Assembly: GCA_964403585.1 (NCBI GenBank)
Contig: CAYOFQ010000001.1
Location: forward strand, 1,280,826 to 1,344,825
Source of the DNA: an uncultured Gammaproteobacteria bacterium
GTDB lineage: Bacteria > Patescibacteriota > Microgenomatia > JALYQM01
Reading direction: 5' to 3'
Length of the DNA stretch: 64,000 nucleotides
In this document: in pieces, positions 1 to 64,000 of the stretch
Layout of the letters: each line of letters opens with the position of its first letter
Position numbering within the stretch: the first letter of the stretch is position 1
The notes under the pieces: generated by a model
Seen by the model: the letters and a program-made list of their open reading frames with translations, nothing else
What the model was told of the DNA's origin: nothing
Database searches by the model: none
Made by a program: the position numbers and the translations under genes

Positions 1-1454
1 ACTTCATCTACCGGTATACACCAATATTTTTCAGATCAAGCATACTTAATTCAGAAGAACTCGCCTCAATTTATCACTTCCCGAATAAAGCCATTGAAAC
101 ACCATACATTTCCTGGCTAAACGCGAAACGGGCTGCCGCGCCGGCCAATATCCCGGCAAAAGGACTATACCTTGGTAAAAGCGTCTTCCGCGGAACTACC
201 CGCCCGATATTTATCGGTGACGACGATCGCCGCCGCCACATGTATATTATCGGTAAAACAGGTACCGGTAAATCCGAATTCCTCAAGCAAATGGCCATGC
301 AGGACATCAACGAGGGCAAGGGACTCTGCTTCATGGACCCGCACGGGACCGCTATTACTGACATCCTGCAACTCATTCCACCGGAACGCGCTGAAGACGT
401 TATTCTTTTCAACCCCTCCGACCTGGATTTTCCGCTGGGATTAAACTTGCTGGAGGCCGAAACTGAAGAACAAAAACACTTCATGGTTAACTCAATCATT
501 GGATTAATGTATAAGCTGTACGACCCGCACCAAACCGGTATTATCGGGCCACGGTTTGAACATGCAATCCGCAATGCCATGCTTACCGTTATGTCTGTTC
601 CCGGCAACACTTTTATTGAAGTCGTCCGCGTCCTTACCGATTCAAAATATATGCAGGAGTTATTGCCGCATGTTCAGGACCCGATGGTCCGACGCTATTG
701 GACAGACCAGATCGCCCAGACATCCGACTTCCATAAATCTGAAGTTCTCGACTATATCGTTTCCAAATTCGGCCGCTTCGTTACCAACAAAATGATGCGT
801 AATATTATCGGTCAAAACAAATCAGCGTTTGACTTCCGCAAAATTATGGATGAGAAAAAAATTCTCTTAGTTAATCTGGCCAAAGGAGAAATCGGCGAAG
901 AAAACTCTAATTTCTTGGGACTGGTACTCGTACCGCGCATTCTTGTAGCCGCGATGTCCCGCTCCGACGCGATCGCCAAAAATATCCCGTTCCCCGACTT
1001 TTATCTGTACGTCGACGAATTCCAGAACTTCGCCACATCAACGTTTGCCGACATTCTTTCCGAGGCTCGTAAGTTTAAATTAAACCTGATCGTGGCCAAT
1101 CAGTTCATCGGCCAGATGGAGGAAAATATTAAAAATGCCATTTTTGGCAACGTCGGTACCATTGTCTCATTCCGAGTTGGTGTTACTGATGCCAACTATC
1201 TCCAGCATGAATTCCAGCCAACATTTAATGAGCAGGATTTGATCAATGTTGAACGCTTTAACGCCTATGTTAAAACATTGGTGAATGGCGAACCGACACC
1301 GGCTTTTTCTTTGGATACAACCAAGGATATTTCAGTAGAACGTGCAATGATGAGTCCGGAACTCGCAGAAATGATCAAAGAACTTTCACGCTTGAAATTC
1401 GGGCAGGATCGCCAAACCATCGAAGTTGAAATGCAAAAACGATCTAATCTATAA
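1..1454 (+). CDS. Type IV secretion coupling-protein-like P-loop ATPase (VirD4/TraG/TraD family), 5'-truncated by window edge
   Basis: Reading frame is open from nt 3 with no stop; Walker A GKTGTGKS, Walker-B-like YLYVDEFQNF, followed by an R/Q-rich segment resembling the TraG/TraD C-terminal domain; stop TAA at 1452-1454. Confidence 0.6.
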   Translation, partial: FIYRYTPIFFRSSILNSEELASIYHFPNKAIETPYISWLNAKRAAAPANIPAKGLYLGKSVFRGTTRPIFIGDDDRRRHMYIIGKTGTGKSEFLKQMAMQDINEGKGLCFMDPHGTAITDILQLIPPERAEDVILFNPSDLDFPLGLNLLEAETEEQKHFMVNSIIGLMYKLYDPHQTGIIGPRFEHAIRNAMLTVMSVPGNTFIEVVRVLTDSKYMQELLPHVQDPMVRRYWTDQIAQTSDFHKSEVLDYIVSKFGRFVTNKMMRNIIGQNKSAFDFRKIMDEKKILLVNLAKGEIGEENSNFLGLVLVPRILVAAMSRSDAIAKNIPFPDFYLYVDEFQNFATSTFADILSEARKFKLNLIVANQFIGQMEENIKNAIFGNVGTIVSFRVGVTDANYLQHEFQPTFNEQDLINVERFNAYVKTLVNGEPTPAFSLDTTKDISVERAMMSPELAEMIKELSRLKFGQDRQTIEVEMQKRSNL

Positions 1455-1549
1455 AAATTCCATTGACGTCCTTTAGGGCAAAGGCGTTCAAACTTATAAA
1501 TCTTGTCCACTACTTGCTTTTTTAAACAGCCTATCGCTACACTAAACCC

Positions 1550-1768
1550 ATGAACCAAAAAACCAAACTAATCATTTCTATTGGGCTTAATATTTCCCTG
1601 ATAATAACTTTAATCACAATACTCATTGGAATTTTCGGCACCACCGCCTTTGACTTTTTCTTATTTAAAAAGACGTTACCTACCATATGCACTGAATCTC
1701 AAAAAAACGGTACTGAGCTGCGTGCTATTAATCCGGACGGCACTACCGCCGACATATGCCAGTTCTAA
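1550..1768 (+). CDS. Small membrane protein (72 aa), hypothetical
   Basis: ATG ORF with N-terminal TM helix and two C-terminal Cys; TTGCTT-18-TACACT promoter-like boxes end 6 nt before the ATG (leaderless arrangement); no homology recognised. Confidence 0.3.
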   Translation: MNQKTKLIISIGLNISLIITLITILIGIFGTTAFDFFLFKKTLPTICTESQKNGTELRAINPDGTTADICQF

Positions 1769-3357
1769 GGTGCATATCGACCATATGCCTGGGCGGCAGG
1801 ATTTCGGGGTCGGAAATCTGAACCAAGTTGCGGATCAAGCCGCACATTAGCTCCACCACCATTACTCAATGAGGACGGCGCAACGCCGCTTGAACCGTCG
1901 CCGGCATTCTCATACGCACTGTTCGAGGTACCACCATTAGTCCGATCCGAAATATTGTACGAATCGCCGGATTTAGCTAACAAATTACGGTACATTTTTA
2001 CTCCTGATGTATCACCCGAAACCTGCATATTCGAAGGACCAAGATTATTATAAAACGTGTTGTAACGAACAGTTATATTTCTCGGACCACCACTTCCTGA
2101 AGGCGGACCCATTTTTACGCCGCGCCCGCGCGGACTGTTCGCAAAAATGCATCGCTCTATAATACCGTTGCTTGTCTCCGAAGCATAAATCAAATGATCC
2201 TGAACATCGGTATGTCCGCCATCGGTATTATCATGCATATAACAATTGGCTATTCTCCAGTTAGAAGCTCCTCCTGAAATAAGCACATTTGCATATCCGT
2301 GTGAAGGTCCGACCTCGCCATTAATATACGTCCACCCGTTGCCTTTTAAACTAACCATATGTGGTCCGTACGAATCGGACCCCCAGCGGAAATTTATACC
2401 ATCAATAACCGAACCACTGGAACCCGTCACCGATGAAATACCTTCCACCCAAACCTTTTCTCCGGGATACGCTTTCACTGTTGCCCCCGAAGGGATGGTC
2501 ACCGTAAGTTTTCCGTACGTTCCACCATGCACACACAAAGTTTGTCCGGAACCAAGTGAACTGATCGCCGATGCTAACGATTGTCCTGGCGAAACGGAGC
2601 TCCCCGAACAATTCCCCCCGCCGGTCACTGGCGGCAGAGTGAACAAAGTCGGAACCGGTGTTGCGGTTCGGTTTGGCGTCGGTGTTGGTGTAACCACTGG
2701 CGTCGGCACACTTACGACTCCTCCTGAAGAAGCTTTTAACGCCACCAGGTACATTGAATATGCCGGATTTTGAGCATCACTTGCCGCATGAAATTGCACG
2801 TTAGTACCTGAAGCATAATTTTTTGACCAGATATCATATAAACCGATTAATCCCTGCTCGTTCTTCCGCAATAAATATTGATTTATGTTGGATAAATCGT
2901 CTGTAGTCCCCCGTGTATAATTTTGCGAAATCCAGTTTGGAACACCAATCCCAGGTATATGACGGGTAAAAATATATACCGTAGCAGCTTTTTGCAACGT
3001 AAGTCCCCAATCGAATGTAGTCAAATCTTTAACACTGGCGTTTCCAAGTTGCACATACGGTAGATTAATATATGTCGATGCAGGATTAAAAAAAGTAAAC
3101 CGGCTATCATCACTGTACATCTGCTGTCCGGCAACTAAACAGCTTTTCTGCATAGTTGTAGTAAAAAAACTTGTATCACACGCAGCACTGGTTCGATCCA
3201 CTTGGCTAAACTCACCACGCTTAATCGGACCATACATAAGTATTCCAAGTAGAAATGTAAAAAATGCAGCCACTCCCACTACCGGAATATGTTTTCTAAA
3301 TTCAAACATGAATTTATTATCGAAAATTAAGCTACTGATGTCAATGCGACTGAGCAC
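1765..3357 (-). CDS. Membrane-anchored surface protein: conserved N-terminal module + Pro/Thr linker + right-handed beta-helix (pectate-lyase-like) domain
   Basis: N-terminal TM (HIPVVGVAAFFTFLLGILMYG), TPTPTP linker, Gly/Asn/Asp-rich C-terminal repeats typical of parallel beta-helix; N-terminal about 170 aa clearly paralogous to CDS 15378-17069. Track start is GTG; an internal ATG (MFEFRK, about nt 3309) is an alternative start. Confidence 0.65.
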   Translation of the reverse strand: MLSRIDISSLIFDNKFMFEFRKHIPVVGVAAFFTFLLGILMYGPIKRGEFSQVDRTSAACDTSFFTTTMQKSCLVAGQQMYSDDSRFTFFNPASTYINLPYVQLGNASVKDLTTFDWGLTLQKAATVYIFTRHIPGIGVPNWISQNYTRGTTDDLSNINQYLLRKNEQGLIGLYDIWSKNYASGTNVQFHAASDAQNPAYSMYLVALKASSGGVVSVPTPVVTPTPTPNRTATPVPTLFTLPPVTGGGNCSGSSVSPGQSLASAISSLGSGQTLCVHGGTYGKLTVTIPSGATVKAYPGEKVWVEGISSVTGSSGSVIDGINFRWGSDSYGPHMVSLKGNGWTYINGEVGPSHGYANVLISGGASNWRIANCYMHDNTDGGHTDVQDHLIYASETSNGIIERCIFANSPRGRGVKMGPPSGSGGPRNITVRYNTFYNNLGPSNMQVSGDTSGVKMYRNLLAKSGDSYNISDRTNGGTSNSAYENAGDGSSGVAPSSLSNGGGANVRLDPQLGSDFRPRNPAAQAYGRYAP

Positions 3358-3362
3358 ACACC

Positions 3363-3391
3363 TTGCCCTTTATCTCTCTCGAAAGTATAAT
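3363..3391 (+). promoter_or_regulatory. Sigma70-like promoter TTGCCC-17-TATAAT upstream of tRNA-Ile(UAU)
   Basis: TTGCCC at 3363-3368, 17-nt spacer, TATAAT at 3386-3391, about 40 nt upstream of the tRNA 5' end. Confidence 0.45.
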
Positions 3392-3430
3392 TGACCTACT
3401 GTGGTGCCAAACCATAGCGTGTTCGTTAGT

Positions 3431-3503
3431 GGAGCTATAGCTCAGTTGGTAGAGCGACGAGCTTATACCTCGTTGGTCCTAGGTTCGAGTCCTAGTAGCT
3501 CCA
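3431..3503 (+). tRNA. tRNA-Ile (anticodon UAU)
   Basis: Cloverleaf: acceptor GGAGCTA/TAGCTCC, D-arm GCTC-AGTTGGTA-GAGC, anticodon stem ACGAG/CTCGT with loop CTTATAC (anticodon TAT), T-arm CTAGG-TTCGAGT-CCTAG, discriminator A. Confidence 0.85.
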
Positions 3504-3535
3504 CAAAATTTACGCTCAATAAATACCCCATAGTA

Positions 3536-3564
3536 TTTACAAAAACACCATTTTGTGCTATAAT
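3536..3564 (+). promoter_or_regulatory. Strong extended -10 promoter (TTTACA-17-TGcTATAAT) immediately downstream of the tRNA
   Basis: TTTACA 3536-3541, 17-nt spacer, TG at 3556-3557, TATAAT 3559-3564; would start a transcript near 3571 running through a hairpin-rich leader toward CDS 3793. Confidence 0.5.
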
Positions 3565-3792
3565 ACATTCGTTTATAGTGTAGTCAGCTCCTTCGCGAGC
3601 TCAAATTACACCGTAAACCTGAGCTTTAAATCTCAGTATGTTCTTTTACATGAGAGGCAATAAGTGACTTTTTTCAAGTCACCTATTCAGACAATAGATC
3701 ATTTCCTGTACGGGATGACCAGCTACTAACTTTATTGGTATCTGCTCGTCCCGTACAGACCCAAGAAAACCGCTTATAAGCAAGGAGTTCAA

Positions 3793-4446
3793 GTGAACAC
3801 TCAACAACGCTATCGCCTGATCGGCGCCCTCACCGCCACCGCCCTGCTCCTGTCACTCGTCGTCGCCTGTGTCATTCGCGTGACCAGCGAAACTCACATC
3901 GAGATCGGCAGCAGCAACCTGAGTGGCGAGCAGTTCATTCTCGAGGCGCTAGACAACGCCCGCACGCCGCACACCCCCGAGAACGAGCTTCTTCGCGATT
4001 ACCTGCAGCACAGCAATAGCACCAGCGAGCTCCCGCTCGAGGCCCTGCGCGACGCGAAGATCAACCCGATTAACAACCACCCGTACGCCCGACAGGCATC
4101 GGCCAACTACTACCCGGCGGAGGGGGAGTACATAACACTGTTCTTCTACAACTCCTCCACACAGCAAGAGGTCGCCATCCGTTTCGACGGTATCGCCTAC
4201 GAGCCACTGCACGGCTGGCAGTTCGTTCAGAACGACGACCACATCACCTTCGACATCGTCGGGCCTGACGGCTATCGCTACGGGAATCTCCGCATTGTGT
4301 TGACCGGCGAGTACTACCAAAAACAGTGGCTAACATGGCAGGAGCCATGGAGCTACGAAGGCGCCATCGCCGGCCCCTACATCGAAGTTCCCAACGGCCG
4401 CCCCAGCCAGCCCGCACCGCCGGTCAACCGCGATCAAATCGCCTAA
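3793..4446 (+). CDS. GC-rich hypothetical membrane-anchored/secreted protein (217 aa), compositionally foreign
   Basis: GTG start 5 nt after a perfect AAGGAG Shine-Dalgarno; strong GC-rich third-codon bias (CTG, GCC, CGC, ATC...) contrasting with AT-rich codons of all neighbours; N-terminal hydrophobic anchor LIGALTATALLLSLVVACVI; no recognisable family. Confidence 0.75.
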   Translation: MNTQQRYRLIGALTATALLLSLVVACVIRVTSETHIEIGSSNLSGEQFILEALDNARTPHTPENELLRDYLQHSNSTSELPLEALRDAKINPINNHPYARQASANYYPAEGEYITLFFYNSSTQQEVAIRFDGIAYEPLHGWQFVQNDDHITFDIVGPDGYRYGNLRIVLTGEYYQKQWLTWQEPWSYEGAIAGPYIEVPNGRPSQPAPPVNRDQIA

Positions 4447-4501
4447 CTGGCACTACGAAAGCAGCGGCGACCGCCTGACATGTACATGAGCCTGTAGGAG
4501 G

Positions 4502-4568
4502 TTTTCCAAAGAGATGATCACGTCTGAGGACGGGACCAGACGACCGATATGGTCATCTCTTTGGAAAA
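4502..4568. repeat. Nested inverted repeat (19-bp outer stem, 6-bp inner stem) downstream of the GC-rich gene
   Basis: TTTTCCAAAGAGATGATCA (4502-4520) pairs with TGGTCATCTCTTTGGAAAA (4550-4568) with one mismatch; the 29-nt loop contains CGTCTG...CAGACG. Confidence 0.6.
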
Positions 4569-4602
4569 CAACTTACTTGCCTCTCATGCTACGTTAAGCA
4601 AC

Positions 4603-4631
4603 TTGCAGATTTCCCCTTAAAAGTTCATAAT
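4603..4631 (+). promoter_or_regulatory. Candidate glmS promoter positioned for a leaderless mRNA
   Basis: TTGCAG 4603-4608, 17-nt spacer, CATAAT 4626-4631, ATG of glmS at 4638 (6 nt after -10); no SD. Confidence 0.4.
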
Positions 4632-4637
4632 GCACTC

Positions 4638-6395
4638 ATGTGTGGAATATTTAGCTACATCGGTAAGAAGAACACTGCCGCTGAAACAGTAATTGACGGA
4701 TTAAAACATCTTGAATACCGTGGCTATGATTCCTGGGGTATCGCATATATTTCCGGTGCGCAATTAAAAACACACAAAGCTGTTGGCAAAATAGTGCATG
4801 TCCCCGACTTTCCTGAGACAACCATGGCAATTGGACACAACCGCTGGGCAACTCACGGAGGAGTCACCGTCGAAAATGCCCATCCGCATGTCGATTGTAC
4901 CGACACAATCGCCGTTGTGCATAACGGTATTATTGAGAACTATCAGGAACTGCGTAATCAGCTTCAGGCCAAAGGTCATAAGTTCAAATCTCAAACAGAT
5001 ACCGAAGTATTTGTCCATCTGGTTGAAGAATATTCACCCGCCGGATTCGAAGAAGCGGTCAAAAAAGCCTTCAGTGAAGTTCATGGTCGAAACGGCTTTG
5101 TCGTAGAACATAAACTGGAAAAAAAACTGATCGGAATTCGCAACGGATCACCAATGATTATTGGAGTCGGAGATAACGAATTCTTTATTGCATCAGACGC
5201 CTCTGCTTTTCTCCCCTACACCCAGAAAGTTATCTTTCTTGAAGATAATCAGGGCGCTGTTATCACCGAAAAAGAATGCTCCTGCTTCGACGTTGCTAAA
5301 AACACTACATTTAAACCACATATACAAACAATTAATTGGACAGTAGATCAGGCCCAAAAAGGTGAATACGACCATTTCATGCTTAAAGAAATCATGGAAC
5401 AACCAAAAACAGTCTATGCCGCTTCTTCGCAGAATAAAAAAGATATTATCGAGTTTGCCAACGCCATCAAAAAAGCCTATGGTTCCTATATCGTAGCCTG
5501 TGGCACCGCCAGCTATGCGGCACTCTATGGCACCTATGCTTTTGCCCGCATCGCTAATCGACACATTAATCACTCCGTCGGATCAGAATTTGAAAACTGC
5601 CAAAAATTCATTACCGATGAAAGTCTCATTATCGCCGTCTCGCAAAGCGGTGAAACAGCAGATACCTTAATGGCTATCGACGAAGCAAAAAGTAAAAATG
5701 CCAAAACTGCGGCCATCGTCAACGTGATGGGTTCAACTTTAATGCGCACGGTAGACATATCATTTCTTTCACACGCCGGTCCGGAAATAGCGGTAGTATC
5801 AACAAAAGCTTTCATTTCCCAGCTGTCTGTATTACTCCTGCTCGCCTACGCAACCAACGGTAAATATGAGGAAGGAAAAGAGCTTCTGAAAAAAACAGCC
5901 AAAGAATTGGAAAAAATGCTCAACCCCACCGTTCTGCAAAATATTAAACAAATTGCCTTAAAACTAAAAAACAGACAGCATGTCTATTGCATCGGCAAAG
6001 GTCAGAACTACCCGATTGCACTCGAGTCAGCGTTAAAAATTAAAGAGGCCAGCTACATCCACGCCGAAGGCTTTGCGGCAGGTGAATTAAAACACGGTGT
6101 CATTGCCTTAATTGAAAAAGATACACCCTGTATTGTCGTGTTTGCCAATGACGAAGATAAAGCCTACATGATTGGCAGTGCCATGGAAGTGAAGTCACGC
6201 GGTGGACATATCATTGGCATCGGTCCCGAGTATAATGAAATATTCGATGAATTTATTCAAACACCGGATATCCCTGAAACATCGCCAATTATCAACACTC
6301 CGGTTATTCAGCTGATTGCCTACTATTTGGCAGTTGCCCGTGGCAATAATCCGGACCGCCCGCGCAATCTTGCCAAATCGGTAACCGTAAAATAA
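4638..6395 (+). CDS. glmS: Glutamine--fructose-6-phosphate aminotransferase (isomerising)
   Basis: Begins MCGIF (N-terminal Cys nucleophile), class-II glutaminase domain followed by two SIS domains, 585 aa, ends ...SVTVK. Confidence 0.95.
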   Translation: MCGIFSYIGKKNTAAETVIDGLKHLEYRGYDSWGIAYISGAQLKTHKAVGKIVHVPDFPETTMAIGHNRWATHGGVTVENAHPHVDCTDTIAVVHNGIIENYQELRNQLQAKGHKFKSQTDTEVFVHLVEEYSPAGFEEAVKKAFSEVHGRNGFVVEHKLEKKLIGIRNGSPMIIGVGDNEFFIASDASAFLPYTQKVIFLEDNQGAVITEKECSCFDVAKNTTFKPHIQTINWTVDQAQKGEYDHFMLKEIMEQPKTVYAASSQNKKDIIEFANAIKKAYGSYIVACGTASYAALYGTYAFARIANRHINHSVGSEFENCQKFITDESLIIAVSQSGETADTLMAIDEAKSKNAKTAAIVNVMGSTLMRTVDISFLSHAGPEIAVVSTKAFISQLSVLLLLAYATNGKYEEGKELLKKTAKELEKMLNPTVLQNIKQIALKLKNRQHVYCIGKGQNYPIALESALKIKEASYIHAEGFAAGELKHGVIALIEKDTPCIVVFANDEDKAYMIGSAMEVKSRGGHIIGIGPEYNEIFDEFIQTPDIPETSPIINTPVIQLIAYYLAVARGNNPDRPRNLAKSVTVK

Positions 6396-6452
6396 AGAAA
6401 CCCCTTGACCTCGCTTTACAGACGTTCTACAGTAATATTTACGAGGAATAAT

Positions 6453-6605
6453 ATGAAAGCTTCAAAAGTAACCAAAATCGGCCTGGCTGCACTATCAGCA
6501 GCCTCACTACTTGCATCATTTGCCACACCGGCATTTGCTCAAGAAAAAAATACTACTACCCCTGGCACAACTATTACAATTTCAAAAACTAATACTAGTA
6601 AATAA
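6453..6605 (+). CDS. Small secreted Thr-rich peptide (50-aa precursor; about 21-aa mature part)
   Basis: ATG at 6453 after GAGGAA RBS; signal peptide MKASKVTKIGLAALSAASLLASFATPAFA then QEKNTTTPGTTITISKTNTSK; the track's TTG-extended start at 6405 was rejected; TTGACC-17-TACAGT promoter-like boxes at 6405-6433. Confidence 0.5.
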   Translation: MKASKVTKIGLAALSAASLLASFATPAFAQEKNTTTPGTTITISKTNTSK

Positions 6606-6621
6606 AAGTAAAGGAAATACT

Positions 6622-6843
6622 ATGAATAAAAAAATTGTCTCACTAATCGCTATCGGCACTTCGGTTTTAATGCTCGCTGCCTGCACTCAAAGTCCAGCTC
6701 CCGAAGCACAGGTACAACCGACAACCCCGGCAGCTACTTCCGAAGAAGTAATGCCGAACGCATCAATCTCGGGTCAAATTGATATCTCCGATGATGCGGT
6801 AACCCAGCGCGAAGCAACCATGTCAAATAAAAAACAACAATAA
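6622..6843 (+). CDS. Small lipoprotein (73 aa)
   Basis: ATG at 6622 after AAAGGA; signal peptide with lipobox LAAC (MLAAC-TQS); Pro/Thr/Ala-rich mature part; the track ORF start at 6511 is an upstream extension. Confidence 0.55.
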   Translation: MNKKIVSLIAIGTSVLMLAACTQSPAPEAQVQPTTPAATSEEVMPNASISGQIDISDDAVTQREATMSNKKQQ

Positions 6844-6875
6844 GCCGTAGAAATAAAAAGTCGATAAAATAAAAA

Positions 6876-6903
6876 AACGACGATTTATTCGTCGTTTTTT
6901 TTG
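6876..6903. terminator. Bidirectional rho-independent terminator between convergent genes
   Basis: A-run, stem ACGACGA / TCGTCGT with 5-nt loop, then T-run (8 T) on + strand. Confidence 0.7.
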
Positions 6904-6925
6904 ATAACTTATGTAATCTGAGATA

Positions 6926-7537
6926 TTATTTATCGAATACCGACTCTGGACTAACGTCTGCCGAAGCAGTAGCTTTCTCAATTATCCGCTGGGTTGCCTT
7001 GGATCCGGCAAAGTGGATAGTATTCTCTGATCCCTCTCGCACTGTGATAATATTAATTCCTTGAATGGTCGAAGGCACTACATCAACTCGGGAACCGGAC
7101 TCAATTGGGGTAGTATCAAGTCGACCTGGTATCGGTCGATTTTCAGGGGTTCGATAATGTGTTAATGCGCTCTTAACCAAATGCCCCGCCAGCTGCGCAT
7201 CCCCGTTCAGTACCGCATGAGTATTATCTAAGGCGGTATCGTTGGCTACGGTATGGCTAAAAGTCTCTAAAGGTTGCCCGTCTGCGAGATATTGCTGTAA
7301 ATCAGCGCTTAAATGGAGCATCCGGTCAACAGCTATAGTTGTTGAATTAAGTACGCTTTCCTGAACATCTTTTGGCAATTGATGCCCACGAAGATCGACC
7401 AAGATTCTATCGGTCATTTCAAGAGCTAGGGTGCTGACCACGGCTCGATTAATATCTCGACTAATCGAAATCGGAGTAGTTTCGGTATTACGATCATTCT
7501 CAATACGAATAGTTACATTAGATTCTTGTTCTGTCAT
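6926..7537 (-). CDS. Hypothetical protein (203 aa), no recognisable domain
   Basis: Long ORF with an ATG start, followed downstream by the bidirectional terminator at 6876-6903; no TM, no motif identified. Confidence 0.55.
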   Translation of the reverse strand: MTEQESNVTIRIENDRNTETTPISISRDINRAVVSTLALEMTDRILVDLRGHQLPKDVQESVLNSTTIAVDRMLHLSADLQQYLADGQPLETFSHTVANDTALDNTHAVLNGDAQLAGHLVKSALTHYRTPENRPIPGRLDTTPIESGSRVDVVPSTIQGINIITVREGSENTIHFAGSKATQRIIEKATASADVSPESVFDK

Positions 7538-7599
7538 AGGGGTAAAAATAAATATAATAACGCGAGTATACTACTCCGCATAGTGTTATAATAGCCTCT

Positions 7600-7899
7600 A
7601 TGATTGCAGCAAGTATCCTTTTCAAACTTCCCTTAACTGCTAATTGGAGCGAACTACGCCAAAAGGCAAAATCCCGGGCAGAATCCTTTTACCAGGGCAT
7701 GGCCGGACTGCATACCAAAGCCTTTGTCTTAAATGAAGAAACCGGCGAATACGGCGGCCTGTACCTGTGGGAATCCCGCGAAGCGCTTGATACGTTTATA
7801 AACTCGGATACCTTCAAAGGGTCACAGGAACTGTTTGGTGCTCCGGAAATAAAAATATTTGACGTGATTGCTCATATTGAGCACGGAAAATTAATTTAA
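7600..7899 (+). CDS. YdhR-like (Dabb/ABM-fold) putative monooxygenase
   Basis: 99 aa; FKLPLT...TGEYGGLYLWESREA...IFDV pattern matches the YdhR family; TGtTATAAT extended -10 at 7584-7592 ends 7 nt before the ATG (leaderless arrangement). Confidence 0.65.
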   Translation: MIAASILFKLPLTANWSELRQKAKSRAESFYQGMAGLHTKAFVLNEETGEYGGLYLWESREALDTFINSDTFKGSQELFGAPEIKIFDVIAHIEHGKLI

Positions 7900-7917
7900 A
7901 TTGAAAGGAACTATACA

Positions 7918-8325
7918 ATGTTTGTTTCACACGCCTTTATTACACATAACAACAAAGTATTACTTTTCCATCGGGATAACAAACCAACCATCAAAGATCC
8001 GGATTGCTGGGACATTATCGGTGGCCATAGTGACGAGGGCGAAACTCCCGACCAAACCCTTATCCGGGAAATTCAGGAAGAACTAAGTATTACGCCGAAA
8101 GTATTCAACCAAATCCTAAGCGAACCCGACGTCTGGAATGTTGGAACGTATCTCTACCATATCCAACTTTCCGACGAGGAAATCAGCCAAATTAAGTTAG
8201 GTAATGAAGGCCAGGAAGTAAAATTTTTTCAACCCGAGGAACTGACAAATCTTAAGCTAACACAAAATCTTACTAAATATTTGAAAAATTACCCGTCGTT
8301 ATTACCGGATCTCCTCAGTAAATAG
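7918..8325 (+). CDS. NUDIX hydrolase
   Basis: Nudix box GGHSDEGETPDQTLIREIQEELSI; GAAAGGAA RBS upstream of the ATG. Confidence 0.85.
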   Translation: MFVSHAFITHNNKVLLFHRDNKPTIKDPDCWDIIGGHSDEGETPDQTLIREIQEELSITPKVFNQILSEPDVWNVGTYLYHIQLSDEEISQIKLGNEGQEVKFFQPEELTNLKLTQNLTKYLKNYPSLLPDLLSK

Positions 8326-8330
8326 CAACT

Positions 8331-9212
8331 ATGTGGTATTCGTATGCTTTCTTATCAGCTGTTCTGTATTCCTTTCGCGGTGTTTTAGACAAACGCATAA
8401 TCTCCCGCACCAACAAATACGTCCTGGGATTCGCGATGCGGGCTTTTGCCATACCCTTTTTTCTTATCCCCTTGATCATCGACCACTCGCTTATTCCTCC
8501 CGTTTCTCAACTTTCCCTAAAATTCTGGCTACCAACACTGATTGTCAGCATGATCATGACTCCACTTGAAACAATCTTCTATTACGAATCCATCAAAGAC
8601 GAGGAAATTTCTCTGGCGTTACCAATTTTAAGTCTTTCACCAATCATTACCGTTCTAATAGGCATCATAACCATCGGCGAAATACCTAAGTTCCTTGGTA
8701 TTCTGGGAATATTTTTTATTCTCTTTGGTGTCTATGCCCTAAAAATTGGCCATACCAGACACGGCCTACTTGAACCACTTCGCCATCTACACAGCAATCG
8801 CAGTGTTCGTTTAATGGCCGTGGTTATGTTATCTGCATCCATCGGCGGATTGCTGGATAAAATAGCCGTCCAAGCGTCCAATCCGTTTTTCTACGCCGCA
8901 GTCAACTTCATCCTGCTATCGGCAAAATTATTTACAATTACTTTAATTAAAGCAAAAAATCATCTTCGAGATCTTAAAAACCACTTCCGAAAATTTTTTA
9001 TTTTGGGTGGCGTTGTTGCCGGATACTCTATCTTCTATCTATTAGCCTTAAATACCGGCATCACCTCTTACGTCATTGCCATCAAAAACGCCAGCATTTT
9101 ATTCACCATTGTCCTAGGTATTACTCTATTTAAGGAAAAGGACCGCAAAGCAAAAATACTGGCTGGAGCTTCAATATTTATCGGGCTAATACTAATAAAA
9201 GTTTTCGGCTAA
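8331..9212 (+). CDS. EamA/DMT-superfamily transporter (about 10 TM)
   Basis: 293 aa, two repeats of 4-5 TM helices typical of EamA domains. Confidence 0.6.
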   Translation: MWYSYAFLSAVLYSFRGVLDKRIISRTNKYVLGFAMRAFAIPFFLIPLIIDHSLIPPVSQLSLKFWLPTLIVSMIMTPLETIFYYESIKDEEISLALPILSLSPIITVLIGIITIGEIPKFLGILGIFFILFGVYALKIGHTRHGLLEPLRHLHSNRSVRLMAVVMLSASIGGLLDKIAVQASNPFFYAAVNFILLSAKLFTITLIKAKNHLRDLKNHFRKFFILGGVVAGYSIFYLLALNTGITSYVIAIKNASILFTIVLGITLFKEKDRKAKILAGASIFIGLILIKVFG

Positions 9213-9226
9213 GTAGTTCGAATAAA

Positions 9227-9418
9227 CTATACTTTCCTATTTTCTTCAACCAAAGTATGTATTTTAGTTAGAACCTCTTCCAATTCGCTGACATTTGTTC
9301 CCATCCTTGTTTGAAATTCATCGGGATCACCGAGCAAAAGTTCCCGTGCTTCATTGAGGGCATTATTAATAATGTATAACTCCTTTGCAGTAAGTGTCAC
9401 CGCAACCGTATCTGACAT
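9227..9418 (-). CDS. Small helical hypothetical protein (63 aa)
   Basis: Track ORF starts at a TTG (9499); an internal ATG (MSDTVAVTL...) preceded by AGGAG at a proper spacing is the likely start. Confidence 0.4.
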   Translation of the reverse strand: MSDTVAVTLTAKELYIINNALNEARELLLGDPDEFQTRMGTNVSELEEVLTKIHTLVEENRKV

Positions 9419-9501
9419 AAAATCTCCTAACATCATATCTGTATAAAGATTAATAGTTAAACTATAAAACAAACAATTACGCTTCACAACTTCTTTCAAA
9501 C

Positions 9502-9528
9502 AAAAAAAAAGAGCCCCTCAAGGACTCT
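9502..9528 (-). terminator. Rho-independent terminator downstream of the minus-strand tRNA-Ile
   Basis: On the minus strand AGAGUCC-UUGA-GGGGCUCU hairpin (two G-U pairs) followed by a 9-U run (A-run 9502-9510 on +). Confidence 0.55.
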
Positions 9529-9538
9529 TCTTAATTCG

Positions 9539-9612
9539 TGGGCAATAATGGACTCGAACCATTGACCTCAGTCTTATCAGGACTGCGCTCTAACCACCTG
9601 AGCTAATCGCCC
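9539..9612 (-). tRNA. tRNA-Ile (anticodon GAU)
   Basis: Reverse complement folds as acceptor GGGCGAT/ATTGCCC (one G-U), D-arm GCTC-AGGTGGTT-AGAGC, anticodon stem CAGTC/GACTG with loop CTGATAA (GAT), T-arm AATGG-TTCGAGT-CCATT. Confidence 0.9.
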
Positions 9613-9758
9613 GATTTTACCTTAATGTAACTATATCAATCCAAAATCGTCCTGGAACTTCAAATTGAATTTAAATAACAGTTCCAGGGCAACAATTCCA
9701 TTAAGGGCCAACGGACACTGACAGAGATTATATTACACTCACCCCGGTTCTGTCGATA

Positions 9759-10118
9759 CTATTCCTGTTCGGCCTCTTCAGGCTCAATTTGCTCGAACCA
9801 CGGGGCCTCTTTTAATACTTTATAGTAAAAAACAGGCTTCTTGAGCCGTTCAGCATAGTCAATTTCCTCCTGTACACCCCCGGAAATTGGCCCAAAAACC
9901 CATAATTCGTCACTAATCCGGATCAGGTCATTATTTGCCCGGATCAATCCGTCCCGGTCAACCGTATCCAACAGGAAGTAGGAAAACATCATAAAAGCCG
10001 AAAGAGGCGTAAAGTGCTGCTGTAGAACATACTTAATAATATGCTCCCGCAAATAAAAACTCCGCTTACTCATAGCGGCAAAAACAACTTTGCGTGGTTC
10101 AAATAAGTGTGGCGTCAT
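9759..10118 (-). CDS. Hypothetical protein, weak resemblance to nucleoside 2-deoxyribosyltransferase-like (Rossmann-like) proteins
   Basis: Track start (10205) is GTG and overlaps the upstream gene; an internal ATG (MTPHLF, 10118) or MSKRS (10073) is more likely; motif ELWVFGPISGGVQEEIDYAERLKKPV; assignment tentative. Confidence 0.4.
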   Translation of the reverse strand: MTPHLFEPRKVVFAAMSKRSFYLREHIIKYVLQQHFTPLSAFMMFSYFLLDTVDRDGLIRANNDLIRISDELWVFGPISGGVQEEIDYAERLKKPVFYYKVLKEAPWFEQIEPEEAEQE

Positions 10119-10135
10119 TAAAGGGATCAGCCCTC

Positions 10136-11293
10136 TTACGTAATTGTAGCATAAGGATCCAATTGCACCACCTGAGAACTGACTCCTCTTCCTATTACCC
10201 ACCACAAATGGACTAAGGCAATCATTGAGCCGGGATTAAAAAAAAGCACACCAAGCATACCTGTTAAAAGTAAGACATTTAAAATATCCGCTATCCGGAT
10301 TAATCTCCATAAAGCTAATCCCAGGAATGCAAGTAATATACTTATCCCCCACAGGCCTCCCTGAACCCACCAGTCCATAAAAATATTGTGCGAACTGTCA
10401 ACATACTGATATCGCAGGGTATTCTCAATCCTCCAGGCAGTATTTGCAAGAGCAAGTTCAACCTGCCCAAATCCATGTCCAATAATCGGACTCTCCATAC
10501 CTGCCTGTAACGCCGTATACCATATTTCCCCTCTGTTTTCCCAAATACGATCCTTTTCCAGAAACGGCAATACACTTGCAGTAAGCATAATCACAAGAGA
10601 AATAACTACTGCCACACCAACAACCCGCTTCTTAACCCAATACGAAACCAGAATCAAACTCTGAAGACCAATAGCTAATAACCCCGATCGCGATCCGGTC
10701 AGGTAAATCAGACAAAATGCTAACAGCATTCCAAGCCCGGATACCAACATTTTTATCCGGATAGTCTTGAACTGCATTATTAACAACCACGGCCAGAGGA
10801 ATACATACGTTTCCGCTAACATATTCGGCTCTCCAAGCAACCCTGCCATTCGTCCGACACCATTTCGGGGAAAATACAGTGCTACGAAGCCACTGACAAT
10901 AAGTGCAACCAGCGCCAGATAACCATAGAATCTATTAACAACAACAACCGTTCCCATTAGTCCAAACGCCAACAATAGTACCAGCAAAAATGCACCCTGA
11001 AACCTGAAAACATTTCCCCATAAAAACAATTCTCTACCATCCAACAGAAAATACTGCACCAATAGAAGCAAGAATAAACTTCCACCAAGTATAAGGTACA
11101 TTTTAGAAGGGGCTAGTGGTTTTTCCAGAAAAAAGCGGAAAAGCAGCAACACACCAAGAGTGATTATACCTACCTGCGCAGCCAATATCTTTGGAGTTTC
11201 ATAAAAAGAGACACCGTAGCGGTATACTACAAATTGTAAGCCAAACAGCAAAAAGCAGATAACGAAATGAATTGAAAAATATAACCAGCGCAT
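10136..11293 (-). CDS. O-antigen ligase (Wzy_C/WaaL) family membrane protein
   Basis: 385 aa, about 10-12 TM helices, loop motif GSRSGLLA and conserved His-containing periplasmic loop (IIGHGFG, SSHN). Confidence 0.65.
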   Translation of the reverse strand: MRWLYFSIHFVICFLLFGLQFVVYRYGVSFYETPKILAAQVGIITLGVLLLFRFFLEKPLAPSKMYLILGGSLFLLLLVQYFLLDGRELFLWGNVFRFQGAFLLVLLLAFGLMGTVVVVNRFYGYLALVALIVSGFVALYFPRNGVGRMAGLLGEPNMLAETYVFLWPWLLIMQFKTIRIKMLVSGLGMLLAFCLIYLTGSRSGLLAIGLQSLILVSYWVKKRVVGVAVVISLVIMLTASVLPFLEKDRIWENRGEIWYTALQAGMESPIIGHGFGQVELALANTAWRIENTLRYQYVDSSHNIFMDWWVQGGLWGISILLAFLGLALWRLIRIADILNVLLLTGMLGVLFFNPGSMIALVHLWWVIGRGVSSQVVQLDPYATIT

Positions 11294-11311
11294 CGTAATT
11301 CAAGTGTATCA

Positions 11312-11341
11312 TTGACAGTACTCAAAAATAGCATCTATACT
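11312..11341 (+). promoter_or_regulatory. Sigma70-like promoter TTGACA-18-TATACT, leaderless arrangement for CDS 11349
   Basis: TTGACA 11312-11317; TATACT 11336-11341; ATG at 11349 (7 nt after -10), no SD. Confidence 0.5.
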
Positions 11342-11348
11342 CGTCATA

Positions 11349-12467
11349 ATGAATAATGATACACAACAACCGATACCCGAGTCTCCGGAGAATTCTAGTC
11401 ATTCGGCATTTACGCATGAAGAACTCAGTCAAAGTATTCAAAAAGAAAAAGTATCTAAGATAGTAAAGCTCGCAGCGGGGGTTGTTGGTGCACTCGCACT
11501 TACCGTAAGTGGGTATGGTGTATATAAAAATGCGCAGCTTGCCAGAAATATGGACTCCTCACTCGCCGCTACACCAATCACCTATCCGGATACCTATCCA
11601 ACCGCCGAATTTACTGATCTCTCGGCCATTGGGTATCAATATCAGGCACAATTCAATTTTTATTTTACAGCCTCATCTTCAGCATTCATTATAGACATTG
11701 CTTCAGACAGTGCCATGACAGCACCGGTGAAATTTGCATCCGGAGTACAATCCCCGCTGATGAATCAAAACCCGTTACAGTTTAAACCAACCTACGATTG
11801 CGGAAAAACTGTTTACTGGAGAGTACGCACAGCCGACTCGTTATTATCCCCAATCTTTAGCCCAACACAAACCCTACAGGTTATCTGTGCCACACCTACT
11901 CCGCCGGTGTCATCAAGCCTTATACCAACAAAAACACCGGCACCGACTATAATCGTTGATCCCTCACCAAGTTCCACTCCAACCAAACCGCCAACGCCCA
12001 CTCTAAAACCAAGCCCAACACCAATTCCTACCTTTGGACTTTCTTTTGAAGCAGAAGCCGGCATTATCCAGGCACCCTTCCTTCTTGGTTCGGAAGTGGC
12101 CAGAAAATATATTCTCCAGAATACACAAAGCACTGCTATAGCAGAAAATGGAAAGGCAACCTATCGATTTAAAGTTGATCGAAGCGACAAATATATCATC
12201 AAAGCAACAGTGCGGGCACGAAATTCGGAAGAAAACTCATTCTTTGTGAATATTGATGGTGAGCCTACTTCACCAAAAATGATCTGGGATATTAAGCCAA
12301 CCAGGGATTTCACCGCCAGAACCGTAACCTGGAGAAATTCCGGCAAACCTGAATCAAATTATGGAAAAGTTCAAAGATTTAGTCTTTCTGCAGGGATTCA
12401 TTCCTTAATCATTCGAGGAAGAGAGCCACAAACTCTGATCGACAAAATAACCATCGAGCGCAATTAG
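11349..12467 (+). CDS. Membrane-anchored surface protein: TM anchor + Ig/FN-like middle domain + Pro/Thr linker + C-terminal beta-sandwich (carbohydrate-binding-module-like) domain
   Basis: N-terminal TM (LAAGVVGALALTVSGYGVY), PTPPVSS...TPTKPPTPTLKPSPTPIPT linker, C-terminal about 130 aa beta-strand-rich domain; CBM assignment is a guess. Confidence 0.6.
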   Translation: MNNDTQQPIPESPENSSHSAFTHEELSQSIQKEKVSKIVKLAAGVVGALALTVSGYGVYKNAQLARNMDSSLAATPITYPDTYPTAEFTDLSAIGYQYQAQFNFYFTASSSAFIIDIASDSAMTAPVKFASGVQSPLMNQNPLQFKPTYDCGKTVYWRVRTADSLLSPIFSPTQTLQVICATPTPPVSSSLIPTKTPAPTIIVDPSPSSTPTKPPTPTLKPSPTPIPTFGLSFEAEAGIIQAPFLLGSEVARKYILQNTQSTAIAENGKATYRFKVDRSDKYIIKATVRARNSEENSFFVNIDGEPTSPKMIWDIKPTRDFTARTVTWRNSGKPESNYGKVQRFSLSAGIHSLIIRGREPQTLIDKITIERN

Positions 12468-12538
12468 TGAAGTCCACTTTACTTGTATTCTCCTTATAAT
12501 AGGCTAAAATCATAGCATAACTAAATTAAGGAGTACGT

Positions 12539-13240
12539 ATGCAAACCCAACTTGAAATTCACCCTGTTCAGGCAACAATTTTACGGGAGTTACTTTTCAA
12601 AACCAGCGCCCGCTTCACCGATCTCAATATCAAAGAACTCACCAGCGACCACTTTACCTTTCATATCACCAAACTGGTCGAAGCCGGATTAGTACAAAAA
12701 ACCGATGAAGGAAAATATACCCTTACCACCAAAGGCAAAGAATTTGCCAATCGGCTGGATACCGACATCGCTAAAATTGAACGACAACCAAAAATCGCCG
12801 TCGCTATCATCGGCCGCAGAAACAGAGACAACCAGACTGAATACCTGATCCAAAAACGGCTCAAACAACCCTATTACGGATATCATGGCGTTGTCACCGG
12901 CAAGATCCGCTGGGGTGAAACCGTCTTCGAAACAGCTGCCCGCGAGCTTGAAGAAGAAACGGGACTCAGTGCCACATTTACCCTTAAAGGGTTGAAACAC
13001 AAAATGGATTACAACACCGAAGAAGAGATACTCGAAGACAAGTTTTTTCTCATCTGTATAGCAGAAAATTGCACCGGCAAATTAAAAAACACCTTTGAAG
13101 GCGGTGCGAATATGTGGCTGACCAAAGAACAGGTCTTAGCACTCCCGGATCAATTCCCGGACTTAAAGCTGCTCTTTAATTTCCTCAAAAGCGACGAGCT
13201 GTTGTTTAGTGAAGAGAAGTATATCGTGGAAAAATATTAA
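12539..13240 (+). CDS. Winged-helix (HTH) - NUDIX hydrolase fusion protein
   Basis: AAGGAG RBS; N-terminal about 75 aa wHTH-like segment, then Nudix box GKIRWGETVFETAARELEEETGL. Confidence 0.8.
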   Translation: MQTQLEIHPVQATILRELLFKTSARFTDLNIKELTSDHFTFHITKLVEAGLVQKTDEGKYTLTTKGKEFANRLDTDIAKIERQPKIAVAIIGRRNRDNQTEYLIQKRLKQPYYGYHGVVTGKIRWGETVFETAARELEEETGLSATFTLKGLKHKMDYNTEEEILEDKFFLICIAENCTGKLKNTFEGGANMWLTKEQVLALPDQFPDLKLLFNFLKSDELLFSEEKYIVEKY

Positions 13241-13941
13241 ATAAGCGAATGATCCCGAAAACTGTAATACCCCCGTGCCGATACGACCAGGTGGTCAATA
13301 ACTTCAATACCAAGTATCCGGCCCGCATCCACTAACCGACCGGTGATCTGAATATCCTCCTCAGATGGAGTACAATCACCCGACGGATGGTTATGCGCCA
13401 GAATTACCTGCGCGGCATGCCGTCGGATTGCCGATTCGAATGTTTCCCGCGGATGTATTAAATTAGCATTAAGAATCCCTACAGCCACAACATCGGACCC
13501 GATAAAACGATTTCGTACATCAAACGATACAACTAAAAAATGTTCTTTGGCCTCCTCCGAAATCCTTCCACGCACAATTTTATAGACATCCGAAGGCCGC
13601 ATCACAACTTCTGACTGAATCACTTCACCGGTGTAAATTCGGCGGGCAATTTCCAGGCACGCTTTTATCTGCGTCGCTTTCGCCAGCCCCAATCCTTTAA
13701 CTTGCAGCAAGTCTGCCATCGATGCACGAAAAACACCTTCTAACGATCCAAATCGGGAAAGTAACTTTTGCGCGGTTACCAACACCGATTCGCCACGCAA
13801 ACCGGTTCCTAACACTAACGCCAGGAGTTCACTTGCCGACAACGCCTCTGCACCAAACTGGCACAAACGCTCTCGGGGACGCTCAAAAACAGGAAGATCA
13901 TGCAACGGGAGTCCATGGTTTGGGTTAGGAGGAGTTACCAT
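13237..13941 (-). CDS. radC: RadC-family JAB/MPN-domain protein
   Basis: C-terminal JAMM motif HNHPSGDCTPSEEDIQIT; N-terminal helix-hairpin-helix region; 234 aa. Confidence 0.9.
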   Translation of the reverse strand: MVTPPNPNHGLPLHDLPVFERPRERLCQFGAEALSASELLALVLGTGLRGESVLVTAQKLLSRFGSLEGVFRASMADLLQVKGLGLAKATQIKACLEIARRIYTGEVIQSEVVMRPSDVYKIVRGRISEEAKEHFLVVSFDVRNRFIGSDVVAVGILNANLIHPRETFESAIRRHAAQVILAHNHPSGDCTPSEEDIQITGRLVDAGRILGIEVIDHLVVSARGYYSFRDHSLI

Positions 13942-13950
13942 GACTATAGC

Positions 13951-14400
13951 TTAGCGCTTTTTGAAGAGAATAGCAAAACCGAAAATTATTAGAATCAGTG
14001 GCCATAAACGCTCAAAGTCAAATATCGTCAGCATGTCAAAATTGCGCAAAAGGAACATCACTCCAACGATTACCACCAGTATGGCCAGCCAGGATTGACG
14101 GCTCTCCATTTTGGCTTCGTTAGCACCACGCAATTCATCTACAACATCAACTGCCCGGGCTTTCATTTCACGAACAGTTTCCTTCAGATGATCACGGGAA
14201 AGCGTTTCGCGCCGGGGGCGATCTGGAATCACCAGCCACAAAACAATATACAACAAAATACCTGTTCCACTCATGAAAAAAGCCAGTACAAATAAGGCCC
14301 GTATTATCATCGGGTCAATATCAAAATATTCACCTAACCCGCCACAAACACCGGCAATAACTTTATTTGTAGTAGAACGGTAAAGCTGACTGGTAGCCAT
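13951..14400 (-). CDS. PspC-domain membrane protein
   Basis: PspC signature VIAGVCGGLGEYFDIDPMIIRALFVLAFF followed by TM segments. Confidence 0.7.
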   Translation of the reverse strand: MATSQLYRSTTNKVIAGVCGGLGEYFDIDPMIIRALFVLAFFMSGTGILLYIVLWLVIPDRPRRETLSRDHLKETVREMKARAVDVVDELRGANEAKMESRQSWLAILVVIVGVMFLLRNFDMLTIFDFERLWPLILIIFGFAILFKKR

Positions 14401-14420
14401 AAGTAGCTGTATTATAGCAC

Positions 14421-14666
14421 TTAGCCGATATATTCAAAACGGGGTTGACCGACACCTTCCACTTGAACAACATCCAAAAACATTGCCAGCGGCCGTACCC
14501 ACGTCAATATAACCCCGTCTTTATTTGGATGGGTATATACTACTAATTCCTCATGTGTCTCACTATGCAAAGCGACAGCCAGCACTTCTGCCACATCACC
14601 TTTATAATGCCGGTATTTCCCTAACTTCAAATTCTTTGCCGTTTCAGATAAAGCAATATCATGCAT
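14421..14666 (-). CDS. DUF1653-family small protein
   Basis: 81 aa; GKYRHYKGD...VVYTHPNKDGVILTWVRPLAMF pattern typical of DUF1653. Confidence 0.6.
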   Translation of the reverse strand: MHDIALSETAKNLKLGKYRHYKGDVAEVLAVALHSETHEELVVYTHPNKDGVILTWVRPLAMFLDVVQVEGVGQPRFEYIG

Positions 14667-14668
14667 AG

Positions 14669-15292
14669 CTATTCCCTCACAACTAAATACTTAAAGTTCT
14701 TATACATATCATGTACCATCTGAACAATAGCTTCATTCTTTCGCATCTCCTCCACCTGGTCATTCGTCTCCTCCGCTACCTGCCGCGAAAAACCCAACCA
14801 CTGTACAAAGTCTATCCGGACCTCATCGCCCGGCCGTTTACAACAATAGGAAGCTAACGCTTTGTGCCAGCGCCTGATCTCATCTCCTTCAATCCCGTAT
14901 TTTTTCTCTTCTTCGGTTGTATCTCCAAAATACGAACAGTATTCCGACCACTCTTGTACATAACCGTACAGGATTTCATCTTCCAGAAACTTCAAAGCCC
15001 GGACGGATAAATCGGTTTTGGGAAAAGTGTAATACGCAGAATGTGACTCCAAAAACTCATCACGTATTTGATCGACAACTGAATGAAACTTAAACCCGGC
15101 AGCAAAAGCATTCAACGCAACCAGCTCAGTAAGATGGACATTCCGGAAATGAGAATGATCACGCCGCAAAACACGCAAATATTCGATACTGGGGAAAAGA
15201 GTTCCAATGGTGAATAGGCGCCGGCTTTTACCTTCAAAATAGGTATCAAAAACAGAATCAGCGAGAGCAATATGAGTTATCGGTGCCGCCAT
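14669..15292 (-). CDS. Hypothetical protein (His-rich motifs, possible metal-dependent hydrolase)
   Basis: Track ORF extends to 15505 and overlaps the divergent gene; internal ATG at 15290-15292 (MAAPITHIALADS...) is likely; motifs HIALAD, HSHFRNVH, FHSVVD; no family assigned. Confidence 0.45.
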   Translation of the reverse strand: MAAPITHIALADSVFDTYFEGKSRRLFTIGTLFPSIEYLRVLRRDHSHFRNVHLTELVALNAFAAGFKFHSVVDQIRDEFLESHSAYYTFPKTDLSVRALKFLEDEILYGYVQEWSEYCSYFGDTTEEEKKYGIEGDEIRRWHKALASYCCKRPGDEVRIDFVQWLGFSRQVAEETNDQVEEMRKNEAIVQMVHDMYKNFKYLVVRE

Positions 15293-15377
15293 GTATACAA
15301 CGCAGTATAGTCCTCTTACGCGGAAAACAAAAGCAGCATCATTGACGTAACCCCAGCTCAACACGTATGCTGATACT

Positions 15378-17069
15378 ATGAATGAAGAAAATGAAAGCAC
15401 ACTGCCGGCTTTTGTAATTATGGCCGTTGCCGGTATTTGCATTCTGATCATTGGGTTAGTCGTAACAGTATTTTCAATTGAACAGATCCAAAAAATAGCC
15501 GCCAATACTATTGCCTATTTTTTTGGCGCAGCCCGGCAAACCGACTCTTCATACGCTGCCGTTTGCAATAAAAATGCAGTTTCAGTACAAGCTCCATTTT
15601 CGACCACTGTAAACTGTATCGCCGACAACGGCATCATGTATCTGCCGGACAATCAGATACCCTCAATATTTCAATTTTTTGCCATCCAGCCAACGTACCA
15701 GAATGCCGTATTTATTCAAACACCCAATACCCAAATCAAAGATAATACGTCGCTCTCCTGGAGCGTGAATACAACATCCCCGGGAACACTCTACCTGATG
15801 ACACGACATATCCCCGGAATCAGTGCACCTGCCTGGATTCGCAATAATTACAATCGACTAACAAATGATGATATGTCTCAGGTAACACAATACTTCAAGC
15901 GAAAAAACAACCAGGGGCTAATAGGTATATATGATATATACGCTAAAGACGTAAACTCAGGACAAATAAATTTGCAGGGTGCTTCAGATGCTCAATCCCC
16001 TGCCTATTCCATGTATATTACAGTACTCGCCTTACAGTCTGCTACTGCCACAAGCAATCCCACCGCAACAACGAATCCGACTAACACTCCTGTCCCCACA
16101 GGACCACCGGGAGAACAAAAAGGATACATAGTAACTAATAATGAACTGCGTCAGCGCAAACAACTGGCCGATCAAGGACAGGAACCATATAAATCTGCCT
16201 ATGGACCTGTCATCAGCTACGCGAACAATATGCTTAACCAGAATCCATCACCCCAACAACCGCTTAACATCCCGGGCACCACCGGTCCGTTTGTTGACGA
16301 CTCCAACGCCGCCAATGGACTTGCTATTGCCTACGGGTTAACCAACGACACACGCTACGCTGCTAAAGCGAAAGAATTCATTATGGCCTGGGTAAACACT
16401 ACTAAATCCACATCCAACACCTGTCCGGACAGCGGAGGTTGTCAGACCTCATTAATAATTGGCCGGATGGCTCCTAATTTCGTCTTTGCCGCCGACCTTA
16501 TCAAACCGTCGGGAGTTTTATCGGCAGCCGAAGATACGGCCTTTAAGAACTGGTTACGTACGGTTATTCTCCCTACCGCTTCGGTCAGAACCAACAACTG
16601 GGGTGATGCCGGCACCCAGATGCGCGTCGTCGTCACCGACTATATCGGTGACCAATCCGGACTGAACTCAGCTATCGCAAAATTCAAATCCATGGTTGAT
16701 CTCACAGCCTCGGATGGACATATTCCTGAAGAAACCCGACGCGGTACCGGCGGTATTACCTACTCCTCGGGGGCAATCGGTTTTAGAGTTACCGTAGCAA
16801 AAGTAATGGAACGACGGGGAATAGATTTATGGAGTTATGGCCGATTTAAATTATCCGCCGATTATATGTCCAGATATATTCTCAATCCGTCTGCCTGGCC
16901 ATGGGCTTCAGGAGCAGGAACTAATGCCCATGCCTGGTGGGAATTGGCATACGCCAAGTGGCGGGAACCGGCTTACATTCCTATCATAAAATCTAAACGA
17001 CCGTTCGGAGTATACGAAAACACGCCACTCGAATTTAGCACTATGACCAATGGAGTACCACTACCCTAA
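15378..17069 (+). CDS. Membrane-anchored surface protein: conserved N-terminal module + Pro/Thr linker + alginate-lyase-like (alpha/alpha-toroid polysaccharide lyase) domain
   Basis: TM anchor LPAFVIMAVAGICILIIGLVV; N-terminal region (TRHIPGISAPAWIRNNY...QGLIGIYDIY...ASDAQSPAYSMY) paralogous to CDS 1765-3357; linker TSNPTATTNPTNTPVPT; C-terminal AAKAKEFIMAWVN...NNWGDAG...H...Y features of alginate-lyase/heparinase-II/III N-domain family. Confidence 0.65.
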   Translation: MNEENESTLPAFVIMAVAGICILIIGLVVTVFSIEQIQKIAANTIAYFFGAARQTDSSYAAVCNKNAVSVQAPFSTTVNCIADNGIMYLPDNQIPSIFQFFAIQPTYQNAVFIQTPNTQIKDNTSLSWSVNTTSPGTLYLMTRHIPGISAPAWIRNNYNRLTNDDMSQVTQYFKRKNNQGLIGIYDIYAKDVNSGQINLQGASDAQSPAYSMYITVLALQSATATSNPTATTNPTNTPVPTGPPGEQKGYIVTNNELRQRKQLADQGQEPYKSAYGPVISYANNMLNQNPSPQQPLNIPGTTGPFVDDSNAANGLAIAYGLTNDTRYAAKAKEFIMAWVNTTKSTSNTCPDSGGCQTSLIIGRMAPNFVFAADLIKPSGVLSAAEDTAFKNWLRTVILPTASVRTNNWGDAGTQMRVVVTDYIGDQSGLNSAIAKFKSMVDLTASDGHIPEETRRGTGGITYSSGAIGFRVTVAKVMERRGIDLWSYGRFKLSADYMSRYILNPSAWPWASGAGTNAHAWWELAYAKWREPAYIPIIKSKRPFGVYENTPLEFSTMTNGVPLP

Positions 17070-18246
17070 TATGAAAAAACATCAAAAACTGAGTATTAGT
17101 GCCTTTACATTAGCTCTTTTAGCCACCACTGCAGTAATAATCTATGCCATGAGAATAAATAATACTCTCGCAAAACCTGCAGTTGCAACATATTTCAAAT
17201 ATACCCCCGATGAAATCGCCCAAATCAAAAAAACCCCTTCAGTCAAATCCAATAGCGCCGTAAATTTACCGGTATTAGATTCGGTAATGTTTAAAGAAGT
17301 TAAAATAAATAACACCGAGCCGACATTGGCTTCGCGTTATTACGCCTATGTATTAGTTGCCCAAAAGGATGCCTACGCGCTTGCGGCTAATCACAATAAG
17401 GATTTTGACAGCATGAGCAAAACAAGTGACCAGGTCACCTGCGTATTTTATCCTGAGCGGTGCCCGCCACCGGTCACTCGGGAATCAGCCGAAGATACTA
17501 TCGCTAAAATCATTACTCAGAAAGTGTGGGAGAGATACAATCTCGATACCTTTCATACCGCCGAAGCGGTCAAAATGATGGAGCCTATCCCGGAAATATG
17601 GCATATCAACGATGTTATTACACCTGAAGCCGGTGCCTGGAAAACCTGGCTTATTACTGAGCCGGGAGACTTTCTGGCACCTTCACCACCAAATAAAAAT
17701 TCCAGCGAAGAAAAAATACAAATAGCCGCAGTTAAGAATGCTCTGAAAAACAATACTGCCGAGCAAAAAGAAAAAGTTACCTATTGGGCAGCCGGATCGA
17801 ACACCGCAACTCCTGCCGGATTATGGATTGAATTTGCCAACGAATATATGGCCACTCATCAAACACCACTGGAAAAACAAATCGAGGTCCGTTCCCAATT
17901 AGCGATGACGCTGGCCGACACTTTTATCTCCTGTTGGCATACCAAATACGTCTATTTATATGAACGTCCTTTCATGCGTAGTCCAGACATCAAGCCACTT
18001 ATTCAAACACCAAACTTTCCAAGCTATGTATCAGGCCACTCGGCAGTTTCTGCTGCCGCTGCGACGATTCTCTCCCACTACTTTCCTGAAAATAGCGAAC
18101 GATGGAAAAACATGGCCAGGGAGGCTGCGAACTCACGTCTATGGGCGGGAATACACTACCCGATAGATAATCAAGAAGGCCTGAAAATGGGTGAAAAAAT
18201 CGCCAATACCGTTATTGGACTAAAAAATACTCAACCGGTAGAATAG
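17050..18246 (+). CDS. PAP2-superfamily protein (vanadium-haloperoxidase/acid-phosphatase-like), membrane-anchored
   Basis: PAP2 motifs: YERPF (K/R-x6-RP), PSYVSGHS (PSGH), SRLWAGIHYPID (SR-x5-H-x3-D); N-terminal TM; an alternative ATG at 17071 immediately follows the upstream stop. Confidence 0.7.
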   Translation: MEYHYPNMKKHQKLSISAFTLALLATTAVIIYAMRINNTLAKPAVATYFKYTPDEIAQIKKTPSVKSNSAVNLPVLDSVMFKEVKINNTEPTLASRYYAYVLVAQKDAYALAANHNKDFDSMSKTSDQVTCVFYPERCPPPVTRESAEDTIAKIITQKVWERYNLDTFHTAEAVKMMEPIPEIWHINDVITPEAGAWKTWLITEPGDFLAPSPPNKNSSEEKIQIAAVKNALKNNTAEQKEKVTYWAAGSNTATPAGLWIEFANEYMATHQTPLEKQIEVRSQLAMTLADTFISCWHTKYVYLYERPFMRSPDIKPLIQTPNFPSYVSGHSAVSAAAATILSHYFPENSERWKNMAREAANSRLWAGIHYPIDNQEGLKMGEKIANTVIGLKNTQPVE

Positions 18247-18323
18247 TGGTCGGAGCGAGAAGACTTGAACTTCCAACCTCTTGCACCCCATGCAAGCGCG
18301 CTAGCCAATTGCGCCACGCCCCG
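18247..18323 (-). tRNA. tRNA-Pro (anticodon GGG)
   Basis: Reverse complement: acceptor CGGGGCG/CGCTCCG (one G-U), D-arm GCGC-AATTGGCTA-GCGC, anticodon stem CTTGC/GCAAG with loop ATGGGGT (GGG, G37), T-arm GGAAG-TTCAAGT-CTTCT, encoded CCA. Confidence 0.85.
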
Positions 18324-18413
18324 AAATAGTTACCAATAGTACTTATCCTACCATAAAAAAGACGAATAGACTACTCTCTTTCTTTTGTTACCTCCAAATG
18401 CTACGATCCTTTC

Positions 18414-19343
18414 ATGTCTCATCTCACCGAACTCGCAATTGATGCCCGCCAGACACCACAGTGGGCAGAGTATATGAAGTCGCTCGACTGGATCGTGGAA
18501 AAAGTCGGCAACACCAATGTCTATGTGCGAATTGTCAAACCGTTTAAGCATAGTTTAATTAAAATTCAGCACTCCAAAGAACAGCCGGATTTTGCCCGAA
18601 TTGATGAAATTGCAAAAAAATATAATGCCTTATTTGTGATGTACGAACCTTATGTCATCTCCTATGACGAGCAACTACTAACAAAAAACGGCTATCGAAA
18701 ATCTAAAATGAAATCGGCCTTTACCTCAACAGTACTGATTGATCTTGAGCAAACTGAGGAAAAACTGCTTAAGTCATTTTCAGAAAACGCCCGGCGTAAC
18801 ATCAAAAAAGCCCAAAACAATAAGCTTACCGTCAAACATATTCACACCAAAGATCAGTACGACATGAAAGAATTTGAAAAATTCTATCACCTCTATCAAA
18901 CTCTGGGAAAAACCAAGGGGTTTTATGTCTTACCTTACGACGAGTGTGTGCAAAAATTGCATGCCTTTAATAATAACTCGATTCTCTCCTTTGCCTATGC
19001 GCCGGATGAACCGGAACCCATTGCCGTAGTTTGGTACCTCCACTATGACCGGACCTTTGTCTATAACCATACCGGCATCACCCAAAAAGGTTACGATCTT
19101 CAGGCGAATGCCTTACTTGTCTGGGAGGGTCTAAAAGAAGGCCAAAAACTGGGGGCCAAGGTATTCGATTTCGAATCCATATACGACCCCCGCTACCCGT
19201 CTGAGAACAAGAAATGGATTGGCTACAGTAATTTTAAGCAAAAATTCCATGGGGAAACTATCTTCTACCCACAAGCATGGATAAAAATATATAATCTCCC
19301 ATATAAAATAATCTATTTATGCTCAACAGCCTTATTTTCTTAA
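18414..19343 (+). CDS. FemAB-family (GNAT-fold) peptidoglycan interpeptide-bridge aminoacyltransferase-like protein
   Basis: 309 aa; C-terminal half (YDLQANALLVWEGLKEGQKLGAKVFDFESIY) resembles the FemAB/FemX C-terminal GNAT region. Confidence 0.6.
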   Translation: MSHLTELAIDARQTPQWAEYMKSLDWIVEKVGNTNVYVRIVKPFKHSLIKIQHSKEQPDFARIDEIAKKYNALFVMYEPYVISYDEQLLTKNGYRKSKMKSAFTSTVLIDLEQTEEKLLKSFSENARRNIKKAQNNKLTVKHIHTKDQYDMKEFEKFYHLYQTLGKTKGFYVLPYDECVQKLHAFNNNSILSFAYAPDEPEPIAVVWYLHYDRTFVYNHTGITQKGYDLQANALLVWEGLKEGQKLGAKVFDFESIYDPRYPSENKKWIGYSNFKQKFHGETIFYPQAWIKIYNLPYKIIYLCSTALFS

Positions 19344-20089
19344 CCATTGGTGAAATCGCGTTAATCGCCTTCTTAGTCTATTCCTTAACCAGGATTAAAA
19401 TTAAAGTATTAAAAAAATACCAGTCCAAATTCGCCGGACCGGTCGAAATCCGCCGGGAACGGGATGGCGAGTTACGCATGGTAATGAACTATTGTACTCA
19501 GGGCATTTCTACAGAAAAAGCCACCATCTCTCAATCATACTGGGGTAAAATCGCCCAAATGACCATCCATACCCTTCCGAAGCCGGAAAACGCACATATA
19601 CTTCATATCGGCTTAGGTGCAAATACAATTTCCAATCTGATCGGTAGAAACCACCCTTCCCCCTTCCAGACAATTGTTGAAATCGATCCGGTTATTATTA
19701 AAGCCTGCAGAGAGTATTTTAAACTTGATGAGCTTGAAAATAGTGAAGTGATTCAACAGGATATTTTTGAACTGTTATCTCAAAAACCCGAGTGGCATAA
19801 TCATTTTGATGTCATCATCACCGATATCTACACCGGCAAAGAGTCCGAATACACACCCAAACAGGGGAAATATGACTTCATCAGCCAGTTGGCTGCCTGG
19901 CTAAATGACGCAGGAACAATTATTTTTAACCGGCCGGCGCATACAGATACTGCCAAACAGGATACTGCCGAGCTGGAAAAATATTTGCGCGACCATTTCA
20001 GAACGGTTGAAAAGATATATGTGGAGGATCCCAGAGGCTTTAAAAACTATATCCTGACCGCTAGCCGGACACCACATACAACACACTAA
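19319..20089 (+). CDS. Membrane-anchored spermidine-synthase-like (class I MTase-fold) protein
   Basis: N-terminal TM; HILHIGLGANT (nucleotide-binding loop), IVEIDPVIIKACREYF, DVIITDIYTGK match SpeE-like aminopropyltransferase motifs. Confidence 0.55.
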   Translation: MLNSLIFLTIGEIALIAFLVYSLTRIKIKVLKKYQSKFAGPVEIRRERDGELRMVMNYCTQGISTEKATISQSYWGKIAQMTIHTLPKPENAHILHIGLGANTISNLIGRNHPSPFQTIVEIDPVIIKACREYFKLDELENSEVIQQDIFELLSQKPEWHNHFDVIITDIYTGKESEYTPKQGKYDFISQLAAWLNDAGTIIFNRPAHTDTAKQDTAELEKYLRDHFRTVEKIYVEDPRGFKNYILTASRTPHTTH

Positions 20090-21008
20090 ACACAAGTAAT
20101 CCCCACACCACGACACAGGTTAACAGTGGCATATCCGAAAGCAAAACGCGCTCCGGAGACTCCCCTTCCCGTCGTTCATAAATTAAATAGAGATACCGCA
20201 TTACACCGTAAATTACAAAAGGGATCGTGATCATTAACCATTTTACATCACTAACCCGGGGGGTAAGATTATAAAATAATGGCTGAAAAAATGTATTTGG
20301 CGTAATCGTAGGTTGCTGGAAAGCGAACAACGCATACGTTAACCAGGTAGCAGTGGCAAACATGGTAGTATACGAATGGAGTAAGGACTCAGGATAATGT
20401 CCCAAGGTCGGACGAACTCGTGTTATATCGGAAGTAACATTATACCCGGTCAACAAAGTCGCCTCAGCACGTCGCTTACCTACCGCAATAAACAGAGCAA
20501 AAGACACCATACACAACAAAAACCAGATACTCACATGGGTACCGATTACCCACACACCGGCATATATGCGTAATAAAAACCCGCTGGCTATTGTGAGTAC
20601 ATCAAGGATGATGACATGTTTTAAATAAGACATATACATTATTTGAAGAAGGATGTAGGTAACTACAGCCAGAAAGAACCGTTGAGATAACATAAACGAG
20701 AAGATAAAGGAGAGAAAAAGCAACCCGGCGGCTAAAATGGCGGCCATCCGCACCGGTAAAGCCCCTGAAGCGACTGGTCGTTTTTTCTTAAACGGATGCA
20801 ACCGGTCGTGTGGTGCATCAATAATATCGTTGAAAATATATACGGCCGATGTAGCCAGACTGAAATCAATAACAGCTAAGCAAACGGTAAAAAAATCGGT
20901 TGGATAAAATAACCGGTGACTAAAAATAATCCCGGCAAACAACGTTAAGTTTTTTAACCACTGTCGCGGTCTTACTGTTTTGATGATCGCAATAAGCGTT
21001 GCAGCCAT
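20061..21008 (-). CDS. UbiA-family prenyltransferase, decaprenyl-phosphate phosphoribosyltransferase (DPPR synthase)-like
   Basis: NDIIDAPHDRLHPFKKKRPVASG closely matches the DPPR-synthase version of the UbiA NDxxDxxxD motif; 8-9 TM helices. Confidence 0.8.
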   Translation of the reverse strand: MAATLIAIIKTVRPRQWLKNLTLFAGIIFSHRLFYPTDFFTVCLAVIDFSLATSAVYIFNDIIDAPHDRLHPFKKKRPVASGALPVRMAAILAAGLLFLSFIFSFMLSQRFFLAVVTYILLQIMYMSYLKHVIILDVLTIASGFLLRIYAGVWVIGTHVSIWFLLCMVSFALFIAVGKRRAEATLLTGYNVTSDITRVRPTLGHYPESLLHSYTTMFATATWLTYALFAFQQPTITPNTFFQPLFYNLTPRVSDVKWLMITIPFVIYGVMRYLYLIYERREGESPERVLLSDMPLLTCVVVWGLLVFSVLYVVSG

Positions 21009-22048
21009 AGTGCTCCGGCTAGAAATAATAGTAATAATAATAAGAAAACAAACGGTTTTGTCTGACTATTTAATTGTAACACGAGTATTCCTAAAATGGC
21101 ACAGATAAGCCAATAAAAAAATGCAATTCTTCGTTTTGACCAGCCAATATCCAGTAAATAGTGATGAAGGTGAGTTCGGGTATTTTGTAAGGGGTTTTGT
21201 TTGTTGAGAACCCGTCTAAATACCACCCACGCCCCATCAATAATCGGAATAGCCAATACAATTAAGGCAGTAGCCAGTTTTGCGCCAGACAAAATTGCTA
21301 AGACTGCAATCATAAACCCCGAAAATGTTGAGCCGCCAAATCCTGGCATTATTTTTTGCGGATAAGCGGAAAAAATGAGAAACCCGGCATAAGCACCTGA
21401 TGTAATAAACGCCAGTAACGCCGTTGGCTCGGAAGTTTGATTGTATCGCAGCGCGGAAAAACCCAAAATTGCCAGGGCAATGGTCGCAATCCCGGCATTC
21501 TGACCATCCAGCCCGGAAGACCAGTTTACTATATTCATGAGGGATACAATCCAAAACACGGCAAATATATCTGCTAAAACCACAATCGTATGCAAACCAC
21601 CGGCAAAGGTAAATCCGTATACTAATTGATCCAAACGAATTACTCCACCCAAGGGATTGGTAACATAGGTAATGCCAATGCCAAACCCGACCACGATCAA
21701 AGCAAAGACAAACATCAGCACTAAGCGCAACCGGGCCGACAAATCATATTTATCATCCAGCGTCCCCATTACCACAATACCTAATCCGGCAATAAAAATA
21801 CCCAGTAAATGTTTGATATTCGCCTGATACCCGTTTATTAATTGTCCGGAAAAGAACAGTACCGTTAACAATGTAGCCACATAAACGGGTACACCACCGG
21901 CACGCGGAATAGGATGATCATGTAAAATTGCACTGTGTTTTCGTGAAGGAATATCGACATACCCATATTTCATTGCCCACTTAATAGTAAGTCGGGTCGC
22001 ACCTAGGGAAACCAGAAACGATAATAAAAATCCCAGAAGATACAACAT
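20972..22048 (-). CDS. GT4-family polyprenyl-phosphate sugar-1-phosphate transferase (WecA/TagO-like)
   Basis: DDxxD (LDDKYDL), NIVNWSSGLDGQNAG (N..N..DG.DGL) and PRAGG (WecA/TagO-type PRxGG rather than MraY TMGG); about 11 TM. Confidence 0.75.
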   Translation of the reverse strand: MLYLLGFLLSFLVSLGATRLTIKWAMKYGYVDIPSRKHSAILHDHPIPRAGGVPVYVATLLTVLFFSGQLINGYQANIKHLLGIFIAGLGIVVMGTLDDKYDLSARLRLVLMFVFALIVVGFGIGITYVTNPLGGVIRLDQLVYGFTFAGGLHTIVVLADIFAVFWIVSLMNIVNWSSGLDGQNAGIATIALAILGFSALRYNQTSEPTALLAFITSGAYAGFLIFSAYPQKIMPGFGGSTFSGFMIAVLAILSGAKLATALIVLAIPIIDGAWVVFRRVLNKQNPLQNTRTHLHHYLLDIGWSKRRIAFFYWLICAILGILVLQLNSQTKPFVFLLLLLLFLAGALWLQRLLRSSKQ

Positions 22049-22059
22049 GGTAGCCTACA

Positions 22060-22479
22060 TTAGAACCATAATTTCACCATAATAACCAGATTCATTAAGT
22101 TCCATAGTGAAATGATACTCATCACGGCACAGATTAGTACAGTACCACCAAGAATACGGGCAGTCAGCGGCTCATTTTTCATCGTCAGCAAAGAAAACGC
22201 ATAATTAACGAGGAAGAAAAGTAACAACAGTCCCGGTTGTAACCATAACCATGTTTTTGGAACCAATTGTTCTTCACCCCAGGGACGCTGCAAAAATAAC
22301 GGGACTTGTGGTGGAAGTTGCGCAATATTTATCCAAACCAGTAAAAAGCAGATACCTGTTAAAATAAGCGCAATTAAAAAACAGGCATTCGAAATACGGT
22401 CATTAAATTGATACTGATTAACTGCAATAATCGGAGTTCGTGCAGATGGCCGTAATGATCGAAATAACTGCTTTTTCAT
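22060..22479 (-). CDS. Small polytopic membrane protein, hypothetical
   Basis: 139 aa, 3-4 TM helices, no motif. Confidence 0.4.
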   Translation of the reverse strand: MKKQLFRSLRPSARTPIIAVNQYQFNDRISNACFLIALILTGICFLLVWINIAQLPPQVPLFLQRPWGEEQLVPKTWLWLQPGLLLLFFLVNYAFSLLTMKNEPLTARILGGTVLICAVMSIISLWNLMNLVIMVKLWF

Positions 22480-22480
22480 A

Positions 22481-24274
22481 TTACCCTACTTTCAACACCT
22501 CTAGGAACGCCTGTTGAGGAATGCTAACCCTACCAATATCCTTCATTTTCTCTTTACCCTTTTTCTGCTTATCCAACAATTTATTCTTTCGTGTTACATC
22601 ACCACCGTATAGTTTTGCGGTAACATCTTTACGAAACGGTGCTATCGTCTCACGGGCAATTATCTTGCCGCCAATTGCAGCTTGTATTGCCACTGCAAAA
22701 TTCTGTCTGGGCAGTACTTCTTTCAATTTTTCAACTAAACTTCGGCCAAAACTCTCTGCTTTTATTTTAACCATAACATATGACAAGGCGTCCACTATTT
22801 CTCCGGCCACCAGAATATCCAATCGGACAACCTCAACATCACGGTGATCAATCAACTCATAATCCATCGAAGCATAACCCGATGTCGAAGACTTAAGCTG
22901 ATCATAGAAATTTACCACTAACTCCGCCAGTGGCATTTCATAGATTAACTTTGACTGATGAGCTAGATACATTTGATCAACAAGCTGCCCTCGATGCTCC
23001 TGGCATAACTGCATAACGGTTCCAACATAGTGAGACGGACAAATAAGCGTCACCCGGGTCCACGGCTCTTGAACATCTGCTTGAGAAGGAATATCCGACG
23101 GATTTTTAATTTCTTCTCCATTGAAGATATAGCCTACACTCGGCGTAGTAACGATTACATCAATCCCAAATTCACGCGAAAGACGATCGTGCGTAATCTC
23201 GGCGTGGAGTAGTCCCAAAAAACCACAGCGAAACCCGTGCCCCAATGCCTGCGAAGATTCTTCTACAAAATCAAGCGAAGAGTCATTAAGTTTCAACTTG
23301 TACAAAGCATCCTTAAGCCGGGGAAAATCGTCAGAACTTATCGGATACAAACCGGTAAAAACCATCGGTTTCATTTCTTTGTATCCGGCGAGAGCCGAAA
23401 CTCGAGCTTTCCAGTCTAAATCATGCAGATCCTGCTTGTCGGCGATACCACCAATAATCGTGTCGCCTACGCGACACAAACCGACATCTTTCAAGCCGGT
23501 AGCAATATATCCTACTTCTCCGGCCTTAATCGAATCTGACTTGGTCATCTTCGGAGTAAAATACCCTAACTCAAGAACATTGATTCCTGCTTCAGTTGCA
23601 AAAAATCGTATAAAGTCAGTTGAACGGAACTCTCCATCGAAAACTTTGACAGAACAAACCACACCTTTATACGAGTCGTAAAATGAATCAAAGATCAGTG
23701 CACGCGAGTAGTCCGCCTTGGGCGGTTGTGGCGCCGGTACCCTATCAATAATGGCATCAACTATCTTATCCACTCCGGCTCCGGTTTTACCGGATGCATA
23801 GATCATTTCCGACTCAATAAAACCGAACGTATCACACAATTCCTTACAAACCCGCTCCGGCTCGGCAGCAGGCAGATCTATTTTATTAAGCACCGGGATA
23901 ATAGTTAATCCATGCTCCATAGCTTGTGTTAAGTGCGACATCGTTTGAGCTTGAATTCCCTGGGTCGCGTCAACAAGGAGTAAAGCCCCTTCACAGGAAA
24001 CCAGCGAACGCGAGACTTCGTACGAGAAATCAACATGACCGGGTGTATCAATCAAATTCAAAATAAAATCTGTCTCATCCCGTTTCCAGTGCATGCGCAC
24101 AGGAGTGAGTTTTACGGTAATACCCCGTTCCCGCTCAATATCCATTGAGTCGAGCAACTGTTCCTGCATATCCCTTTTTGATACCGTCCCCGTATACTCA
24201 AGAAGTCGGTCAGCCAACGTGGATTTTCCATGATCAATATGGGCAATAATACAAAAATTTCGAATATTCTTCAT
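22481..24274 (-). CDS. lepA: Elongation factor 4 (LepA)
   Basis: MKNIRNFCIIAHIDHGKSTLADRLLE... G-domain, LepA C-terminal domain; 597 aa. Confidence 0.95.
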   Translation of the reverse strand: MKNIRNFCIIAHIDHGKSTLADRLLEYTGTVSKRDMQEQLLDSMDIERERGITVKLTPVRMHWKRDETDFILNLIDTPGHVDFSYEVSRSLVSCEGALLLVDATQGIQAQTMSHLTQAMEHGLTIIPVLNKIDLPAAEPERVCKELCDTFGFIESEMIYASGKTGAGVDKIVDAIIDRVPAPQPPKADYSRALIFDSFYDSYKGVVCSVKVFDGEFRSTDFIRFFATEAGINVLELGYFTPKMTKSDSIKAGEVGYIATGLKDVGLCRVGDTIIGGIADKQDLHDLDWKARVSALAGYKEMKPMVFTGLYPISSDDFPRLKDALYKLKLNDSSLDFVEESSQALGHGFRCGFLGLLHAEITHDRLSREFGIDVIVTTPSVGYIFNGEEIKNPSDIPSQADVQEPWTRVTLICPSHYVGTVMQLCQEHRGQLVDQMYLAHQSKLIYEMPLAELVVNFYDQLKSSTSGYASMDYELIDHRDVEVVRLDILVAGEIVDALSYVMVKIKAESFGRSLVEKLKEVLPRQNFAVAIQAAIGGKIIARETIAPFRKDVTAKLYGGDVTRKNKLLDKQKKGKEKMKDIGRVSIPQQAFLEVLKVG

Positions 24275-24276
24275 AC

Positions 24277-25932
24277 CTATTTACCAGTCAATTCTTCTTC
24301 CGGTGCTCCCAGAGCGAATCGCAGATTCTTACCTCGCTCAATCATCCCCCGAATAAAACGTAAAATCATAAAAGCTTCCTTAACCCGCAACAACCAGGTC
24401 AGGAAAAGATACATTATCATACCACAACCAGAAGCAATTCCGGTCAATACAATCAAATTAACGGTTCGCGTGGTATCAAAAACCACCTGGTCAAGCACCT
24501 TTATGGGTATATATAAGCTCACCGCCATCACAAAAGCCGCCAGGGACATACGCACAAAAGGTGAGAAAAAAGCCTCTGTAAAGAGATTCCCCACCCGTTT
24601 ATTGAGTAAGTAAAAAAGCGCTACAGCCGAAATATACCCACCTAAGGTAGCGGACAAACCCAAACTCCAAACCGGCAATTTTAGGACAAAAATCGCCAGA
24701 ACACTGCACAGGACATCAATCAATAAGGCGATAACAGCGACTTTAACCGGCGTAATTGTATCATGGAGGGCATAGTATGCGCGAACAAACAGCATCACGA
24801 TAGCCTCGGCAACCAATCCGACGGCTAACCAGGCAACCGTTTTGCCGGTCAGAACCGTAGCCTCCCAGGTAAACTGAGACGCTCCAAAAACTAACCGAAC
24901 CACCGGAATACGCAAAATAACCAGGATAGCGGCTGCCGGTAGTGTCAGAAAAAGAACCTGGTGTAAGGAAGTTATCAATGTCTTCACAAAAGATTCTTTT
25001 TGCTTTAAAGCCTGTTCTTCGGATAGTACAGGCAACGCCGCCTGAGCCATAGTCGCAATAAAAAGGCCTACCGGAACTAAATACAACTGTTGAGCAAAGT
25101 TTAAATAGGTAACACTACTGGCTGAAATAGAAGATGCGATTGATAAATTAAACGTTGTTCGGAGTTGATCTCCGGCGATCGCGACTGTTCGCGGCCCCAT
25201 TAGCTTAAATACCTTGCGTACTCCGGTATGCGATGTATCAAACTTAAACTTAAAAGAATACCCAATGGCTTTGATGAGAGGTAAGTGAATCAGCAGATAG
25301 AGAAACGAACCGAGGAGAACTCCATACACCGGCCCATAAATCCCAACCATCGGCGTAAACGCCACAATTCCAATAATTATGCCAATGTTATATAAAACCC
25401 CGGCGATCGCGGGAATAAAAAAATGCTTAAAGCTCTGCAGCAGGCTGGTAAAAAGAGCGCCAATAACAAATACAAACTGGGATATAAACAAAATTTGGGA
25501 CAATGAGCTCATTAGTGTCAGCTCCTGCTCATTAAACCCTATCGCAATCAACATGCTTATCGGTCGGACAAAAATCACCGCCAGGAGCGAGACTATACCA
25601 AAAACCACAATCCCAACCGAAAGCAGGCTTGAGGCAAACGAAAATGCCTTGACTTTACCCTGCTTAGTCATAATATCCGAAAATACGGGTATAAATGCTA
25701 CGGATAATGCGCCAAAAATGAGCAGATTGTATACCATATCCGGAAGTCGAAAAGCAGCAATGTACACAGCCGCTTCTCCGGGGGTAAAATACGCTGCGAG
25801 CAGTCGAGTACGTATCAAGCCCAACACCCGTGACGCCGCCACCGTTGCCATAAGGATCGTAGCAGCACCGAGAATAGTGCTTTGTCGAGACAAAAACAGC
25901 TCCCGACCATTCTTAAGGATTCGATTCACCAT
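24277..25932 (-). CDS. murJ: Lipid II flippase MurJ (MviN family)
   Basis: 551 aa, 14 TM MOP-superfamily architecture, N-terminal ...ILGAATILMATVAASRVLGLIRTRLLAAYF typical of MurJ. Confidence 0.85.
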   Translation of the reverse strand: MVNRILKNGRELFLSRQSTILGAATILMATVAASRVLGLIRTRLLAAYFTPGEAAVYIAAFRLPDMVYNLLIFGALSVAFIPVFSDIMTKQGKVKAFSFASSLLSVGIVVFGIVSLLAVIFVRPISMLIAIGFNEQELTLMSSLSQILFISQFVFVIGALFTSLLQSFKHFFIPAIAGVLYNIGIIIGIVAFTPMVGIYGPVYGVLLGSFLYLLIHLPLIKAIGYSFKFKFDTSHTGVRKVFKLMGPRTVAIAGDQLRTTFNLSIASSISASSVTYLNFAQQLYLVPVGLFIATMAQAALPVLSEEQALKQKESFVKTLITSLHQVLFLTLPAAAILVILRIPVVRLVFGASQFTWEATVLTGKTVAWLAVGLVAEAIVMLFVRAYYALHDTITPVKVAVIALLIDVLCSVLAIFVLKLPVWSLGLSATLGGYISAVALFYLLNKRVGNLFTEAFFSPFVRMSLAAFVMAVSLYIPIKVLDQVVFDTTRTVNLIVLTGIASGCGMIMYLFLTWLLRVKEAFMILRFIRGMIERGKNLRFALGAPEEELTGK

Positions 25933-25991
25933 TCACCCTACTATATCACCCCGTTGCTTAAAATTACAGACTATGATATGATCCCTTCCAT

Positions 25992-26327
25992 ATGCCAATA
26001 TTGAAAAATGCTATTAAAAAGATGCGCCAAGATAAAAAGCGCGCTGAACACAATAAAGCACAGCGATCACATATGCGCACGATGCTTAAAACAGCTGTAA
26101 CCGCCAAAACTCCTGAAGCACTTAACAATGCCTTCAGTGCCTTAGACAAAGCAGCTAAATCCCACCTGATTCACAAAGGAAAAGCAAGCCGGCTTAAGTC
26201 CCGTTTGGCAAAAGCTATCGCCCGTACAGTCGAAGCTGCAGGTGCTGCAAAACCCAAAACCGCTAAAAAGACTACAAAAAAAGCTGCAACAAAAAAAACC
26301 ACCAAAAAAGCTGCTAAAACTGCCTAA
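25992..26327 (+). CDS. rpsT: 30S ribosomal protein S20 with C-terminal Lys/Ala/Thr-rich extension
   Basis: S20 core (KNAIKKMRQDKKRAEHNKAQRSHMRT...KSHLIHKGKASRLKSRLAKA) plus about 25-aa tail AKPKTAKKTTKKAATKKTTKKAAKTA. Confidence 0.85.
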   Translation: MPILKNAIKKMRQDKKRAEHNKAQRSHMRTMLKTAVTAKTPEALNNAFSALDKAAKSHLIHKGKASRLKSRLAKAIARTVEAAGAAKPKTAKKTTKKAATKKTTKKAAKTA

Positions 26328-26352
26328 CTAACAGTATATCTGGTTAATTTTT

Positions 26353-26649
26353 ATGTCTGATAAGCTCAAGCTTACTTCGGAGCAATTTGTCAGCCTTCGC
26401 GATTTTGCGATACAAGAAGCTGAAAATTTCAATCTGGGTCACGAGTCTACAACGATAGTTGTTCAACCCGATCTCCGCGAAGCTGTCAAATCGTTCACGA
26501 CCATTTTCGAAGATGTCGCGCAGGAAACATCCGGCCGGCTATCCCTTGTCCGCCAATATTCACTGCTGAATAAACTACGCCCCATTCCGGTCGGAGAGCA
26601 ACAGGCACTTTGGAGATCCGACATAACCAATCTTCGACGACTCACCTAA
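26353..26649 (+). CDS. Hypothetical protein (98 aa)
   Basis: ATG ORF between rpsT and ldh; no motif recognised. Confidence 0.45.
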   Translation: MSDKLKLTSEQFVSLRDFAIQEAENFNLGHESTTIVVQPDLREAVKSFTTIFEDVAQETSGRLSLVRQYSLLNKLRPIPVGEQQALWRSDITNLRRLT

Positions 26650-26657
26650 ATCAATAC

Positions 26658-27590
26658 CTATTTCTTGAGTTCTCTCACCCGTTCTTTGAGCGTCTCAGCA
26701 GAGGCACCGAATAACTTCTGTTCCTCTTCAGACAAATCTATATCCAGAACCTTTTCAATACCGTTAGCACCAATTACTGTCGGCAAACTAACACAAATAT
26801 CAGTCACACCAAATTGTCCGGTCATCATACTGGAAACCGGTAAAACCGTATGTTGGTTCCTCACTATAGTTTCAACCAGATCAAGAAGCCCGAGTCCTAT
26901 GGCGTAATAAGTAGCCATTTTCTTTTCAATAATCTCATAAGCAGCATTTTTGGTTTTATTGAATATATCGTCCATTGCTGCTTGGTCAAAACCAACTCCT
27001 GAAGCAGATACAAAATTCTTCAAGGGAATACCTCCGATTAATGCACCGCTCCACCATGGAAACTCACTATCACCATGTTCACCAAGCATATATGCATGAA
27101 CGCTGCGCGGGTCAACCTGGTATCGTTCACCAAGGAAATAGCGCAATCTGGCCGTATCAAGAATTGTTCCTGATCCAATAATTTTATGCGCGGGAAGCCC
27201 GCTCATAGCATGAGCCAAATACGTGAGGATATCAACCGGATTGGAAGCCAAAACGATAATTCCATCCGGATTAGCTTTAACAACTTCAGGTATAATTGAT
27301 CCCAAAATTCCGGCATTCTTTTCCAGCAGCTGCAAACGAGTCTCACCCGGCTTTTGCGCCGCACCTGCAGTTATAACCGTGACCGCTGCCCCGGCTAAAT
27401 CTTTATATTCACCGGCATAGATCTTAACCGGTTTTACAAACGATAACCCATGGTTCAAATCCATTGCTTCACCAACCGCCCGGGCGTGGTTAGCATCAAT
27501 CAGCACCATCTCGCTGGCAAGACCTCGTTGCATTAACGAATAGGCAAACGATGCACCAACCATACCGGCGCCAACAATACCTATTTTCAT
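26658..27590 (-). CDS. ldh: L-lactate dehydrogenase
   Basis: GIVGAGMVGAS Rossmann motif, AAQKPGETRLQLL (Gln specificity residue), GEHGDSEFP LDH signature, 310 aa. Confidence 0.9.
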   Translation of the reverse strand: MKIGIVGAGMVGASFAYSLMQRGLASEMVLIDANHARAVGEAMDLNHGLSFVKPVKIYAGEYKDLAGAAVTVITAGAAQKPGETRLQLLEKNAGILGSIIPEVVKANPDGIIVLASNPVDILTYLAHAMSGLPAHKIIGSGTILDTARLRYFLGERYQVDPRSVHAYMLGEHGDSEFPWWSGALIGGIPLKNFVSASGVGFDQAAMDDIFNKTKNAAYEIIEKKMATYYAIGLGLLDLVETIVRNQHTVLPVSSMMTGQFGVTDICVSLPTVIGANGIEKVLDIDLSEEEQKLFGASAETLKERVRELKK

Positions 27591-27720
27591 AGTAACTCCT
27601 TCTGTTCCACGAATTTATAACCTCTAGAATGTACAACTAATAGGGAAATTATTCAATGATATAGTTGATCATTAAAGTCGAGAAAGTGGACTTATTTCGT
27701 AGCTTTAAAGGCAAGCTTTG

Positions 27721-27790
27721 TGGTGACCTTCTCTGCCAAACCGCTAATGGCAGAGCAGAGCATTAAACGCGAAGCGTTATGCGTGTCACC
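27721..27790. other. Structured intergenic element (nested inverted repeats) between the holA-like gene and ldh
   Basis: GGTGAC...GTCACC outer repeat enclosing CTCTGCCA-9nt-TGGCAGAG and AACGC-GAA-GCGTT hairpins; likely terminator/attenuator. Confidence 0.35.
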
Positions 27791-27812
27791 ATCAAAGTTT
27801 GCCGGAAAAGAA

Positions 27813-28475
27813 CTACTTCGTCACTTTATACACAAACTGCTCCACCATCACCTCAGCAACACCGTCTCCTGTTTTCAACTGAACATCCATTTGCAACAAC
27901 AAATAATAAATTTTCCGTAACTCTTCAAAAGAAAAGTTTGCCTTAAAACTCTCCACCTTCTTTTTGACAAAACCATTCGCCATCTCCGGCACCAGAATTT
28001 GCCTGAATTGCCAAACAAGCATTGTTACCAGATAAATCGGATCATTACCCTCAGCCTTTAACTTCATATATTCCCGTAGGGCAATAATTCGCTTGCGGCT
28101 CGCTACCGCATCCAGGAAAGGAAAAACACTCAGGTCTGGCTTCTCTTCAAAAACCTCAACTTTGCCCTTCGCCTTAGTAATTGCACCAATAAGCGCATCA
28201 TTTGACCTGAGAACGGATCCGACCCAAATAATCAGGTCAACACCCGAAGTCGAAATCGAATTTAAATCAAGTTGCTTCGGATCTGGCTTCTCTTCTACCA
28301 CCACTACCCGTTTTTCATCAAACATCGACATCGTAGAAAAAAGTAAAGGAAACTGAGCATAGTCAATCTCTTTCGCTGCCAGCACGGAAATCGAAGTAGG
28401 CTCGTATTCCGAACGCAACTCCTCAAGCTTTTTCCGGCTGGACACAACATCATTACCATGTAGAAGATATATCAT
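27813..28475 (-). CDS. holA: DNA polymerase III delta subunit-like (short HolA)
   Basis: MIYLLHGNDVV... and LFSTMSMFDEKRVVVVEE resemble the HolA N-terminal clamp-loader fold; only 220 aa, so assignment is moderate. Confidence 0.5.
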   Translation of the reverse strand: MIYLLHGNDVVSSRKKLEELRSEYEPTSISVLAAKEIDYAQFPLLFSTMSMFDEKRVVVVEEKPDPKQLDLNSISTSGVDLIIWVGSVLRSNDALIGAITKAKGKVEVFEEKPDLSVFPFLDAVASRKRIIALREYMKLKAEGNDPIYLVTMLVWQFRQILVPEMANGFVKKKVESFKANFSFEELRKIYYLLLQMDVQLKTGDGVAEVMVEQFVYKVTK

Positions 28476-28513
28476 TTCTGGATAAGTCTACAGCAAGGAA
28501 TCCGAATAGTAAA

Positions 28514-28966
28514 CTAACGGTAAAGGTCAGGGAGTCTTTCAGGGTACTTCTTTAACAGGTAAACCCAGTTTAATTTGGTAGCAATAGTAGTATCCATTTT
28601 CATACACTCATCAAGGGTAAACCAGCCAAATTGTACACATTTAGTCGGTTCAAGAATTTTCGGTTCACCCGATTCTAAGGTACACAGGTATACCGGCGAA
28701 ACCCAATGCTGATGCTCTCCGGGGATAAAATGATCACATACTCCAAGCAATTCTACAACTTTTACAGTAATACCAAATTCTTCCAACGCCTCTCGAACCA
28801 CCGTGTCCTCAAGTTTTTCCCCGAAATCAACACCACCCCCGGGACACTCCCACTTTCCCGCTTCATTCCGCACCGCTCTTCCACGCAAGCCCATCAGTAT
28901 TTTACCTTCACGATTAACAATCACCGCACCAACAGCTACACCAATATAATCAACACCTTTTTTCAT
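28514..28966 (-). CDS. NUDIX hydrolase
   Basis: Nudix box GGGVDFGEKLEDTVVREALEEFGITV; 150 aa. Confidence 0.8.
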   Translation of the reverse strand: MKKGVDYIGVAVGAVIVNREGKILMGLRGRAVRNEAGKWECPGGGVDFGEKLEDTVVREALEEFGITVKVVELLGVCDHFIPGEHQHWVSPVYLCTLESGEPKILEPTKCVQFGWFTLDECMKMDTTIATKLNWVYLLKKYPERLPDLYR

Positions 28967-29448
28967 TGGGAATACTCCTTAAGTAATGATGCTAAACGTT
29001 CTCTACTCAAACTAACTAACTTAGAATCCTGATCCAGTTCACTCCCGGTTATTTCTGGGCCAAACCATGCCGGCGGATTAAACCCACGTGCTTCCTCCTC
29101 GGATCCAAATTCAACTTCAACACGCATAAAACCTTCTAACTGACCATGATAAACTTTTATTGAAATTTCAGGATTCTCACTATATTGGTAACCATCCCGA
29201 ACAATACTTTTTAGTGCATACTTTTTAAGAAATTCAAACTCAGACTCAGAAATAGTAAGTTTAGATTTTTCGGCCGACAAATAATCTTTTTTACTCTTAC
29301 GCTCCAACTCAAAATTCGCACCTTTATGTTGAATACGCAGTTCTGTGCCTTGTTCAAGGTAAATAAAATGACGTTCGTACGGGATAATCTGAAGGCGAGA
29401 GATATCAGGAAGGTGTTTAATTAAAAACTTGCGTTCTATCTCATTCAT
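28963..29448 (-). CDS. CYTH-domain (triphosphate tunnel metalloenzyme; CyaB/ThTPase-like) protein
   Basis: N-terminal EIERKFLIK signature (ExExK) and about 160-aa size typical of CYTH; stop overlaps the downstream Nudix start by 4 nt. Confidence 0.7.
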   Translation of the reverse strand: MNEIERKFLIKHLPDISRLQIIPYERHFIYLEQGTELRIQHKGANFELERKSKKDYLSAEKSKLTISESEFEFLKKYALKSIVRDGYQYSENPEISIKVYHGQLEGFMRVEVEFGSEEEARGFNPPAWFGPEITGSELDQDSKLVSLSRERLASLLKEYSQ

Positions 29449-29461
29449 GAAACCTATTGTA

Positions 29462-30730
29462 TCACTGTTTAACTTGTGCCGACTTAGTTGCCTCAGCAGT
29501 AGGTGAAGGCGGATGAATACTTTCCTCTATCCATTTCTTGACTTGCGCTTGCACACCACTCCAATCATCTTTACCGGCTACAGGAGCTAATACATAGGCT
29601 CCACCATACAACGCAGGATTCCCGACTTCCAGAAGCGGATCGGTGCCTTCGGCCGACACACTATGCGATTCTATCTTCCCATCCTTAGCCCGTTGTAATA
29701 ATTTAAAGAATTCACCGTATTCACCCGGATCAACATCAGTCTCAATACTCTCCCCAAACGTATTTAACAATGATCCAACTTTAGCCGGATTTAGTAAGGT
29801 CTCAGTGGAAAAAACTTTCTGTTTAATGCCTGAAATAACTTTTTCCTGTCGGCGTGAACGGGCAAAGTCACTCCCCTCATTATTTGTACCATGCCTGGAT
29901 CGCACAAATTTAAGCGCCGTCTTGCCATCCAAAGTAAGCGGACCTTTCTTGAACGTAAGCACTTCATACCGGCATGCGTAAGGATTAACAGTCTCCGGTA
30001 CCGGCTGATTGCTGGCATCCACCAGCTTTTTAACCGTAATTTCACCGCTCTCGCTGGCAATTTTCTCTTCGATCTCCTTATACCCACACATATCCCGCTC
30101 TTTACCATCGATCGGATATTGTGAATCACTGAACGCGGTATCAACCGTTACATCAATTCCCCCAAGTAAATCAATGGCTTTTTCAAATCCACCGAAGTCT
30201 ATTCTCAGAGCATAATGTATTGGCAATCCAACGATTTTGCCGTACTCCTCTTTTGCTTGTACCAAGCCCTGCTTATCCCCTTTCTCGAAACCATACGCAT
30301 ACACAGCATTTAACTTGGAACGGGTACCGGACACCCAGATATCCCGTGGTAAAGGAATTAACACGGCATGACCCGTTTTAATATCAATACTTGCCACAAT
30401 CATGGTATCCGAAAGATACGGTCCGTCATGACCTTTTCCCCCGATACCAAGTAGCGCTATATTTGTACGGCCATTATCATTTTTTACCTGAGGATCTTTA
30501 TTAGCAACATACGAAACAATCGCATTTGGAGCTTTAAGTAAATCTCCTCCCTTAACCTTTAATCCCGATAAAAATGACCAGGCATAATACCCGATCAGCA
30601 GAACAATAAAACCAATCGTAGCACCAATAACTAAAGGCCAGTTAAAGCGAATAACCCCCACGCCGATAGCGACGCGGGGTTTATTCTTTTGTTGCTTTTT
30701 TTGAGAATCATCGTAATTAACGTAGCGCAT
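29462..30730 (-). CDS. LytR-CpsA-Psr (LCP) family cell-envelope glycopolymer transferase
   Basis: N-terminal TM; RTNIALLGIGGKGHDGPYLSDTMIVASIDIKTGHAVLIPLPRDIWV is the LCP core motif. Confidence 0.85.
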   Translation of the reverse strand: MRYVNYDDSQKKQQKNKPRVAIGVGVIRFNWPLVIGATIGFIVLLIGYYAWSFLSGLKVKGGDLLKAPNAIVSYVANKDPQVKNDNGRTNIALLGIGGKGHDGPYLSDTMIVASIDIKTGHAVLIPLPRDIWVSGTRSKLNAVYAYGFEKGDKQGLVQAKEEYGKIVGLPIHYALRIDFGGFEKAIDLLGGIDVTVDTAFSDSQYPIDGKERDMCGYKEIEEKIASESGEITVKKLVDASNQPVPETVNPYACRYEVLTFKKGPLTLDGKTALKFVRSRHGTNNEGSDFARSRRQEKVISGIKQKVFSTETLLNPAKVGSLLNTFGESIETDVDPGEYGEFFKLLQRAKDGKIESHSVSAEGTDPLLEVGNPALYGGAYVLAPVAGKDDWSGVQAQVKKWIEESIHPPSPTAEATKSAQVKQ

Positions 30731-31376
30731 TAAGCATCTCCAAAAACTTGCTTGGGTCTAAGGATGCGGAACCAACCACCACACCATAAAGATTTGGAGA
30801 TTGGACGTACGTGTTCACATTATCAGGAGTAACACTACCGCCATACATACCATACAGGTCTTGGCGGCCATTGGCAAGATGTACAACCATATCATTGGCG
30901 GTTTGAGCATCAATAGCGGCACCGGTACCTATCGCATTTACCGGTTCCCAGGCAAAATAGGTGACGCCGTCCGGTATAGTATCCTCTTCACCTCGAATAA
31001 GGACAACCGGCTCAATGCCATACTTGCGGGATAACTCTGATTTTTTAACCATATCATCATTAGTCTCAGCGAAATTCTTGCGCCGTTCGGAATGACCGAC
31101 TAATGCATATGAAACTACACCCGAAAGCATTTTTGCACTTACTTCACCGGTGAAAGCACCTTCTTCAAGGGACGACACTGTCTGCGCTCCCAGTTTGAGA
31201 CGGTAGCCTTTTTCTTCAATTACGGCACTCAGCATGTCCAAAGACAGAAACGAGGGACAAACCACAACATCGATGTCTTGTAACTCAGGAACCTGAGGCC
31301 CTACCTGATGTATCCATTCGATACTCTCTTCAATTGTTTTATAACATTTCCAGTTTGCAATAATTAGTTTTTTCAT
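30717..31376 (-). CDS. tpiA: Triosephosphate isomerase
   Basis: IANWKCY, GHSERR, AWEPVNAIGTG, YGGSV motifs. Confidence 0.9.
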   Translation of the reverse strand: MKKLIIANWKCYKTIEESIEWIHQVGPQVPELQDIDVVVCPSFLSLDMLSAVIEEKGYRLKLGAQTVSSLEEGAFTGEVSAKMLSGVVSYALVGHSERRKNFAETNDDMVKKSELSRKYGIEPVVLIRGEEDTIPDGVTYFAWEPVNAIGTGAAIDAQTANDMVVHLANGRQDLYGMYGGSVTPDNVNTYVQSPNLYGVVVGSASLDPSKFLEMLNALR

Positions 31377-31379
31377 AAG

Positions 31380-31691
31380 TTAGAGATACGATTCAATAAT
31401 TTTTTTAAATTCGGCCTTCGGCTTATAACCAATAACCCGACCGGTTTCTTTATCTTCTTTAACCACAACATAAGTAGGAATACTCATAACCCCAAACTGA
31501 GCTGCGATATCTGTCTGAGCATCTACATCAATTCGCTCAATGGCGACTTTATCATGCCATTCCTTCTCTAATTCTGCTAAAATCGGATCCATCATTTTAC
31601 ACGGACCACACCAGTCGGCATAAAAATCCAGTAATTTAACCATAAAACCCCCTTCTCGCGTCACATTTTCTAACGCTTTATTATTATACAC
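31380..31691 (-). CDS. trxA: Thioredoxin
   Basis: WCGPC active site, about 100 aa thioredoxin fold. Confidence 0.85.
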   Translation of the reverse strand: MYNNKALENVTREGGFMVKLLDFYADWCGPCKMMDPILAELEKEWHDKVAIERIDVDAQTDIAAQFGVMSIPTYVVVKEDKETGRVIGYKPKAEFKKIIESYL

Positions 31692-31726
31692 CCGGGTGAC
31701 AACCGGTACGTTTTATAAAATTATAC

Positions 31727-32338
31727 TTAGCTTAATAATTTGGCACCGTACGTAGTAATAAAATGCTTAACAGGATACGTCAGTTCACAATCGGTCAGTT
31801 CATCTAAAGTTAGCCAGTGGAGCTTCTTGCTCTCATTATTCAATACTATTGGCTGGGAATCATCCAAAAGTCCGGTATATAAATGCCACCTATGACAATC
31901 AACACCCATACTGCATTCATCACCAACTAAATCCTCTTCGACAAATAATTGAACACTGGGAATATCAAAACCAATCTCTTCAACCAGCTCTTTATGAATT
32001 GCATCTTCAGCACTCTCTTTTCCTTCAAGGTGCCCGGATAAAATACTTACGGAGTATGGATAGATAAGCCGTTCAAAAACGAGTAATTTACCTGAGGTAT
32101 CGCGCAAAAATATACCCACACTTTCCTGCCACAGCTCTTTTGTCTGAACATCAATCCACCATCGGGCTCCAAGAGACACATCATCAATCACCAGTCTTCG
32201 GGGATAAAGTCTATCACAAGAATTGCACTGAAATTGTAATCCCTTCTCAGTTTTTACTGACGTAACCGTTTCACTATGACAAAAAAAACAAAGCTCATGT
32301 CGTTTTCCATCAGTTGGAATAGTAAAGTCAATTTTCAT
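31727..32338 (-). CDS. Zinc-ribbon + NUDIX hydrolase (NudC-like architecture)
   Basis: CFFCHS...CNSC zinc-ribbon cysteines then Nudix box SGHLEGKESAEDAIHKELVEEIGF. Confidence 0.7.
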   Translation of the reverse strand: MKIDFTIPTDGKRHELCFFCHSETVTSVKTEKGLQFQCNSCDRLYPRRLVIDDVSLGARWWIDVQTKELWQESVGIFLRDTSGKLLVFERLIYPYSVSILSGHLEGKESAEDAIHKELVEEIGFDIPSVQLFVEEDLVGDECSMGVDCHRWHLYTGLLDDSQPIVLNNESKKLHWLTLDELTDCELTYPVKHFITTYGAKLLS

Positions 32339-32347
32339 AAATTAAGC

Positions 32348-32377
32348 TTGACGCCTCCCTATTTCAAGTGTATTAAT
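32348..32377 (+). promoter_or_regulatory. Candidate promoter TTGACG-17-(TG)TATTAAT, leaderless arrangement for pcrA
   Basis: TTGACG 32348-32353; TATTAA(T) 32371-32377; ATG at 32384. Confidence 0.4.
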
Positions 32378-32383
32378 GATACC

Positions 32384-34498
32384 ATGTCTCATTCCATACT
32401 CAACGATCTCAATCCCGTGCAACAGCAAGCTGTCGCACAAACAGATGGTCCGGTACTTATCTTAGCCGGCGCCGGATCAGGAAAAACCCGCGTGCTCACC
32501 TATCGGACAGTATACCTCATGACGGAAAAAAGGATTCCCGGCAACCATATTTTAATGGTTACTTTTACCAATAAAGCCGCCGGAGAAATGAAAGAACGCG
32601 TAAAAAAGCTATTGGCTAATTTAGAGGATGAAAATGGCTCCACAATTCAGGCCAACAAATATACCTTACCATTCATGGGCACATTTCATTCATTCTGTTC
32701 CCGGCTCTTGCGGATTGAAGGCCGTCACATTGGATTATCTCCAAACTACCTTATTTATGATTCTGACGACCAAAAAACGCTTATACGCAATATTCTTAAA
32801 GACATGGATATTGATGTAAAAAAAGTAAATCCTTCTGCAATCCATGCAATTATTTCTCAGAGTAAGAACGAAAATATCTCAGCTCGGGAATATGCCCAAG
32901 TAGCAAAGGGACCCTATCAGCAAGTGGTAGCCCAGGTTTTTGAAACGTACTCGAAACGGCTCAATGATATCGACGCCTTGGACTTTGATGATTTACTGAC
33001 GAAAAGTATTGAGCTTTTCCGCAACGTTCCTACAGTTTTAGATAAATACCAGGAACTTTTCAAATACATCATGGTCGACGAGTACCAAGATACCAACCAT
33101 GTCCAATACACTATCACCAGACTGCTTGCTCAAAAGTATCAGAATATTTGTGTTGTTGGCGATATGAGCCAGTCAATATATAAATTTCGTGGTGCAGATA
33201 TACGCAATATTATTGCCTTTGAAAAAGATTATCCTAAAGCAAACGTTTTCTCTCTTGAGGAAAATTACCGCTCCACGCAATACATATTAGACACAGCCAC
33301 CGCCGTAATAAGTAAAAACACCGGACATAAGGTTTTAAAGCTTTTTACCAAAAACCCGTCCGGGCTGCCTATCACCATCTATGAGGCCCAGAATGAAATT
33401 GATGAAGCCTATTACATCATTAAACAAATTGTGAATAATGAATTCTTATATAAAGATGTCGCAGTACTTTATCGAACTAATGCCCAATCACGAACACTTG
33501 AAGAAGCCTTCATAAAAAATAGTATCCCCTATAAGTTAATCGGCGGACTGCGCTTTTATGATCGAAAAGAAATTAGAGATCTGTTAGCGTATTTGCGTTA
33601 CTTAAGAAATCCGAAAGACAACGTCTCACTTGAACGTATTACTAAAATCGGCAAAACCAAACTTAAAAAATTTCAGGAATTCCAGAAACAATATCAGCAA
33701 ACGATGGCTGATCTGAAAGAGCTGGAAAGTGACTCTAAAAAGCCGGAAAAGAAAGCCCAACAACAAGAGCCGCAAACACTTGAATTCTCGTTTTTTGAGG
33801 AACAACCGGTCATTGAAGTAACACCAAACAACCCCACTCCCAACGAGAATCCGTTCGCATTTACACCGGTGGATGAAGCCGCGCATACAACGCTCCAGTT
33901 GCTGGATAAAATTATCGATGTTACCGATTATATTGACTATATTGATGATGGTACCGAGATGGGAGCCCAGAAAGTTGAAAACATTAAAGAGTTAAAGACA
34001 GTCGCTGCTCAATATCCGCAACTCGACCAGTTTCTTGAAAATGTTTCTCTTCTGGAGGGACCTGAAACCATTTCCGGACGACATCGTGCCGAAACAGAAT
34101 ATAACGCGGTAACGTTAATGACGTTACACGCGGCAAAAGGGCTTGAATTCAAACATGTATTCATCGTCGGATGGGAAGAAGGTCTATTTCCTCACTCCCG
34201 AGCACTCCTTGATAACAATGAACTTGAAGAAGAACGCCGTTTGGCATATGTCGGTATTACTCGGGCAATGCAGGATCTCTATTTAACCTACACAATCAAT
34301 CGCACTATCTATGGGTCGCATCAAACATCAATCGTTTCACGCTTCATCGCAGATATTCCGGAAAGTTTAATCAAATTCGAAAACGCCTACACACAAAGTG
34401 GTAGGCGTTCAAATGCAATTGGTGGTCAAAGCTATCGAAGTAAGATTCAGTATTATGCTGACCAGCTGGATAACATGCAGGATGACATCAGCTGGTAA
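32384..34498 (+). CDS. pcrA: ATP-dependent DNA helicase PcrA/UvrD (SF1)
   Basis: LNPVQQQAV, AGAGSGKTRVLTYR (motif I), DEYQDTN (motif II), VGDMSQSIYKFRGA, later motifs through VTLMTLHAAKGLEF; start taken at ATG 32384 (MSHSILNDL) rather than the track's upstream extension. Confidence 0.9.
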   Translation: MSHSILNDLNPVQQQAVAQTDGPVLILAGAGSGKTRVLTYRTVYLMTEKRIPGNHILMVTFTNKAAGEMKERVKKLLANLEDENGSTIQANKYTLPFMGTFHSFCSRLLRIEGRHIGLSPNYLIYDSDDQKTLIRNILKDMDIDVKKVNPSAIHAIISQSKNENISAREYAQVAKGPYQQVVAQVFETYSKRLNDIDALDFDDLLTKSIELFRNVPTVLDKYQELFKYIMVDEYQDTNHVQYTITRLLAQKYQNICVVGDMSQSIYKFRGADIRNIIAFEKDYPKANVFSLEENYRSTQYILDTATAVISKNTGHKVLKLFTKNPSGLPITIYEAQNEIDEAYYIIKQIVNNEFLYKDVAVLYRTNAQSRTLEEAFIKNSIPYKLIGGLRFYDRKEIRDLLAYLRYLRNPKDNVSLERITKIGKTKLKKFQEFQKQYQQTMADLKELESDSKKPEKKAQQQEPQTLEFSFFEEQPVIEVTPNNPTPNENPFAFTPVDEAAHTTLQLLDKIIDVTDYIDYIDDGTEMGAQKVENIKELKTVAAQYPQLDQFLENVSLLEGPETISGRHRAETEYNAVTLMTLHAAKGLEFKHVFIVGWEEGLFPHSRALLDNNELEEERRLAYVGITRAMQDLYLTYTINRTIYGSHQTSIVSRFIADIPESLIKFENAYTQSGRRSNAIGGQSYRSKIQYYADQLDNMQDDISW

Positions 34499-34519
34499 AC
34501 GTAGCCAAGACGGCTCGGA

Positions 34520-36082
34520 TTACCGAGCCGTTGCGACTGACCGTGTTTCTCTAATAACAGTAACTTTAATCTGACCCGGAAAATTCTTAAGCCGGGATTC
34601 AAGTTCTTTTGCAATCTTCTTTGAAAGCATCGTTGCTTCCGCATCATCAACATGCGATGACTTAACCAGAACACGAAGCTCACGACCTGCCTGAACCGCA
34701 AATACACGGTCAACTTTATCTCTTCCCCCGATTTCCCACACCGTATCTTCTTCAGTTCGTAACCGGTCAATATATTCCTGGACACTTTCGTGCCGGGCTC
34801 CGGGACGCGAACCTGAAATTGCGTCAGCAATATACACAATCATGGATTCAGCACTTGAGAACGGCTCATCCTCATGGTGTTCCGCAACTGCACGAATAAC
34901 TTTCTCCGGGAATTTATATTGCTTCAACAATTTGACACCGAGTTCGATGTGCGTTCCTTCTTCATCCTGAATAATTTTTCCGATATCATGGAACAAACAC
35001 GCCAATTTAACGATATCAACATCAGCACCGACTTCTTTAGCAATAGCCACACCTATTTTTGTTTCTTCCAGCGTATGAGTAATCATACTTTGACCATACG
35101 AGAATCGGTGTTTAAATCTACCCAGCATCTCAACCAACTCTAAGGGAAGGTTATAGACACCCACTGCAGCACACAATTTCTCACCTTCTTCGCGCATTAA
35201 CTTCTCTTCTTCTTTCCGGGTCTTCTCGACTACCTCCTCAATCTTAACCGGCTGAATACGCCCATCAGCCATCAAACGCTCCAAAGCCTTTTTGGCGATC
35301 GCACGTCGTACTGAGTCAAAACTTGAAAGCAGGATCTCTCCGGGTGTCTCATCAATCTCGACATCAACTCCGGTAGCCATCTCAAAAGCCTTAATATTCC
35401 GTCCTTCTTTTCCAATAATCCGACCCTTCATATCTTCATCAACAAGTTTTACGCGAGTCGAAGTATATTCAGGTACGTAGTCGGTAGCACCATGCAGCAT
35501 AGCGGTAACTACAATATCGCGGGCTTTCTCTTCAGCCTGAATCTTAGCTTCGTGCTCAGCCTCTCGTACTCGTTTAGCAATTTCATCTTTTAAGTTCTTT
35601 TCCGTAGCCTCTAAGATAAGCGCCTTTGCCTCTTCTTTAGTCAACTGTGCTGCTCGTTCCAATTTTGCTAATTGCTCAGCCTTTACCTTCTCAACCTCAG
35701 CCAGTTTAGCATCGAGATCAGACTGGCGACCAATTAAAGAAGCTTCACGATTTTCAACCTGAGTAAGTTTTCTATCCAAACTCTCTTCTTTCTGTTGTAT
35801 TCTTGTTTCCAAAGCCAGAAAATCTTTACGAGCCTGACGAATCTCATCCTCAGCGGTTTTCTTCAGTTTGAAAGCCTCGTCTTTTGCCTCCAGCACAATC
35901 TCGCGCGCCTTCTGACGGGCCTCCATAATTTCTCGATCACTGTGCTGTGTCTGGGGTATAGGTTGTGTGCCGGTCTGTATCGGTTGTTCCGGAGTAGATT
36001 TTTTTCTTTGGGTCTCCCGGTAAACAAATACAGCTATGACACCCACCAACCCTATGAGCAGGACCAGGGACTGGGTATCCAT
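34520..36082 (-). CDS. rny: Ribonuclease Y
   Basis: N-terminal TM, coiled-coil, KH domain, HD domain (LFHDIGK), 520 aa. Confidence 0.9.
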   Translation of the reverse strand: MDTQSLVLLIGLVGVIAVFVYRETQRKKSTPEQPIQTGTQPIPQTQHSDREIMEARQKAREIVLEAKDEAFKLKKTAEDEIRQARKDFLALETRIQQKEESLDRKLTQVENREASLIGRQSDLDAKLAEVEKVKAEQLAKLERAAQLTKEEAKALILEATEKNLKDEIAKRVREAEHEAKIQAEEKARDIVVTAMLHGATDYVPEYTSTRVKLVDEDMKGRIIGKEGRNIKAFEMATGVDVEIDETPGEILLSSFDSVRRAIAKKALERLMADGRIQPVKIEEVVEKTRKEEEKLMREEGEKLCAAVGVYNLPLELVEMLGRFKHRFSYGQSMITHTLEETKIGVAIAKEVGADVDIVKLACLFHDIGKIIQDEEGTHIELGVKLLKQYKFPEKVIRAVAEHHEDEPFSSAESMIVYIADAISGSRPGARHESVQEYIDRLRTEEDTVWEIGGRDKVDRVFAVQAGRELRVLVKSSHVDDAEATMLSKKIAKELESRLKNFPGQIKVTVIRETRSVATAR

Positions 36083-36274
36083 AAATTCCTTTCATCAGGA
36101 AAAGCGGGGTGCATGAAGGACCTATCCTACGTTGAGGACGAGGGATGCGCGACAGATAAAGTAAAAACTGAGTTCAAATAGACCACTGGGTAAAATACCT
36201 TCATGCGAAACCAAGACATTTCCTTATTTTTATTGTGTTTAAACTAATACGTAATAATTGACCAGTATACAATC

Positions 36275-36853
36275 TTAGTCCTCCGTATTGTATCTCGTCG
36301 CTAATAGCTCGTCAACGACGCCCTTGATAAGGGAGGATTCAAATCCTTTCCTGGCCAGGACCTGAGAAAGTTTGAATTTAAAGGCCCGTTCATCCTCTCC
36401 GGACAACTTGCGAACATACTTATGACCGACCTTTAGAGCCATACTTCTCAAAGCATTCTCTTCATTATCCTCGAGCGAAGGATTCCTCAATAACTGCTCC
36501 ATTACCTCGTCAATAGTATCCCGATCAATCCCCTTTTGAGCCAGTTCCATACGGAGGATAACTTCTCCCCTTGGCTTACTACGTATTCGACTATGCACCC
36601 ATTCCTCGGCAAACCGGGTATCGTCCAGGAAACGGTCTTTTTTCAGTTGAGCAATAACCCGCTCCACCACTTCACTATTCTCAGTTACTACAGACTCATC
36701 AGCAGTACTACTGCCCGCAATTTTTCCATAAGCCCAGGCATCTTTCTTCATCCATTTCTTAATCTTATCCCGAATCTCCTTCTCACTACGCAACCGAATG
36801 CCCAGAAACCGCAAACTTTTTTTATACAATTCCTTAAAGAGCAAATCAGACAT
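36275..36853 (-). CDS. recX: RecX-family regulatory protein
   Basis: Three-helix repeat architecture (...FLDDTRFAEEWVHSRI...) typical of RecX; ATG at 36851-36853 lies 2 nt after the stop of the upstream HD gene (the track's longer start overlaps it). Confidence 0.65.
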   Translation of the reverse strand: MSDLLFKELYKKSLRFLGIRLRSEKEIRDKIKKWMKKDAWAYGKIAGSSTADESVVTENSEVVERVIAQLKKDRFLDDTRFAEEWVHSRIRSKPRGEVILRMELAQKGIDRDTIDEVMEQLLRNPSLEDNEENALRSMALKVGHKYVRKLSGEDERAFKFKLSQVLARKGFESSLIKGVVDELLATRYNTED

Positions 36854-36855
36854 AG

Positions 36856-37839
36856 TTATAACCCTTTTACCACGACATACAAAGGCTTGCTTATCCATTG
36901 GGTATACTCGTCATACTGATTTTGCAGCTTTTCACTGGCAGTATAAGAATCTTTTAACAGACCACCTACCAAAGCCTTGGGACGTACCCAGCGCTTTTTA
37001 TTATAGAGCACGTAATGATGATTTCCTGCGTCGACTTTCTCGATAGTCAAGTTCGGACTGAGTAATTTTAATCTGCCTAAGATATACTGATCACCGGATT
37101 GCTCTAAAAACTCCCAAACCTCCCGGTCACTTTTGAGAAGATCAGCCTCTTGTAGGAACTCCTTTTCCAGGGCATATCTGATCGCATCAGCAAGAATCTG
37201 ATAAGAAGCCATATTTAATTCTCCGGAAAAAATATTCCTGCTGATATCCATAAAAATACTGCCAAAAGAAACCGCCGCGTCGAGTGAGTCAAATACAATC
37301 TCATTATTATGAACAATCAAGTGTGAGGCCAACTCCTGTGCTGAAACTCCTTTATTCGAAAGATAGTAATAGTGGCATCGCAATGCATAATCAACACGGT
37401 CGGCACACAAATCCGGCGATGGTCTTTCTAAAAGTTTGAAATTCGAGTCTTCAAGTATATTTTCAAGGGAAAATCCATGCTTTTTTAAGATTTCTGGAAT
37501 TGTCGAATTCCGGATTATATGATCTTTAATTTCTTCGTGGTAACTCTGTTCACCTTTCTTAGCAAAAACAATATCTATAACATGCGAGAAAGCAGTGTGT
37601 GGAACATCATGTAACAATGCTGCTATCTGCTCATCTAATGACGCACCCAGCTTTCTCACCAGGAGCATCGCGCCGATACAGTGCTCCAAACGGGTAAAAT
37701 CCGGCCAGCCACATACAACAGGAGTCGGCCCTCCCTGCATCACCTTTCCAATCCGCTGAACTGCCGGATCATCAAGTAGTTCAAGTAAGACCGGCTCAGT
37801 TATGTCAAAATCTCCGTAAATTGGGTCATGGATAATCAT
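36856..37839 (-). CDS. HD-domain metal-dependent phosphohydrolase
   Basis: HD motif ...LLHDVPHTAFSHVID and additional His/Asp ligands; sits between recA and recX on the same strand with 5-nt and 2-nt gaps. Confidence 0.7.
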   Translation of the reverse strand: MIIHDPIYGDFDITEPVLLELLDDPAVQRIGKVMQGGPTPVVCGWPDFTRLEHCIGAMLLVRKLGASLDEQIAALLHDVPHTAFSHVIDIVFAKKGEQSYHEEIKDHIIRNSTIPEILKKHGFSLENILEDSNFKLLERPSPDLCADRVDYALRCHYYYLSNKGVSAQELASHLIVHNNEIVFDSLDAAVSFGSIFMDISRNIFSGELNMASYQILADAIRYALEKEFLQEADLLKSDREVWEFLEQSGDQYILGRLKLLSPNLTIEKVDAGNHHYVLYNKKRWVRPKALVGGLLKDSYTASEKLQNQYDEYTQWISKPLYVVVKGL

Positions 37840-37844
37840 CGCTG

Positions 37845-38966
37845 TTATCCTTCCATTTCCATATCTTCGCCCTCTTCTTCATTATCCTGTCCAACTACCA
37901 ATTCAGCACCCTGCTTCCCTTCCTGCTTTCTCCATTCAGCCATAATCTGATCATAAATCTTATGGGCAAGCTCCGGATCACTCTTTAATGTTTCTTTAGC
38001 AGCTTCTCTACCTTGGCCAAGCAGGGAACCTTCATATTTAATAAACGACCCTGCCTTAACGATAACGTTCAATTCAATACCCACATCAATTAACCCGCCT
38101 TCAAATGAAATACCTTTTTCATCCATATCAAATTCGGCTACTCGAAACGGTGGTGCAACTTTATTTTTGACAACTTTTACACGATGTCGTGATCCAATAA
38201 TCTTATCTCCGGGGCCTTTAATATTTTCAATCTTACGAATATCCATACGGACGGATGCATAAAACTTTAATGCCATACCACCGGTGGTTGTTTCCGGATT
38301 TCCAAACATCACACCAATTTTCTGACGCAACTGGTTGGTAAAAATGACAATCGTTTTAGACCGGTTAATAACGGCTGTTAATTTACGCAGAGCCTGGGAC
38401 ATCAAACGGGCCTGAACACCCATTGAGGCATCTCCCATTTCACCTTCGATTTCACTTCGTGGAACAAGCGCGGCCACCGAATCTACAACTAAAACATCAA
38501 TCGCACCTGAACGAATCAATTGCTCCGCAATTTCTAAGGCTTGCTCACCTGTATCCGGCTGGGAAATAAGCAGGTTATCAAGATCTACACCAATGGTCTG
38601 CGCACGAATAGGATCCAACGCATGCTCGGCATCAATAAAAGCGGCTGTTCCACCACTTCGTTGTGCCTCGGCAATAATATGCAGACAAACCGTTGTTTTA
38701 CCGGAAGCTTCAGGTCCGTATATTTCAATAATTCTTCCTTTTGGAATACCTCCAACCCCGAGTGCTAAATCCAATGCAATAGACCCGGTTGGAATTACTT
38801 CAACCTGCATTGCCTGTTGTTCTCCCAACTTCATAATTGATCCCTGACCATAGGATTTTTGAATTTGCTGCATTGCCGTCATTAATGCCTGCATTTTTGC
38901 AGCTTGATTACTATCACCTTTTAAATTTTCTACTTGAACTTCGGATTTTCCGCTTTGCTTTGCCAT
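37845..38966 (-). CDS. recA: Recombinase RecA
   Basis: [16 protein letters not shown] Walker A, L1/L2 loops, acidic C-terminal tail; start taken at MAKQSGK (38966), the track's upstream extension rejected. Confidence 0.95.
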
Positions 38967-39139
38967 ACGCTTATACCTTTCTTCGTCCCCTATAAAAATA
39001 ATAATGATAAGGAGTTGACGAGTTGTATCATATAATACATTAACATTACCCAAATAATACCCAAAATGCAAGATGAAAATATTGGCAATACTATCAAGTA
39101 ATCTGGTATTAAACAGAAAATAAAGTATACTTGTAGCAT

Positions 39140-39967
39140 ATGAATTACCAGGATTTCATCAAACAAACCTTACATGAAGCTGCTCAAATTGCCAAAGATA
39201 AATTCGGCAAAGTAGATAGTTCGATCAAACCTACCGATAACAACCAGGTGTTAACTGAAGCTGATCTGTTTATCGGATCATATATTATTAAGCAAATTGA
39301 AAAAACATTCCCGAGTCATAACATAATTGATGAAGAAGCAGGCGTAATCAACAAAAACTCCGAATACACCTGGGTTATCGATCCGGTCGACGGAACCAGC
39401 AACTTCGCCAGCGCTTCTCCTCTTTTCGGTATTTTTCTCGGACTATTGAAGGATAATCAGCCAATCGCCGGAGGAGCTGCACTACCGTATTTTGATGAAA
39501 TATACTCTGCGGAAAAAGATGTCGGCGCATTTTGCAACAACAAACCGATCAGAGTAACACAAGAAGAAAGACTGTTATCCACACTAATAGTCTATAGTTT
39601 GAACGGATACCAAAATCACCCTGAAAGAACCCATTGGGAATGCGGACTACTTGAACAAATAGTTTTGAATATTCGTAATTTACGTGCAACAGGAGGCGGA
39701 TTCGATCCGGCCATGGTTGCCCGTGGAACGTACGGAGCATGCTTACATATGGGAACAAGTATTTGGGACGTCGTGGCAGTGCACTCCATAATAGAAGAAG
39801 CCGGCGGCACAGTTACTGAATTCTTTGGTCAGCCTTTTGATTATTCAGATCACCTTACCAATCACAAAAAACCGTATATGATCTGTGCCGGGGCTCCGCA
39901 AATACACCGGCAGATCCAGGAAATCATTAGTACGTACACTCAAAAACACTCATTTCCCCAAAGGTAA
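39140..39967 (+). CDS. Inositol-monophosphatase family (SuhB/CysQ-like) phosphatase
   Basis: Motifs EEAG...[12 protein letters not shown] and later GG...D metal sites. Confidence 0.8.
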
Positions 39968-40798
39968 TGTAAACATTCGATGAGTAATACCGGGCAGTAC
40001 AAACATAAAAAGTAACAAATTCAGTTCACTTCCAAAGTTAAAAATCGTACTCGTAATAACACAAGCAGACACAATAATAGTGACCGTTATTATCTGGGCA
40101 ACCGAGTAATAAATAAATGTAAAACGATCTCTAACTGATTCATAAAAATGAGCTACCCGGACCAGCGTTTCACGAGATGTTTCATGCTTATTTTTAATGG
40201 GAAGTCCCAATCCCAGGAGCAGTGCATATAAACACATATCAAATAATAACGTCCCTAAAAAAAATAGGGTGTAATACGAGGTTGTTATAATAGTCAAGCC
40301 GGATGACTCATGAATCAATAAATTAAGCGCCAGAGAAATACTCACAATAAGCGAATACAGTGCAATAAAAAGAAATGACACAATAAAAGTGAAGGGGTGA
40401 CGTACAATGTGCATCCAAACACATAGTGCTCCCAACAACAACGCCAGAATATAAAATCGCGGAAACTCAGTCGATGATATAAAACTATTTTCTAGGTATA
40501 AGAGTAGTAATAATCCACAAGCAGGTATAATCTCATGAACCGATACTAAAGGAAGTAACCTGTCCTTGTAGTTCCAGACAACAAATAATAACGTAAAAAA
40601 AAGCAGAATAACCTCAAGCAATAAAAAATTATCGGTCAATCCGTAATATAACGACAAACCGTAAATAAAAAGAGTCGTACTTATTAGACCAATTGTGGTT
40701 AGTAGAATCTTAAATAAGGGAAGCCGCGGATGAGACGAAAAATATAAACGTACTACCATTCCAACAGCCACCACGGCAGGCAACATTAGTTGAGTCAT
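39950..40798 (-). CDS. Polytopic membrane protein, hypothetical
   Basis: 282 aa, 7-8 predicted TM helices, no motif. Confidence 0.45.
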   Translation of the reverse strand: MTQLMLPAVVAVGMVVRLYFSSHPRLPLFKILLTTIGLISTTLFIYGLSLYYGLTDNFLLLEVILLFFTLLFVVWNYKDRLLPLVSVHEIIPACGLLLLLYLENSFISSTEFPRFYILALLLGALCVWMHIVRHPFTFIVSFLFIALYSLIVSISLALNLLIHESSGLTIITTSYYTLFFLGTLLFDMCLYALLLGLGLPIKNKHETSRETLVRVAHFYESVRDRFTFIYYSVAQIITVTIIVSACVITSTIFNFGSELNLLLFMFVLPGITHRMFTLPLGK

Positions 40799-41124
40799 AA
40801 ATGAAGTTGATCAATTTTTGACGCCAGTACAAAATCATTAATCGAAAGTCCGCCAATGGCGTGTGTTGCTAAATTAAATCGTACCTTATTCCACCCATGG
40901 AGATAAAAATCCGGATGGTGCCCTTCTTCTTCGGCGATCTGTCCTACTTTATTTATAAATGCCAAAGCTTCTCCAAAGTCTTTAAATTTGAACTCTCGTT
41001 GAAGTTCTTTATCTTCTAATACTGTCCACTCTTTTACTTGTTCCAAATACTGCTCAAATTCATTTCTTTTAAGCGGCTCAACTCCCCCTTCGCAGGGAAC
41101 ACATTTTTGTTTAGTTAAATCCAT
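40795..41124 (-). CDS. Pterin-4a-carbinolamine dehydratase (PCD/DCoH)
   Basis: EEGHHPDF and W..V...L.TH signature; probable start MDLTKQK. Confidence 0.8.
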   Translation of the reverse strand: MDLTKQKCVPCEGGVEPLKRNEFEQYLEQVKEWTVLEDKELQREFKFKDFGEALAFINKVGQIAEEEGHHPDFYLHGWNKVRFNLATHAIGGLSINDFVLASKIDQLHL

Positions 41125-41169
41125 AACCAGAGTATAATATAAAAAAAGACACAAAGAAAGGAACCGCGT

Positions 41170-41493
41170 ATGACAGTAGAACTCCGGGAATACGATCTTA
41201 ATACAGGAGAAGTAGGCTCGGTTATTGCAATAGTAGACAACGGAGCAACATTCGATTTAAGAACAATCCTTCCGCTTGAAAACTATGCCTGGTTCAGGAT
41301 AGAAGGGGGTAGTGGCGGAGCAAATCTCTCCCGCTACACTGACGGAATGGGCTACGACACATTAGTAGCAACCGCCAACTCGGTAAGAAACACACCTCCG
41401 GAAAAGAGACGAAAAGTTGTGGCACACGAAACAACTATCTTTGGCGACAATAATACTGCCGTCCGTGTAGTTCCATTAGATGATCCAAATTAA
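41170..41493 (+). CDS. Hypothetical protein (107 aa)
   Basis: ATG ORF with AAAGGAA RBS and TATAAT box upstream; no domain recognised. Confidence 0.45.
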   Translation: MTVELREYDLNTGEVGSVIAIVDNGATFDLRTILPLENYAWFRIEGGSGGANLSRYTDGMGYDTLVATANSVRNTPPEKRRKVVAHETTIFGDNNTAVRVVPLDDPN

Positions 41494-41498
41494 CTACT

Positions 41499-41578
41499 GG
41501 GCTCGTAGTTTAGTGGTACGAATTAGGGACTAATTCGCACCGCGTTCCATCGCAGGGGTCCGATTCCCCTCGAGTCCA
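41499..41578 (+). tRNA. Non-canonical 80-nt tRNA-like element (possible degenerate or unusual tRNA-Ser(GGA)-like gene)
   Basis: Good acceptor stem (GGGCTCG/CGAGTCC, one G-U), T-arm AGGGG-TCCGATT-CCCCT and a GG-containing D-loop, but the central arm is a 6-9-bp palindromic hairpin CGAATT-AGGGACT-AATTCG whose loop lacks U33/R37; lies 27 nt upstream of tRNA-Pro. Confidence 0.35.
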
Positions 41579-41605
41579 CAATTTAGTATAATCACCAGGT
41601 AAGTT

Positions 41606-41681
41606 CGGGGACTAGCTCAGTTGGTAGAGCGCAGCGTTCGGGACGCTGAGGCCGTGAGTTCGAGTCTCACGTCTCCGACCA
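41606..41681 (+). tRNA. tRNA-Pro (anticodon CGG)
   Basis: Acceptor CGGGGAC/GTCTCCG, D-arm GCTC-AGTTGGTA-GAGC, anticodon stem CAGCG/CGCTG with loop TTCGGGA (CGG), T-arm GTGAG-TTCGAGT-CTCAC, encoded CCA. Confidence 0.85.
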
Positions 41682-41761
41682 AATGTTCCCCATCCCCCGT
41701 TGACAACACCTCAAAATTTCACCTACAGTAGTACTAGTACTATTTGCATAAAATTTTCTTT

Positions 41762-43057
41762 ATGAACGATCAATCTACTGTTAATGTTAACATTCAATCC
41801 ACCAGTTCAATGCCAACTATTCCTGCCCCGTCCCAAAAACCCGGCTCCAATCCAACCGCAAAAATTATAATTTTAGGCAGTGTTTGTGTGATAGGTGGGT
41901 TGGCACTAGGTGGAATTCTGGGAATCGTACTGAAGAATAATCAAGCTAAAACAACTAACAAAGACAGTGCTCAAGTAATTTCCGACAATAAAAAACCATT
42001 CCTTATCGGAGCCGTAGCTCCCTTAACCGGCGACGGAGCTTCATACGGAATTCCGGCAAAGCAAGCGATGTTAGTAATTGAAAAAGAAATTAATAATGCC
42101 GGAGGATTTGGTGGCAGGCCAATAAAAGTAATTTTTGAAGACGGACGATGCAGTTCCACCGATGCTGAATTGGCCGGTAAAAAACTTATCGAGGAAGACA
42201 AAGTTGAACTAATATATGGAGGCGAATGTTCGGATGAATTCCTGGCTATCGCGCCACAAGCTCAAAAGAAAAAAATAATTACTGTTTCTGCCTCGGCTAC
42301 AAGTCCAAAAATCAGTACTCTCGGCAAATATGTATTTAGATCGATTCCCTCAGACAACCTCGCCGGAAAAGCTGCAGCACAATACGCCAAGAACAAATTA
42401 AATGCCAAAACAGCCGCAGTGATTGGAGAAAATACCAATTACGGCAATGCCTTAAGCAGAGTATTTACCGATGAATTTGAAAAGGATGGTGGAAAAGTGG
42501 AAATATTGGAAGCATTTGACACTGGTGCAACCAATTTCAAAGATTTTATTGATAAAGTGAATAAAACAAAGGTTGATCTCGTCTATTTCGTTCCCCAAAC
42601 TCCAACCCCGGGCGTCCTGATCGTACAAGGGTTGAAAAATTCTAAAACAACTGCCAAATTACTCACTTCTGAAGTTATGCTCACCCGTGATGAAGTTATT
42701 AAGCAAGGTAAAATCCTCGACGATCTCGTAGGAATTGAGGCTTATTTTGATGAGAGCAAAGCTCAAGCAAAACATATCATCGAACTCTACCAAAAAGAGT
42801 ATGGCAAAGAGGCTACCTACCCTACCGACCTGGTAGCAATCTATGACCTTATGAAAATATACAAAGAAGCCTATGAAAAAGTAGGTTCTAACGACACAGA
42901 TAAAATTAGTGAATATTTGTACGGTTTGAAATTATGGGATGGAGCATCAGGTAAAATCACCTTTGATCAAAACGGTGATGTTATATCACTTCCTTATGCT
43001 ATCCAAAAAATAAAAGACAAAAAAGTTTCACTCTTAGAAACATATACGGTTGAATAA
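41762..43057 (+). CDS. Membrane-anchored type-1 periplasmic-binding-protein (LivK/LivJ-like branched-chain amino-acid binding) protein
   Basis: TM anchor then FLIGAVAPLTGDGASYGIPAKQAMLVIEKEINNAGGFGGRPIKVIFEDGRCSS... typical of Leu/Ile/Val-binding protein family; start at ATG 41762 (the track TTG start rejected); TTGACA-18-TACAGT boxes at 41700-41729. Confidence 0.75.
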   Translation: MNDQSTVNVNIQSTSSMPTIPAPSQKPGSNPTAKIIILGSVCVIGGLALGGILGIVLKNNQAKTTNKDSAQVISDNKKPFLIGAVAPLTGDGASYGIPAKQAMLVIEKEINNAGGFGGRPIKVIFEDGRCSSTDAELAGKKLIEEDKVELIYGGECSDEFLAIAPQAQKKKIITVSASATSPKISTLGKYVFRSIPSDNLAGKAAAQYAKNKLNAKTAAVIGENTNYGNALSRVFTDEFEKDGGKVEILEAFDTGATNFKDFIDKVNKTKVDLVYFVPQTPTPGVLIVQGLKNSKTTAKLLTSEVMLTRDEVIKQGKILDDLVGIEAYFDESKAQAKHIIELYQKEYGKEATYPTDLVAIYDLMKIYKEAYEKVGSNDTDKISEYLYGLKLWDGASGKITFDQNGDVISLPYAIQKIKDKKVSLLETYTVE

Positions 43058-43065
43058 AGGTAATA

Positions 43066-45363
43066 ATGTGGCATTCCTGGCGATACTCGTTTCGCACCAA
43101 GCTATTATCACTGTTCCTGATCTTTTCGATATTACCCCTGGCAGCGGTGACGATCATCGTTAATAATACCGTTCAAAAACAGTACACCCAGACACTGAGC
43201 AATTTCTTCGACAAAAACGTCGAACTACAGGAAAAAAATCTTATCGACTTTCTCGAAGGGAATAAGGCCTGGATCAAAAGTATTGCTGCACAAGACATAC
43301 TGCTCTCTCAAATGGAAAATTATTCCCGGGATGAAGAAATAGATACGAATGGTATATTTGCGTCCCTCGTTTCAATCCGGCGCGAGAACTCATTTATCGA
43401 GCAAATCTACATCATTAATAACGAAGGTGAAATTATTATCTCAACAACCACCGACGATGTCGGAAAACCAATCCGCGATGTCGAAGAAGCTATCGGAGAT
43501 ATGGACATCCGGGTACCGCATTACCGATCTATCGCAACGTTGAATTCGGGAGTACGGGTACTATCGTTAACTACACCGTTCTTACGCAGAAGCGATAATC
43601 GCCTCGCAGCAACGCTGGTTGTAGAATATAACACGACAGTAATAAAATCCTTAATCGAAGGAAGTTTGTACACCTCCCAGTCTATCAACACTCAAAACGA
43701 GAAAATATTTAATGACTCCGAAACCGGAGAAATCTACGTCCTTGATGAAGCCGGCGTTCCGCTCACGAACCTTCGGGGAGTAGTAAAAACTCCACCGAAG
43801 GAAACATTTCCCTACCAAAGCTGTTTAAAAGGACAATCCGGAAGCGCCGTATTCTGGAAGGGCTACCAGGACGTAAATGTCTATGGCAGTTTCCGTTGTC
43901 GAAAAATAGACGACTTAATCTTCACTTTTGTGGTCAAACAAACCGAAGCTGAAGCCTTCGCCGTCAGCAACAACTTAAGAACAACTATCATCGCCATTAC
44001 TGGAGGATTATCACTACTGGTAATAGTTATTATTTTAAGAATAGGACAATCAATTGCTAAACCAATCAAACAATTACAACTAGGAGCCAGTGAACTGGGT
44101 AAAGGAAACTTTGATTATAAACTGGATATCCAAACCCACGACGAGATAGAAGACCTGGGGCATTCCTTCAACGAAATGGCACGCCGCTTAAAACAACTTA
44201 TTCAAGATTTGAAAAACCGTGATCAGGATTTATATAAAGTAAACAAGGAACTTAACACAGAGAAGGAAACTATTTCAGCTGAACGCAATAAACTGGAAAT
44301 TATTATCAGTGGAATTACCGATGCTGTCATCGCGCTAAATGCAAATGGCGAAGTGCTGATGTTTAATAAAGCGGCTCAGATTTTAACAGGCATTCCGGAA
44401 GTAGACGTCCTCGGCAAGCCAATCGGGCACTTTATCACGTTTACCGAAGACGATCACAAACTAAGTCTGGAAGATTACTGTCCACTGAACAGCGAAGTTT
44501 TTGAAGGTGTAATTTATCAGAAAGAAAAATTGATAATGAAAACTCAAGCCGGAAAAGAAGCCTACATTAATATCATAACCGGAAAAATAAAAGAAGGTGA
44601 TATAACCAATCTCCGGGCAATAATAACGCTCCACGATGTCACCAGTGAAACACAATTGGAAGAAATGAAACTGGATTTCGTATCTATGGCAGCTCACGAA
44701 CTGCGTACACCAATTACATCTATCCGCGGGTACTCGAGCGTGCTTGGAGAGGAACTCGAGGGTGGCAAAACTGAACAAGAGGTCGAATGGAAAGGCCTTG
44801 TTGATCGAATTTCAATCAGTGCCGAGCAATTGCTTGCCTTAGTAGAAAACATGCTCAACGTTACAAAAATTGAAAAAGGAATTCTCTCCATCAATACTAA
44901 GAATGAACCGTGGGGACCGAATGTTATTGAAGTTGCGGATATTTTCAAAGAACGCGCTAAGAATAAACATATTACATTAACAGTAAACGAAATCAATCCA
45001 AAATTGGTTGCCTATGTCGACAAGCTCCGCATCAACGAAGTTCTCTCCAACCTCATCTCCAACGCCATAAATTACACGCAGGATGGAGGAACCATTGTAG
45101 TAGAAGCACATACCAGCACAGACGGAACCTGGATTGAAACATCGGTTACAGATAACGGACAAGGGATTCCAAAAGCATCGCAACAACACCTCTTTGAAAA
45201 ATTCTTCCGCGTATCAGGCAAACTTGAGCAAGGCTCCAAGGGAAATGGGCTTGGCTTATATATTTCAAAATCAATCGTTCAAATGCACGGTGGAAAAATC
45301 TGGGTCGAATCCGAAGCACATAAAGGAGCTAAATTCATCTTCACAGTACCCAAAGCAGCATAG
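43066..45363 (+). CDS. Sensor histidine kinase: extracellular Cache-like domain, HAMP, PAS, HisKA, HATPase_c
   Basis: Two TM segments flanking about 270-aa extracellular region, HAMP (LGKGNFDYKLD), PAS, H-box MAAHELRTPITSI, G-boxes GNGLGLYISKSIVQMHGG. Confidence 0.85.
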   Translation: MWHSWRYSFRTKLLSLFLIFSILPLAAVTIIVNNTVQKQYTQTLSNFFDKNVELQEKNLIDFLEGNKAWIKSIAAQDILLSQMENYSRDEEIDTNGIFASLVSIRRENSFIEQIYIINNEGEIIISTTTDDVGKPIRDVEEAIGDMDIRVPHYRSIATLNSGVRVLSLTTPFLRRSDNRLAATLVVEYNTTVIKSLIEGSLYTSQSINTQNEKIFNDSETGEIYVLDEAGVPLTNLRGVVKTPPKETFPYQSCLKGQSGSAVFWKGYQDVNVYGSFRCRKIDDLIFTFVVKQTEAEAFAVSNNLRTTIIAITGGLSLLVIVIILRIGQSIAKPIKQLQLGASELGKGNFDYKLDIQTHDEIEDLGHSFNEMARRLKQLIQDLKNRDQDLYKVNKELNTEKETISAERNKLEIIISGITDAVIALNANGEVLMFNKAAQILTGIPEVDVLGKPIGHFITFTEDDHKLSLEDYCPLNSEVFEGVIYQKEKLIMKTQAGKEAYINIITGKIKEGDITNLRAIITLHDVTSETQLEEMKLDFVSMAAHELRTPITSIRGYSSVLGEELEGGKTEQEVEWKGLVDRISISAEQLLALVENMLNVTKIEKGILSINTKNEPWGPNVIEVADIFKERAKNKHITLTVNEINPKLVAYVDKLRINEVLSNLISNAINYTQDGGTIVVEAHTSTDGTWIETSVTDNGQGIPKASQQHLFEKFFRVSGKLEQGSKGNGLGLYISKSIVQMHGGKIWVESEAHKGAKFIFTVPKAA

Positions 45364-45365
45364 AA

Positions 45366-46472
45366 CTACTGAGCCAGCCGCTCAGTACTTGCCTGCATAT
45401 GTCCAAGGATAGCATCGGCTTCGGGCGGAGTTGCCAGTCTTGGTTGTGCAAAATCTTCTATTACTATTGGCGTAAAGACTACATCTACCAGCTTCCCCCG
45501 GGAAAAGACATAGGAACCGACAACACCTTCCTTAGTCTCCTGGGACCACTCCTGATCAAAAATAAAATTACCATGCCCATAAGCAATAAACCCTTCTTTA
45601 TAAAACTCAACCCCCTGGACCCAATGAGGATGGTTACCGAACACAACATCTGCGCCACTATCAACCATGGTATGAGCAATTTCCCGCGGATCATCCGGAG
45701 CAATTCCCGGTGCTGGTAATGGATCATAGGTGTACTCTTTACCCCAATGAACACAAACTATTACGACATCAACAGTTTCTTTTAGTTGACGAATTCGTGT
45801 AGCTAATAACTCTTTATTTATCGACGGACCGACCCCGTTAACCGGTAGAAAACCAAAACGAATATCCTTCAATGTCGTAACATACGGCGTATCAAATCGG
45901 GCATACGGCAAATCCGCCTTCTCCAGGATTTTCTTCGTTTCCTCAATACCGGCTAGACCATGATTCCCGATATGATTATTTTCCAGGGTAGCCAAACTAA
46001 TACCATGGTTTTTCATCGCCGGAGCGAATTCCGCAGTACCACAAAAACTCATCCCTTCTAAAGTTACTTGGCAATTTTCAAGCAAAGGTGCCTCAAGGTT
46101 AGCTACAGTAAAATCCCCACTTTTCAGGAGTTCATCTACCTTGAGAAAAGGATAGTCAACTCCTTTCGCCTTCATTTTTGCATTAGTTACCCGGGCTGGA
46201 ATAATATCCCCTGTCGCCACAATCACAACATCATCGGCTTCAACTGTGTGTCGTCTTTGAGCGGAAAAAATCGAACTGCGGGTCAGCGGTTCATATACAA
46301 TATATGGTGAAGGTAACGGCGTTCCTAATTCTTCCGCCAAGGATTCTTCAGGAAGAGTTGCCGACAATAACGGAGGTGACGGTTGGCGGGCAGAAAAAAA
46401 AGACAGTGCCAAAACCCCAAGGGATACTGTTAGGGAAAAACCTACGAAAAAAATACTGATTTTTTTCATCAC
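45366..46472 (-). CDS. CapA-family (MPP_CapA) metallophosphatase, poly-gamma-glutamate-capsule-synthesis-like
   Basis: Signal/TM then GDIIPAR, LENNHIGNHG, CVHWGKEY, GNHPHWVQG motifs of the CapA calcineurin-like phosphoesterase family. Confidence 0.7.
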   Translation of the reverse strand: MMKKISIFFVGFSLTVSLGVLALSFFSARQPSPPLLSATLPEESLAEELGTPLPSPYIVYEPLTRSSIFSAQRRHTVEADDVVIVATGDIIPARVTNAKMKAKGVDYPFLKVDELLKSGDFTVANLEAPLLENCQVTLEGMSFCGTAEFAPAMKNHGISLATLENNHIGNHGLAGIEETKKILEKADLPYARFDTPYVTTLKDIRFGFLPVNGVGPSINKELLATRIRQLKETVDVVIVCVHWGKEYTYDPLPAPGIAPDDPREIAHTMVDSGADVVFGNHPHWVQGVEFYKEGFIAYGHGNFIFDQEWSQETKEGVVGSYVFSRGKLVDVVFTPIVIEDFAQPRLATPPEADAILGHMQASTERLAQ

Positions 46473-46933
46473 TTTATAACCGGCGCAAGAAATACATCTG
46501 AGCTTATAGTGACGGTTTCAATAGAAGTAGAAATAACCTCGCTCTCGCTAAAAACAGACTGCCCAAGTGCTCCATAATCGGCAATCTCTGTGGGAGATAA
46601 TTCGACTTCACCTCCTACACGCAAAGTATAAGTACTATTTGGCAAAGACTCAAATAACGCTACCCCATCATCATTTATCGCCGCGCTTACGGCATAGTTC
46701 TTGGTCGTGTCCATGAACTCTACTCGAAGGTTTTTCTGCCCTGGTGCTAATACCCCATATTTAAGGGGCAAATAAGGAAGTTTTTTTACTACCTTTACCT
46801 CAACTCGCGAGAACGGCCGCACGGTAGCTTCTTTATAAATATAGTTGGACACATTTTTGGAAAACATGAACAAATCCGGCATAAACCAGAGAAAACAAAA
46901 CATGAGAATATAGGGAATCAAACTTTTGATCAT
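46469..46933 (-). CDS. Membrane-anchored hypothetical protein (154 aa)
   Basis: N-terminal TM, beta-rich extracytoplasmic part; overlaps the CapA-like start by 4 nt (operon). Confidence 0.4.
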   Translation of the reverse strand: MIKSLIPYILMFCFLWFMPDLFMFSKNVSNYIYKEATVRPFSRVEVKVVKKLPYLPLKYGVLAPGQKNLRVEFMDTTKNYAVSAAINDDGVALFESLPNSTYTLRVGGEVELSPTEIADYGALGQSVFSESEVISTSIETVTISSDVFLAPVIK

Positions 46934-46955
46934 AGCAGTAGTTCCAGACTACACG

Positions 46956-48029
46956 CTAGACAGCTAATTCGTCAATAACAGTTTTAATACAAGAAATAAA
47001 TTGAGTACGGGAAAATTTTTCTGACTGTCTGCGACACACTTCCGCATTGAGCAATAATGACTCATAACGCTTCACTGCAGTAAGCAGACTTTCTGTTGAT
47101 AACGTATCAAAAAAAACACCGGTTACGCCATCAACAACAGTCTCAAGTACCCCGCCCTTTTTATATGCAATAACACCGTGTCCATACGACATACTCTCAA
47201 CCGGAGTAATTCCAAAATCCTCTTCGTTACAAATAACAAGTGCTTTACAGTGTTTATACAAGTTATTACGTTTATCATCATCGGCATCAGTAACAAAGTT
47301 TATGGTATCACCGGCTATCGAACGCAGAAATGCAAGTTCATCACCCTTGCCCACTACAACCAGCGGCAGCCGATACTCGGTAAAACAACGTACCGCTAAG
47401 TCAATATTCTTGTTGGGAACCAACCGGGAAACAAGTAAATAGTACTCCCCTGCAGGATAAATTTCTGAAACAGGTGGTAACTCAACCGGCGGATAAATTA
47501 CCTCAGCGCGTACTCCATAGTATTTTTGAATCCGATCGGCAACATAATGCGACAACGTGATATAACGATCCGGTAACTGGGCAGACAGAAAATCCTGTCT
47601 TCGCAAGTATGATTTCTGCATACCGGTCAATAAAATCTCTAATCCATTACGTTTTTTTCTACGAGGCAAAAAGTGATACAACATATCAGCAGGAGAATAC
47701 TGATAACACAGATGTTTTACTTCAACCGGGCAAAGAACCATTTTTGCAAAAAGTGAATCGGAAGAAATAACTAAATCGAATTCACTCAGATCGATTGCTG
47801 CCATTCTACTTACTAAATATGGTGCATACAGTTGCGGGTAATTCCTGATCCCGGGGAGACTACCGGCAAGCGAGGTAATATCATAACCACTCCAGTAATT
47901 TGGAAATACTGACGAATCATACCCTAAAGTAAAAACCTGGGCTTGGGGGAAAATTTCTAAAAAAACCTCCAGAACCCTTTCCGCACCACCGTATTGATAA
48001 AGAAAGTCATGTATTATTACTACTTTCAT
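46956..48029 (-). CDS. Glycosyltransferase family 4 (GT-B)
   Basis: MKVVIIHDFLYQYGGAERV N-terminus and C-terminal GT1/GT4 donor-binding region. Confidence 0.8.
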   Translation of the reverse strand: MKVVIIHDFLYQYGGAERVLEVFLEIFPQAQVFTLGYDSSVFPNYWSGYDITSLAGSLPGIRNYPQLYAPYLVSRMAAIDLSEFDLVISSDSLFAKMVLCPVEVKHLCYQYSPADMLYHFLPRRKKRNGLEILLTGMQKSYLRRQDFLSAQLPDRYITLSHYVADRIQKYYGVRAEVIYPPVELPPVSEIYPAGEYYLLVSRLVPNKNIDLAVRCFTEYRLPLVVVGKGDELAFLRSIAGDTINFVTDADDDKRNNLYKHCKALVICNEEDFGITPVESMSYGHGVIAYKKGGVLETVVDGVTGVFFDTLSTESLLTAVKRYESLLLNAEVCRRQSEKFSRTQFISCIKTVIDELAV

Positions 48030-48035
48030 AATTGT

Positions 48036-48845
48036 CTACATTTTCTGCTTGATGCAGGTAATATGTACCCCTGCACCCGGAAACCACCATAGTAAACTGG
48101 ACTCTATGTACCATACTAGGCTGACCAGTGATTTAATAACAGTCAGGACGAGCGATAAAACCCCCTGTTTGGAACCGATACTGCCTTCCAGCGAGTTCTC
48201 CAACCGTTTACCGGATAGTGTTAAATACCAATAATACAGGAGATCTCCAATCTGATTAATAGGATGGCAACTCCAATAGACTTCTTTTACTTGTAATCCG
48301 GCTAAGGTACTCATCGCAATAAGCTGTGCTCTGGTTAATTGCTGGATATGACCGGCAGTCTTCTCTTTTAAATTGATACCTTGTCGATTGAGAAACCCGT
48401 GCAAAGTCAGCGCTTCCCCTTCACACGGAACATACGCATGCAATACACCACCGGGCTGCAGTACCCGCGCGGCCTCTTTCAAACAAACTTCAGGGTCTTG
48501 TACATGTTCAAGTACGTCAAAAAAGCACACTATGGCGAAGGAATTATCAGGGAAAGGTAACTTCTCTGCCGGAGCAACTGAAAGATGGAGACGTGGGAAA
48601 CGGCGTTGTCCTTCACGAATTGCTGCTTCACCGATATCTACTCCGTATAGTTCTAAATAAGGACGATATTTTCGTAATGCCTGTAAATTTCCTCCCGCAC
48701 CGCAACCGACTTCCAAAACTTTACCGTATACTCCCTGTATGCTGGCTAGAAAATAGGAAAACCGCAATCCTGCCAGAGAAAAAGGAGACGCTGAAACTAC
48801 AGCCGTCCCCCATACTTTCGATTGATAATCAAATTCGGTCTTCAC
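48036..48845 (-). CDS. Class I SAM-dependent methyltransferase
   Basis: Motif I VLEVGCGAGGNL, motif post-I LYGVDI, LQPGGVL. Confidence 0.8.
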   Translation of the reverse strand: MKTEFDYQSKVWGTAVVSASPFSLAGLRFSYFLASIQGVYGKVLEVGCGAGGNLQALRKYRPYLELYGVDIGEAAIREGQRRFPRLHLSVAPAEKLPFPDNSFAIVCFFDVLEHVQDPEVCLKEAARVLQPGGVLHAYVPCEGEALTLHGFLNRQGINLKEKTAGHIQQLTRAQLIAMSTLAGLQVKEVYWSCHPINQIGDLLYYWYLTLSGKRLENSLEGSIGSKQGVLSLVLTVIKSLVSLVWYIESSLLWWFPGAGVHITCIKQKM

Positions 48846-49372
48846 AGATCTACAAAGCCTTCCATCAATTGCCGTAACTGATCAATATCATCATAGTAAT
48901 GATCGTTTCCCTCAATTTCCTGGAGTGAATACCGCTGTACATTTTTATCCATCAACAGATTTTTAAGATCCGGAGCTGAAATAGCCGGATCCTGCGATTT
49001 TTGAATAAATAAAGTTGGAACGGAGTAGTTAATGAGCCAATTATCTAAATCATAGCCACGCTCATATCCCCAGTTAACAGCACTTCCAACAAAAATACAT
49101 ACCTCCGGATCAAGTACCCCTTCATAGATTCCATACAACGCTAAAAGCACTCCCGCAGACTTTGCAAACACAACATACGTATCAAATTGTTCAACAGTTG
49201 CAGCTAGTTTGTCTAACTCAACTTCCAAATCAATTTCCCCTGCATCAGAACTCCACCAGTGATCATAATAATGAATTGCGGTTTGTTTAAACGAAGGAGA
49301 GAACACAGTATCAATACTGTCTATCCAGGCTTTATTCGACTTGTCATTTCCGGGCAATAAAATAAGATTCAT
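48842..49372 (-). CDS. Small alpha/beta-hydrolase-fold protein (putative serine hydrolase/esterase)
   Basis: 176 aa; VVFAKSAGVLLAL nucleophile-elbow-like motif, His/Asp candidates near C-terminus. Confidence 0.5.
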   Translation of the reverse strand: MNLILLPGNDKSNKAWIDSIDTVFSPSFKQTAIHYYDHWWSSDAGEIDLEVELDKLAATVEQFDTYVVFAKSAGVLLALYGIYEGVLDPEVCIFVGSAVNWGYERGYDLDNWLINYSVPTLFIQKSQDPAISAPDLKNLLMDKNVQRYSLQEIEGNDHYYDDIDQLRQLMEGFVDL

Positions 49373-49383
49373 ATCACTTCCTC

Positions 49384-49411
49384 TTGCCTCATTATATCAT
49401 CTTCCCTATAC
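49384..49411 (+). promoter_or_regulatory. Sigma70-like promoter TTGCCT-16-TATACT for the GT-C gene
   Basis: TTGCCT 49384-49389, TATACT 49406-49411, ATG at 49422. Confidence 0.5.
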
Positions 49412-49421
49412 TACAGACATT

Positions 49422-51077
49422 ATGGCAACGACTCCCGACGGCTACTATGAAGACGATGAAGTAAGACCGCCAACCACACCAGACTTACTTCAGACCACCG
49501 AAACTCACAAAAAGAAAATAAGTAAAAAAACAATAATTATTGCTGCGATTTTGTTCGTAATTGCCTTAACCGCCAGACTCTACTTTTTTACTATTGCGAC
49601 AGACGCCGACAATCCGGGAGCAGGCTGGTTTGGGGACTCGTATCATCACTGGCAGATCGGCTATTTAACCAAAGAAATTGGGCTGCACAACGGTTTCCTG
49701 AGGGTTTGGGACTTAAAAGGCATGGATCTGTTCTGGGGACTGCTCCACCCGCTCACACTGGCATTCTTGTTCACAATTACCGGTAACTCGTCAATGTGGA
49801 TGGTCCGCGCCATGACGAGTGTCGCCGGCGCCATAACCGTCGTACTGATCTACGCATTAGGGAGAAAATATTACAACGAAAAAGTAGGTATTGCGGCGGC
49901 CTTATTTACTGCTTTGTGTTCAGTCGTAATATTTAACGACGCGACCGGGATGGTCGAACCCCTCGGGATTCCTTTCCTGCTTGGTGGTATTTACTACTGG
50001 CCCAAAAAACCGTTTATTGCCGGAATCCTCCTGGGACTTGCCATGATGACACGCTCGGAATTCTGGGTGTTCAGCCTCGGACTGACTGCTGCTTTTATTA
50101 TTTTCGACCGTGCAATTCATACAGATAAAAAAGTACTACTGGTTTTTGGTTTACTATTAGTCCTCGGACCGTATATGAAATACTTACTGGACTACACCGG
50201 TAATCCCATCTATCCGCTCTACCAAAATGTAGACAAAAATATCCAGGGAGAGTGGCAATACAAACAAGCACTGGATTCCAAAGATCTGTTCGGGCAATTC
50301 GCGTTTAGAGTAATTACCGCTATAACCGTGTTTGGTATAGCAATAACCCTATGGAGAAAACCCAGAGGATGGCAATGGCATCTTATGGGCCTGGGGAACT
50401 GGTTGTTTTTAGGGTTAACCTTTGGATTTTCTGAATACATCAAATCCTGGGCCGACTATGTTTGGGTAGTTCGTTTCATGCTGTACCCATATACATTCTT
50501 ATGTATTCTCTTTGCGGCAATACTTTTTTATTACATCCCCTCTCGAGCACGTTTTCTAAACAACATTGTTGGTACTGCCCTCGCCAGTATCGTTCTTCTG
50601 GCCGCTATTGGAGCTACGCATCTCGTATGGCCGGAGATTTTTAAGTATTACAACCCAACTCAGGCCACCTGGGAAAATGTTAAACGAGTCTCTAAAGATT
50701 TGCTCACTGATTACAAAGGCGGCGGGATCTTAATGATTGAAGGGAATCCGGATATCACCTATGCATTTGTAAAATTATACGGTGTTGAAGGCAAAAACCT
50801 AGTGAGTCAGATGTATGACCCATACTACTATTTTGAACAAAATAACGTCGATCCGTATGCCAACTGGAATTCCGTAGACCCGCTTAATCCTGAAGGAATG
50901 ACCTACCGTGATCAAGTACTCTATTTCTTTAAGAAGAACAAAATTAAATTTATGGTTACCTATAGTGAACGGGATCGGTATACAAAACTGTTTGCACTGG
51001 AACCAAACCTGGCCCAAAAAGCAAGTGGAACATACGGTAATTTAGTAACTTATACAATCAATTCAGATTCACTATAA
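49422..51077 (+). CDS. GT-C-fold membrane glycosyltransferase (ArnT/PMT-like), putative
   Basis: About 12 TM helices with a first extracytoplasmic loop carrying DADNPGAGWFGDSYHHWQ and a C-terminal soluble domain; start at ATG 49422 (the track TTG rejected). Confidence 0.5.
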   Translation: MATTPDGYYEDDEVRPPTTPDLLQTTETHKKKISKKTIIIAAILFVIALTARLYFFTIATDADNPGAGWFGDSYHHWQIGYLTKEIGLHNGFLRVWDLKGMDLFWGLLHPLTLAFLFTITGNSSMWMVRAMTSVAGAITVVLIYALGRKYYNEKVGIAAALFTALCSVVIFNDATGMVEPLGIPFLLGGIYYWPKKPFIAGILLGLAMMTRSEFWVFSLGLTAAFIIFDRAIHTDKKVLLVFGLLLVLGPYMKYLLDYTGNPIYPLYQNVDKNIQGEWQYKQALDSKDLFGQFAFRVITAITVFGIAITLWRKPRGWQWHLMGLGNWLFLGLTFGFSEYIKSWADYVWVVRFMLYPYTFLCILFAAILFYYIPSRARFLNNIVGTALASIVLLAAIGATHLVWPEIFKYYNPTQATWENVKRVSKDLLTDYKGGGILMIEGNPDITYAFVKLYGVEGKNLVSQMYDPYYYFEQNNVDPYANWNSVDPLNPEGMTYRDQVLYFFKKNKIKFMVTYSERDRYTKLFALEPNLAQKASGTYGNLVTYTINSDSL

Positions 51078-51120
51078 TTCCATGTTGACTGAGCAGGGAT
51101 AAACCCCTACTCTGTACCCT

Positions 51121-51969
51121 ATGTCCGAATTTAGCGGCCACACCAAATGGCAAGCCGATCACTATAATAGTTCACCTCCCCTAAGTCCTTTTGAACCATT
51201 ACTACGAAAAATCGGCTATGCCAAAGTACTTCGGCCTAAGGATCTGGTTACTAAGCAATACTTGGAAAAATGTAACATCGATTCGTCCACCAAAATTTTA
51301 GATGTCGGTTGTGCCTCAGGAGTCTTACTTCAACGGATTCAGGTAACATTCCACGGACAGGGCACCGGAATTGATGTTTCGGAAGTACTAATCAGAAAAG
51401 CACAACAGGAAAATCCGGAAAACACCTACCTTCTTGCTGATGCAACAACCCTACCTTTTCCGGATAACTCATTTGATGTTGTCACAAGTTGCGATAATTT
51501 AGAACATATTCAGGAATACCGGCAAGTAATAAAAGAAATGGTCCGCATACTCAAACCGGGAGGAAAGCTTATTTTAAACTCGATCAATAAAAATAATAAA
51601 TACACCATCGACTGGCTGCTTGAAAAAATCGGTACTGATTATCATCTGAAGCGTGCCGGCCATGTAAAGGAACTTTTTTTTAATCCGGTGGAAATTGAGC
51701 AACTTTTCAACAAAGAGGGACTTACCAATACGAACACCCATCTTTTTGATGCCACTACATTAATTATATTTAATTCAGCATTATATATTTTTCTTATGGC
51801 AAGTGAATTTATTGCCAGAAATACAAACTACCCGCTTGTTGGCCACGCGGCTCTTTCAATTACTGATTTTCTGAGTAAAATATCACTTCCATTTCTGGAG
51901 AAAGTTGATACACTAGTAACACAGAGAGGTTACTCTAATGCTTTTTTCTTAACAGGAGAGAAGAAATAA
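51121..51969 (+). CDS. Class I SAM-dependent methyltransferase with C-terminal hydrophobic segment
   Basis: ILDVGCASGVLLQ motif I, LKPGGKLIL; TTGACT-17-TACTCT boxes at 51086-51114. Confidence 0.75.
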   Translation: MSEFSGHTKWQADHYNSSPPLSPFEPLLRKIGYAKVLRPKDLVTKQYLEKCNIDSSTKILDVGCASGVLLQRIQVTFHGQGTGIDVSEVLIRKAQQENPENTYLLADATTLPFPDNSFDVVTSCDNLEHIQEYRQVIKEMVRILKPGGKLILNSINKNNKYTIDWLLEKIGTDYHLKRAGHVKELFFNPVEIEQLFNKEGLTNTNTHLFDATTLIIFNSALYIFLMASEFIARNTNYPLVGHAALSITDFLSKISLPFLEKVDTLVTQRGYSNAFFLTGEKK

Positions 51970-52884
51970 ATGTCGATACTGCCCGCGTTAAAGCAATTAT
52001 ATAAGAACAAAGGATCACTCGGTGTTCTCGAATGGATCTACGACAAGAAGCGTTTCACCTTCATCAAGTGGTTTTTAAAGACCTGCTTCTATATATTTCC
52101 CTATGAGGAAATCCTGAAAACTACCGCTAAATATAACGAGAACATACCTGTTAAAGGTTTTACTAATAGCACTCGTGAATATTTACAGCAGCTTAATATA
52201 CTAACCGATCGGGACACGCCACTTTCGATTACCGGCGGAGCACTAATATTTGGCAATCATCCAACCGGACTTGATCCGTTTCTTATTACCTCATGTCTCA
52301 ATCGTGAAGATATTTACATCGTTGCAGATGTATACCAAAAAAATAAAGGCAATTATATTGGCCGACATATTGTGCCTATTATATATGCCCGCACCCAAAG
52401 AAATCTTAACAATCGGGGATTTCTAAACTCGATTGGATTCTATGTAATGAGACTTTTAACCGGCTATGAAGCACCTGAACAGGTTAAAATTCAAAACGAA
52501 CAAACAGTCAAACAAGCAGCGCAATTATTAATCGACGGGCATATCGTAATAATTTTTCCTGACGGTGGCAGCAATAATCCTGAATTATGGTACAACGGAA
52601 TTGGAGACATTCTAAAAAAGACTTCCGTAGAAGAAAAAGATATTAAACTCTTTGCTACCCAAATATCAGGTATTTCAACCTCAAGGTTAATTAGACACTT
52701 TCTGTGGAATAAAAAAATATTCCTTAAGAAGAATCCTATTCATATAACACTCTCCGAACCATTAACTATGGAAATGCTTAATATTAAAACAACTGATGGT
52801 AGTCATGAAATAACCGAACGACTGAGAATGGAATTCGTAACTAAATCACTTTGGGCACCTAACTATGTCTACAATCGATCCTAA
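51970..52884 (+). CDS. Lysophospholipid/glycerol-3-phosphate acyltransferase-family (PlsC-like) acyltransferase
   Basis: FGNHPTGLDP (HX4D acyltransferase motif) and downstream FPDGGSNNP (motif III-like). Confidence 0.6.
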   Translation: MSILPALKQLYKNKGSLGVLEWIYDKKRFTFIKWFLKTCFYIFPYEEILKTTAKYNENIPVKGFTNSTREYLQQLNILTDRDTPLSITGGALIFGNHPTGLDPFLITSCLNREDIYIVADVYQKNKGNYIGRHIVPIIYARTQRNLNNRGFLNSIGFYVMRLLTGYEAPEQVKIQNEQTVKQAAQLLIDGHIVIIFPDGGSNNPELWYNGIGDILKKTSVEEKDIKLFATQISGISTSRLIRHFLWNKKIFLKKNPIHITLSEPLTMEMLNIKTTDGSHEITERLRMEFVTKSLWAPNYVYNRS

Positions 52885-54151
52885 AAGCGTTCGCATAGCT
52901 TTTTTTCATCTCGCCTTTTTGTATTCGGGAGGAGGAGAAAAACTTGCCTTAAAAGAGGTTGAATTACTCCGGCAAAAAGGATATCTGGTCGATTGCTATA
53001 CTCCATTACTTGACGAAAAAGAGTGTTTCCCCGATCTAATCAATAAATATGAAGTAAAGGAAATAATAAAAGGATTTACCAAACTATGGAAAAACAAGCC
53101 TGAAATAGGCGTAATCGTAACCGTACTGCTATTCCCTTTCATTTCATACCGGTTCAAAAATTATGATTTGGTAATCGGGGCCAACCAGCCTGGCCCTGTT
53201 TTTGGCTACATACTCAAGAGACTGTATAAAATCCCGTATATTATCTATATCGCCCAACCGACAAGAATGATCTACACCAGAAAAGTTGACCGGGAACATG
53301 GATATAAACTAAAAAACCAGATTAAATGGCTCCCCCATTTCATAAATATATTACGACCACTCTTTTTTTGGGTTGACCTGAAGAGTATTGCCTGCGCCGA
53401 TACCTTCTTTTGTAATGGTAAGTATATGCAGGACATTCTGGGTAATGTTTATGGACGCACTCCAATCCTCTGCCCGGCAGGAGCGGAAACAAGCAACACG
53501 CAAGCTACGAAAGACCCTCTATTTACATTTAGAGGTGTACCAATTCCTAAACCGTTTATATTTCTGTCCAATCGGCACTTCGCCCATAAAAAATTTGAAT
53601 ATGCTCTTGAAGCGTTGGATCTTCTTAAAGTCAAAGTCCCGTTATTGATAGCTGGAAAACCAACAGATTATACCGACGATCTGAAAAAACTTGTACGGTA
53701 TTACAAATTAGAGGCATATGTGCATTTTTTGGGGTATGTAACCGAAACAGAGCTCGACGAGCTATATACCAATTGTCAGGTATATGTGTATACCGCTCCG
53801 GAAGAAGATTTTGGCATGGGGATTGTTGAAGCCATGGCCTATCAGAAACCGGTTGTTGCATGGAATCACGCCGGTCCATCGCGCATAATTAGTCATCAAC
53901 TGAACGGCTTCTTAGCCGAACCAAATCGAATTGATCAGTTTAAAGAATATATTGAATATGCTTTAGGAAACTCCAGGCAAATCCGGGACATTGGTTTGAA
54001 TGCTGCCAACACGGTAAAGTTAGAATACTCCTGGGAAAACCACATCAGCCAGTTTGAAACATATATTCAAAAGAATATTGCTGAATCTCAAGAACAACCG
54101 GCCTTACTCACCGACACTCTTTCCGTACTCGATATAAATAATAATCATTAA
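52865..54151 (+). CDS. Glycosyltransferase family 4
   Basis: EEDFGMGIVEAMAYQKPVVAWNHAGP (E-x7-E retaining GT-B signature). Confidence 0.8.
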   Translation: MSTIDPKSVRIAFFHLAFLYSGGGEKLALKEVELLRQKGYLVDCYTPLLDEKECFPDLINKYEVKEIIKGFTKLWKNKPEIGVIVTVLLFPFISYRFKNYDLVIGANQPGPVFGYILKRLYKIPYIIYIAQPTRMIYTRKVDREHGYKLKNQIKWLPHFINILRPLFFWVDLKSIACADTFFCNGKYMQDILGNVYGRTPILCPAGAETSNTQATKDPLFTFRGVPIPKPFIFLSNRHFAHKKFEYALEALDLLKVKVPLLIAGKPTDYTDDLKKLVRYYKLEAYVHFLGYVTETELDELYTNCQVYVYTAPEEDFGMGIVEAMAYQKPVVAWNHAGPSRIISHQLNGFLAEPNRIDQFKEYIEYALGNSRQIRDIGLNAANTVKLEYSWENHISQFETYIQKNIAESQEQPALLTDTLSVLDINNNH

Positions 54152-55700
54152 AGTCCGCTACATTATGTATAAACATTTTTTCCAAAGACACCGGACACTT
54201 CGATTGAATTGGAAATGCCAGGGGGTAATTCAAGACCAGAAGGCCCTCCTGCTTTTTTTGCCCTACATATACATCAGTCCTGCGTAACAACTCATCCTGA
54301 GTAAGATTCTTAGTTCTGTTATTATCTGCAATAATAAAAGTTCCACTACGCCCGGTTCTTGGAAAATAAAATTTTTCACCCGTATAGCCGCTTATTGGAG
54401 TCATTGCATCATCTATATCCCCAATTAATAATAAATTTTTGGCATTCAGAGTCTGTATATATTCGGATACAGCCTTACCTCCTGCGAAGGAATATTTCCA
54501 GTCCATAACACCGGCAAAGATTCCGGCCAGAACATGGGTAAATAACAACAGCGAAATAAACAAGGATTTATACTGCTCTGCCCAGAAATTTGCTCGAGCG
54601 AGCAGTTTGGATTTAATCTGAGCAGCCGGATAATAATAAAACAGCCATAGACAAACAATAAACATGACAAAATAGAAGCCATAATGGCGAACATATCCCC
54701 AATAGACGACATAAAATAAGAAATAAAACATCACCGAGCAGGCAGCATAAATATACAAAATAAACCTACGGGAATAAAAGAGAATGAAAATATACGCAAT
54801 CATTAGCACGGAAATAATCCCTGCCACCACCAATAACAACATTGATCCTAAATTCGTTGCAAACAATTCTCCAATACCATTCGTTACATAACTGGTCTCT
54901 TTCTGAAAATTAGGAATAAAGAAATTATAGTTCCAGTAATGTACCGACCATTGCGGTAGAGGAATCATTCCACGCCAAAAAGATAAAAATACAATCGCAA
55001 TCCTTTTAATATCAAAATGCATAAACCAGTCCAACCGGTACCCATAGTTTTGCGGTGGAATTAATTTCAAATATGCAGTATAGAGTCCCACCACATAAAT
55101 CGAACCACTACCAACGAGATAATTCACCGGAATTTTCACTCGCTTTACAAGTATTTCCCATCCTAAGACCGATCCCAGAACCACCGCAACTATAAATCCC
55201 ATTAAGGATGTATGCGCCAACAGCATGAGTAGCATGGCTAAAAGTATTAACCGCTTCTCACGTCCACCGTAAACTGAACAATAAATAAAAAGTAGCAGAA
55301 CACCTATTCCATAATTACGCGCCAGTACGGAGTATTCAAAAACGGGAAAATAACCAAAAATGAAGAGAATTTTTTGTAACCGCGAAAAAGGAGCATTTCT
55401 GATAAAGACCAATATCAGAGCTATCGCAATACCAAAATGTACAACCTGCATCGCTACAGGTGAATGAAAAAAACGACTTATTAAATATAAAACTACATAC
55501 CATAAAATTGGATGTCCCTCATACTTCAAATTGGAATAGAGCTCGGATAACGAATGGCTGTCACGGGCAAATACCCATGCATGCATTTCTTCTTCCCAAA
55601 TCTCATGGAAATAAATTGTGATACCAACAAATATAACGTAAGCAGTTAATGCGATGATAAATAACCAGTTAGCACGAATGAACGAGTAAATCTTCGTCAT
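54108..55700 (-). CDS. Large polytopic membrane protein, possible GT-C glycosyltransferase
   Basis: More than 12 TM helices; the track start (55772) overlaps the divergent carbamoyltransferase start, so the ATG at 55700 (MTKIYSF) is preferred. Confidence 0.45.
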   Translation of the reverse strand: MTKIYSFIRANWLFIIALTAYVIFVGITIYFHEIWEEEMHAWVFARDSHSLSELYSNLKYEGHPILWYVVLYLISRFFHSPVAMQVVHFGIAIALILVFIRNAPFSRLQKILFIFGYFPVFEYSVLARNYGIGVLLLFIYCSVYGGREKRLILLAMLLMLLAHTSLMGFIVAVVLGSVLGWEILVKRVKIPVNYLVGSGSIYVVGLYTAYLKLIPPQNYGYRLDWFMHFDIKRIAIVFLSFWRGMIPLPQWSVHYWNYNFFIPNFQKETSYVTNGIGELFATNLGSMLLLVVAGIISVLMIAYIFILFYSRRFILYIYAACSVMFYFLFYVVYWGYVRHYGFYFVMFIVCLWLFYYYPAAQIKSKLLARANFWAEQYKSLFISLLLFTHVLAGIFAGVMDWKYSFAGGKAVSEYIQTLNAKNLLLIGDIDDAMTPISGYTGEKFYFPRTGRSGTFIIADNNRTKNLTQDELLRRTDVYVGQKKQEGLLVLNYPLAFPIQSKCPVSLEKMFIHNVADFNDYYLYRVRKECR

Positions 55701-55762
55701 AAAAGTTAGGTTATTATAGCAAAGGCTTGACTGCATAATAAGAACGCTATACCCTGCTTCAT

Positions 55763-57448
55763 ATGACCACACTCGGCTTGAACCCCTTCGGCCACGACTC
55801 CAGTGCCGCGATTATTAAAGACGGCGTTATACTAGCAGCATCCGCAGAAGAACGATTCAATAGAATAAAACACAGCTCCCGGATCCCCAAAGAAGCAATT
55901 GATTTTTGTCTCAAACAGGCAGGATTAGATAATATTAACGATGTGGAGGAAATTGCGCTTGGGTTTAACTTTTGGCATTGGAAGCTGATTTTTACTGTGC
56001 TATCGCCAGGAATATCGGCGTGGATCCCGCAACGAATTAAGCAACAAATAAACCAAAGTTCATCCCATCTGGTAAATATCCTAAAAATATACTTTCTGTT
56101 GAGAGAAGAACTTGGGTATAAAGGAAGAATCACGTTTAGAGAACACCACGACTGCCACGCCGCTGCATGCTACTTTGCATCACAATTTAACTCTGCTGCC
56201 ATAATTACCCTGGATGGTCGTGGAGAAAAAGCCTCTACCAGAATTTATCACGCTCAAGGCACAAAAATAACCAAAAAATTCGAATTTTTGTATCCCAACT
56301 CCCTTGGTGGATTCTATTCAGGAATTACTGAGTATTTAGGGTTTATGAGAAATTGTGATGAAGGAAAAGTTATGGGCCTCGCCTCTTATGGAGATGACTC
56401 TTTTACCGGCAAGATGCGCCAAGTCCTAAACACCAAATCACTTTACAAAGTTGACAGTTCGTATTTTAAATCGCCGCACATCCTTGAATTAGGAATGGCA
56501 AAGAAATTTGAGAGAATTTTTGGCAAGAAGCGAAATAAAAAAGAGGAAATTACTGAGCACCACCAGAACATCGCCAAAGCTGCTCAAACCCTTACCGAGG
56601 AGGCAATTCTCAATTTAGTCAAAAAAGCAAAACAACTGACCGGTGAAAGTAACCTTTGCCTTGGCGGAGGTGTTGCACTTAATAGCGTCACCAATGGCAA
56701 AATAGCCGAATCAAAAATTTTTGATGCTCACTATATATACCCGGCAGCCGGAGATGACGGAATAAGTGTCGGTGCGGCCTTTCTCGCCTATTATCAACAG
56801 CAGACTGCTAAGATAAACGACTATCATAACAGGACTCCCTATCTAGGATACTCGGCTTCAGACCCGGAAATACAAAAGGCCTTGGAAAAAGCTGCACTGC
56901 TGTACACCAAACCAAATAACCTGTATGAAGCTACAGCTAAACTTCTGAGTGACGGTAAATTTATCGGATGGTATCAGGGAGCAGCCGAGTTCGGACCAAG
57001 AGCACTCGGCAATCGTACCATTCTGGCCGATCCAAGGAAGGCCGAACATAAAGATTTATTGAATGCCAAAGTTAAGTTTAGAGAACCCTTCCGTCCATTT
57101 GCCCCGTCGGTACTGCAGGAATATGCTCAGGAATACTTCACCGACTGTATTGACTCTCCATATATGATCATTACCTATATGGTGAAAGAAAATAAGATAG
57201 CCGACATTCCCGCAGTAACCCATGTCGACCAAACGGCACGTGTTCAAACAGTTACGCAACAACAAAATGAACGGTATTATAAACTGATTCAGGCATTCTA
57301 CAAACTAACCGGAGTTCCGGTTGTATTAAACACCTCATTTAATGTAATGAATGAACCTATCGTTAATACACCGGAAGACGCCATCCGCTGTTTCAAAGGC
57401 TCCGGACTCGATGCACTCGTAATAGGTAACTATTTAATTGTAAAATAG
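55763..57448 (+). CDS. Carbamoyltransferase (NodU/CmcH family)
   Basis: N-terminal LGLNPFGHDSSAAIIKDGVILAASAEERFNRIKH (Carbam_trans_N) and C-terminal carbamoyltransferase domain; 561 aa. Confidence 0.8.
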   Translation: MTTLGLNPFGHDSSAAIIKDGVILAASAEERFNRIKHSSRIPKEAIDFCLKQAGLDNINDVEEIALGFNFWHWKLIFTVLSPGISAWIPQRIKQQINQSSSHLVNILKIYFLLREELGYKGRITFREHHDCHAAACYFASQFNSAAIITLDGRGEKASTRIYHAQGTKITKKFEFLYPNSLGGFYSGITEYLGFMRNCDEGKVMGLASYGDDSFTGKMRQVLNTKSLYKVDSSYFKSPHILELGMAKKFERIFGKKRNKKEEITEHHQNIAKAAQTLTEEAILNLVKKAKQLTGESNLCLGGGVALNSVTNGKIAESKIFDAHYIYPAAGDDGISVGAAFLAYYQQQTAKINDYHNRTPYLGYSASDPEIQKALEKAALLYTKPNNLYEATAKLLSDGKFIGWYQGAAEFGPRALGNRTILADPRKAEHKDLLNAKVKFREPFRPFAPSVLQEYAQEYFTDCIDSPYMIITYMVKENKIADIPAVTHVDQTARVQTVTQQQNERYYKLIQAFYKLTGVPVVLNTSFNVMNEPIVNTPEDAIRCFKGSGLDALVIGNYLIVK

Positions 57449-58900
57449 TTACAAACTCACCTCTTTAATTTTGTATTCAAATATCGATTTGTCCGGAGAA
57501 TTATCGAGGCATTTTTGGGCCAGAGCAAAAGCCATCTCGATACTATTATCAGAATTGTTATATCTAAAGATCCCTGTTCTACCGAGTAAATAAACCGAGT
57601 CTGTCTCCAGGAATGCAACTATTTTTTGGAGCCTCTTTTTGTATTCAAGATCATATACCGGATAAGCGTAGCGTATCCGTTTAACAAATGAACCGCTAAC
57701 TTTGGAACGTTGAAAAAGCCCAATTCGAGCTCCAGACTCAATACATTCAATGACATGCTGTTCATCACTTTTACTCCACTTACTATCATCAAAATAACAG
57801 GTAATATCTAAACATAAACATGTTTTCCCCTCGGGAGCCATTTTTTTTGACCAGTTTGTAAATTCTACCGAACGATTAAAGGGAATCTCCGGATCAGGGA
57901 AATACATCCAGTGATCATTGGAAACATGATCCTGATCCAGGAACAAGTAAACAAAGATAATATCCATATACTTTGTCTCTGATAAAAATTGAGCTATATC
58001 TGTAGATTTCTTATCTTGCAGATCATATAACATTTTTAGGGGAATAGTCGAAATTACAGTCCCATACTCAACGCAATATTCTTCTCCTTGGAAAGAATAC
58101 TTTACCTGCTTTAAATTTTTATTAAGCGAAGTCATCGTTGCCGAAGTAAGAACATCTCCTCCTCGGGCAACAAGATCGGCGGCAAACGCATCAGGCAGTT
58201 CTTGTATACCCATATCAGGATAGAAAAATTCTCCTCCATCGGGAGCAAGGGAATCGTCCTCTAAATCATAGCGCGAAAAATCAAGGCTCAGCAATTTTCT
58301 TACTGCTCGCTTAATCAGGCGCTGCAGATTTTCACCGCTAAAACGTGCATCTGCCCAATCTGCCGAAATTAACCCCGGATCCATTCCCCAAATTTTGGAA
58401 GTGTACCGGTAACACATTACCTCATAAAGACGACGGCCATAGTAATAAGTAAACCAGTCTTTATATGATTGCACCTCCCGCGGTTTATTCCGCTGCTTGA
58501 ATCTGTTAAGTAAGTAATCGGCACTGCTTAAAACAGCTTCATGAAAAGGCATTGCTCGCAATAAGTTAGTTAACTCGAAAGGGTATTTAAGATATTTTCC
58601 ATACAAATAGATACGGCTTTTTTTGATATGCTTGTTCATTTTCAGGCCAGGCAGAGTCGTAATTGTATGCAATAGTTCCTGGTTCTTAGTGTGAAATCTG
58701 TGCGCAGAAAAATCCATTAAAAACCCGTCATGCTCTAAAGTCCGGCTCAATCCACCCACTACCGGCTCCTTTTCTAAAACAAGCACAGTTTTACCGTTTT
58801 TGATCATTTTCCAGGCAAACGACAATCCTGCAACTCCGGCTCCGAGTATGACATAATCATATTTTTTTATTTCCATTGGATAAGATACTCCTCTAAACAC
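57449..58900 (-). CDS. FAD/NAD(P)-binding oxidoreductase (amine-oxidase / UDP-galactopyranose-mutase-like fold)
   Basis: YDYVILGAGVAGLSFA dinucleotide-binding motif, LEKEPVVGG; 483 aa; function inferred from context only. Confidence 0.6.
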   Translation of the reverse strand: MFRGVSYPMEIKKYDYVILGAGVAGLSFAWKMIKNGKTVLVLEKEPVVGGLSRTLEHDGFLMDFSAHRFHTKNQELLHTITTLPGLKMNKHIKKSRIYLYGKYLKYPFELTNLLRAMPFHEAVLSSADYLLNRFKQRNKPREVQSYKDWFTYYYGRRLYEVMCYRYTSKIWGMDPGLISADWADARFSGENLQRLIKRAVRKLLSLDFSRYDLEDDSLAPDGGEFFYPDMGIQELPDAFAADLVARGGDVLTSATMTSLNKNLKQVKYSFQGEEYCVEYGTVISTIPLKMLYDLQDKKSTDIAQFLSETKYMDIIFVYLFLDQDHVSNDHWMYFPDPEIPFNRSVEFTNWSKKMAPEGKTCLCLDITCYFDDSKWSKSDEQHVIECIESGARIGLFQRSKVSGSFVKRIRYAYPVYDLEYKKRLQKIVAFLETDSVYLLGRTGIFRYNNSDNSIEMAFALAQKCLDNSPDKSIFEYKIKEVSL

Positions 58901-59763
58901 GTTTGCCAGGGACGCATTGTATATAAACCTAATTCTTTTAAATGTGCAGGTACAAGCTTTTCTGACCAGGGACGAATAGCATAAAAATCTTTTAAACTTT
59001 CATGATTGGAAGTAACCCTATGAAGCACGATATCTTCTCTCCCAAGCTGAGACAACATAAATCTGGCTACATCATAACGGCTCGCTTCCCCCTGACAAAT
59101 AGTATGAAAAACGCCGTAAGCGTCATGAGACACCACTTCAAAAATATTTCTGGCCAAATCATGAGTATATGTCGGTGTTCCCACTTTATCATCGACTACA
59201 TACAAATCTGTATCACCGGCAGTAATCTTCTTCATCAACTTACTGACAAACTTTTTATCTTTGCGCGGTCCGCCCCCCATCATCCATCCTGCCCGAAACA
59301 TAAAGTGACGCGGATATGCACGGATATACTGCTCTCCTTCAAATTTTGATTTTCCATAAACATTCAGCGGATTGGCAATATCATCTTCAACATAAAATTC
59401 CCTGGTACCATCAAAAATACCTGCAGTACTGATATGCACTACCGGTAGATTCTTTTCCGCACAAATCTCAACCACGTTCTTACAACCCAATGCGTTTACT
59501 TCATACGCCTCACGTTCATGTTGCTCGCAATATTCTAAATCAGTCAATGCCGCGAGATTAACTACCAAATCCGGCTTAAATTCATTTATTTGTTTGTTAA
59601 GTAATTCTTTATCACGGACATCTGCGTAGGAAAGAAACTGATCATTCAAATCAATATCCGTTGCAAAAAACTGATAGTTTCCAGACATAGCCTTATAAAA
59701 AGCTTCGCCCAACATTCCCCCACATCCGGTTAAGTAAATACGAGTTTCATTATTCAATTGCAT
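58867..59763 (-). CDS. NAD(P)-dependent sugar-nucleotide reductase, RmlD (dTDP-4-dehydrorhamnose reductase)-like
   Basis: IYLTGCGGMLGEAF Rossmann motif, about 298 aa RmlD-like size and SDR-type Y-x3-K region. Confidence 0.55.
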   Translation of the reverse strand: MQLNNETRIYLTGCGGMLGEAFYKAMSGNYQFFATDIDLNDQFLSYADVRDKELLNKQINEFKPDLVVNLAALTDLEYCEQHEREAYEVNALGCKNVVEICAEKNLPVVHISTAGIFDGTREFYVEDDIANPLNVYGKSKFEGEQYIRAYPRHFMFRAGWMMGGGPRKDKKFVSKLMKKITAGDTDLYVVDDKVGTPTYTHDLARNIFEVVSHDAYGVFHTICQGEASRYDVARFMLSQLGREDIVLHRVTSNHESLKDFYAIRPWSEKLVPAHLKELGLYTMRPWQTCLEEYLIQWK

Positions 59764-59797
59764 ACTGTATATATATCATTATTAGTAAAACAGTAAC

Positions 59798-60916
59798 ATG
59801 AGAATCTTAATTGTACATCCCCACCTTAGTTTTCGTGGATCCGAACGCGTTGCACTACACCTTGCCAGAGGGTTGAAGGAAAGCGGTCATGACCCGCTGA
59901 TCTTCTTCACAAAAAAAGATCCTGCCTTACCTTATTCTGAGATACCGAATTACTGTAAATTCCCTCATCAAATTATCAATACGATTTTCCAAAATAATTA
60001 TATTTATTTAGTCTTAGTTCTACCGGTAACACTGCTATATATCTTATATTACGCACGTAAAGCTGACTATATCGAAACTGAGGGATTTCCGTGCCTGTGG
60101 CCAAGTTGGGTAGTAGCAAAACTGTACCGCCAAAAAATTATTTGGATAGTGCATGCACTTGAAAGTTCTGAAATATATTTCAAGTTTATATCTATTATTG
60201 ACCACTTACTCGTACCTGCTATTTCGGCCGCCGTAACAGTCTCACCACAAACAGAGCGAAAAGTTAAACAACAATATCCGGGCTTAACCGTTCATATGCT
60301 TATTCCACCCATCAATACCGATAGACTCAACAATCCGCACCCCGGATTAATCCGAAATAAATATAATTTGAAGCAAAATAAAATAATACTTTCTGTAGGG
60401 ATTCTTCACCCCAAAAAGAATCAGCAGCTGGCAATTATCTGCCTAAGCAAATTAAATAAAATATTCCCTAATCATACACTGATCATCGTAGGCGGAGGTA
60501 ACACTGAGGCATTATCCCGGCTGGCCAATACCTTAGGAGTTGGGAACCGCGTGATTTTCGCGGGAATGGTTGATGACACAGAAATTAAAGAATACTATTG
60601 TGACAGCGACCTGGTACTCATAACCTCTAACTCTGATCAGGAGGGATTAGGTATTACTGCCTTTGAAGCATTCTACCTAAAGAAAATGTGTCTAACTACG
60701 AAAGAATCCGGCGTGAGCGAAATTATGCAAAGTCATAACTTTGGTTTAATCGCCCCATCCAATCCGGAATCTTACTCACTCTGTATAAATAAGTATCTAT
60801 CCCATCCGGATAACTACGCAACAAACATAACTGCCGGGAACAGCTTTGTCACCAATAACCTGCTAATTTCCCAATACACAAAGAAATTTTTAGAGTTACT
60901 TAATAATGTGGCATAA
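59798..60916 (+). CDS. Glycosyltransferase family 4
   Basis: C-terminal EGLGITAFEAFYLKKMCLTTKESG GT-B motif. Confidence 0.75.
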   Translation: MRILIVHPHLSFRGSERVALHLARGLKESGHDPLIFFTKKDPALPYSEIPNYCKFPHQIINTIFQNNYIYLVLVLPVTLLYILYYARKADYIETEGFPCLWPSWVVAKLYRQKIIWIVHALESSEIYFKFISIIDHLLVPAISAAVTVSPQTERKVKQQYPGLTVHMLIPPINTDRLNNPHPGLIRNKYNLKQNKIILSVGILHPKKNQQLAIICLSKLNKIFPNHTLIIVGGGNTEALSRLANTLGVGNRVIFAGMVDDTEIKEYYCDSDLVLITSNSDQEGLGITAFEAFYLKKMCLTTKESGVSEIMQSHNFGLIAPSNPESYSLCINKYLSHPDNYATNITAGNSFVTNNLLISQYTKKFLELLNNVA

Positions 60917-62021
60917 TACTTTTATGAAATATGGTATTACAGTTCTTTCCCTGGTCCTGTTTGTTTCTATCGGTTATTTCTATAAAACATACACCAACGC
61001 GTTACGCAAGTTGGATCCACAGAGTGGAGCCACACAAGTTCTCTCAGCAACGGATAACCATCTTATGAACGTGGATAGCAGTATCACTCACTCCAACCTC
61101 TATTCCCCTTCAGATCTAAAAGCACAAGACATTTCAGCAACAACAATCAAACTAACATGGAAATTCCCCAAAAAAGAAATCGTAGTCGCTACCGGCTTAC
61201 CTCCACAATACGGAACACTATCAGGATATCGTATCTACAGAGACGGATTTTGGTACCAAGACATCCCGTTAATCCAGGATGAATTCATAGACAGCAACTT
61301 ACTCCCGGATGAAGAATACCGCTATATAATTTCCGCACTTACCTTTGACAACAAGATTGAAGGTTCAAAAAGCGCCGAGCTGGCTTCACGGACTCGTCAA
61401 GGAAACCCCGTATCTCCCATAGTTTTCAAACCAAAACAAATCAGTACATACCTGGCTGAAGGCGATAGTATTACTGAAGGTCAACGTGCCGCCAAAAACC
61501 GGGGGTGGGTTGATCAGGTAAGTGGCTATTTGGCAAAGAAAAATTCGGGTCTTGAGACGGTAAATTACGGACTTACCGGATCAACAAGTGATCACGTACG
61601 AAGTCGTCTTCCCCAGGAACTCGCAACTTCCAGCGCCGATCTGGTAACCATAGCTGTTGGACTTAATGATCTCTACGGGGCAAGTCGTGATATTGGCAAT
61701 GTCAGTATAGCCGCTTATAAAAACAATTTGGAGCAAATTATTGATAAAGCGGGACCTTCGGAAAACCGACTGGTCCTGCTCCTGACAATTTATTACTTCC
61801 GTGATTGCTGCAAGCAGGAATTCAACAAGGTTGACGCCTGGAATAAGGCAATTCACGAAGTTGGATACACTAAAAAAATCGGGGTCATTGATGCATTTCA
61901 GGCAATGAAGGATGCCGGAGAAGAAAAAACCATGGACGACATACTGCACCCCAACCAGGACGGGCATGATACTATTGCTAAAGTAGCAATTGAAACCATC
62001 AGGAAATATAGCGAACAGTAA
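60906..62021 (+). CDS. Membrane-anchored fibronectin-III + SGNH/GDSL hydrolase (putative glycan O-acyl esterase)
   Basis: N-terminal TM, FN3-like LKAQDISATTIKLTWKFP, then SGNH blocks AEGDSITEG (block I), GLNDL (block III), DILHPNQDGHD (block V DxxH). Confidence 0.7.
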   Translation: MWHNTFMKYGITVLSLVLFVSIGYFYKTYTNALRKLDPQSGATQVLSATDNHLMNVDSSITHSNLYSPSDLKAQDISATTIKLTWKFPKKEIVVATGLPPQYGTLSGYRIYRDGFWYQDIPLIQDEFIDSNLLPDEEYRYIISALTFDNKIEGSKSAELASRTRQGNPVSPIVFKPKQISTYLAEGDSITEGQRAAKNRGWVDQVSGYLAKKNSGLETVNYGLTGSTSDHVRSRLPQELATSSADLVTIAVGLNDLYGASRDIGNVSIAAYKNNLEQIIDKAGPSENRLVLLLTIYYFRDCCKQEFNKVDAWNKAIHEVGYTKKIGVIDAFQAMKDAGEEKTMDDILHPNQDGHDTIAKVAIETIRKYSEQ

Positions 62022-63150
62022 TATGTACAAATTAGCTTTAGTAAGAGATAGCCGGATCTCGGCTCTGGATCATTATAAATTTCTTAAAAACTTTGACATT
62101 AACTTCATTTCAGGTAATAGCAACCCTCATATTGCTGAACGATACAAACTCCCGAACAATGTCCGCATCACCAATCTTAAACTCATTAATCCCCTGGGTA
62201 TTGATCCTATTTCGTTACTTGGCAGCAACGCCACCAATCTGGCCTGGAATTACTTTGCTGATTTAGAACAGGAACTCAGGGGAAGTGACCTCATCGGTAT
62301 CTCAGACAATTATTATTTCTGGAATTATCAGACTATCAAATTTGCCAAGAAAAATAATATACCGGTTTTCACTATTCTCTGGTGTAACATCCCGAATCAT
62401 ATCTCTACCTGGTTGCCTCCCTACGCACAAATAACCCGGGAAGTGATCGATTACACATCATTATTTATTTTGCGCAATAACAAGGCCTTAGAATTGACCG
62501 ACTCTCTAAAAATTCCCCGTTCCAAAGTAAAGGTCATTTACAAAGGAATCGACCTGACGAGATTTAAACCACGCGCAACAACTTATACCAATCCACTCAA
62601 TATTCTCTATGTGGGGAGACTAGAAAAATCCAAAGGGGTGACCGATATTATCGCAGCCTTTAGCCTACTTCATCGAAAGTATCCCGATACGACCTTGACC
62701 GTTGCGGGTCGGGGTTCATTAACTCAAACGGTAATAACCGCAGCCGAAACTCTACCAATTAATCTTCTGGGCTTCGTTGAATATTATCGCCTTCCGGAAA
62801 TCTATCAACAAGCCGATATTTTCTGTTCGCCCAGCAAAACTTCGTATTTATTAAATATTCCAATTACAACCGAATATTTTTCGTATACACTAATGGAGGC
62901 TCAAGCTGCTGGCCTGCCAATTGTCGCTACCGAAATGGGTGGAATCCCGGAGGAAGTCGACCCCAGAAACTTCTTAGTAGAGGAAGGAAATATCGGCCAG
63001 ATCTATGCAGCACTCGAAAAACTTGTCGTGAACCATGAATTACGGAAAACATTGGGTAAGATAAACCGGCAACGTGCGCTCGCTATCTTTGATACACAAA
63101 AACAGGCTCATGAAACAGAACAGGCTCTATTGAATTTACTAAATGCCTGA
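61990..63150 (+). CDS. Glycosyltransferase family 4
   Basis: EYFSYTLMEAQAAGLPIVATEMGGIPE E-x7-E motif. Confidence 0.75.
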   Translation: MKPSGNIANSNMYKLALVRDSRISALDHYKFLKNFDINFISGNSNPHIAERYKLPNNVRITNLKLINPLGIDPISLLGSNATNLAWNYFADLEQELRGSDLIGISDNYYFWNYQTIKFAKKNNIPVFTILWCNIPNHISTWLPPYAQITREVIDYTSLFILRNNKALELTDSLKIPRSKVKVIYKGIDLTRFKPRATTYTNPLNILYVGRLEKSKGVTDIIAAFSLLHRKYPDTTLTVAGRGSLTQTVITAAETLPINLLGFVEYYRLPEIYQQADIFCSPSKTSYLLNIPITTEYFSYTLMEAQAAGLPIVATEMGGIPEEVDPRNFLVEEGNIGQIYAALEKLVVNHELRKTLGKINRQRALAIFDTQKQAHETEQALLNLLNA

Positions 63151-63194
63151 ACCCTTTTCTATCCATCACCGGTATTGTAAGCTAATACGTATTG

Positions 63195-64000
63195 ATGAAA
63201 GAAAAAAAATTCTCACTTCTTAATCTATTTGGAAAAACCTTCAATATCACCATACAAACTGCGTTACTTTTCGCCGGGTTAGGAATTATTAGTGGAGTAT
63301 TTTATCTCATTTGCTGGAATTATATTATTACGCCGGAGATCTTTGGTACGGATACGGTAAGTGCATTTGACTACGTAGTTTGGCTAAATAGATTCTTTCC
63401 TTCAATTCCCTACTGGTATCCCATTCAGGGAGTAGGGATCTCATTTTATGCAGGATATCCCTGGTTTTCGCATTACCTGGTAGTGCTCATAAGTAAATTA
63501 ACCAATCTGCAGCTTATTAGCGTATTTAATTTACTCCAAGCTGCTTCATTCCTAACAACTGCGGTAGGGATTTTTCTGTATTGCTGGACAAGAATGCGCT
63601 ATCCTGCACAAGGTATCGCCCGTCAAATTATCGGTATAATTGCGGCACTATTTTATCTCATCTCTCCAATCACCTATATTTGGGCATATCAATGGGGGTT
63701 TTATGCAGAGTCGGTTTCGTATATGTTCATAATGCCCACCATCCTGTTTGCCGACTGGTTCATCGACTTAAGCTTCAGATATAAAGATACCCTCCGCAAA
63801 CGGTTTGCACTCGTCGTAACAGTTTTCTTTTTTTTCATAGCATTCATGACTCATTTCCAGGCTGGCCTGGGACTTTCCCATTTTATTATTCTCTTCATAA
63901 TTGGCCGGACACTGCTTGCCCTTCGACACTATGGAAAACCTGCTCTGAAACGCGGACTGCTTACCCTCCTCCTGATTTTTATCCCGTTAGCAGGATTATT
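63195..64000 (+). CDS. Polytopic membrane protein (possible GT-C/YfhO-like), 3'-truncated by window edge
   Basis: ATG at 63195; frame stays open to the window end; highly hydrophobic multi-TM sequence. Confidence 0.45.
   Translation, partial: MKEKKFSLLNLFGKTFNITIQTALLFAGLGIISGVFYLICWNYIITPEIFGTDTVSAFDYVVWLNRFFPSIPYWYPIQGVGISFYAGYPWFSHYLVVLISKLTNLQLISVFNLLQAASFLTTAVGIFLYCWTRMRYPAQGIARQIIGIIAALFYLISPITYIWAYQWGFYAESVSYMFIMPTILFADWFIDLSFRYKDTLRKRFALVVTVFFFFIAFMTHFQAGLGLSHFIILFIIGRTLLALRHYGKPALKRGLLTLLLIFIPLAGL

Follow-up and report, generated by a model that had tools for sequence, protein, structure and literature searches.

Two proteins encoded within the window (i.e., the whole stretch of DNA analysed here, 64,000 nucleotides), herein called A and B, consist of a membrane anchor, a common module, a Pro/Thr linker and heads which are unrelated to each other. 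The common module represents a beta-sandwich family of its own, which appears, judged by the sequences found and by their few identifiable source genomes, to be confined to one deep-branching lineage of Patescibacteria, and which is joined there to a broad range of partner domains. Anatomy, paralogy, family, fold and lineage restriction of the module were shown in this analysis, while we infer that the module is most likely non-catalytic. As to its role, we tentatively favour that it serves as a portable attachment or targeting domain, with a lineage-specific component of the cell envelope as the most likely binding partner. The features of both proteins are compiled in Table 1.

Table 1. Coordinates of proteins A and B and of their parts, given in window positions.
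Feature	Position	Strand	Remark
Protein A, open reading frame	1765-3357	(-)	530 aa counted from GTG 3357
Protein A, probable CDS	1765-3309	(-)	514 aa starting at ATG 3309
Sigma-70-like promoter match, TTGACA-17-GATAAT	3316-3344	(-)	11/12 consensus match only
N-terminal hydrophobic helix of A, ORF residues ~24-45, IPVVGVAAFFTFLLGILMYGPI	3223-3288	(-)	Kyte-Doolittle 19-mer
Shared beta-sandwich module of A, ORF residues 57-215	2713-3189	(-)	
Pro/Thr-rich linker of A, residues 216-245, VPTPVVTPTPTPNRTATPVPT...	2623-2712	(-)	
Head A, right-handed parallel beta-helix, residues 246-530	1768-2622	(-)	
Protein B, paralogue with the same module	15378-17069	(+)	563 aa
N-terminal hydrophobic helix of B, residues ~11-36	15408-15485	(+)	Kyte-Doolittle 19-mer
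Shared beta-sandwich module of B, residues 59-220	15552-16037	(+)	
Pro/Thr-rich linker of B, residues 221-246	16038-16115	(+)	
Head B core, Pfam PF05426 match, residues 306-507	16293-16898	(+)	
Whole head B	~16116-17066	(+)	

The initial annotation of this DNA had described A and B as membrane-anchored paralogues having one N-terminal module in common, and this description was borne out. Pairwise BLASTP aligned residues 65-216 of A with residues 74-226 of B at 44% identity and 58% positives (E 7e-37), whereby the shared region proved to be real while its length, given earlier as about 170 aa, had to be corrected to about 155 aa. All remaining segments of the two proteins yielded E values of about 5 or more, hence the heads of A and B are considered unrelated, and as a P/T/S-rich linker directly follows the module in both proteins, the annotated order of a Pro/Thr linker and a fully different head holds as well. 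Within the whole window, tblastn with each module identified just the A and B copies, and tblastn with each head revealed no further copy of head A or head B. The membrane anchoring is reflected by the hydrophobic N-terminal stretches, for which Kyte-Doolittle 19-mer maxima of 2.24 (A) and 3.09 (B) were obtained.

The translational start of protein A is likely ATG 3309 in place of GTG 3357, as orthologues begin near the former and comparison with the consensus identified TTGACA-17-GATAAT at 3344..3316, that is 6 nt upstream of ATG 3309. The spacing between promoter match and start codon suggests that the mRNA of gene A is leaderless or possesses a very short leader. The N-terminal hydrophobic helix of A exceeds the typical length of a signal-peptide h-region and is therefore presumed to be an uncleaved signal anchor. 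The product of gene A would be a type-II-like, membrane-anchored extracytoplasmic protein, in which the N-terminal hydrophobic anchor is predicted to be followed by the 155-aa beta-sandwich module, a Pro/Thr linker of about 30 aa and finally a beta-helix head of about 285 aa.

For both heads family assignments were obtained, which differ in their depth. Head A, when searched alone, matched the Pfam family Beta_helix (PF13229) with 26.9 bits (E 4.3e-6) and hence above the gathering threshold of 25.9, while the full-length protein A reached 17.9 bits with the same family and remained below this cut-off. For the orthologue of A from the MDV bin63 genome, precomputed hits to Beta_helix and Pel9A-like_beta_helix are available, both of which are marked as weak. 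A scan of metagenomes revealed distant relatives of head A (26-39% identity) with the NCY[IM]HDN motif in common, and three of the four relatives that were scanned gave matches to Beta_helix plus NosD with 39-80 bits, while L016, the remaining one, was without a Pfam match. Taken together, these sequence matches support head A as a real right-handed beta-helix of the PbH1 type, an assignment that is generic only. The earlier view of this head as polysaccharide-lyase-like therefore stands for the beta-helix and not for the lyase, since no defined lyase or hydrolase beta-helix family (pectate lyases, Chondroitinas_B, GH28) exceeded the Pfam threshold, the Pectate_lyase families and Chondroitinas_B gave no Pfam match even at E<=10, and the sole signal towards the PL1, PL3, PL6 and PL9 lyases is the weak Pel9A-like hit on the MDV bin63 orthologue. 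Searches with head A against PDB sequences gave just noise-level matches to Tse1 and LEC-6 and no relative, those against PHROGs no match, and tblastn against plasmid and phage records likewise no match; the AlphaFold model of head A, computed from an alignment of two sequences, was unusable (pLDDT 46.8). Head A may thus be an enzyme (lyase or hydrolase) or a non-enzymatic helix or adhesin. For head B the lyase-like character was corroborated: it matched the Pfam family Alginate_lyase (PF05426) with 78.3 bits (E 8.6e-22) against a gathering threshold of 22.2, and the match covers positions 56-275 of the 275 profile positions. By this solid family match head B is alginate-lyase-like; in PDB sequences no match was found at E<=0.01.

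The module itself could not be given a name, just as was stated in the initial annotation. Using 46 aligned members, searches against Pfam at E<=1 returned scattered single matches only, none of them consistent, while NCBIfam and PHROGs gave no match and a sequence-profile search of the PDB returned nothing meaningful; in Pfam scans of A, B and further family members, also SLH, LysM, CW_binding, GW and SH3b gave no match. When 1.84 billion cluster representatives were searched exhaustively with HMMER, 54 proteins were identified at E<=1e-3, and 52 of these clusters reached E<=1e-10. P0053 (E 7e-5) and P0054 (E 2e-4) were rejected as true members, these being long proteins with repeated partial matches to positions ~55-98 of the module only. 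A word-indexed homologue search, carried out with a single sequence and then with the 46-sequence profile, recovered only the frameshifted orthologue P0001 and, in view of the 52 clusters identified exhaustively, greatly under-reports the family. A scan of metagenome contigs with a narrower module alignment yielded no match.

The distribution of the module was assessed in 185,579 species genomes (one genome each), which were scanned with two narrow peptide patterns, whereby eight loci were identified in two genomes possessing three and five copies. By sequence comparison, the organism from which the window originates is a Patescibacterium and both module-bearing genomes are its relatives. LepA of the window is 89% identical to LepA of the CAZHTP01 MAG, while its best named relatives (about 58%) belong to Candidatus Daviesbacteria, Microgenomates, Pacebacteria, Peregrinibacteria and other Patescibacteria. 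The contig of P0049, the most divergent member of the family, carries cNMP_binding, S30AE, TatD, YgjP and PHP_C in the same order as the MDV bin63 relative. The apparent confinement to one lineage derives from the two positive genomes out of 185,579, from their kinship with the window organism and from this shared gene order. The window lies on a contig of 1,573,555 bp and encodes an envelope set of the monoderm type (an LCP ligase for wall polymers, FemAB, MurJ and RNase Y) as well as sensing and metabolic genes.

Across the family the architecture of A and B recurs with variations. An N-terminal hydrophobic helix was found in nearly all full-length members, and in about two thirds of the members, the window copies A and B included, the module is located 15-25 residues past this helix; 12 members carry it at the C-terminus, with 0-2 residues following. 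Linkers rich in P, T and S, 14-36 aa in length, connect the module to the remaining protein, and members consisting of anchor plus module and being devoid of a head exist as well (P0008, P0034). In an unbootstrapped neighbour-joining tree the modules of A and B fall into a clade with exclusively N-terminal placement and an RHIPG motif, while in a second clade N- and C-terminal placements are mixed, which implies repeated module shuffling.

The wider search thereby confirmed the expected modular family with many heads, and it changed the picture of what these heads are. Pfam analysis of 44 full-length members revealed 16 Pfam families as partners, with Cyt-b5 being the commonest (7/44), followed by phytase, Metallophos and Beta_helix (three members each) and Alginate_lyase2 (PL7, two members), whereas PF05426, GH5, GH31, GH39, GH88, DUF4832/DUF4874, fn3 and Laminin_G were found in one member each; summing up the partner counts, about 40% of the heads are without a Pfam family. 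The assumption of a family restricted to glycan-degrading enzymes consequently does not hold, given the Cyt-b5-like heads and the phytases and metallophosphatases. No peptidoglycan hydrolase, protease or lipase head was identified among the 16 Pfam families on the 44 members, and as no peptidoglycan hydrolase is included, the idea of a host cell-wall attack by an epibiont, as raised earlier, found no backing. A partner spread as heterogeneous as this is typical of anchoring modules and not of substrate-specific carbohydrate-binding modules (CBMs).

Structure prediction with AlphaFold (AF2) on the 46-sequence alignment yielded an all-beta sandwich with one short helix (pLDDT 96.6, pTM 0.91), hence the module, which is found in CAZymes and non-CAZymes, is predicted with high confidence to fold independently. 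Two significant PDB matches of the module model were revealed by Foldseek: a stretch of about 150 residues of the GH2 beta-glucuronidase 6hpd (E 2e-5, TMq 0.69, rmsd 3.2, 14% identity) and a stretch of the GH138 enzyme 6hzf (E 4e-4, TMq 0.57). Among viral models the uncharacterised protein A0A2P0VNA9 from the giant virus Tetraselmis virus 1 was identified as best match (E 5e-6, TMq 0.70, rmsd 2.3). Identities of the module to these three proteins are only 10-14%. The matched regions of 6hpd and 6hzf are probably accessory beta-sandwich domains, and the resemblance derived from the model is one at the level of the fold only; a literature search for domain descriptions of 6hpd and GH138 did not turn up the identity of these domains. 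Within the module, positions Y25, R76, G116 and Y118 are invariant, and C17, R30, N50, K54, W61, P84, W86, R108, D119 and a final AxSMY strand are near-invariant, with Y147 being conserved as well. At least two Cys residues are present in the first 45 residues of 35 of the 46 sequences, and conserved residues and Cys together would fit an extracytoplasmic ligand-binding domain. The pI of the module ranges from 4.8 to 9.5 across members; as it is not uniformly basic, a simple polyanion-binding argument fails and was dropped, no consistent basic charge being seen.

In the model tentatively put forward here, the module would have been combined repeatedly with many types of extracellular heads within one lineage of Patescibacteria and would be placed either beside the membrane anchor or right at the C-terminal end. 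By binding to the envelope it would keep redox proteins and proteins for nutrient scavenging on the cell surface, with a wall-linked secondary polymer or an S-layer as candidate ligand, which is a guess, and with the SLH, LysM and choline-binding modules of Gram-positive bacteria as possible analogues. Binding to an envelope component is favoured because of the heterogeneous partners, with Cyt-b5-like heads being the commonest, the restriction of the module to one lineage while the heads are cosmopolitan, the frequently membrane-proximal position and the existence of head-less members. Several points count against it. As the proteins are already anchored in the membrane, an additional wall-binding module is not obviously needed; CBMs, too, classically combine a P/T linker with a location at either terminus; and the structural neighbours of the predicted fold are domains of glycoside hydrolases.

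The latter two points lead to the main rival of envelope attachment, namely that the module constitutes a new CBM family which takes the heads to an insoluble or polymeric substrate, such as uronic-acid-rich EPS or algal or plant polysaccharide. We consider this reading rather unlikely. In its favour, besides the canonical layout, the best PDB neighbours of this beta-sandwich module are located within GH2 and GH138 enzymes, both of which act on uronic acids, heads for uronate polymers (PF05426, PL7 and GH88) are among the partners, and aromatic and charged residues are conserved. However, Cyt-b5-like heads are the most frequent partner, and phytases and metallophosphatases are found repeatedly; the family was found in one lineage, though its heads belong to widespread families; the module is membrane-proximal in two thirds of the members; and no match to an existing CBM family was obtained with Pfam on 46 members (E<=1), the PDB profile search or NCBIfam.

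Two further readings are improbable. One assumes that the module is an adhesin for the surface of a host cell, by which an epibiotic Patescibacterium would deliver enzymes onto its host. Some Patescibacteria are epibionts, the window organism belongs to this group and the proteins are surface-exposed and modular, but beyond taxonomy there is no positive support for host-cell adhesion. The module resides beside the bacterium's own membrane in most members, the 16 partner families lack the peptidoglycan hydrolases, proteases and lipases, and with a contig of 1.57 Mb encoding sensing and metabolic genes a strict host dependence is not evident. The other, to which we assign a similarly low probability, assumes an assembly domain that docks onto a scaffold, as in cellulosomes, or a sorting signal resembling the C-terminal domain of the type 9 system (T9SS). 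The 12 members with the module at their exact C-terminus, the many paralogues per genome and, in general terms only, the size and beta-sandwich nature recalling cohesin or CTD-type domains would be in line with this. Yet C-terminal sorting domains (T9SS CTD, sortase and exosortase signals) obligatorily occupy the extreme C-terminus, which only these 12 members would satisfy, while in two thirds of the family the module directly follows the anchor at the N-terminus and is thus a misfit with a C-terminal sorting signal; moreover, no scaffold with repeated partner domains was found, and in the loci examined no conserved neighbouring sorting enzyme.

That the module is itself catalytic, as a small jelly-roll enzyme or a redox domain to which the heads would be auxiliary, is very improbable: the four invariant residues, the near-invariant R, K, N, D and W positions, the head-less members and the precedent of CBM33, which was later reclassified as LPMO family AA10, speak for it, but the histidine brace of AA10 (a mature N-terminal His) is not present, as the module follows a long anchor and a variable spacer and has neither a conserved N-terminal His nor any His among its invariant and near-invariant positions, 155 aa are few for a jelly-roll lyase or hydrolase, the Pfam, PDB and NCBIfam searches revealed no resemblance to an enzyme family, and the partner heads are complete enzymes by themselves.

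Attachment to the envelope may be extended to a more far-reaching idea, which we regard as rather unlikely: a lineage-specific display system within a Patescibacteria clade of unusually large genomes, in which the module would attach no fewer than 15 kinds of exoenzymes and Cyt-b5-type redox proteins to an envelope polymer or S-layer specific to the clade. If true, a candidate-phyla-radiation (CPR) bacterium would possess an 'enzyme coat' comparable to anchoring of the SLH or cellulosome type, with a fold family unrelated to these as its building block. According to the usual description, Patescibacteria secrete very few proteins, and for activated sludge about 15 predicted extracellular proteins per MAG were reported as mean over Patescibacteria, Elusimicrobiota and Dependentiae (PMC11495043). 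The expansion of one private module over lyases, glycosidases, phytases, phosphatases and cytochrome-b5-like proteins is indicative of a lifestyle of scavenging at the cell surface. In practical terms, the module offers a search handle for the whole exoproteome of the clade, its ligand would serve as a probe of the composition of the clade's envelope, and a domain family with a confidently predicted fold would be added which current domain libraries lack. No general principle is altered by the finding.

Two kinds of known systems are suited for comparison. In modular CAZymes, such as CenA and Cex of Cellulomonas fimi with their CBM2, a terminal CBM is connected via a Pro/Thr linker, and the proteins described here resemble these in having a discrete beta-sandwich of about 100-160 aa with conserved aromatics, located N- or C-terminally and followed or preceded by such a linker, and in the Cys residues close to the N-terminus of the module (two or more in 35 of 46 sequences). 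They differ in being membrane-anchored instead of free, in occurring in one lineage only and in combining the module with partners that are not CAZymes, namely Cyt-b5, phytase and metallophosphatase. The second kind comprises the wall-attachment modules of Gram-positive bacteria, i.e., SLH, LysM, choline-binding and GW modules. Here, the likeness consists in one reusable, presumably non-catalytic module being present on many unrelated exoproteins, with several copies per genome, and in an envelope of the monoderm type, in the present case with an encoded LCP wall-polymer ligase, whereas the fold is different and each protein carries a single copy in place of tandem repeats. Exoproteins of modular build, in which an accessory beta-sandwich is joined through Pro/Thr linkers, are familiar in kind, while the module family as such (absent from Pfam, NCBIfam and PDB sequences), its apparent confinement to one clade, its expansion to several copies and the unusual breadth of its partners are new.

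For gene A, which encodes on the minus strand the protein joining the shared module to a beta-helix head, a promoter-like -10 hexamer was identified that ends 6 nt ahead of the probable ATG (window 3309-3344), an arrangement which, judged from the sequence, suggests a transcript that is leaderless or nearly so and places the listed start, the GTG at 3357, probably too far upstream. The gene neighbouring A (see the table) yielded borderline matches to domains of type IV secretion coupling proteins. Its counterpart in MDV bin63, the metagenome-assembled genome of a relative, encodes a DUF8128 protein of 780 aa with a faint DEAD match. Gene B, coding for the protein with the same module and an alginate-lyase-like head, overlaps its downstream neighbour and the two are therefore probably co-transcribed.

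Coordinates (window positions) of neighbouring genes and tRNA genes
Feature	Position	Strand	Remark
Neighbour of gene A	240-1454	+	Borderline TrwB_AAD_bind (20.7 bits) and TraG-D_C (21.5 bits)
tRNA-Ile, anticodon TAT (UAU)	3431-3504	+	Directly upstream of gene A
tRNA-Ile(GAT)	9538-9612		
PAP2 / VCPO_2nd gene (acid-phosphatase or haloperoxidase-like)	17050-18246	+	20-nt overlap with the 3' end of gene B
Fifth tRNA as called by Rfam	41499-41578	+	Rfam, 37.1 bits, E 3.5e-4
tRNA-Pro(CGG)	41606-41681		Just downstream of the Rfam-called tRNA

In MDV bin63 (JALYQM01 / GCA_030154765.1; L001 10001-11553, the same locus as L007) a single frameshift, located immediately behind the module's HIPG motif, divides the protein A orthologue into two genes that encode 191 aa and 328 aa. 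A second assembly, from Logan (run SRR18933249), has the identical break; the orthologue could be a pseudogene or reflect a sequencing error common to both assemblies. Among the proteins recovered by the module search, two long ones, P0053 (1852 aa) and P0054 (1276 aa), possess 4-9 repeated partial matches to the module profile, mostly at profile positions ~55-98; these matches could stem from a relationship between the repeats and one module sub-element, or else from compositional noise.

Cyt-b5 is the most frequent head within the module family (7 of the 44 full-length proteins), and on the contigs carrying P0049 (JGI 3300071358 and 3300071325) the phytase-plus-module gene adjoins a 148-aa Cyt-b5 gene and also resides beside a Ferric_reduct/FAD_binding_8/NAD_binding_1 membrane reductase. 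Taken together, these neighbours and the head frequency hint at extracellular electron transfer in the module-bearing lineage.

As to the tRNA genes, AUA is in bacteria usually decoded by a lysidine-modified CAU tRNA, and an isoleucine tRNA with a UAU anticodon is uncommon in these organisms. The fifth tRNA, called by Rfam, is absent from the ARAGORN output and may be divergent or degenerate.

The contig comprises 1,573,555 bp, the genome being large for a Patescibacterium, and the genes of the window include a HAMP/PAS histidine kinase, a periplasmic binding protein, a lactate/malate dehydrogenase-family enzyme, a spermidine-synthase-like protein, a carbamoyltransferase and an amine oxidase. 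This repertoire is richer than the minimal one with which the candidate phyla radiation is usually pictured.

Follow-up and report, generated by a model that had tools for sequence, protein, structure and literature searches.

A high-GC gene of probable recent foreign origin in a variable slot between tRNA-Ile(UAU) and glmS

How did a single, strikingly GC-rich gene come to stand in a small bacterial genome (~1.57 Mb, roughly 42% GC), with a tRNA gene on one side and glmS on the other? The question arises in a stretch of 64,000 nucleotides (‘the window’, which here always means the whole of the DNA that was analysed), and it was raised by an earlier note on this DNA that regarded the gene as either recently acquired or the product of a faulty assembly. 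The affinities of glmS, the one basis for placing the recipient, suggest a Peregrinibacteria-like bacterium of the candidate phyla radiation. The features of the locus to which the following sections refer are these:

3431-3504 (+), tRNA-Ile with anticodon UAU (TAT), called by ARAGORN and Rfam RF00005 (75.5 bits); left anchor of the variable slot
3536-3564 (+), strong sigma-70-like promoter, TTTACA, 17 nt, TGcTATAAT (11/12 in a consensus scan, with an extended -10 TG)
3571-3636 (+), first part of the 5' leader, from RNA folding
3649-3665 (unstranded), inverted repeat, left copy (CATGAGAGGCAA-TAAGT); partner at 4571-4588
3706-3758 (+), upstream hairpin with 24-nt arms (3706-3729/3735-3758, 83% complementary) and a 5-nt loop
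3782-3787 (+), Shine-Dalgarno sequence AAGGAG, read from the sequence, 5 nt ahead of the GTG
3793-4446 (+), CDS of foreign composition, 654 bp and 217 aa, with a GTG start at 3793 (ORF list)
3793-3870 (+), predicted lipoprotein signal peptide (residues 1-25) and lipidated Cys26; lipobox VVAC
4482-4594 (unstranded), long imperfect palindrome or hairpin of 113 nt, 3' of the stop codon; core arms 4494-4520/4550-4576
4571-4588 (unstranded), inverted repeat, right copy, which falls within the right arm of the palindrome at 4482-4594; partner at 3649-3665
4638-6395 (+), native glmS, the right anchor; the called gene has the Pfam domains GATase_6/7 and SIS

Layout, composition and integrity of the locus

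The position of the gene between tRNA-Ile(UAU) and glmS, its GTG start behind a perfect AAGGAG and the hairpin-forming inverted repeats that bracket it had all been described in the earlier note, and all are found at the coordinates above. The GTG is the earliest possible start in its reading frame, 288 bp beyond the end of the tRNA, and the CDS is intact, running its full length without a frameshift or internal stop. The promoter at 3536-3564, which stands in DNA of native composition, is judged from its sequence to be what probably drives the foreign gene. Downstream of it, the leader opens with a 48-nt hairpin (3571-3618), followed by a small, terminator-like hairpin and T-run (3619-3636) that could halt transcription from that promoter. 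The RNA fold of 3571-3800 reaches -75.4 kcal/mol (z -7.65 against shuffles), and the hairpin at 3706-3758 appears in the minimum-free-energy structure.

On the other side of the gene, the palindrome has core arms of 27 nt with 85% complementarity, the RNA fold of 4440-4640 has a z of -5.16 against shuffles (-5 to -6 for the DNA fold of the palindrome itself), and the heptamer GTTAAGC (4593-4599) comes right after it. This palindrome is probably the end of the transcript, or a stabiliser of it. Rfam covariance models applied to 3300-4750 at E<=1 detected no cis-regulatory RNA, the glmS ribozyme included, the matches being the tRNA, a sub-threshold antisense match over that tRNA and chance miRNA hairpins; at gathering thresholds, a scan of the whole window returned only tRNAs. 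No tandem repeats were found, and no credible small ORF was seen in the flanks of the CDS.

The GC content of the CDS (+ strand) is 60.7% (0.607), as compared to a mean of 42.4% in the 64-kb window, and sliding windows of 654 bp (sd 0.032) reach their maximum for the entire 64 kb, 0.615, at 3821, so that the GC richness first judged by eye is the highest in the window. The dominance of G and C in third codon positions is equally well borne out: GC1/GC2/GC3 are 0.61/0.41/0.80 (GC3 0.803), with C at 56% and G at 25% of third positions, placing the gene 8.1 sd from the 50 native ORFs in the window (150 aa or longer) that served as the reference set (GC3 mean 0.401, sd 0.049, maximum 0.526, n=50). 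Because native codon usage is flat, a codon log-likelihood score did not discriminate, and Karlin’s codon bias was used instead; it amounts to 0.876 for the CDS against 0.326 +/- 0.065 (maximum 0.48) for native genes, a distance of 8.5 sd. The order GC3 > GC1 > GC2 in the annotated frame is that of a true high-GC coding sequence. In the encoded protein, lysine makes up 0.9% of residues versus 6.5% in native proteins, and proline, glutamine, asparagine and tyrosine are enriched. The gene is foreign at three levels: in base composition, in codon usage and in amino-acid composition.

A maximum-likelihood fit with two breakpoints puts the shift in composition at 3814 to 4475, and the foreign composition is therefore that of the CDS and part of its 3' flank only. 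The earlier description of strongly GC-rich flanks holds on one side: after the CDS, GC stays at 0.53-0.60 as far as ~4540, whereas the 5' flank (3700-3790) has just 0.42-0.50.

A change so abrupt, limited to ~660 bp and to a gene that is found nowhere else, might also mark a high-GC fragment of another organism in the sample that was joined into the contig during assembly. Such a chimera would require two false joins ~0.7 kb apart, neither of them within a repeat, which between them left an intact ORF well spaced from its Shine-Dalgarno sequence and a glmS with its own upstream signals. The Logan assembly of run SRR16481187, a separate, k-mer-based assembly (the comparison being of contig with contig), contains a 4336-bp contig identical to window positions 2575-6910, in which both junctions recur base for base and the foreign segment is flanked on either side by 1.2 kb or more of native DNA. 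Because a second assembly repeats both junctions exactly, the chimera that the earlier note had kept as an alternative is disfavoured, and we consider it highly improbable. For the purposes of genome curation, the gene should not be thrown out as contamination.

The slot and its occupant in the closest relative

The closest genome (L002; glmS 85% identical in amino acids and 77% in nucleotides) is syntenic with the window on both sides of the slot: its tRNA-Ile(UAU) is 100% identical over 77 nt, and the genes upstream of the slot show 72-80% nucleotide identity. The submitter’s label for this genome is ‘Gammaproteobacteria’. The slot proper (window 3508-4636, L002 5196-5999) is dissimilar; its occupant in L002 is an unrelated orphan gene (228 aa, native GC), of which no remnant was found in the window. 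Both occupants are N-terminally anchored orphans, and BLASTP of one protein against the other gave an E value of 1.1, without detectable similarity. The comparison thus shows a tRNA-Ile(UAU)-glmS slot that carries different, predicted membrane-anchored orphan genes in two sequenced members of the lineage. It is a comparison with one close relative whose shared genes are ~77-80% identical in nucleotides, and the difference weighs less because unrelated gene content is common at that distance.

Among the relatives examined, the tRNA-to-glmS arrangement is common only to L002. Relatives whose glmS is 62-65% identical have a pgi-like gene upstream in place of the tRNA-Ile slot, a JGI fragment with an 84%-identical glmS begins inside that gene, and an exact scan of metagenome contigs for tRNA-Ile(UAU) found nothing. 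Downstream of the L002 tRNA, in a comparable position, a promoter-like TTGAAA-17-CATACT can be made out by eye. Window positions 6411-9537 also differ from L002.

The two slot genes agree in position, orientation, length (217 versus 228 aa) and N-terminal hydrophobic anchor, and both of their proteins begin with MN, all of which could be expected if the gene were a native, fast-evolving surface gene, orthologous to that of L002, whose odd composition had arisen in place. However, the BLASTP comparison gives such an orthology nothing to build on, and no known process acting in place takes GC3 from 0.40 to 0.80 and strips a protein of nearly all its lysines next to neighbouring genes with GC3 of 0.38-0.42. 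We assign this reading next to no probability.

Tests for a mobile element

The earlier note had pointed to the tRNA as a classic integration hot-spot, and the locus does resemble tRNA-linked integrative islands in lying downstream of a tRNA, in its foreign composition and in its variability between relatives. Of that suggestion, only the location stands. Such islands have an integrase and a duplicated tRNA 3' end, and neither was found here: the tRNA 3' end does not recur as a direct repeat (attL/attR) anywhere in 3300-4800, and Pfam identified no integrase or transposase among the submitted ORFs of at least 100 aa from window positions 1-18 kb (a reach of ~14 kb downstream of the gene and 3.4 kb upstream within the window). 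Furthermore, the tRNA ends at 3504 and the foreign composition begins at ~3800, so that the two are parted by 288 bp of native-like DNA with the promoter in it.

A likeness to integron gene cassettes was also pursued, given a short orphan ORF that has its own ribosome-binding site, a resident promoter upstream and, past the stop codon, a long imperfect palindrome beside a GTTRRRY-like heptamer. In such a cassette a promoterless ORF has an attC recombination site, with paired R''/R' and L''/L' boxes, on its 3' side. The attC sites of class 1 integrons were used to build two covariance models (R1 and R2), which recovered held-out attCs at 20-57 bits; with filters off, they found no attC at 4441-4599, and over the whole window they gave nothing above 10 bits and no attC array. 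No integron integrase or attI was found near the gene. The locus thus fails a test that recovers attCs kept out of its own training, and the integron gene cassette was rejected.

The inverted repeat at 3649-3665/4571-4588 has a perfect core of 12 nt and extends to 17/18 with one gap. Its score of 29 compares with a mean of 16.9 (sd 2.3, maximum 30) in shuffled sequences, of which 1 in 500 matched it, for a repeat that was found post hoc. No further copies exist in the 64-kb window, and no target-site duplication is visible by eye at its ends. The repeat is possibly a relic of insertion, or is due to chance.

Taken more broadly, these features might identify the gene as cargo that a small mobile cassette brought in, whether one of the integron type (an ORF plus attC) or one lacking a transposase and bounded by terminal inverted repeats, such as an IS-derived cassette or a MITE. 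The ORF and the palindrome that abuts GTTAAGC (which fits GTTRRRY) have the appropriate order, GCCTAAC at 4441-4447 overlaps the stop codon and by eye fits RYYYAAC, the inverted repeat encloses 940 bp with a score well above the shuffle mean, and orphan cargo of differing GC is typical of cassettes. Nevertheless, the validated attC models are silent at this site and find nothing significant in the window, the ORFs searched hold no integrase, the 5' boundary has no GTTRRRY, and from the left repeat up to the gene the DNA is native in composition, which misfits a wholly foreign element; the repeat, found post hoc and equalled in one of 500 shuffles, has no further copy in the 64 kb and no target-site duplication visible by eye. 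We regard a mobile cassette as very unlikely.

The product and its origin

Lipoprotein signal peptides follow a rule (PROSITE PS51257-type) that requires Lys or Arg within the first seven residues and a lipobox cysteine between positions 15 and 35, the latter preceded by an uncharged hydrophobic stretch and the motif [LVI..][ASTVI..][AGS]-Cys. A pattern of this type fits TALLLSLVVAC at residues 16-26 of the product, and Arg6 supplies the basic residue of the n-region. The protein has a single hydrophobic segment, at its N-terminus (Kyte-Doolittle 19-residue maximum 2.5 at residue 10, with none elsewhere). The ‘N-terminal membrane anchor or signal’ recognised earlier can thus be sharpened to a lipoprotein signal peptide with lipobox VVAC and Cys26, and the product is predicted from its sequence to be a lipid-anchored surface protein. 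It shares its basic n-region, hydrophobic core and lipobox with bacterial lipoproteins at large (substrates of Lgt and signal peptidase II), and its signal type with native lipoproteins of the same lineage; its mature domain falls into no known lipoprotein family, and its lipidation is a prediction. The same rule fits native small lipoproteins downstream of glmS, which have conserved lipoboxes both in the window genome and in L002; it does not match the L002 slot protein. A single-sequence AlphaFold2 model has a pLDDT of 43.6 over its full length and of 41.6 over the mature part, too low for a fold search, with only the N-terminal helix reaching the high 80s or above.

That the protein belongs to no recognisable family was confirmed on a far larger scale. 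A word-indexed search of 5.8 billion protein clusters and a full phmmer search of 1.84 billion representatives each found only the protein itself. No match to the gene or its product was found in phages and plasmids (tblastn, blastn), no significant match in Pfam, NCBIfam, PHROGs or PDB sequences (the best NCBIfam score being DbpB, at 13 bits versus a cut-off of 250), and no relative in back-translated scans of viral and metagenome contigs. The product is without a relative among ~15 billion public proteins. Because no donor or homologue was found in any collection searched, the attribution to a high-GC donor is an argument from composition, and the GC3 of 0.80 leads to an estimate of roughly 60% GC or more for that donor.

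The explanation that we favour, and hold to be probable, is a recently acquired single-gene islet that came from a high-GC donor into a variable slot, with the entry route, mode of expression and surface role outlined below. Recent acquisition from such a donor, as first proposed in the earlier note, is supported by codons and amino acids that are both foreign, by boundaries that enclose one gene and by the unrelated occupant of native composition in the L002 slot. With GC3 unameliorated, the transfer would have taken place long after the lineage parted from its closest sequenced relative.

Horizontal transfer is common in Patescibacteria, where it accounts for up to 13% of genome length, and most individual transfers come from other Patescibacteria, according to Gios et al. 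2025 (PMC12455944). Horizontally acquired genes and islets of atypical composition in bacteria, the islands and single transferred genes catalogued in that study among them, resemble this locus in their atypical GC, codon and amino-acid usage, in their confinement to one genome of a syntenic pair, in tRNA adjacency and in coding for accessory, surface-type proteins. In contrast to the multi-gene islands, the present locus is one gene of 654 bp at which no integrase, direct repeats or mobility genes were found; in contrast to the transfers catalogued there, the searches supplied neither a donor lineage nor a homologue for the 217-aa product; and in contrast to the mostly Patescibacteria-derived transfers, its composition is sharply unlike that of its own genome. 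As an event the locus is ordinary in kind, if unusual in how untraceable its source is, and it is a clean case of the import of one gene into a small genome without recognisable mobile-element machinery.

The gene could also be an intact but functionless passenger, taken up recently, unpurged and without useful expression, whose lipobox and ribosome-binding site are the donor gene’s own. An extreme codon mismatch with the recipient, a terminator-like hairpin between promoter and gene, and an occurrence in one genome from one sample are all in keeping with this, and with GC3 unameliorated selection can have had little time to work. However, the ORF is full length and free of frameshifts and internal stops, and it sits at the right spacing from a strong Shine-Dalgarno sequence, downstream of an 11/12 promoter; furthermore, useless DNA is generally taken to be lost rapidly from small genomes. 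A passenger is, on balance, unlikely.

Where such a gene might have come from bears on a wider issue. We know of no identified hosts for most bacteria of the candidate phyla radiation, and recent, unameliorated transfers are among the few clues to their partners that can be had from sequence. It is conceivable, although we would attach little weight to it, that the gene is the trace of an unseen partner: a surface lipoprotein gene from a high-GC host or prey, kept for attachment or evasion. If so, the donor would belong to an essentially unsampled lineage or mobile gene pool, given the lack of any relative among public proteins, and the gene could act as a probe for the host in the source community. 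Its value is tempered by the lack of any homologue from which a donor or a function might be assigned.

To return to the islet from a high-GC donor, a DNA segment of ~0.7-0.8 kb would have filled the slot that runs from tRNA-Ile(UAU) to the glmS promoter, or replaced what stood there. Import without recognisable mobile machinery fits the uptake of free DNA followed by illegitimate or microhomology-mediated recombination, which would be the most likely route, rather than a site-specific element. Transcription would then start at the resident promoter and pass through a structured leader of 220 nt, and the long 3' hairpin would end the transcript or stabilise it. The product would be exported by Sec, lipidated at Cys26 and cut by signal peptidase II, so that its lipid anchor would hold a domain of ~190 residues (aromatic-rich, with a proline-rich tail and probably a mixture of helix and beta structure) on the outside of the membrane. 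The most plausible role for such a protein would be in cell-surface interaction, for example in attachment, recognition or protection. The codon usage of the gene is poorly matched to the recipient, and this may limit its translation.

Composition and authenticity of the gene

The variable interval between tRNA-Ile(UAU) and glmS (the 'slot') contains a reading frame that an earlier note, made from the sequence alone, regarded either as recently acquired from a high-GC donor or as the product of a chimeric assembly. The arrangement described there (bracketing by the tRNA gene and glmS, flanking hairpins, and AAGGAG ahead of a GTG start) was borne out.

Layout of the locus (positions along the window)
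3431-3504: tRNA-Ile(UAU)
3706-3758: upstream hairpin
3782-3787: Shine-Dalgarno AAGGAG, 5 nt ahead of the GTG start
3793-4446, + strand: foreign-composition CDS, 60.7% GC
4494-4576: downstream hairpin
4638-6395: glmS

In the upstream hairpin, the right arm (3737-3750) can be paired at 12 of 14 positions (86%) with the anticodon arm of tRNA-Ile(UAU) (3456-3469), probably by chance.

The GC content of this 654-bp CDS compares with a window average of 42.4%, and the peak for 654-bp windows across the 64 kb (0.615; mean 0.424, sd 0.032) falls at 3821. Its GC1/GC2/GC3 values (0.61/0.41/0.80) follow the pattern expected for a genuine coding sequence of a GC-rich genome. Among 50 other ORFs of the window, each at least 150 aa long, GC3 averages 0.401 (sd 0.049, maximum 0.526), which places the CDS 8.1 sd out; Karlin's codon bias, with the pooled native genes as reference, reaches 0.876 versus 0.326 +/- 0.065 (native maximum 0.48), or 8.5 sd out. 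C occupies 56% of third codon positions and G 25%, with marked preferences for CGC (10 of 12 Arg codons), AGC (8/13 Ser), GCC (13/18 Ala) and TAC (12/14 Tyr). The protein's make-up is also foreign (0.9% Lys, against 6.5% in native proteins), and this combination of codons and amino acids points to a gene long resident in a GC-rich background, rather than one that was merely recoded. A two-breakpoint likelihood fit bounds the shift at 3814 and 4475; the GC richness earlier ascribed to both flanks thus extends on the 3' side to ~4540, but not to the 5' side, where 3700-3790 reaches only 0.42-0.50.

The identical protein is recorded twice, in the 1,573,555-bp NCBI contig and in a Logan re-assembly of run SRR16481187, whose 4336-bp contig matches window positions 2575-6910 without a difference (although its read set may overlap that of the NCBI assembly). 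That contig covers the two junctions and continues for more than 1.2 kb into native DNA at either end, neither junction falls in repeated sequence, and the joins preserve an intact ORF with correct spacing to its ribosome-binding site. These observations disfavour a chimera, which would demand two false joins and appears unlikely as the source of the gene.

A variable slot in a sparsely sampled lineage

The best matches to glmS are found in Peregrinibacteria, Peribacteria and other candidate-phyla-radiation genomes (50-65% identity). The lineage is very sparsely sampled: the only close genome is L002 (CAZHTP010000004; submitter label 'Gammaproteobacteria'), with 85% amino acid identity in glmS. 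Gene order around the slot is collinear between the two and differs in more distant relatives; additional searches for relatives yielded none.

Collinear features, window versus L002 (nucleotide identity)
Type IV coupling-protein-like ATPase: 80%
Beta-helix protein: 72%
tRNA-Ile(UAU): 100% over 77 nt
glmS: 77%
tRNA-Ile(GAU): collinear

Between tRNA and glmS the genomes show no similarity, and the slot is therefore variable. That of L002 holds an ORF of 228 aa, native in composition (~0.39 GC) and encoding a hydrophobic anchor at the N-terminus, whose product is unrelated to the window's 217-aa protein (BLASTP E 1.1) and matches nothing except itself; the window retains no remnant of it. Each slot thus carries a membrane-anchored orphan gene, foreign in composition only in the window. 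However, the 3 kb from glmS to tRNA-Ile(GAU) (window 6411-9537, L002 7772-10633) also differ, with no nucleotide or tblastx similarity except a small conserved lipoprotein with the motif SGQIDISDDAVT(A/Q)REAT (window ~6628-6843, L002 7807-8070), so that a single relative at this distance is by itself a weak test of presence or absence. The whole stretch from one tRNA gene to the other has the appearance of a region where genes turn over.

Taken together, GC3 and codon bias more than 8 sd out, a Lys-poor protein and a variable slot support recent acquisition from a high-GC donor. The complete model, a real and recent horizontal acquisition, is considered probable; that the gene is real and foreign is held with greater confidence. 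Islets of atypical composition next to tRNA genes are a textbook phenomenon. In Patescibacteria, horizontally acquired genes and islands are well documented and can account for up to 13% of the length of a genome (PMC12455944). The present case differs in comprising a single gene, without mobility machinery, whose donor cannot be traced, since ~15 billion proteins include no relative.

Several neighbouring features deserve mention. The ATPase (window 3-1454, L002 1885-3336; weak Pfam matches to TrwB/TraG-D_C) retains 97% protein identity despite 80% nucleotide identity, far above glmS, implying unusually strong purifying selection. The 530-aa beta-helix protein beside the tRNA (1765-3357, - strand) contains a linker rich in Thr and Pro (PTPVVTPTPTPNRTATPVPT), to which the second-highest local GC (~0.55, at 2400-2700) is due; this peak reflects the linker's composition and is not another foreign segment.

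Route of entry

The suggested tRNA-adjacent integration holds for location, but not for its usual marks: there is no second copy of the tRNA 3' end, and no integrase or transposase lies within ~14 kb downstream or in the window's 3.4 kb of upstream sequence. Phages and plasmids offer no similar DNA. Two features hint at a small mobile cassette. An inverted repeat (3649-3665 / 4571-4588; 17 of 18 positions, one gap) brackets the gene, scoring 29 against a shuffled mean of 16.9 and maximum of 30; it lacks a target-site duplication and any other copy in the window, and the DNA inside its left end has native composition, so it may be chance or the scar of a recombination event. The second feature, an ORF followed by a palindrome, with GTTAAGC at 4593-4599 (fitting GTTRRRY) and GCCTAAC overlapping the stop codon, is reminiscent of an integron attC site. 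A covariance model built from nine aligned attC sites of plasmid class 1 integron arrays, with R and L box pairs imposed, recovered all array attCs, among them five types absent from its training set (dfrA5, dfrA30, dfrA27, orfD and a fifth), with scores of 20-57 bits, but matched nothing in the window, nor at 4441-4599 even with filters off; a second model (22 sites) gave only noise (<=10 bits) elsewhere in the 64 kb. An integron cassette was accordingly rejected. The most economical mechanism would be that the cell took up foreign DNA, which illegitimate recombination then placed behind a promoter already resident there.

The encoded protein and local expression signals

The absence of a recognisable family stands: Pfam, PHROGs, NCBIfam and PDB give no match, and homologues were found neither in 5.8 billion clusters (word index) nor in 1.84 billion representatives (exhaustive phmmer), phage and plasmid six-frame translations, or viral and metagenome contigs. 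AlphaFold2 without an alignment produced unusable models (pLDDT 43.6 and 41.6), confident only at the N-terminal helix. The proposed N-terminal membrane anchor or signal can be sharpened to a putative lipoprotein-type signal (Arg6, an uncharged hydrophobic core, lipobox V-V-A-C and Cys26). The same rule also identifies small native lipoproteins encoded beyond glmS, on its downstream side, in each genome, and the lineage therefore appears to make lipoproteins of this type. As a working model, the protein would be a lipid-anchored domain of ~190 residues exposed at the cell surface, Tyr- and Trp-rich and with a Pro-rich tail.

A strong promoter-like site (3536-3564; TTTACA, 17 nt, TGcTATAAT; 11/12 matches) lies directly after tRNA-Ile(UAU) in DNA of native composition, and a comparable site follows the tRNA in L002 (by eye). 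The leader, 220 nt long, is strongly folded (z -7.65), contains a terminator-like hairpin (3619-3636) and matches no Rfam family; in the 3' flank lies an imperfect hairpin of 113 nt (z -5 to -6). Within 3536-3640, the near-consensus promoter is followed directly by a 48-nt hairpin and then the terminator-like hairpin with a T-run, an arrangement that has no counterpart in L002 and that could, beyond a plain leader, represent a ~70-nt small RNA or attenuator. Ahead of glmS, no Shine-Dalgarno is seen by eye in either genome (window 4603-4637, L002 5966-6000); both carry a -10-like hexamer (window CATAAT, L002 TATACT) that stops precisely 6 nt short of the ATG and is preceded, at a distance of 17 nt, by a -35-like hexamer, which suggests, on reading by eye only, a conserved leaderless mRNA.

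A tRNA-Ile with a UAU anticodon is uncommon among bacteria, most of which decode AUA through a CAU tRNA that carries lysidine. Here its gene is 100% identical over 77 nt (window 3431-3504, L002 5119-5192), compared with 72-80% for shared protein genes, and the two genomes share an upstream promoter motif, AAAGTATAATTGAC. Directly upstream of tRNA-Pro(CGG), positions 41499-41578 score 37 bits with the Rfam tRNA model, above the gathering score; ARAGORN calls no tRNA there, and the element is possibly a tRNA of unusual or degenerate form.

Follow-up and report, generated by a model that had tools for sequence, protein, structure and literature searches.

The addition of pentofuranose residues outside the membrane, by a DPPRS-type synthase together with a GT-C enzyme and with or without an SDR epimerase, has a precedent (PMC11127046). 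The locus described here encodes three predicted GT-C proteins and an SDR enzyme, and a DPPRS homologue lies elsewhere in the window, by which we mean the whole 64-kb stretch of DNA that was analysed. We consider it likely (probability roughly 0.7) that the genes of this locus, arranged in several operons, serve to synthesise and decorate a lipid-linked glycan on the cell surface of a Microgenomates-like Patescibacteria bacterium. Loci of this type are ordinary, but the core of this one, which several phyla share, is previously uncharacterised. All functional assignments given below are of family or fold membership, and hydrophobic or transmembrane segments come from a simple hydropathy scan.

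The genome is a single contig of 1.57 Mb. All the named top matches to its RecA, 72-76% identical, come from Patescibacteria, Daviesbacteria or Microgenomates, and RecA thus places the organism in the Patescibacteria (CPR), apparently near Microgenomates. The small size and these matches agree with the reduced genome proposed in the initial annotation, which had also seen no obvious LPS pathway. No LPS genes were found in the rest of the 64-kb window, which carries instead a Gram-positive-type wall toolkit (MurJ, FemAB-like and LCP proteins), as well as WecA-family, DPPRS and PAP2 genes.

The initial annotation placed a glycan or glycoconjugate locus at 46,956 to 64,000 and expected it to continue beyond the window. 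Both points are borne out, the first by contiguous, tightly packed ORFs and by the family assignments. The ORFs run from 45,366 to the end of the window at 64,000, and on to approximately 66,560 (about 21 kb in all), the stretch past 64,000 being read from an identical public contig, L001. The block contains 17 genes with a coding share of 98.6%, and the gaps between them range from -44 to +62 bp. Glycan or envelope assignments could be made for 15 of these 17 consecutive genes, compared with about 20% of the remaining genes in the window (binomial P 3e-9). The extension was checked for flippase or polymerase genes, as the initial annotation had proposed. It holds none, only the remainder of mem1121 (see below) and two further genes, one of 206 aa and one of 258 aa of which just the start is covered; neither has a recorded Pfam match. 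Across 45.4-66.6 kb there is no initiating phosphoglycosyltransferase, flippase, ABC transporter, Wzy polymerase or GT2 polyprenyl-P-sugar synthase, and the loci of the close relatives likewise have no phosphoglycosyltransferase or any of the other four.

The first operon is on the minus strand, in the order h176, MTa, GT4a, h154, CapA. The last gene (45366..46472) encodes a CapA-like (PGA_cap) metallophosphoesterase-type protein (PF09587, E 1.6e-48) with one N-terminal hydrophobic segment as a membrane anchor, and is syntenic in the four close relatives, namely L061, L084, L085 and the JGI contig. It overlaps h154 by 4 bp. Because these two genes are on the same strand as the GT4a operon and overlap or abut it, they are its final two genes rather than lying upstream of the locus as had been described, and the left border is at 45,366 and not 46,956. 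The h154 gene (46469..46933, minus strand) encodes a membrane-anchored protein of 154 residues with an N-terminal hydrophobic segment. It has no Pfam or NCBIfam match, only sub-threshold Ig_DR_A0283-like and CarboxypepD_reg signals, and is possibly an Ig-like or β-sandwich domain; its orthologues in close relatives are 35-68% identical. At the other end of the operon, h176 (48842..49372, minus strand) encodes a soluble protein of 176 residues with no Pfam, NCBIfam or PDB match, for which the AlphaFold2 model has a pLDDT of 42.8. Ser72 (in the sequence AKSAG), Asp128 and His158 are invariant in four orthologues. It is possibly a small Ser-Asp-His hydrolase; these three residues are the sole support for its earlier description as a small α/β hydrolase.

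Five GT4 glycosyltransferases had been counted, but there are only four, all of them GT-B enzymes with PF00534 and an EX7E motif. These are GT4a, a nucleotide-sugar enzyme (46956..48029, minus strand; E 4.8e-20, motif at residue 270), and on the plus strand GT4b (52865..54151; E 3.7e-32, residue 314), GT4c (59798..60916; E 7e-28, residue 282) and GT4d (62023..63150; E 3.8e-30, residue 284). Three of the four have no hydrophobic segment, while GT4c scores two internal hydrophobic stretches. GT4b and GT4d belong to the core of the locus. GT4a is clade-specific and absent from the JGI relative, and GT4c is variable, with matches in relatives only 23-32% identical.

The two SAM methyltransferases are as originally described: MTa (48036..48845, minus strand; E 1.8e-23) and MTb (51121..51969, plus strand; E 1.4e-24) are both class I enzymes of the Methyltransf_11 family (PF08241) and both core. 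Each has a C-terminal hydrophobic segment (residues 229-247 in MTa and 208-226 in MTb), which suggests that they are membrane-tethered. MTb is followed by AcylT (51970..52884, plus strand), a PlsC/LPLAT-type acyltransferase, also as described; the PF01553 match, at 26 bits, only just exceeds its cut-off of 23, and an HX4D motif (HPTGLD) is present at residue 97. AcylT is core within the CPR relatives, and the triad MTb-AcylT-GT4b is found in all four close relatives.

The three GT-C proteins are assigned with different degrees of support. PMT2 (49422..51077, plus strand, core) is the one ArnT/PMT-like enzyme, is backed by Pfam (PMT_2 family, PF13231, 44 bits), and has eight hydrophobic segments. 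An alternative start is available at TTG 49341. The second, mem530 (54108..55700, minus strand, accessory), has 530 residues and no Pfam or NCBIfam match, and is assigned on fold only. Its AlphaFold2 model is confident (pLDDT 86.9) and is predicted to have a GT-C fold, since the top Foldseek matches are all GT-C proteins (ALG12, STT3, ArnT, DPY19, Emb and PglB); E38, after TM1, is invariant. It belongs to a large unannotated family with 4,469 representatives of 50%-identity clusters at E ≤ 1e-30. The third, mem1121, is a core polytopic protein of 1,121 residues on the plus strand, whose N-terminus (63195..64000) runs off the window; the full gene is at 17433-20798 in L001, ending at the equivalent of 66,560. 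It matches PF10131, a member of the Pfam GT-C clan (PMC7801869), just above threshold (28.3 bits against 26.4). Seven of its eight hydrophobic segments are N-terminal and one is C-terminal, and Asp53, after TM1, is invariant. It is therefore a probable third GT-C enzyme, with a large extracytoplasmic domain.

The remaining genes are accessory. CarbT (55763..57448, plus strand) is an O-carbamoyltransferase of the NodU/CmcH/TobZ type, as annotated, matching both Pfam domains (PF02543 and PF16861, N- and C-terminal, E 1e-59 and 1e-73). Its relatives in the PDB are GdmN, NovN and TobZ (E 1e-83 to 1e-92), and the NodU equivalog score is 169 against a cut-off of 1000. The suggestion that GT-C proteins plus a carbamoyltransferase point to carbamoylated glycans links two features that are independent of each other. 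CarbT is soluble, with no predicted membrane segment, and accessory, being missing from more distant versions of the locus; carbamoylation is plausible, but nothing connects it with the reactions of the GT-C proteins.

Next to it, on the minus strand, are an FAD/amine-oxidase-type enzyme (57449..58876) and an RmlD-like SDR reductase or epimerase (58867..59763), which overlap by 10 bp and have no hydrophobic segment. The FAD enzyme is a PRK07208-type relative of UDP-galactopyranose mutase (UGM). Its best match in the PDB is the T. cruzi UGM 4dsg (full-length alignment, E 4e-23), in keeping with the UGM-like fold originally given, and it keeps the His loop and the FNR, AYP and RYNN motifs; the first diphosphate-binding Arg of UGM is conserved only in the CPR subclade of the family. 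It is probably a sugar pyranose/furanose mutase or a related flavoenzyme. Homologues of this enzyme and of mem530 occur within 10 kb of each other in 15 of 80 loci. The RmlD-like assignment stands (PF04321, RmlD_sub_bind, E 1.6e-62), with TGxxGxxG and YxxxK motifs and a TIGR01214 score of 208 against a cut-off of 224; no rmlABC genes are present in the 64-kb window. The SGNH/GDSL esterase (60906..62021, plus strand; PF13472, E 3e-23) has GDS at residue 186, DxxH at 345 and an N-terminal hydrophobic segment, and is predicted to be membrane-anchored and extracytoplasmic. Its description as an FN3-SGNH protein is confirmed for the SGNH part; the fn3 domain, at 17 bits, is below cut-off but probable.

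Taken as a pathway, the four GT4 enzymes would use nucleotide sugars to elongate a lipid-carried sugar chain at the cytoplasmic face, where MTa, MTb, AcylT and, in this strain, CarbT would add O-methyl, O-acyl and O-carbamoyl groups. The unusual sugar that the FAD/SDR pair would provide is probably a furanose or a 6-deoxy sugar. Export would depend on a transporter encoded elsewhere, and the three GT-C proteins would then act outside the membrane, adding residues from polyprenyl-phosphate-linked donors or transferring the glycan to its final acceptor. Trimming or remodelling of the product would fall to the CapA-like phosphoesterase and the membrane-anchored SGNH esterase.

Partner genes were sought within 64 kb of the 1.57-Mb genome. 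Three candidates are on the minus strand: a DPPRS-like UbiA-family polyprenyl-phosphate phosphoribosyltransferase (20061..21008; NF008978, 215 bits against a cut-off of 207; PDB 8j8j, a DPPRS, E 1e-34), a WecA/MraY-family polyprenyl-phosphate sugar-1-phosphate transferase (20972..22048; PF00953, E 1.6e-23; best NCBIfam match WecA, at 89 bits well under cut-off), and an LCP-family glycopolymer-to-peptidoglycan ligase (29462..30730; PF03816, E 1e-26; TIGR00350, 86.7 bits against 62.3). They are in other operons, 15-25 kb from the locus. We infer that together they point to a furanose-containing, wall-linked polymer. The acceptor may instead be a protein or a lipid, and the product may be an S-layer glycan, a lipoglycan or a protein O-glycan. 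The cell wall is our preferred acceptor, tentatively and at somewhat less than even odds. If it is the wall, the WecA-family enzyme (21-22 kb) is a possible initiating enzyme, the DPPRS homologue (20-21 kb) would supply a polyprenyl-P-pentofuranose donor to at least one GT-C, and the LCP ligase (29.5-30.7 kb) would join the polymer to peptidoglycan.

Synteny was compared at three evolutionary depths. The block is syntenic in the four close relatives. Seven genes (GT4b, PMT2, MTa, MTb, AcylT, mem1121 and GT4d) form its constant core, whereas the swappable accessory genes (mem530, CarbT, the FAD and RmlD-like enzymes, GT4c and the SGNH esterase) are shuffled or variable. PMT2 is better conserved than any other gene here: tblastn gives 79, 81 and 57% identity to L061, L084 and L085, the match to protein P0032 of L084 is 83% identical, and identities in L086-L089 are 39-47%. 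By comparison mem530 is fast-evolving, at 34-40% in close relatives. The seven strand-defined gene blocks imply at least seven transcription units. The genes are thus in separate units with different conservation, which speaks in part against the proposed locus, but the units are not unrelated, because in distant relatives the core, scattered here across the whole 21 kb, is compact. MTa and MTb, which belong to two different units in this window, form a single fused protein in the distant CPR relatives L086 and L087, with MTb as the second half. The core is found again in CPR relatives, and part of it also in Dormibacterota and in one other genome; outside CPR the arrangement is GT4b-PMT2(-MT-MT)-mem1121. 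GT4b orthologues (35-37% identical) are directly upstream of PMT2 in L086-L089, all of which have mem1121 homologues. In L086 and L087, GT4d orthologues (34-41% identical) are found in the loci that hold the mem1121 homologue, and in L087 the orthologue directly follows it. In L088, from Dormibacterota, the GT4b orthologue carries a fused LPG_synthase_TM domain.

The tightly packed envelope-glycan locus described in the initial annotation was found as claimed: 17 back-to-back genes run from position 45,366 to the end of the window, with gaps of -44 to +62 bp between them, and 98.6% of this interval is coding. Glycan or envelope assignments could be made for 15 of these 17 consecutive genes; in the remainder of the window the proportion is about one in five (binomial P ~3e-9). 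Pfam and NCBIfam searches confirmed a PMT_2-type GT-C glycosyltransferase (PMT2, 49422-51077(+)), a two-domain carbamoyltransferase of the NodU/CmcH type (CarbT, 55763-57448(+)), two Methyltransf_11 proteins (MTa, 48036-48845(-), and MTb, 51121-51969(+)), an RmlD-like SDR (58867-59763(-)) and an FAD enzyme (57449-58876(-)). Five GT4 glycosyltransferases had been counted, but four were found (GT4a to GT4d, at 46956-48029(-), 52865-54151(+), 59798-60916(+) and 62023-63150(+)), each with a PF00534 C-terminal domain and an EX7E motif, and none reaching an equivalog-level cut-off. The fn3 match in the SGNH esterase (60906-62021(+)) is below threshold.

The CapA-like gene (45366-46472(-)) had been placed upstream of the locus. 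It is instead the tail of an operon that reads h176, MTa, GT4a, h154, CapA, all on the same strand, in which h176 (48842-49372(-)) and h154 (46469-46933(-)) encode proteins of 176 and 154 amino acids, the latter anchored. Because the CapA-like gene and h154 overlap or abut GT4a on this strand, the left border of the locus was set at 45,366. Only 2 bp beyond the CapA-like gene there is a pair of genes on the other strand (41744-45363(+)) that encode a periplasmic binding protein and a dCache/HAMP/PAS histidine kinase. The pair occupies the same position in all four close relatives and has no response regulator beside it; it may represent a regulatory link to the locus.

At the other end the locus does run beyond the window, as had been anticipated. 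On an identical public contig the gene truncated at the window end is complete and encodes a 1,121-residue membrane protein (mem1121, from 63195(+)) that ends at window-equivalent position 66,560, and the locus is about 21.2 kb long. On this contig mem1121 is followed by a gene for 206 amino acids and then by the start of one for 258, neither with a Pfam match on record. The flippase or polymerase genes hoped for past 64 kb were not found in this extension to two genes beyond mem1121, and the interval from 45.4 to 66.6 kb contains no gene for an initiating transferase, for export or for polymerisation. A Wzy_C protein, MurJ and a WecA-family gene are located 23-35 kb from the locus.

The genes form seven strand-defined blocks and therefore at least seven transcription units. 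Promoter and terminator scans gave site counts no higher than in shuffled sequence, so the units are defined by strand and spacing only. The 3' ends of the convergent genes for GT4b and mem530 (a 530-residue protein, 54108-55700(-)) overlap by 44 bp (54108-54151), and the convergent CarbT and FAD enzyme genes abut with a gap of 0 (57448-57449), which leaves no room for terminators.

The locus was compared with those of four close relatives (L061, L084, L085 and a JGI contig), whose PMT2 orthologues show 57-81% identity in tblastn (63% for the JGI protein). In all four it is found in the same chromosomal place, beside recA and the binding-protein/histidine-kinase pair, and all four retain the h176-MTa(-GT4a)-h154-CapA operon, PMT2, and a triad consisting of MTb, the acyltransferase AcylT (51970-52884(+)) and GT4b. 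The genes for mem530, CarbT, the FAD-SDR pair, the SGNH esterase and an FkbM-type methyltransferase differ in position, are replaced or are absent, and mem530, at only 34-40% identity, is less conserved than its neighbours (55-81%). In two distant CPR genomes (L086 and L087), where PMT2 is 44-47% identical, the locus shrinks to GT4b, PMT2, a fused MTa+MTb, AcylT and a homologue of mem1121; a GT4d homologue comes directly after the latter in L087 and two genes further on in L086. The fused methyltransferase (L086 11646-13283, L087 9131-10735) corresponds to two genes that belong to divergent operons in the window, and argues that MTa and MTb act together.

Two further loci come from outside the CPR. 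A Dormibacterota MAG (L088) has GT4b and PMT2 followed by a mem1121-like N-terminus, and a 3.35-Mb genome (L089) has GT4b, PMT2 and two methyltransferase genes in succession, with a mem1121-like gene further downstream. In L088, the Dormibacterota MAG, a single gene (5800-8004) joins the GT4b orthologue to an LPG_synthase_TM domain, a flippase domain of the MprF type, and the PMT2 orthologue follows directly downstream. This arrangement hints at production by GT4b of a lipid-linked sugar, which would then be flipped to serve the GT-C. In Chloroflexota there are homologues at 35-38% identity. Going by these comparisons, there is a conserved and uncharacterised core of GT4, GT-C and methyltransferase genes that is common to CPR, Dormibacterota and another lineage. 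In the window this core comprises seven genes, scattered along all 21 kb with the accessory genes inserted among them.

The initial annotation had considered that the genes might belong to separate and unrelated units with different conservation patterns. There are indeed several units, and they are unequally conserved, but they are not unrelated, being parts of one conserved system together with a variable set of decoration genes. Such strain-variable genes are of the kind that usually sets serotype, phage sensitivity or host recognition. A stronger form of the same idea is that two or more independent systems with different products are simply co-located. One would be the conserved core, and the other a side-chain or serotype module that varies between strains and consists of mem530, CarbT, the FAD-RmlD pair, GT4c and the SGNH esterase. 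The seven strand-defined blocks, the unequal conservation of PMT2 (57-81%) and mem530 (34-40%), the absence of the accessory genes from L086-L089, and the occurrence of the mem530 and FAD enzyme pair by itself in unrelated contexts (L003, L005 and L006) are all consistent with this. However, the accessory genes sit between core genes in the window, and in L061 and L085, though rearranged, they are still part of the locus. A second initiating or export machinery is absent, and O-antigen and capsule loci normally contain variable modification genes as part of a single locus. We regard independent systems as unlikely.

Three of the proteins are polytopic membrane proteins that may act outside the membrane. 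PMT2 matches PF13231 with 44.2 bits (gathering score 26.1); there is no match to PF02366, and a profile built from 18 members of the PMT2 family retrieves no chain from the PDB at E<=1. The match of mem1121 to PF10131 (28.3 bits, cut-off 26.4) covers residues 788-839 only, and is stronger in the L086 orthologue. PF10131 belongs to the GT-C clan CL0111 (PMC7801869). mem1121 has seven N-terminal hydrophobic segments and one at the C-terminus, together with an invariant aspartate (Asp53) after TM1, and on these grounds is probably a GT-C, although a search against PDB sequences gave no meaningful match. Comparisons of the PMT2 family with mem1121 and with the mem530 family using hhalign found nothing, but the method misses even true pairs of GT-C families, and is thus uninformative here.

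mem530 has no Pfam match even at E<=5 and no NCBIfam match, and its family profile matches no PDB sequence; one distant homologue bears a match to EpsG. A simple hydropathy scan indicates at least eight hydrophobic segments, and an AlphaFold2 model (pLDDT 86.9, from an alignment of 15 sequences) has approximately 14 helices before residue 420. Among the best 19 PDB matches to this model in Foldseek, 14, including the top seven, have probabilities of 0.99-1.00, and 18 of the 19 are GT-C enzymes. They include ALG12, STT3, ArnT (TM 0.50), DPY19, EmbA/B, ALG9 and PglB, whereas transporters reach a probability of at most 0.28, with one at rank 15. The sequence after TM1 contains the motif H32-E-M-W-R-D-E38, of which E38 is invariant in all 15 sequences. 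A profile search retrieved 4,469 representatives of 50%-identity clusters at E<=1e-30, and 6,540 at E<=1e-10. Judging from the predicted structure, mem530 is a member of a large GT-C-fold family, and so flags thousands of sequence clusters for which there is no Pfam or NCBIfam model. Two members have unusual features. P0177 (1,324 residues) has the mem530 domain fused to another polytopic protein of about 830 residues, with a C-terminal motif that by eye resembles YfhO; comparison of its N-terminal part with mem1121 was not significant. P0237 carries many 'ARL(K/E)TAPTA' repeats within its loops.

One alternative is protein O-glycosylation. PMT2 and/or mem1121, acting like an OST, would transfer a lipid-linked glycan or a polyprenyl-phosphate sugar onto S-layer, pilin or other secreted proteins, by analogy with actinobacterial PMT or with archaeal Agl systems, in which an OST is paired with a methyltransferase and a second, Dol-P-Man-dependent GT-C. 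CPR cells have been reported to carry S-layers and pili. PMT2 matches PF13231, has a homologue annotated 'glycosyltransferase family 39' and shows a weak match to the archaeosortase-associated STT3; mem1121 has an OST-like build, with many TM segments and a large outside domain; the fold matches of mem530 include STT3 and PglB; and the GT4 proteins match Agl16 and PglH/J weakly. Against this, the PMT2 family has no sequence-level relation to any solved PMT, ArnT or STT3, no WWDYG-type OST motif could be read by eye in mem1121, and there is no candidate glycoprotein gene in the locus. The PMT_2 family also includes lipid- and polysaccharide-directed enzymes, so membership does not set the type of acceptor. 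Protein O-glycosylation is considered rather doubtful.

The genomic context of mem530 was surveyed in a genome collection, using an alignment of five sequences as the query against species representatives, which did not include the source genome. The family is common in cyanobacteria and Acidobacteriota. Of 80 loci from other phyla, 15 have a flavoenzyme of the PRK07208 type, as found in the window, within 10 kb of the mem530 homologue, among them cyanobacterial and Acidobacteriaceae loci. The flavoenzyme directly adjoins the homologue in L003, L005 and L006 (unclassified or uncultured bacteria) and in L061, while CarbT lies between the two in the window and in L085, giving six paired loci. 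No GtrA/GtrB-type partner and no other glycan-donor genes were found beside the pair in L003 and L006. The cyanobacterial GT-Cs of the mem530 family belong to GT2/GT4 clusters that also encode Wzx or ABC exporters, and in a Granulicella MAG (L079, 9968-12477) a mem530 homologue and a UbiA/DPPRS-like gene make up a two-gene insert between dnaK and dnaJ. The pairings with the flavoenzyme and with a UbiA/DPPRS-like gene hint at furanose chemistry, without proving it.

The FAD enzyme aligns over its full length with the UDP-galactopyranose mutase of T. cruzi (4dsg, E 4e-23), and retains the His loop and the FNR, AYP and RYNN motifs; the first arginine is kept only in the CPR subclade. It reaches 68.4 bits against the Glf model TIGR00031 (cut-off 303.75), over the N-terminal part only, has no match to PF03275, and groups with 'hypothetical' PRK07208 models. 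By these sequence criteria it is not Glf. The enzyme has orthologues in Calothrix and Chroococcidiopsis. The SDR, whose gene overlaps that of the FAD enzyme by 10 bp, has a strong match to PF04321 and narrowly misses the cut-off of TIGR01214 (208.2 against 224.05 bits). No rmlA, rmlB or rmlC was found among the window genes scanned, which comprised nearly all ORFs of at least 150 amino acids, nor in the loci of the relatives, and the SDR is not proven to be an RmlD. A literature search on PRK07208, on CPR envelope glycosylation, and on CPR with DPPRS or arabinofuranose returned nothing specific.

CarbT scores 202.6 bits for Carbam_trans_N and 247.2 bits for Carbam_trans_C, and matches TobZ, GdmN and NovN with E values of 1e-83 to 1e-92. 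Its score against the NodU equivalog NF041651 is 168.8 bits where the cut-off is 1000, and on this comparison it is not a NodU orthologue. Its nearest solved relatives tailor antibiotics, and it could be asked whether the product belongs to the envelope at all, rather than being a cytoplasmic or secreted small molecule (a carbamoylated, methylated glycoside) or a polymethylated storage glycan like the mycobacterial MGLP/MMP. The combination of GT4 enzymes, SAM methyltransferases, an acyltransferase and a small hydrolase does resemble MGLP/MMP clusters. However, three GT-C-type proteins with outside domains and the anchored SGNH and CapA-like enzymes imply chemistry outside the membrane, no scaffold-forming genes (PKS, NRPS or cyclitol) are present, and CarbT is an accessory rather than a core gene. 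A non-envelope product is very improbable.

AcylT matches PF01553 by a small margin (26 bits, cut-off 23) and has the HX4D motif as HPTGLD at residue 97. Its identification as a homologue of PatA was rejected at the sequence level, with no match in the PDB. The 176-residue product of h176 has no profile or PDB match and gave a poor single-sequence AlphaFold2 model (pLDDT 42.8); it is called a putative hydrolase solely on account of the invariant S72, D128 and H158, which are in the canonical order of a triad.

A glycolipid or lipoglycan product would follow the logic of mycobacterial PIM/LM/LAM, in that GT4 enzymes would glycosylate a membrane lipid and AcylT acylate it, and after flipping the GT-Cs would extend it outside using polyprenyl-phosphate sugars. 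The adjacency of AcylT and GT4b, kept in all close relatives, resembles the patA-pimA arrangement, where PatA acylates beside PimA. The hydrophobic tail on both methyltransferases, the fusion of the Dormibacterota GT4b orthologue to LPG_synthase_TM directly upstream of PMT2, the presence of a DPPRS together with several GT-C enzymes, which parallels arabinan synthesis, and an IMPase-family gene at 39140-39967 all fit such a product. Against this, AcylT has no detectable similarity to PatA or any solved protein, the IMPase-family gene scores best as histidinol-phosphatase-like and under all cut-offs, no PI synthase is in view in the window, and the matches of the GT4 enzymes to glycolipid synthases are generic and far under the cut-offs. 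A lipoglycan is judged rather doubtful too, to the same degree as protein O-glycosylation.

The rest of the window is relevant to the question of the acceptor. The genome is a single contig of 1,573,555 bp (NCBI), and the named top RecA matches all come from the Patescibacteria group, Daviesbacteria or Microgenomates (72-76% identity). The organism is also represented in the runs SRR16481186 and SRR16481187. Outside the locus the window encodes a monoderm wall toolkit, consisting of MurJ (above its equivalog cut-off), a FemAB-like protein, an LCP ligase, a WecA/MraY-family transferase, Wzy_C, PAP2 and GlmS, and no LPS genes; the remark in the initial annotation on a reduced genome with no LPS pathway in view was therefore fair. 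Much of this toolkit lies in a second envelope neighbourhood at 10136-30730, which contains genes for Wzy_C, an alginate-lyase-like protein, PAP2, a FemAB-like protein, a SpeE-like methyltransferase, a DPPRS-like UbiA-family protein (20061-21008(-)), the WecA/MraY-family transferase (20972-22048(-)), MurJ and the LCP ligase (29462-30730(-)). The DPPRS-like gene adjoins the WecA-family gene, with the PAP2 gene close by. It scores 215.4 bits against NF008978 (decaprenyl-phosphate phosphoribosyltransferase; cut-off 207) and matches the solved DPPRS 8j8j with E 1e-34. No GT2 polyprenyl-phosphate-sugar synthase was found among the window genes scanned, so the DPPRS product is the one donor for the GT-Cs whose biosynthesis can be assigned to a gene in view. 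The neighbourhood may supply the start, donor and ligation steps for the locus.

The gene content, the assigned folds and families, and the division into core and accessory genes lead us to infer the following scheme, to which we give a probability of about 0.7. The GT4 enzymes would lengthen a lipid-linked glycan in the cytoplasm, where it would be decorated by the two methyltransferases, each of which has a C-terminal hydrophobic segment, and by AcylT and CarbT. The FAD/SDR pair would provide an unusual sugar, probably a furanose or a 6-deoxy sugar. The glycan would be exported by a transporter encoded elsewhere, after which the three GT-C enzymes would add residues from polyprenyl-phosphate donors or pass the glycan to its acceptor, and the anchored SGNH and CapA-like enzymes would remodel the product. 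As the acceptor we favour the cell wall over the others, with a WecA-type start and LCP ligation, but only tentatively and at somewhat less than even odds.

The locus resembles known surface-glycan loci that pair cytoplasmic Leloir enzymes with extracytoplasmic GT-C steps, and the likeness, which is one of analogy, can be followed in several systems. The mycobacterial and corynebacterial arabinogalactan/LAM set consists of WecA, RmlD, Glf, DPPRS/UbiA, a PAP2 phosphatase, DprE1/E2, the Aft/Emb GT-Cs and Lcp1. The window likewise holds, within 64 kb, a WecA-family protein, a DPPRS-like protein, PAP2, a UGM-related flavoenzyme, an RmlD-like SDR, GT-Cs and an LCP protein. Unlike that set, it has no GlfT-type GT2 and no enzyme of the DprE1 family (FAD_binding_4), its flavoenzyme is of the PRK07208 type and not Glf, and its GT-Cs have no sequence relation to Emb or Aft. 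The locus furthermore adds methyl, acyl and carbamoyl decoration, and the host is a CPR bacterium and not an actinobacterium. In E. coli O52, Fcf1 and Fcf2 form the pathway to dTDP-D-fucofuranose. By analogy, the overlapping SDR and flavoenzyme pair of the locus, taken as a 4-keto-6-deoxyhexose-type reductase and a UGM-family mutase, would yield a 6-deoxy-hexofuranose, although the window has no RmlA or RmlB genes and the flavoenzyme belongs to a different UGM-related clade.

Kelly et al. (2024; PMC11127046), working on Citrobacter youngae O1/O2, showed that a synthase of this kind, together with a flippase and a GT-C, attaches pentofuranoses on the outer side of the membrane. According to the same study, which pentose is used depends on an SDR epimerase or on DprE1/E2; ORF13 is the SDR that decides it in the Citrobacter system. 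In common with this three-component pentofuranosylation, the window has a homologue of polyprenyl-phosphate phosphoribosyltransferase above the NCBIfam cut-off. The locus has GT-Cs in which an acidic residue follows TM1 and the C-terminal domain lies outside, and its SDR might serve as the epimerase. However, the DPPRS-like synthase lies about 25-29 kb from the locus and its nearest GT-C, in another operon, and no MATE or GtrA flippase gene is present in the locus. With three GT-Cs and many cytoplasmic GT4 enzymes, the locus is also not just a side-chain add-on. It belongs neither to this class nor to that of arabinogalactan/LAM, given the unlinked synthase, the missing flippase and the lack of homology to DprE1, GlfT, Emb or Aft.

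Transmembrane glycosylation of Gram-positive wall polymers uses a GT2 of the GtrB/CsbB type, a GtcA flippase and a YfhO-type GT-C (PMC8035078). These GT-Cs finish wall or lipoteichoic polymers outside a monoderm membrane, and, like those of the locus, are recognised mainly by structural homology. In contrast, neither the locus nor the window has a GT2 synthase or a GtcA/GtrA flippase, and the GT-Cs of the locus are core genes and not add-ons. In Nod-factor decoration (NodS, NodU) a class I SAM methyltransferase and a member of the NodU/CmcH superfamily similarly modify a sugar backbone on the cytoplasmic side, but here the NodS match is weak, the NodU equivalog score is 169 against 1000, and there is no NodC chitin-oligomer synthase.

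A more specific reading would be a furanose-containing heteropolysaccharide linked to peptidoglycan, with the labour divided as in arabinogalactan but among non-homologous parts. After a WecA-type start, the flavoenzyme and SDR would supply a sugar and the DPPRS a polyprenyl-phosphate-pentofuranose donor, the three GT-Cs would act outside, and the LCP protein would ligate the product. mem530 and the PRK07208 flavoenzyme would then be a two-gene module for extracytoplasmic furanosylation that has so far gone unrecognised, and the core an uncharacterised system of CPR, Dormibacterota and possibly Chloroflexota. We put this forward as a speculation that is probably wrong in its full form.

The locus is real and coherent, and ordinary in type, being the kind of feature that would be expected. 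CPR/Patescibacteria account for a considerable part of bacterial diversity, most of them living attached to other cells, and since few have been cultured their surface chemistry is almost unknown. The locus provides a surface-glycan gene set from this group, whose core of seven genes is recognisable in other phyla too. What is worth keeping is this uncharacterised cross-phylum core, the GT-C family that lacks a curated model, and the recurrent pairing of this family with a mutase-like flavoenzyme. The pairing is a tractable biochemical lead, because both genes are also found in culturable cyanobacteria.

Some minor features lie elsewhere in the window. Besides a normal tRNA-Ile(GAU) at 9538-9612 there is a tRNA-Ile with the anticodon UAU at 3431-3504(+), which would permit reading of AUA without the lysidine (TilS) route and is unusual for bacteria. 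Just upstream of tRNA-Pro(CGG) (41606-41681), a weak tRNA match at 41499-41578(+), found by Rfam only (37 bits) and not called by ARAGORN, may be a degenerate or unusual tRNA. At the left edge, 240-1454(+) encodes a homologue of TraG/TrwB-like type IV coupling proteins, with weak Pfam matches.
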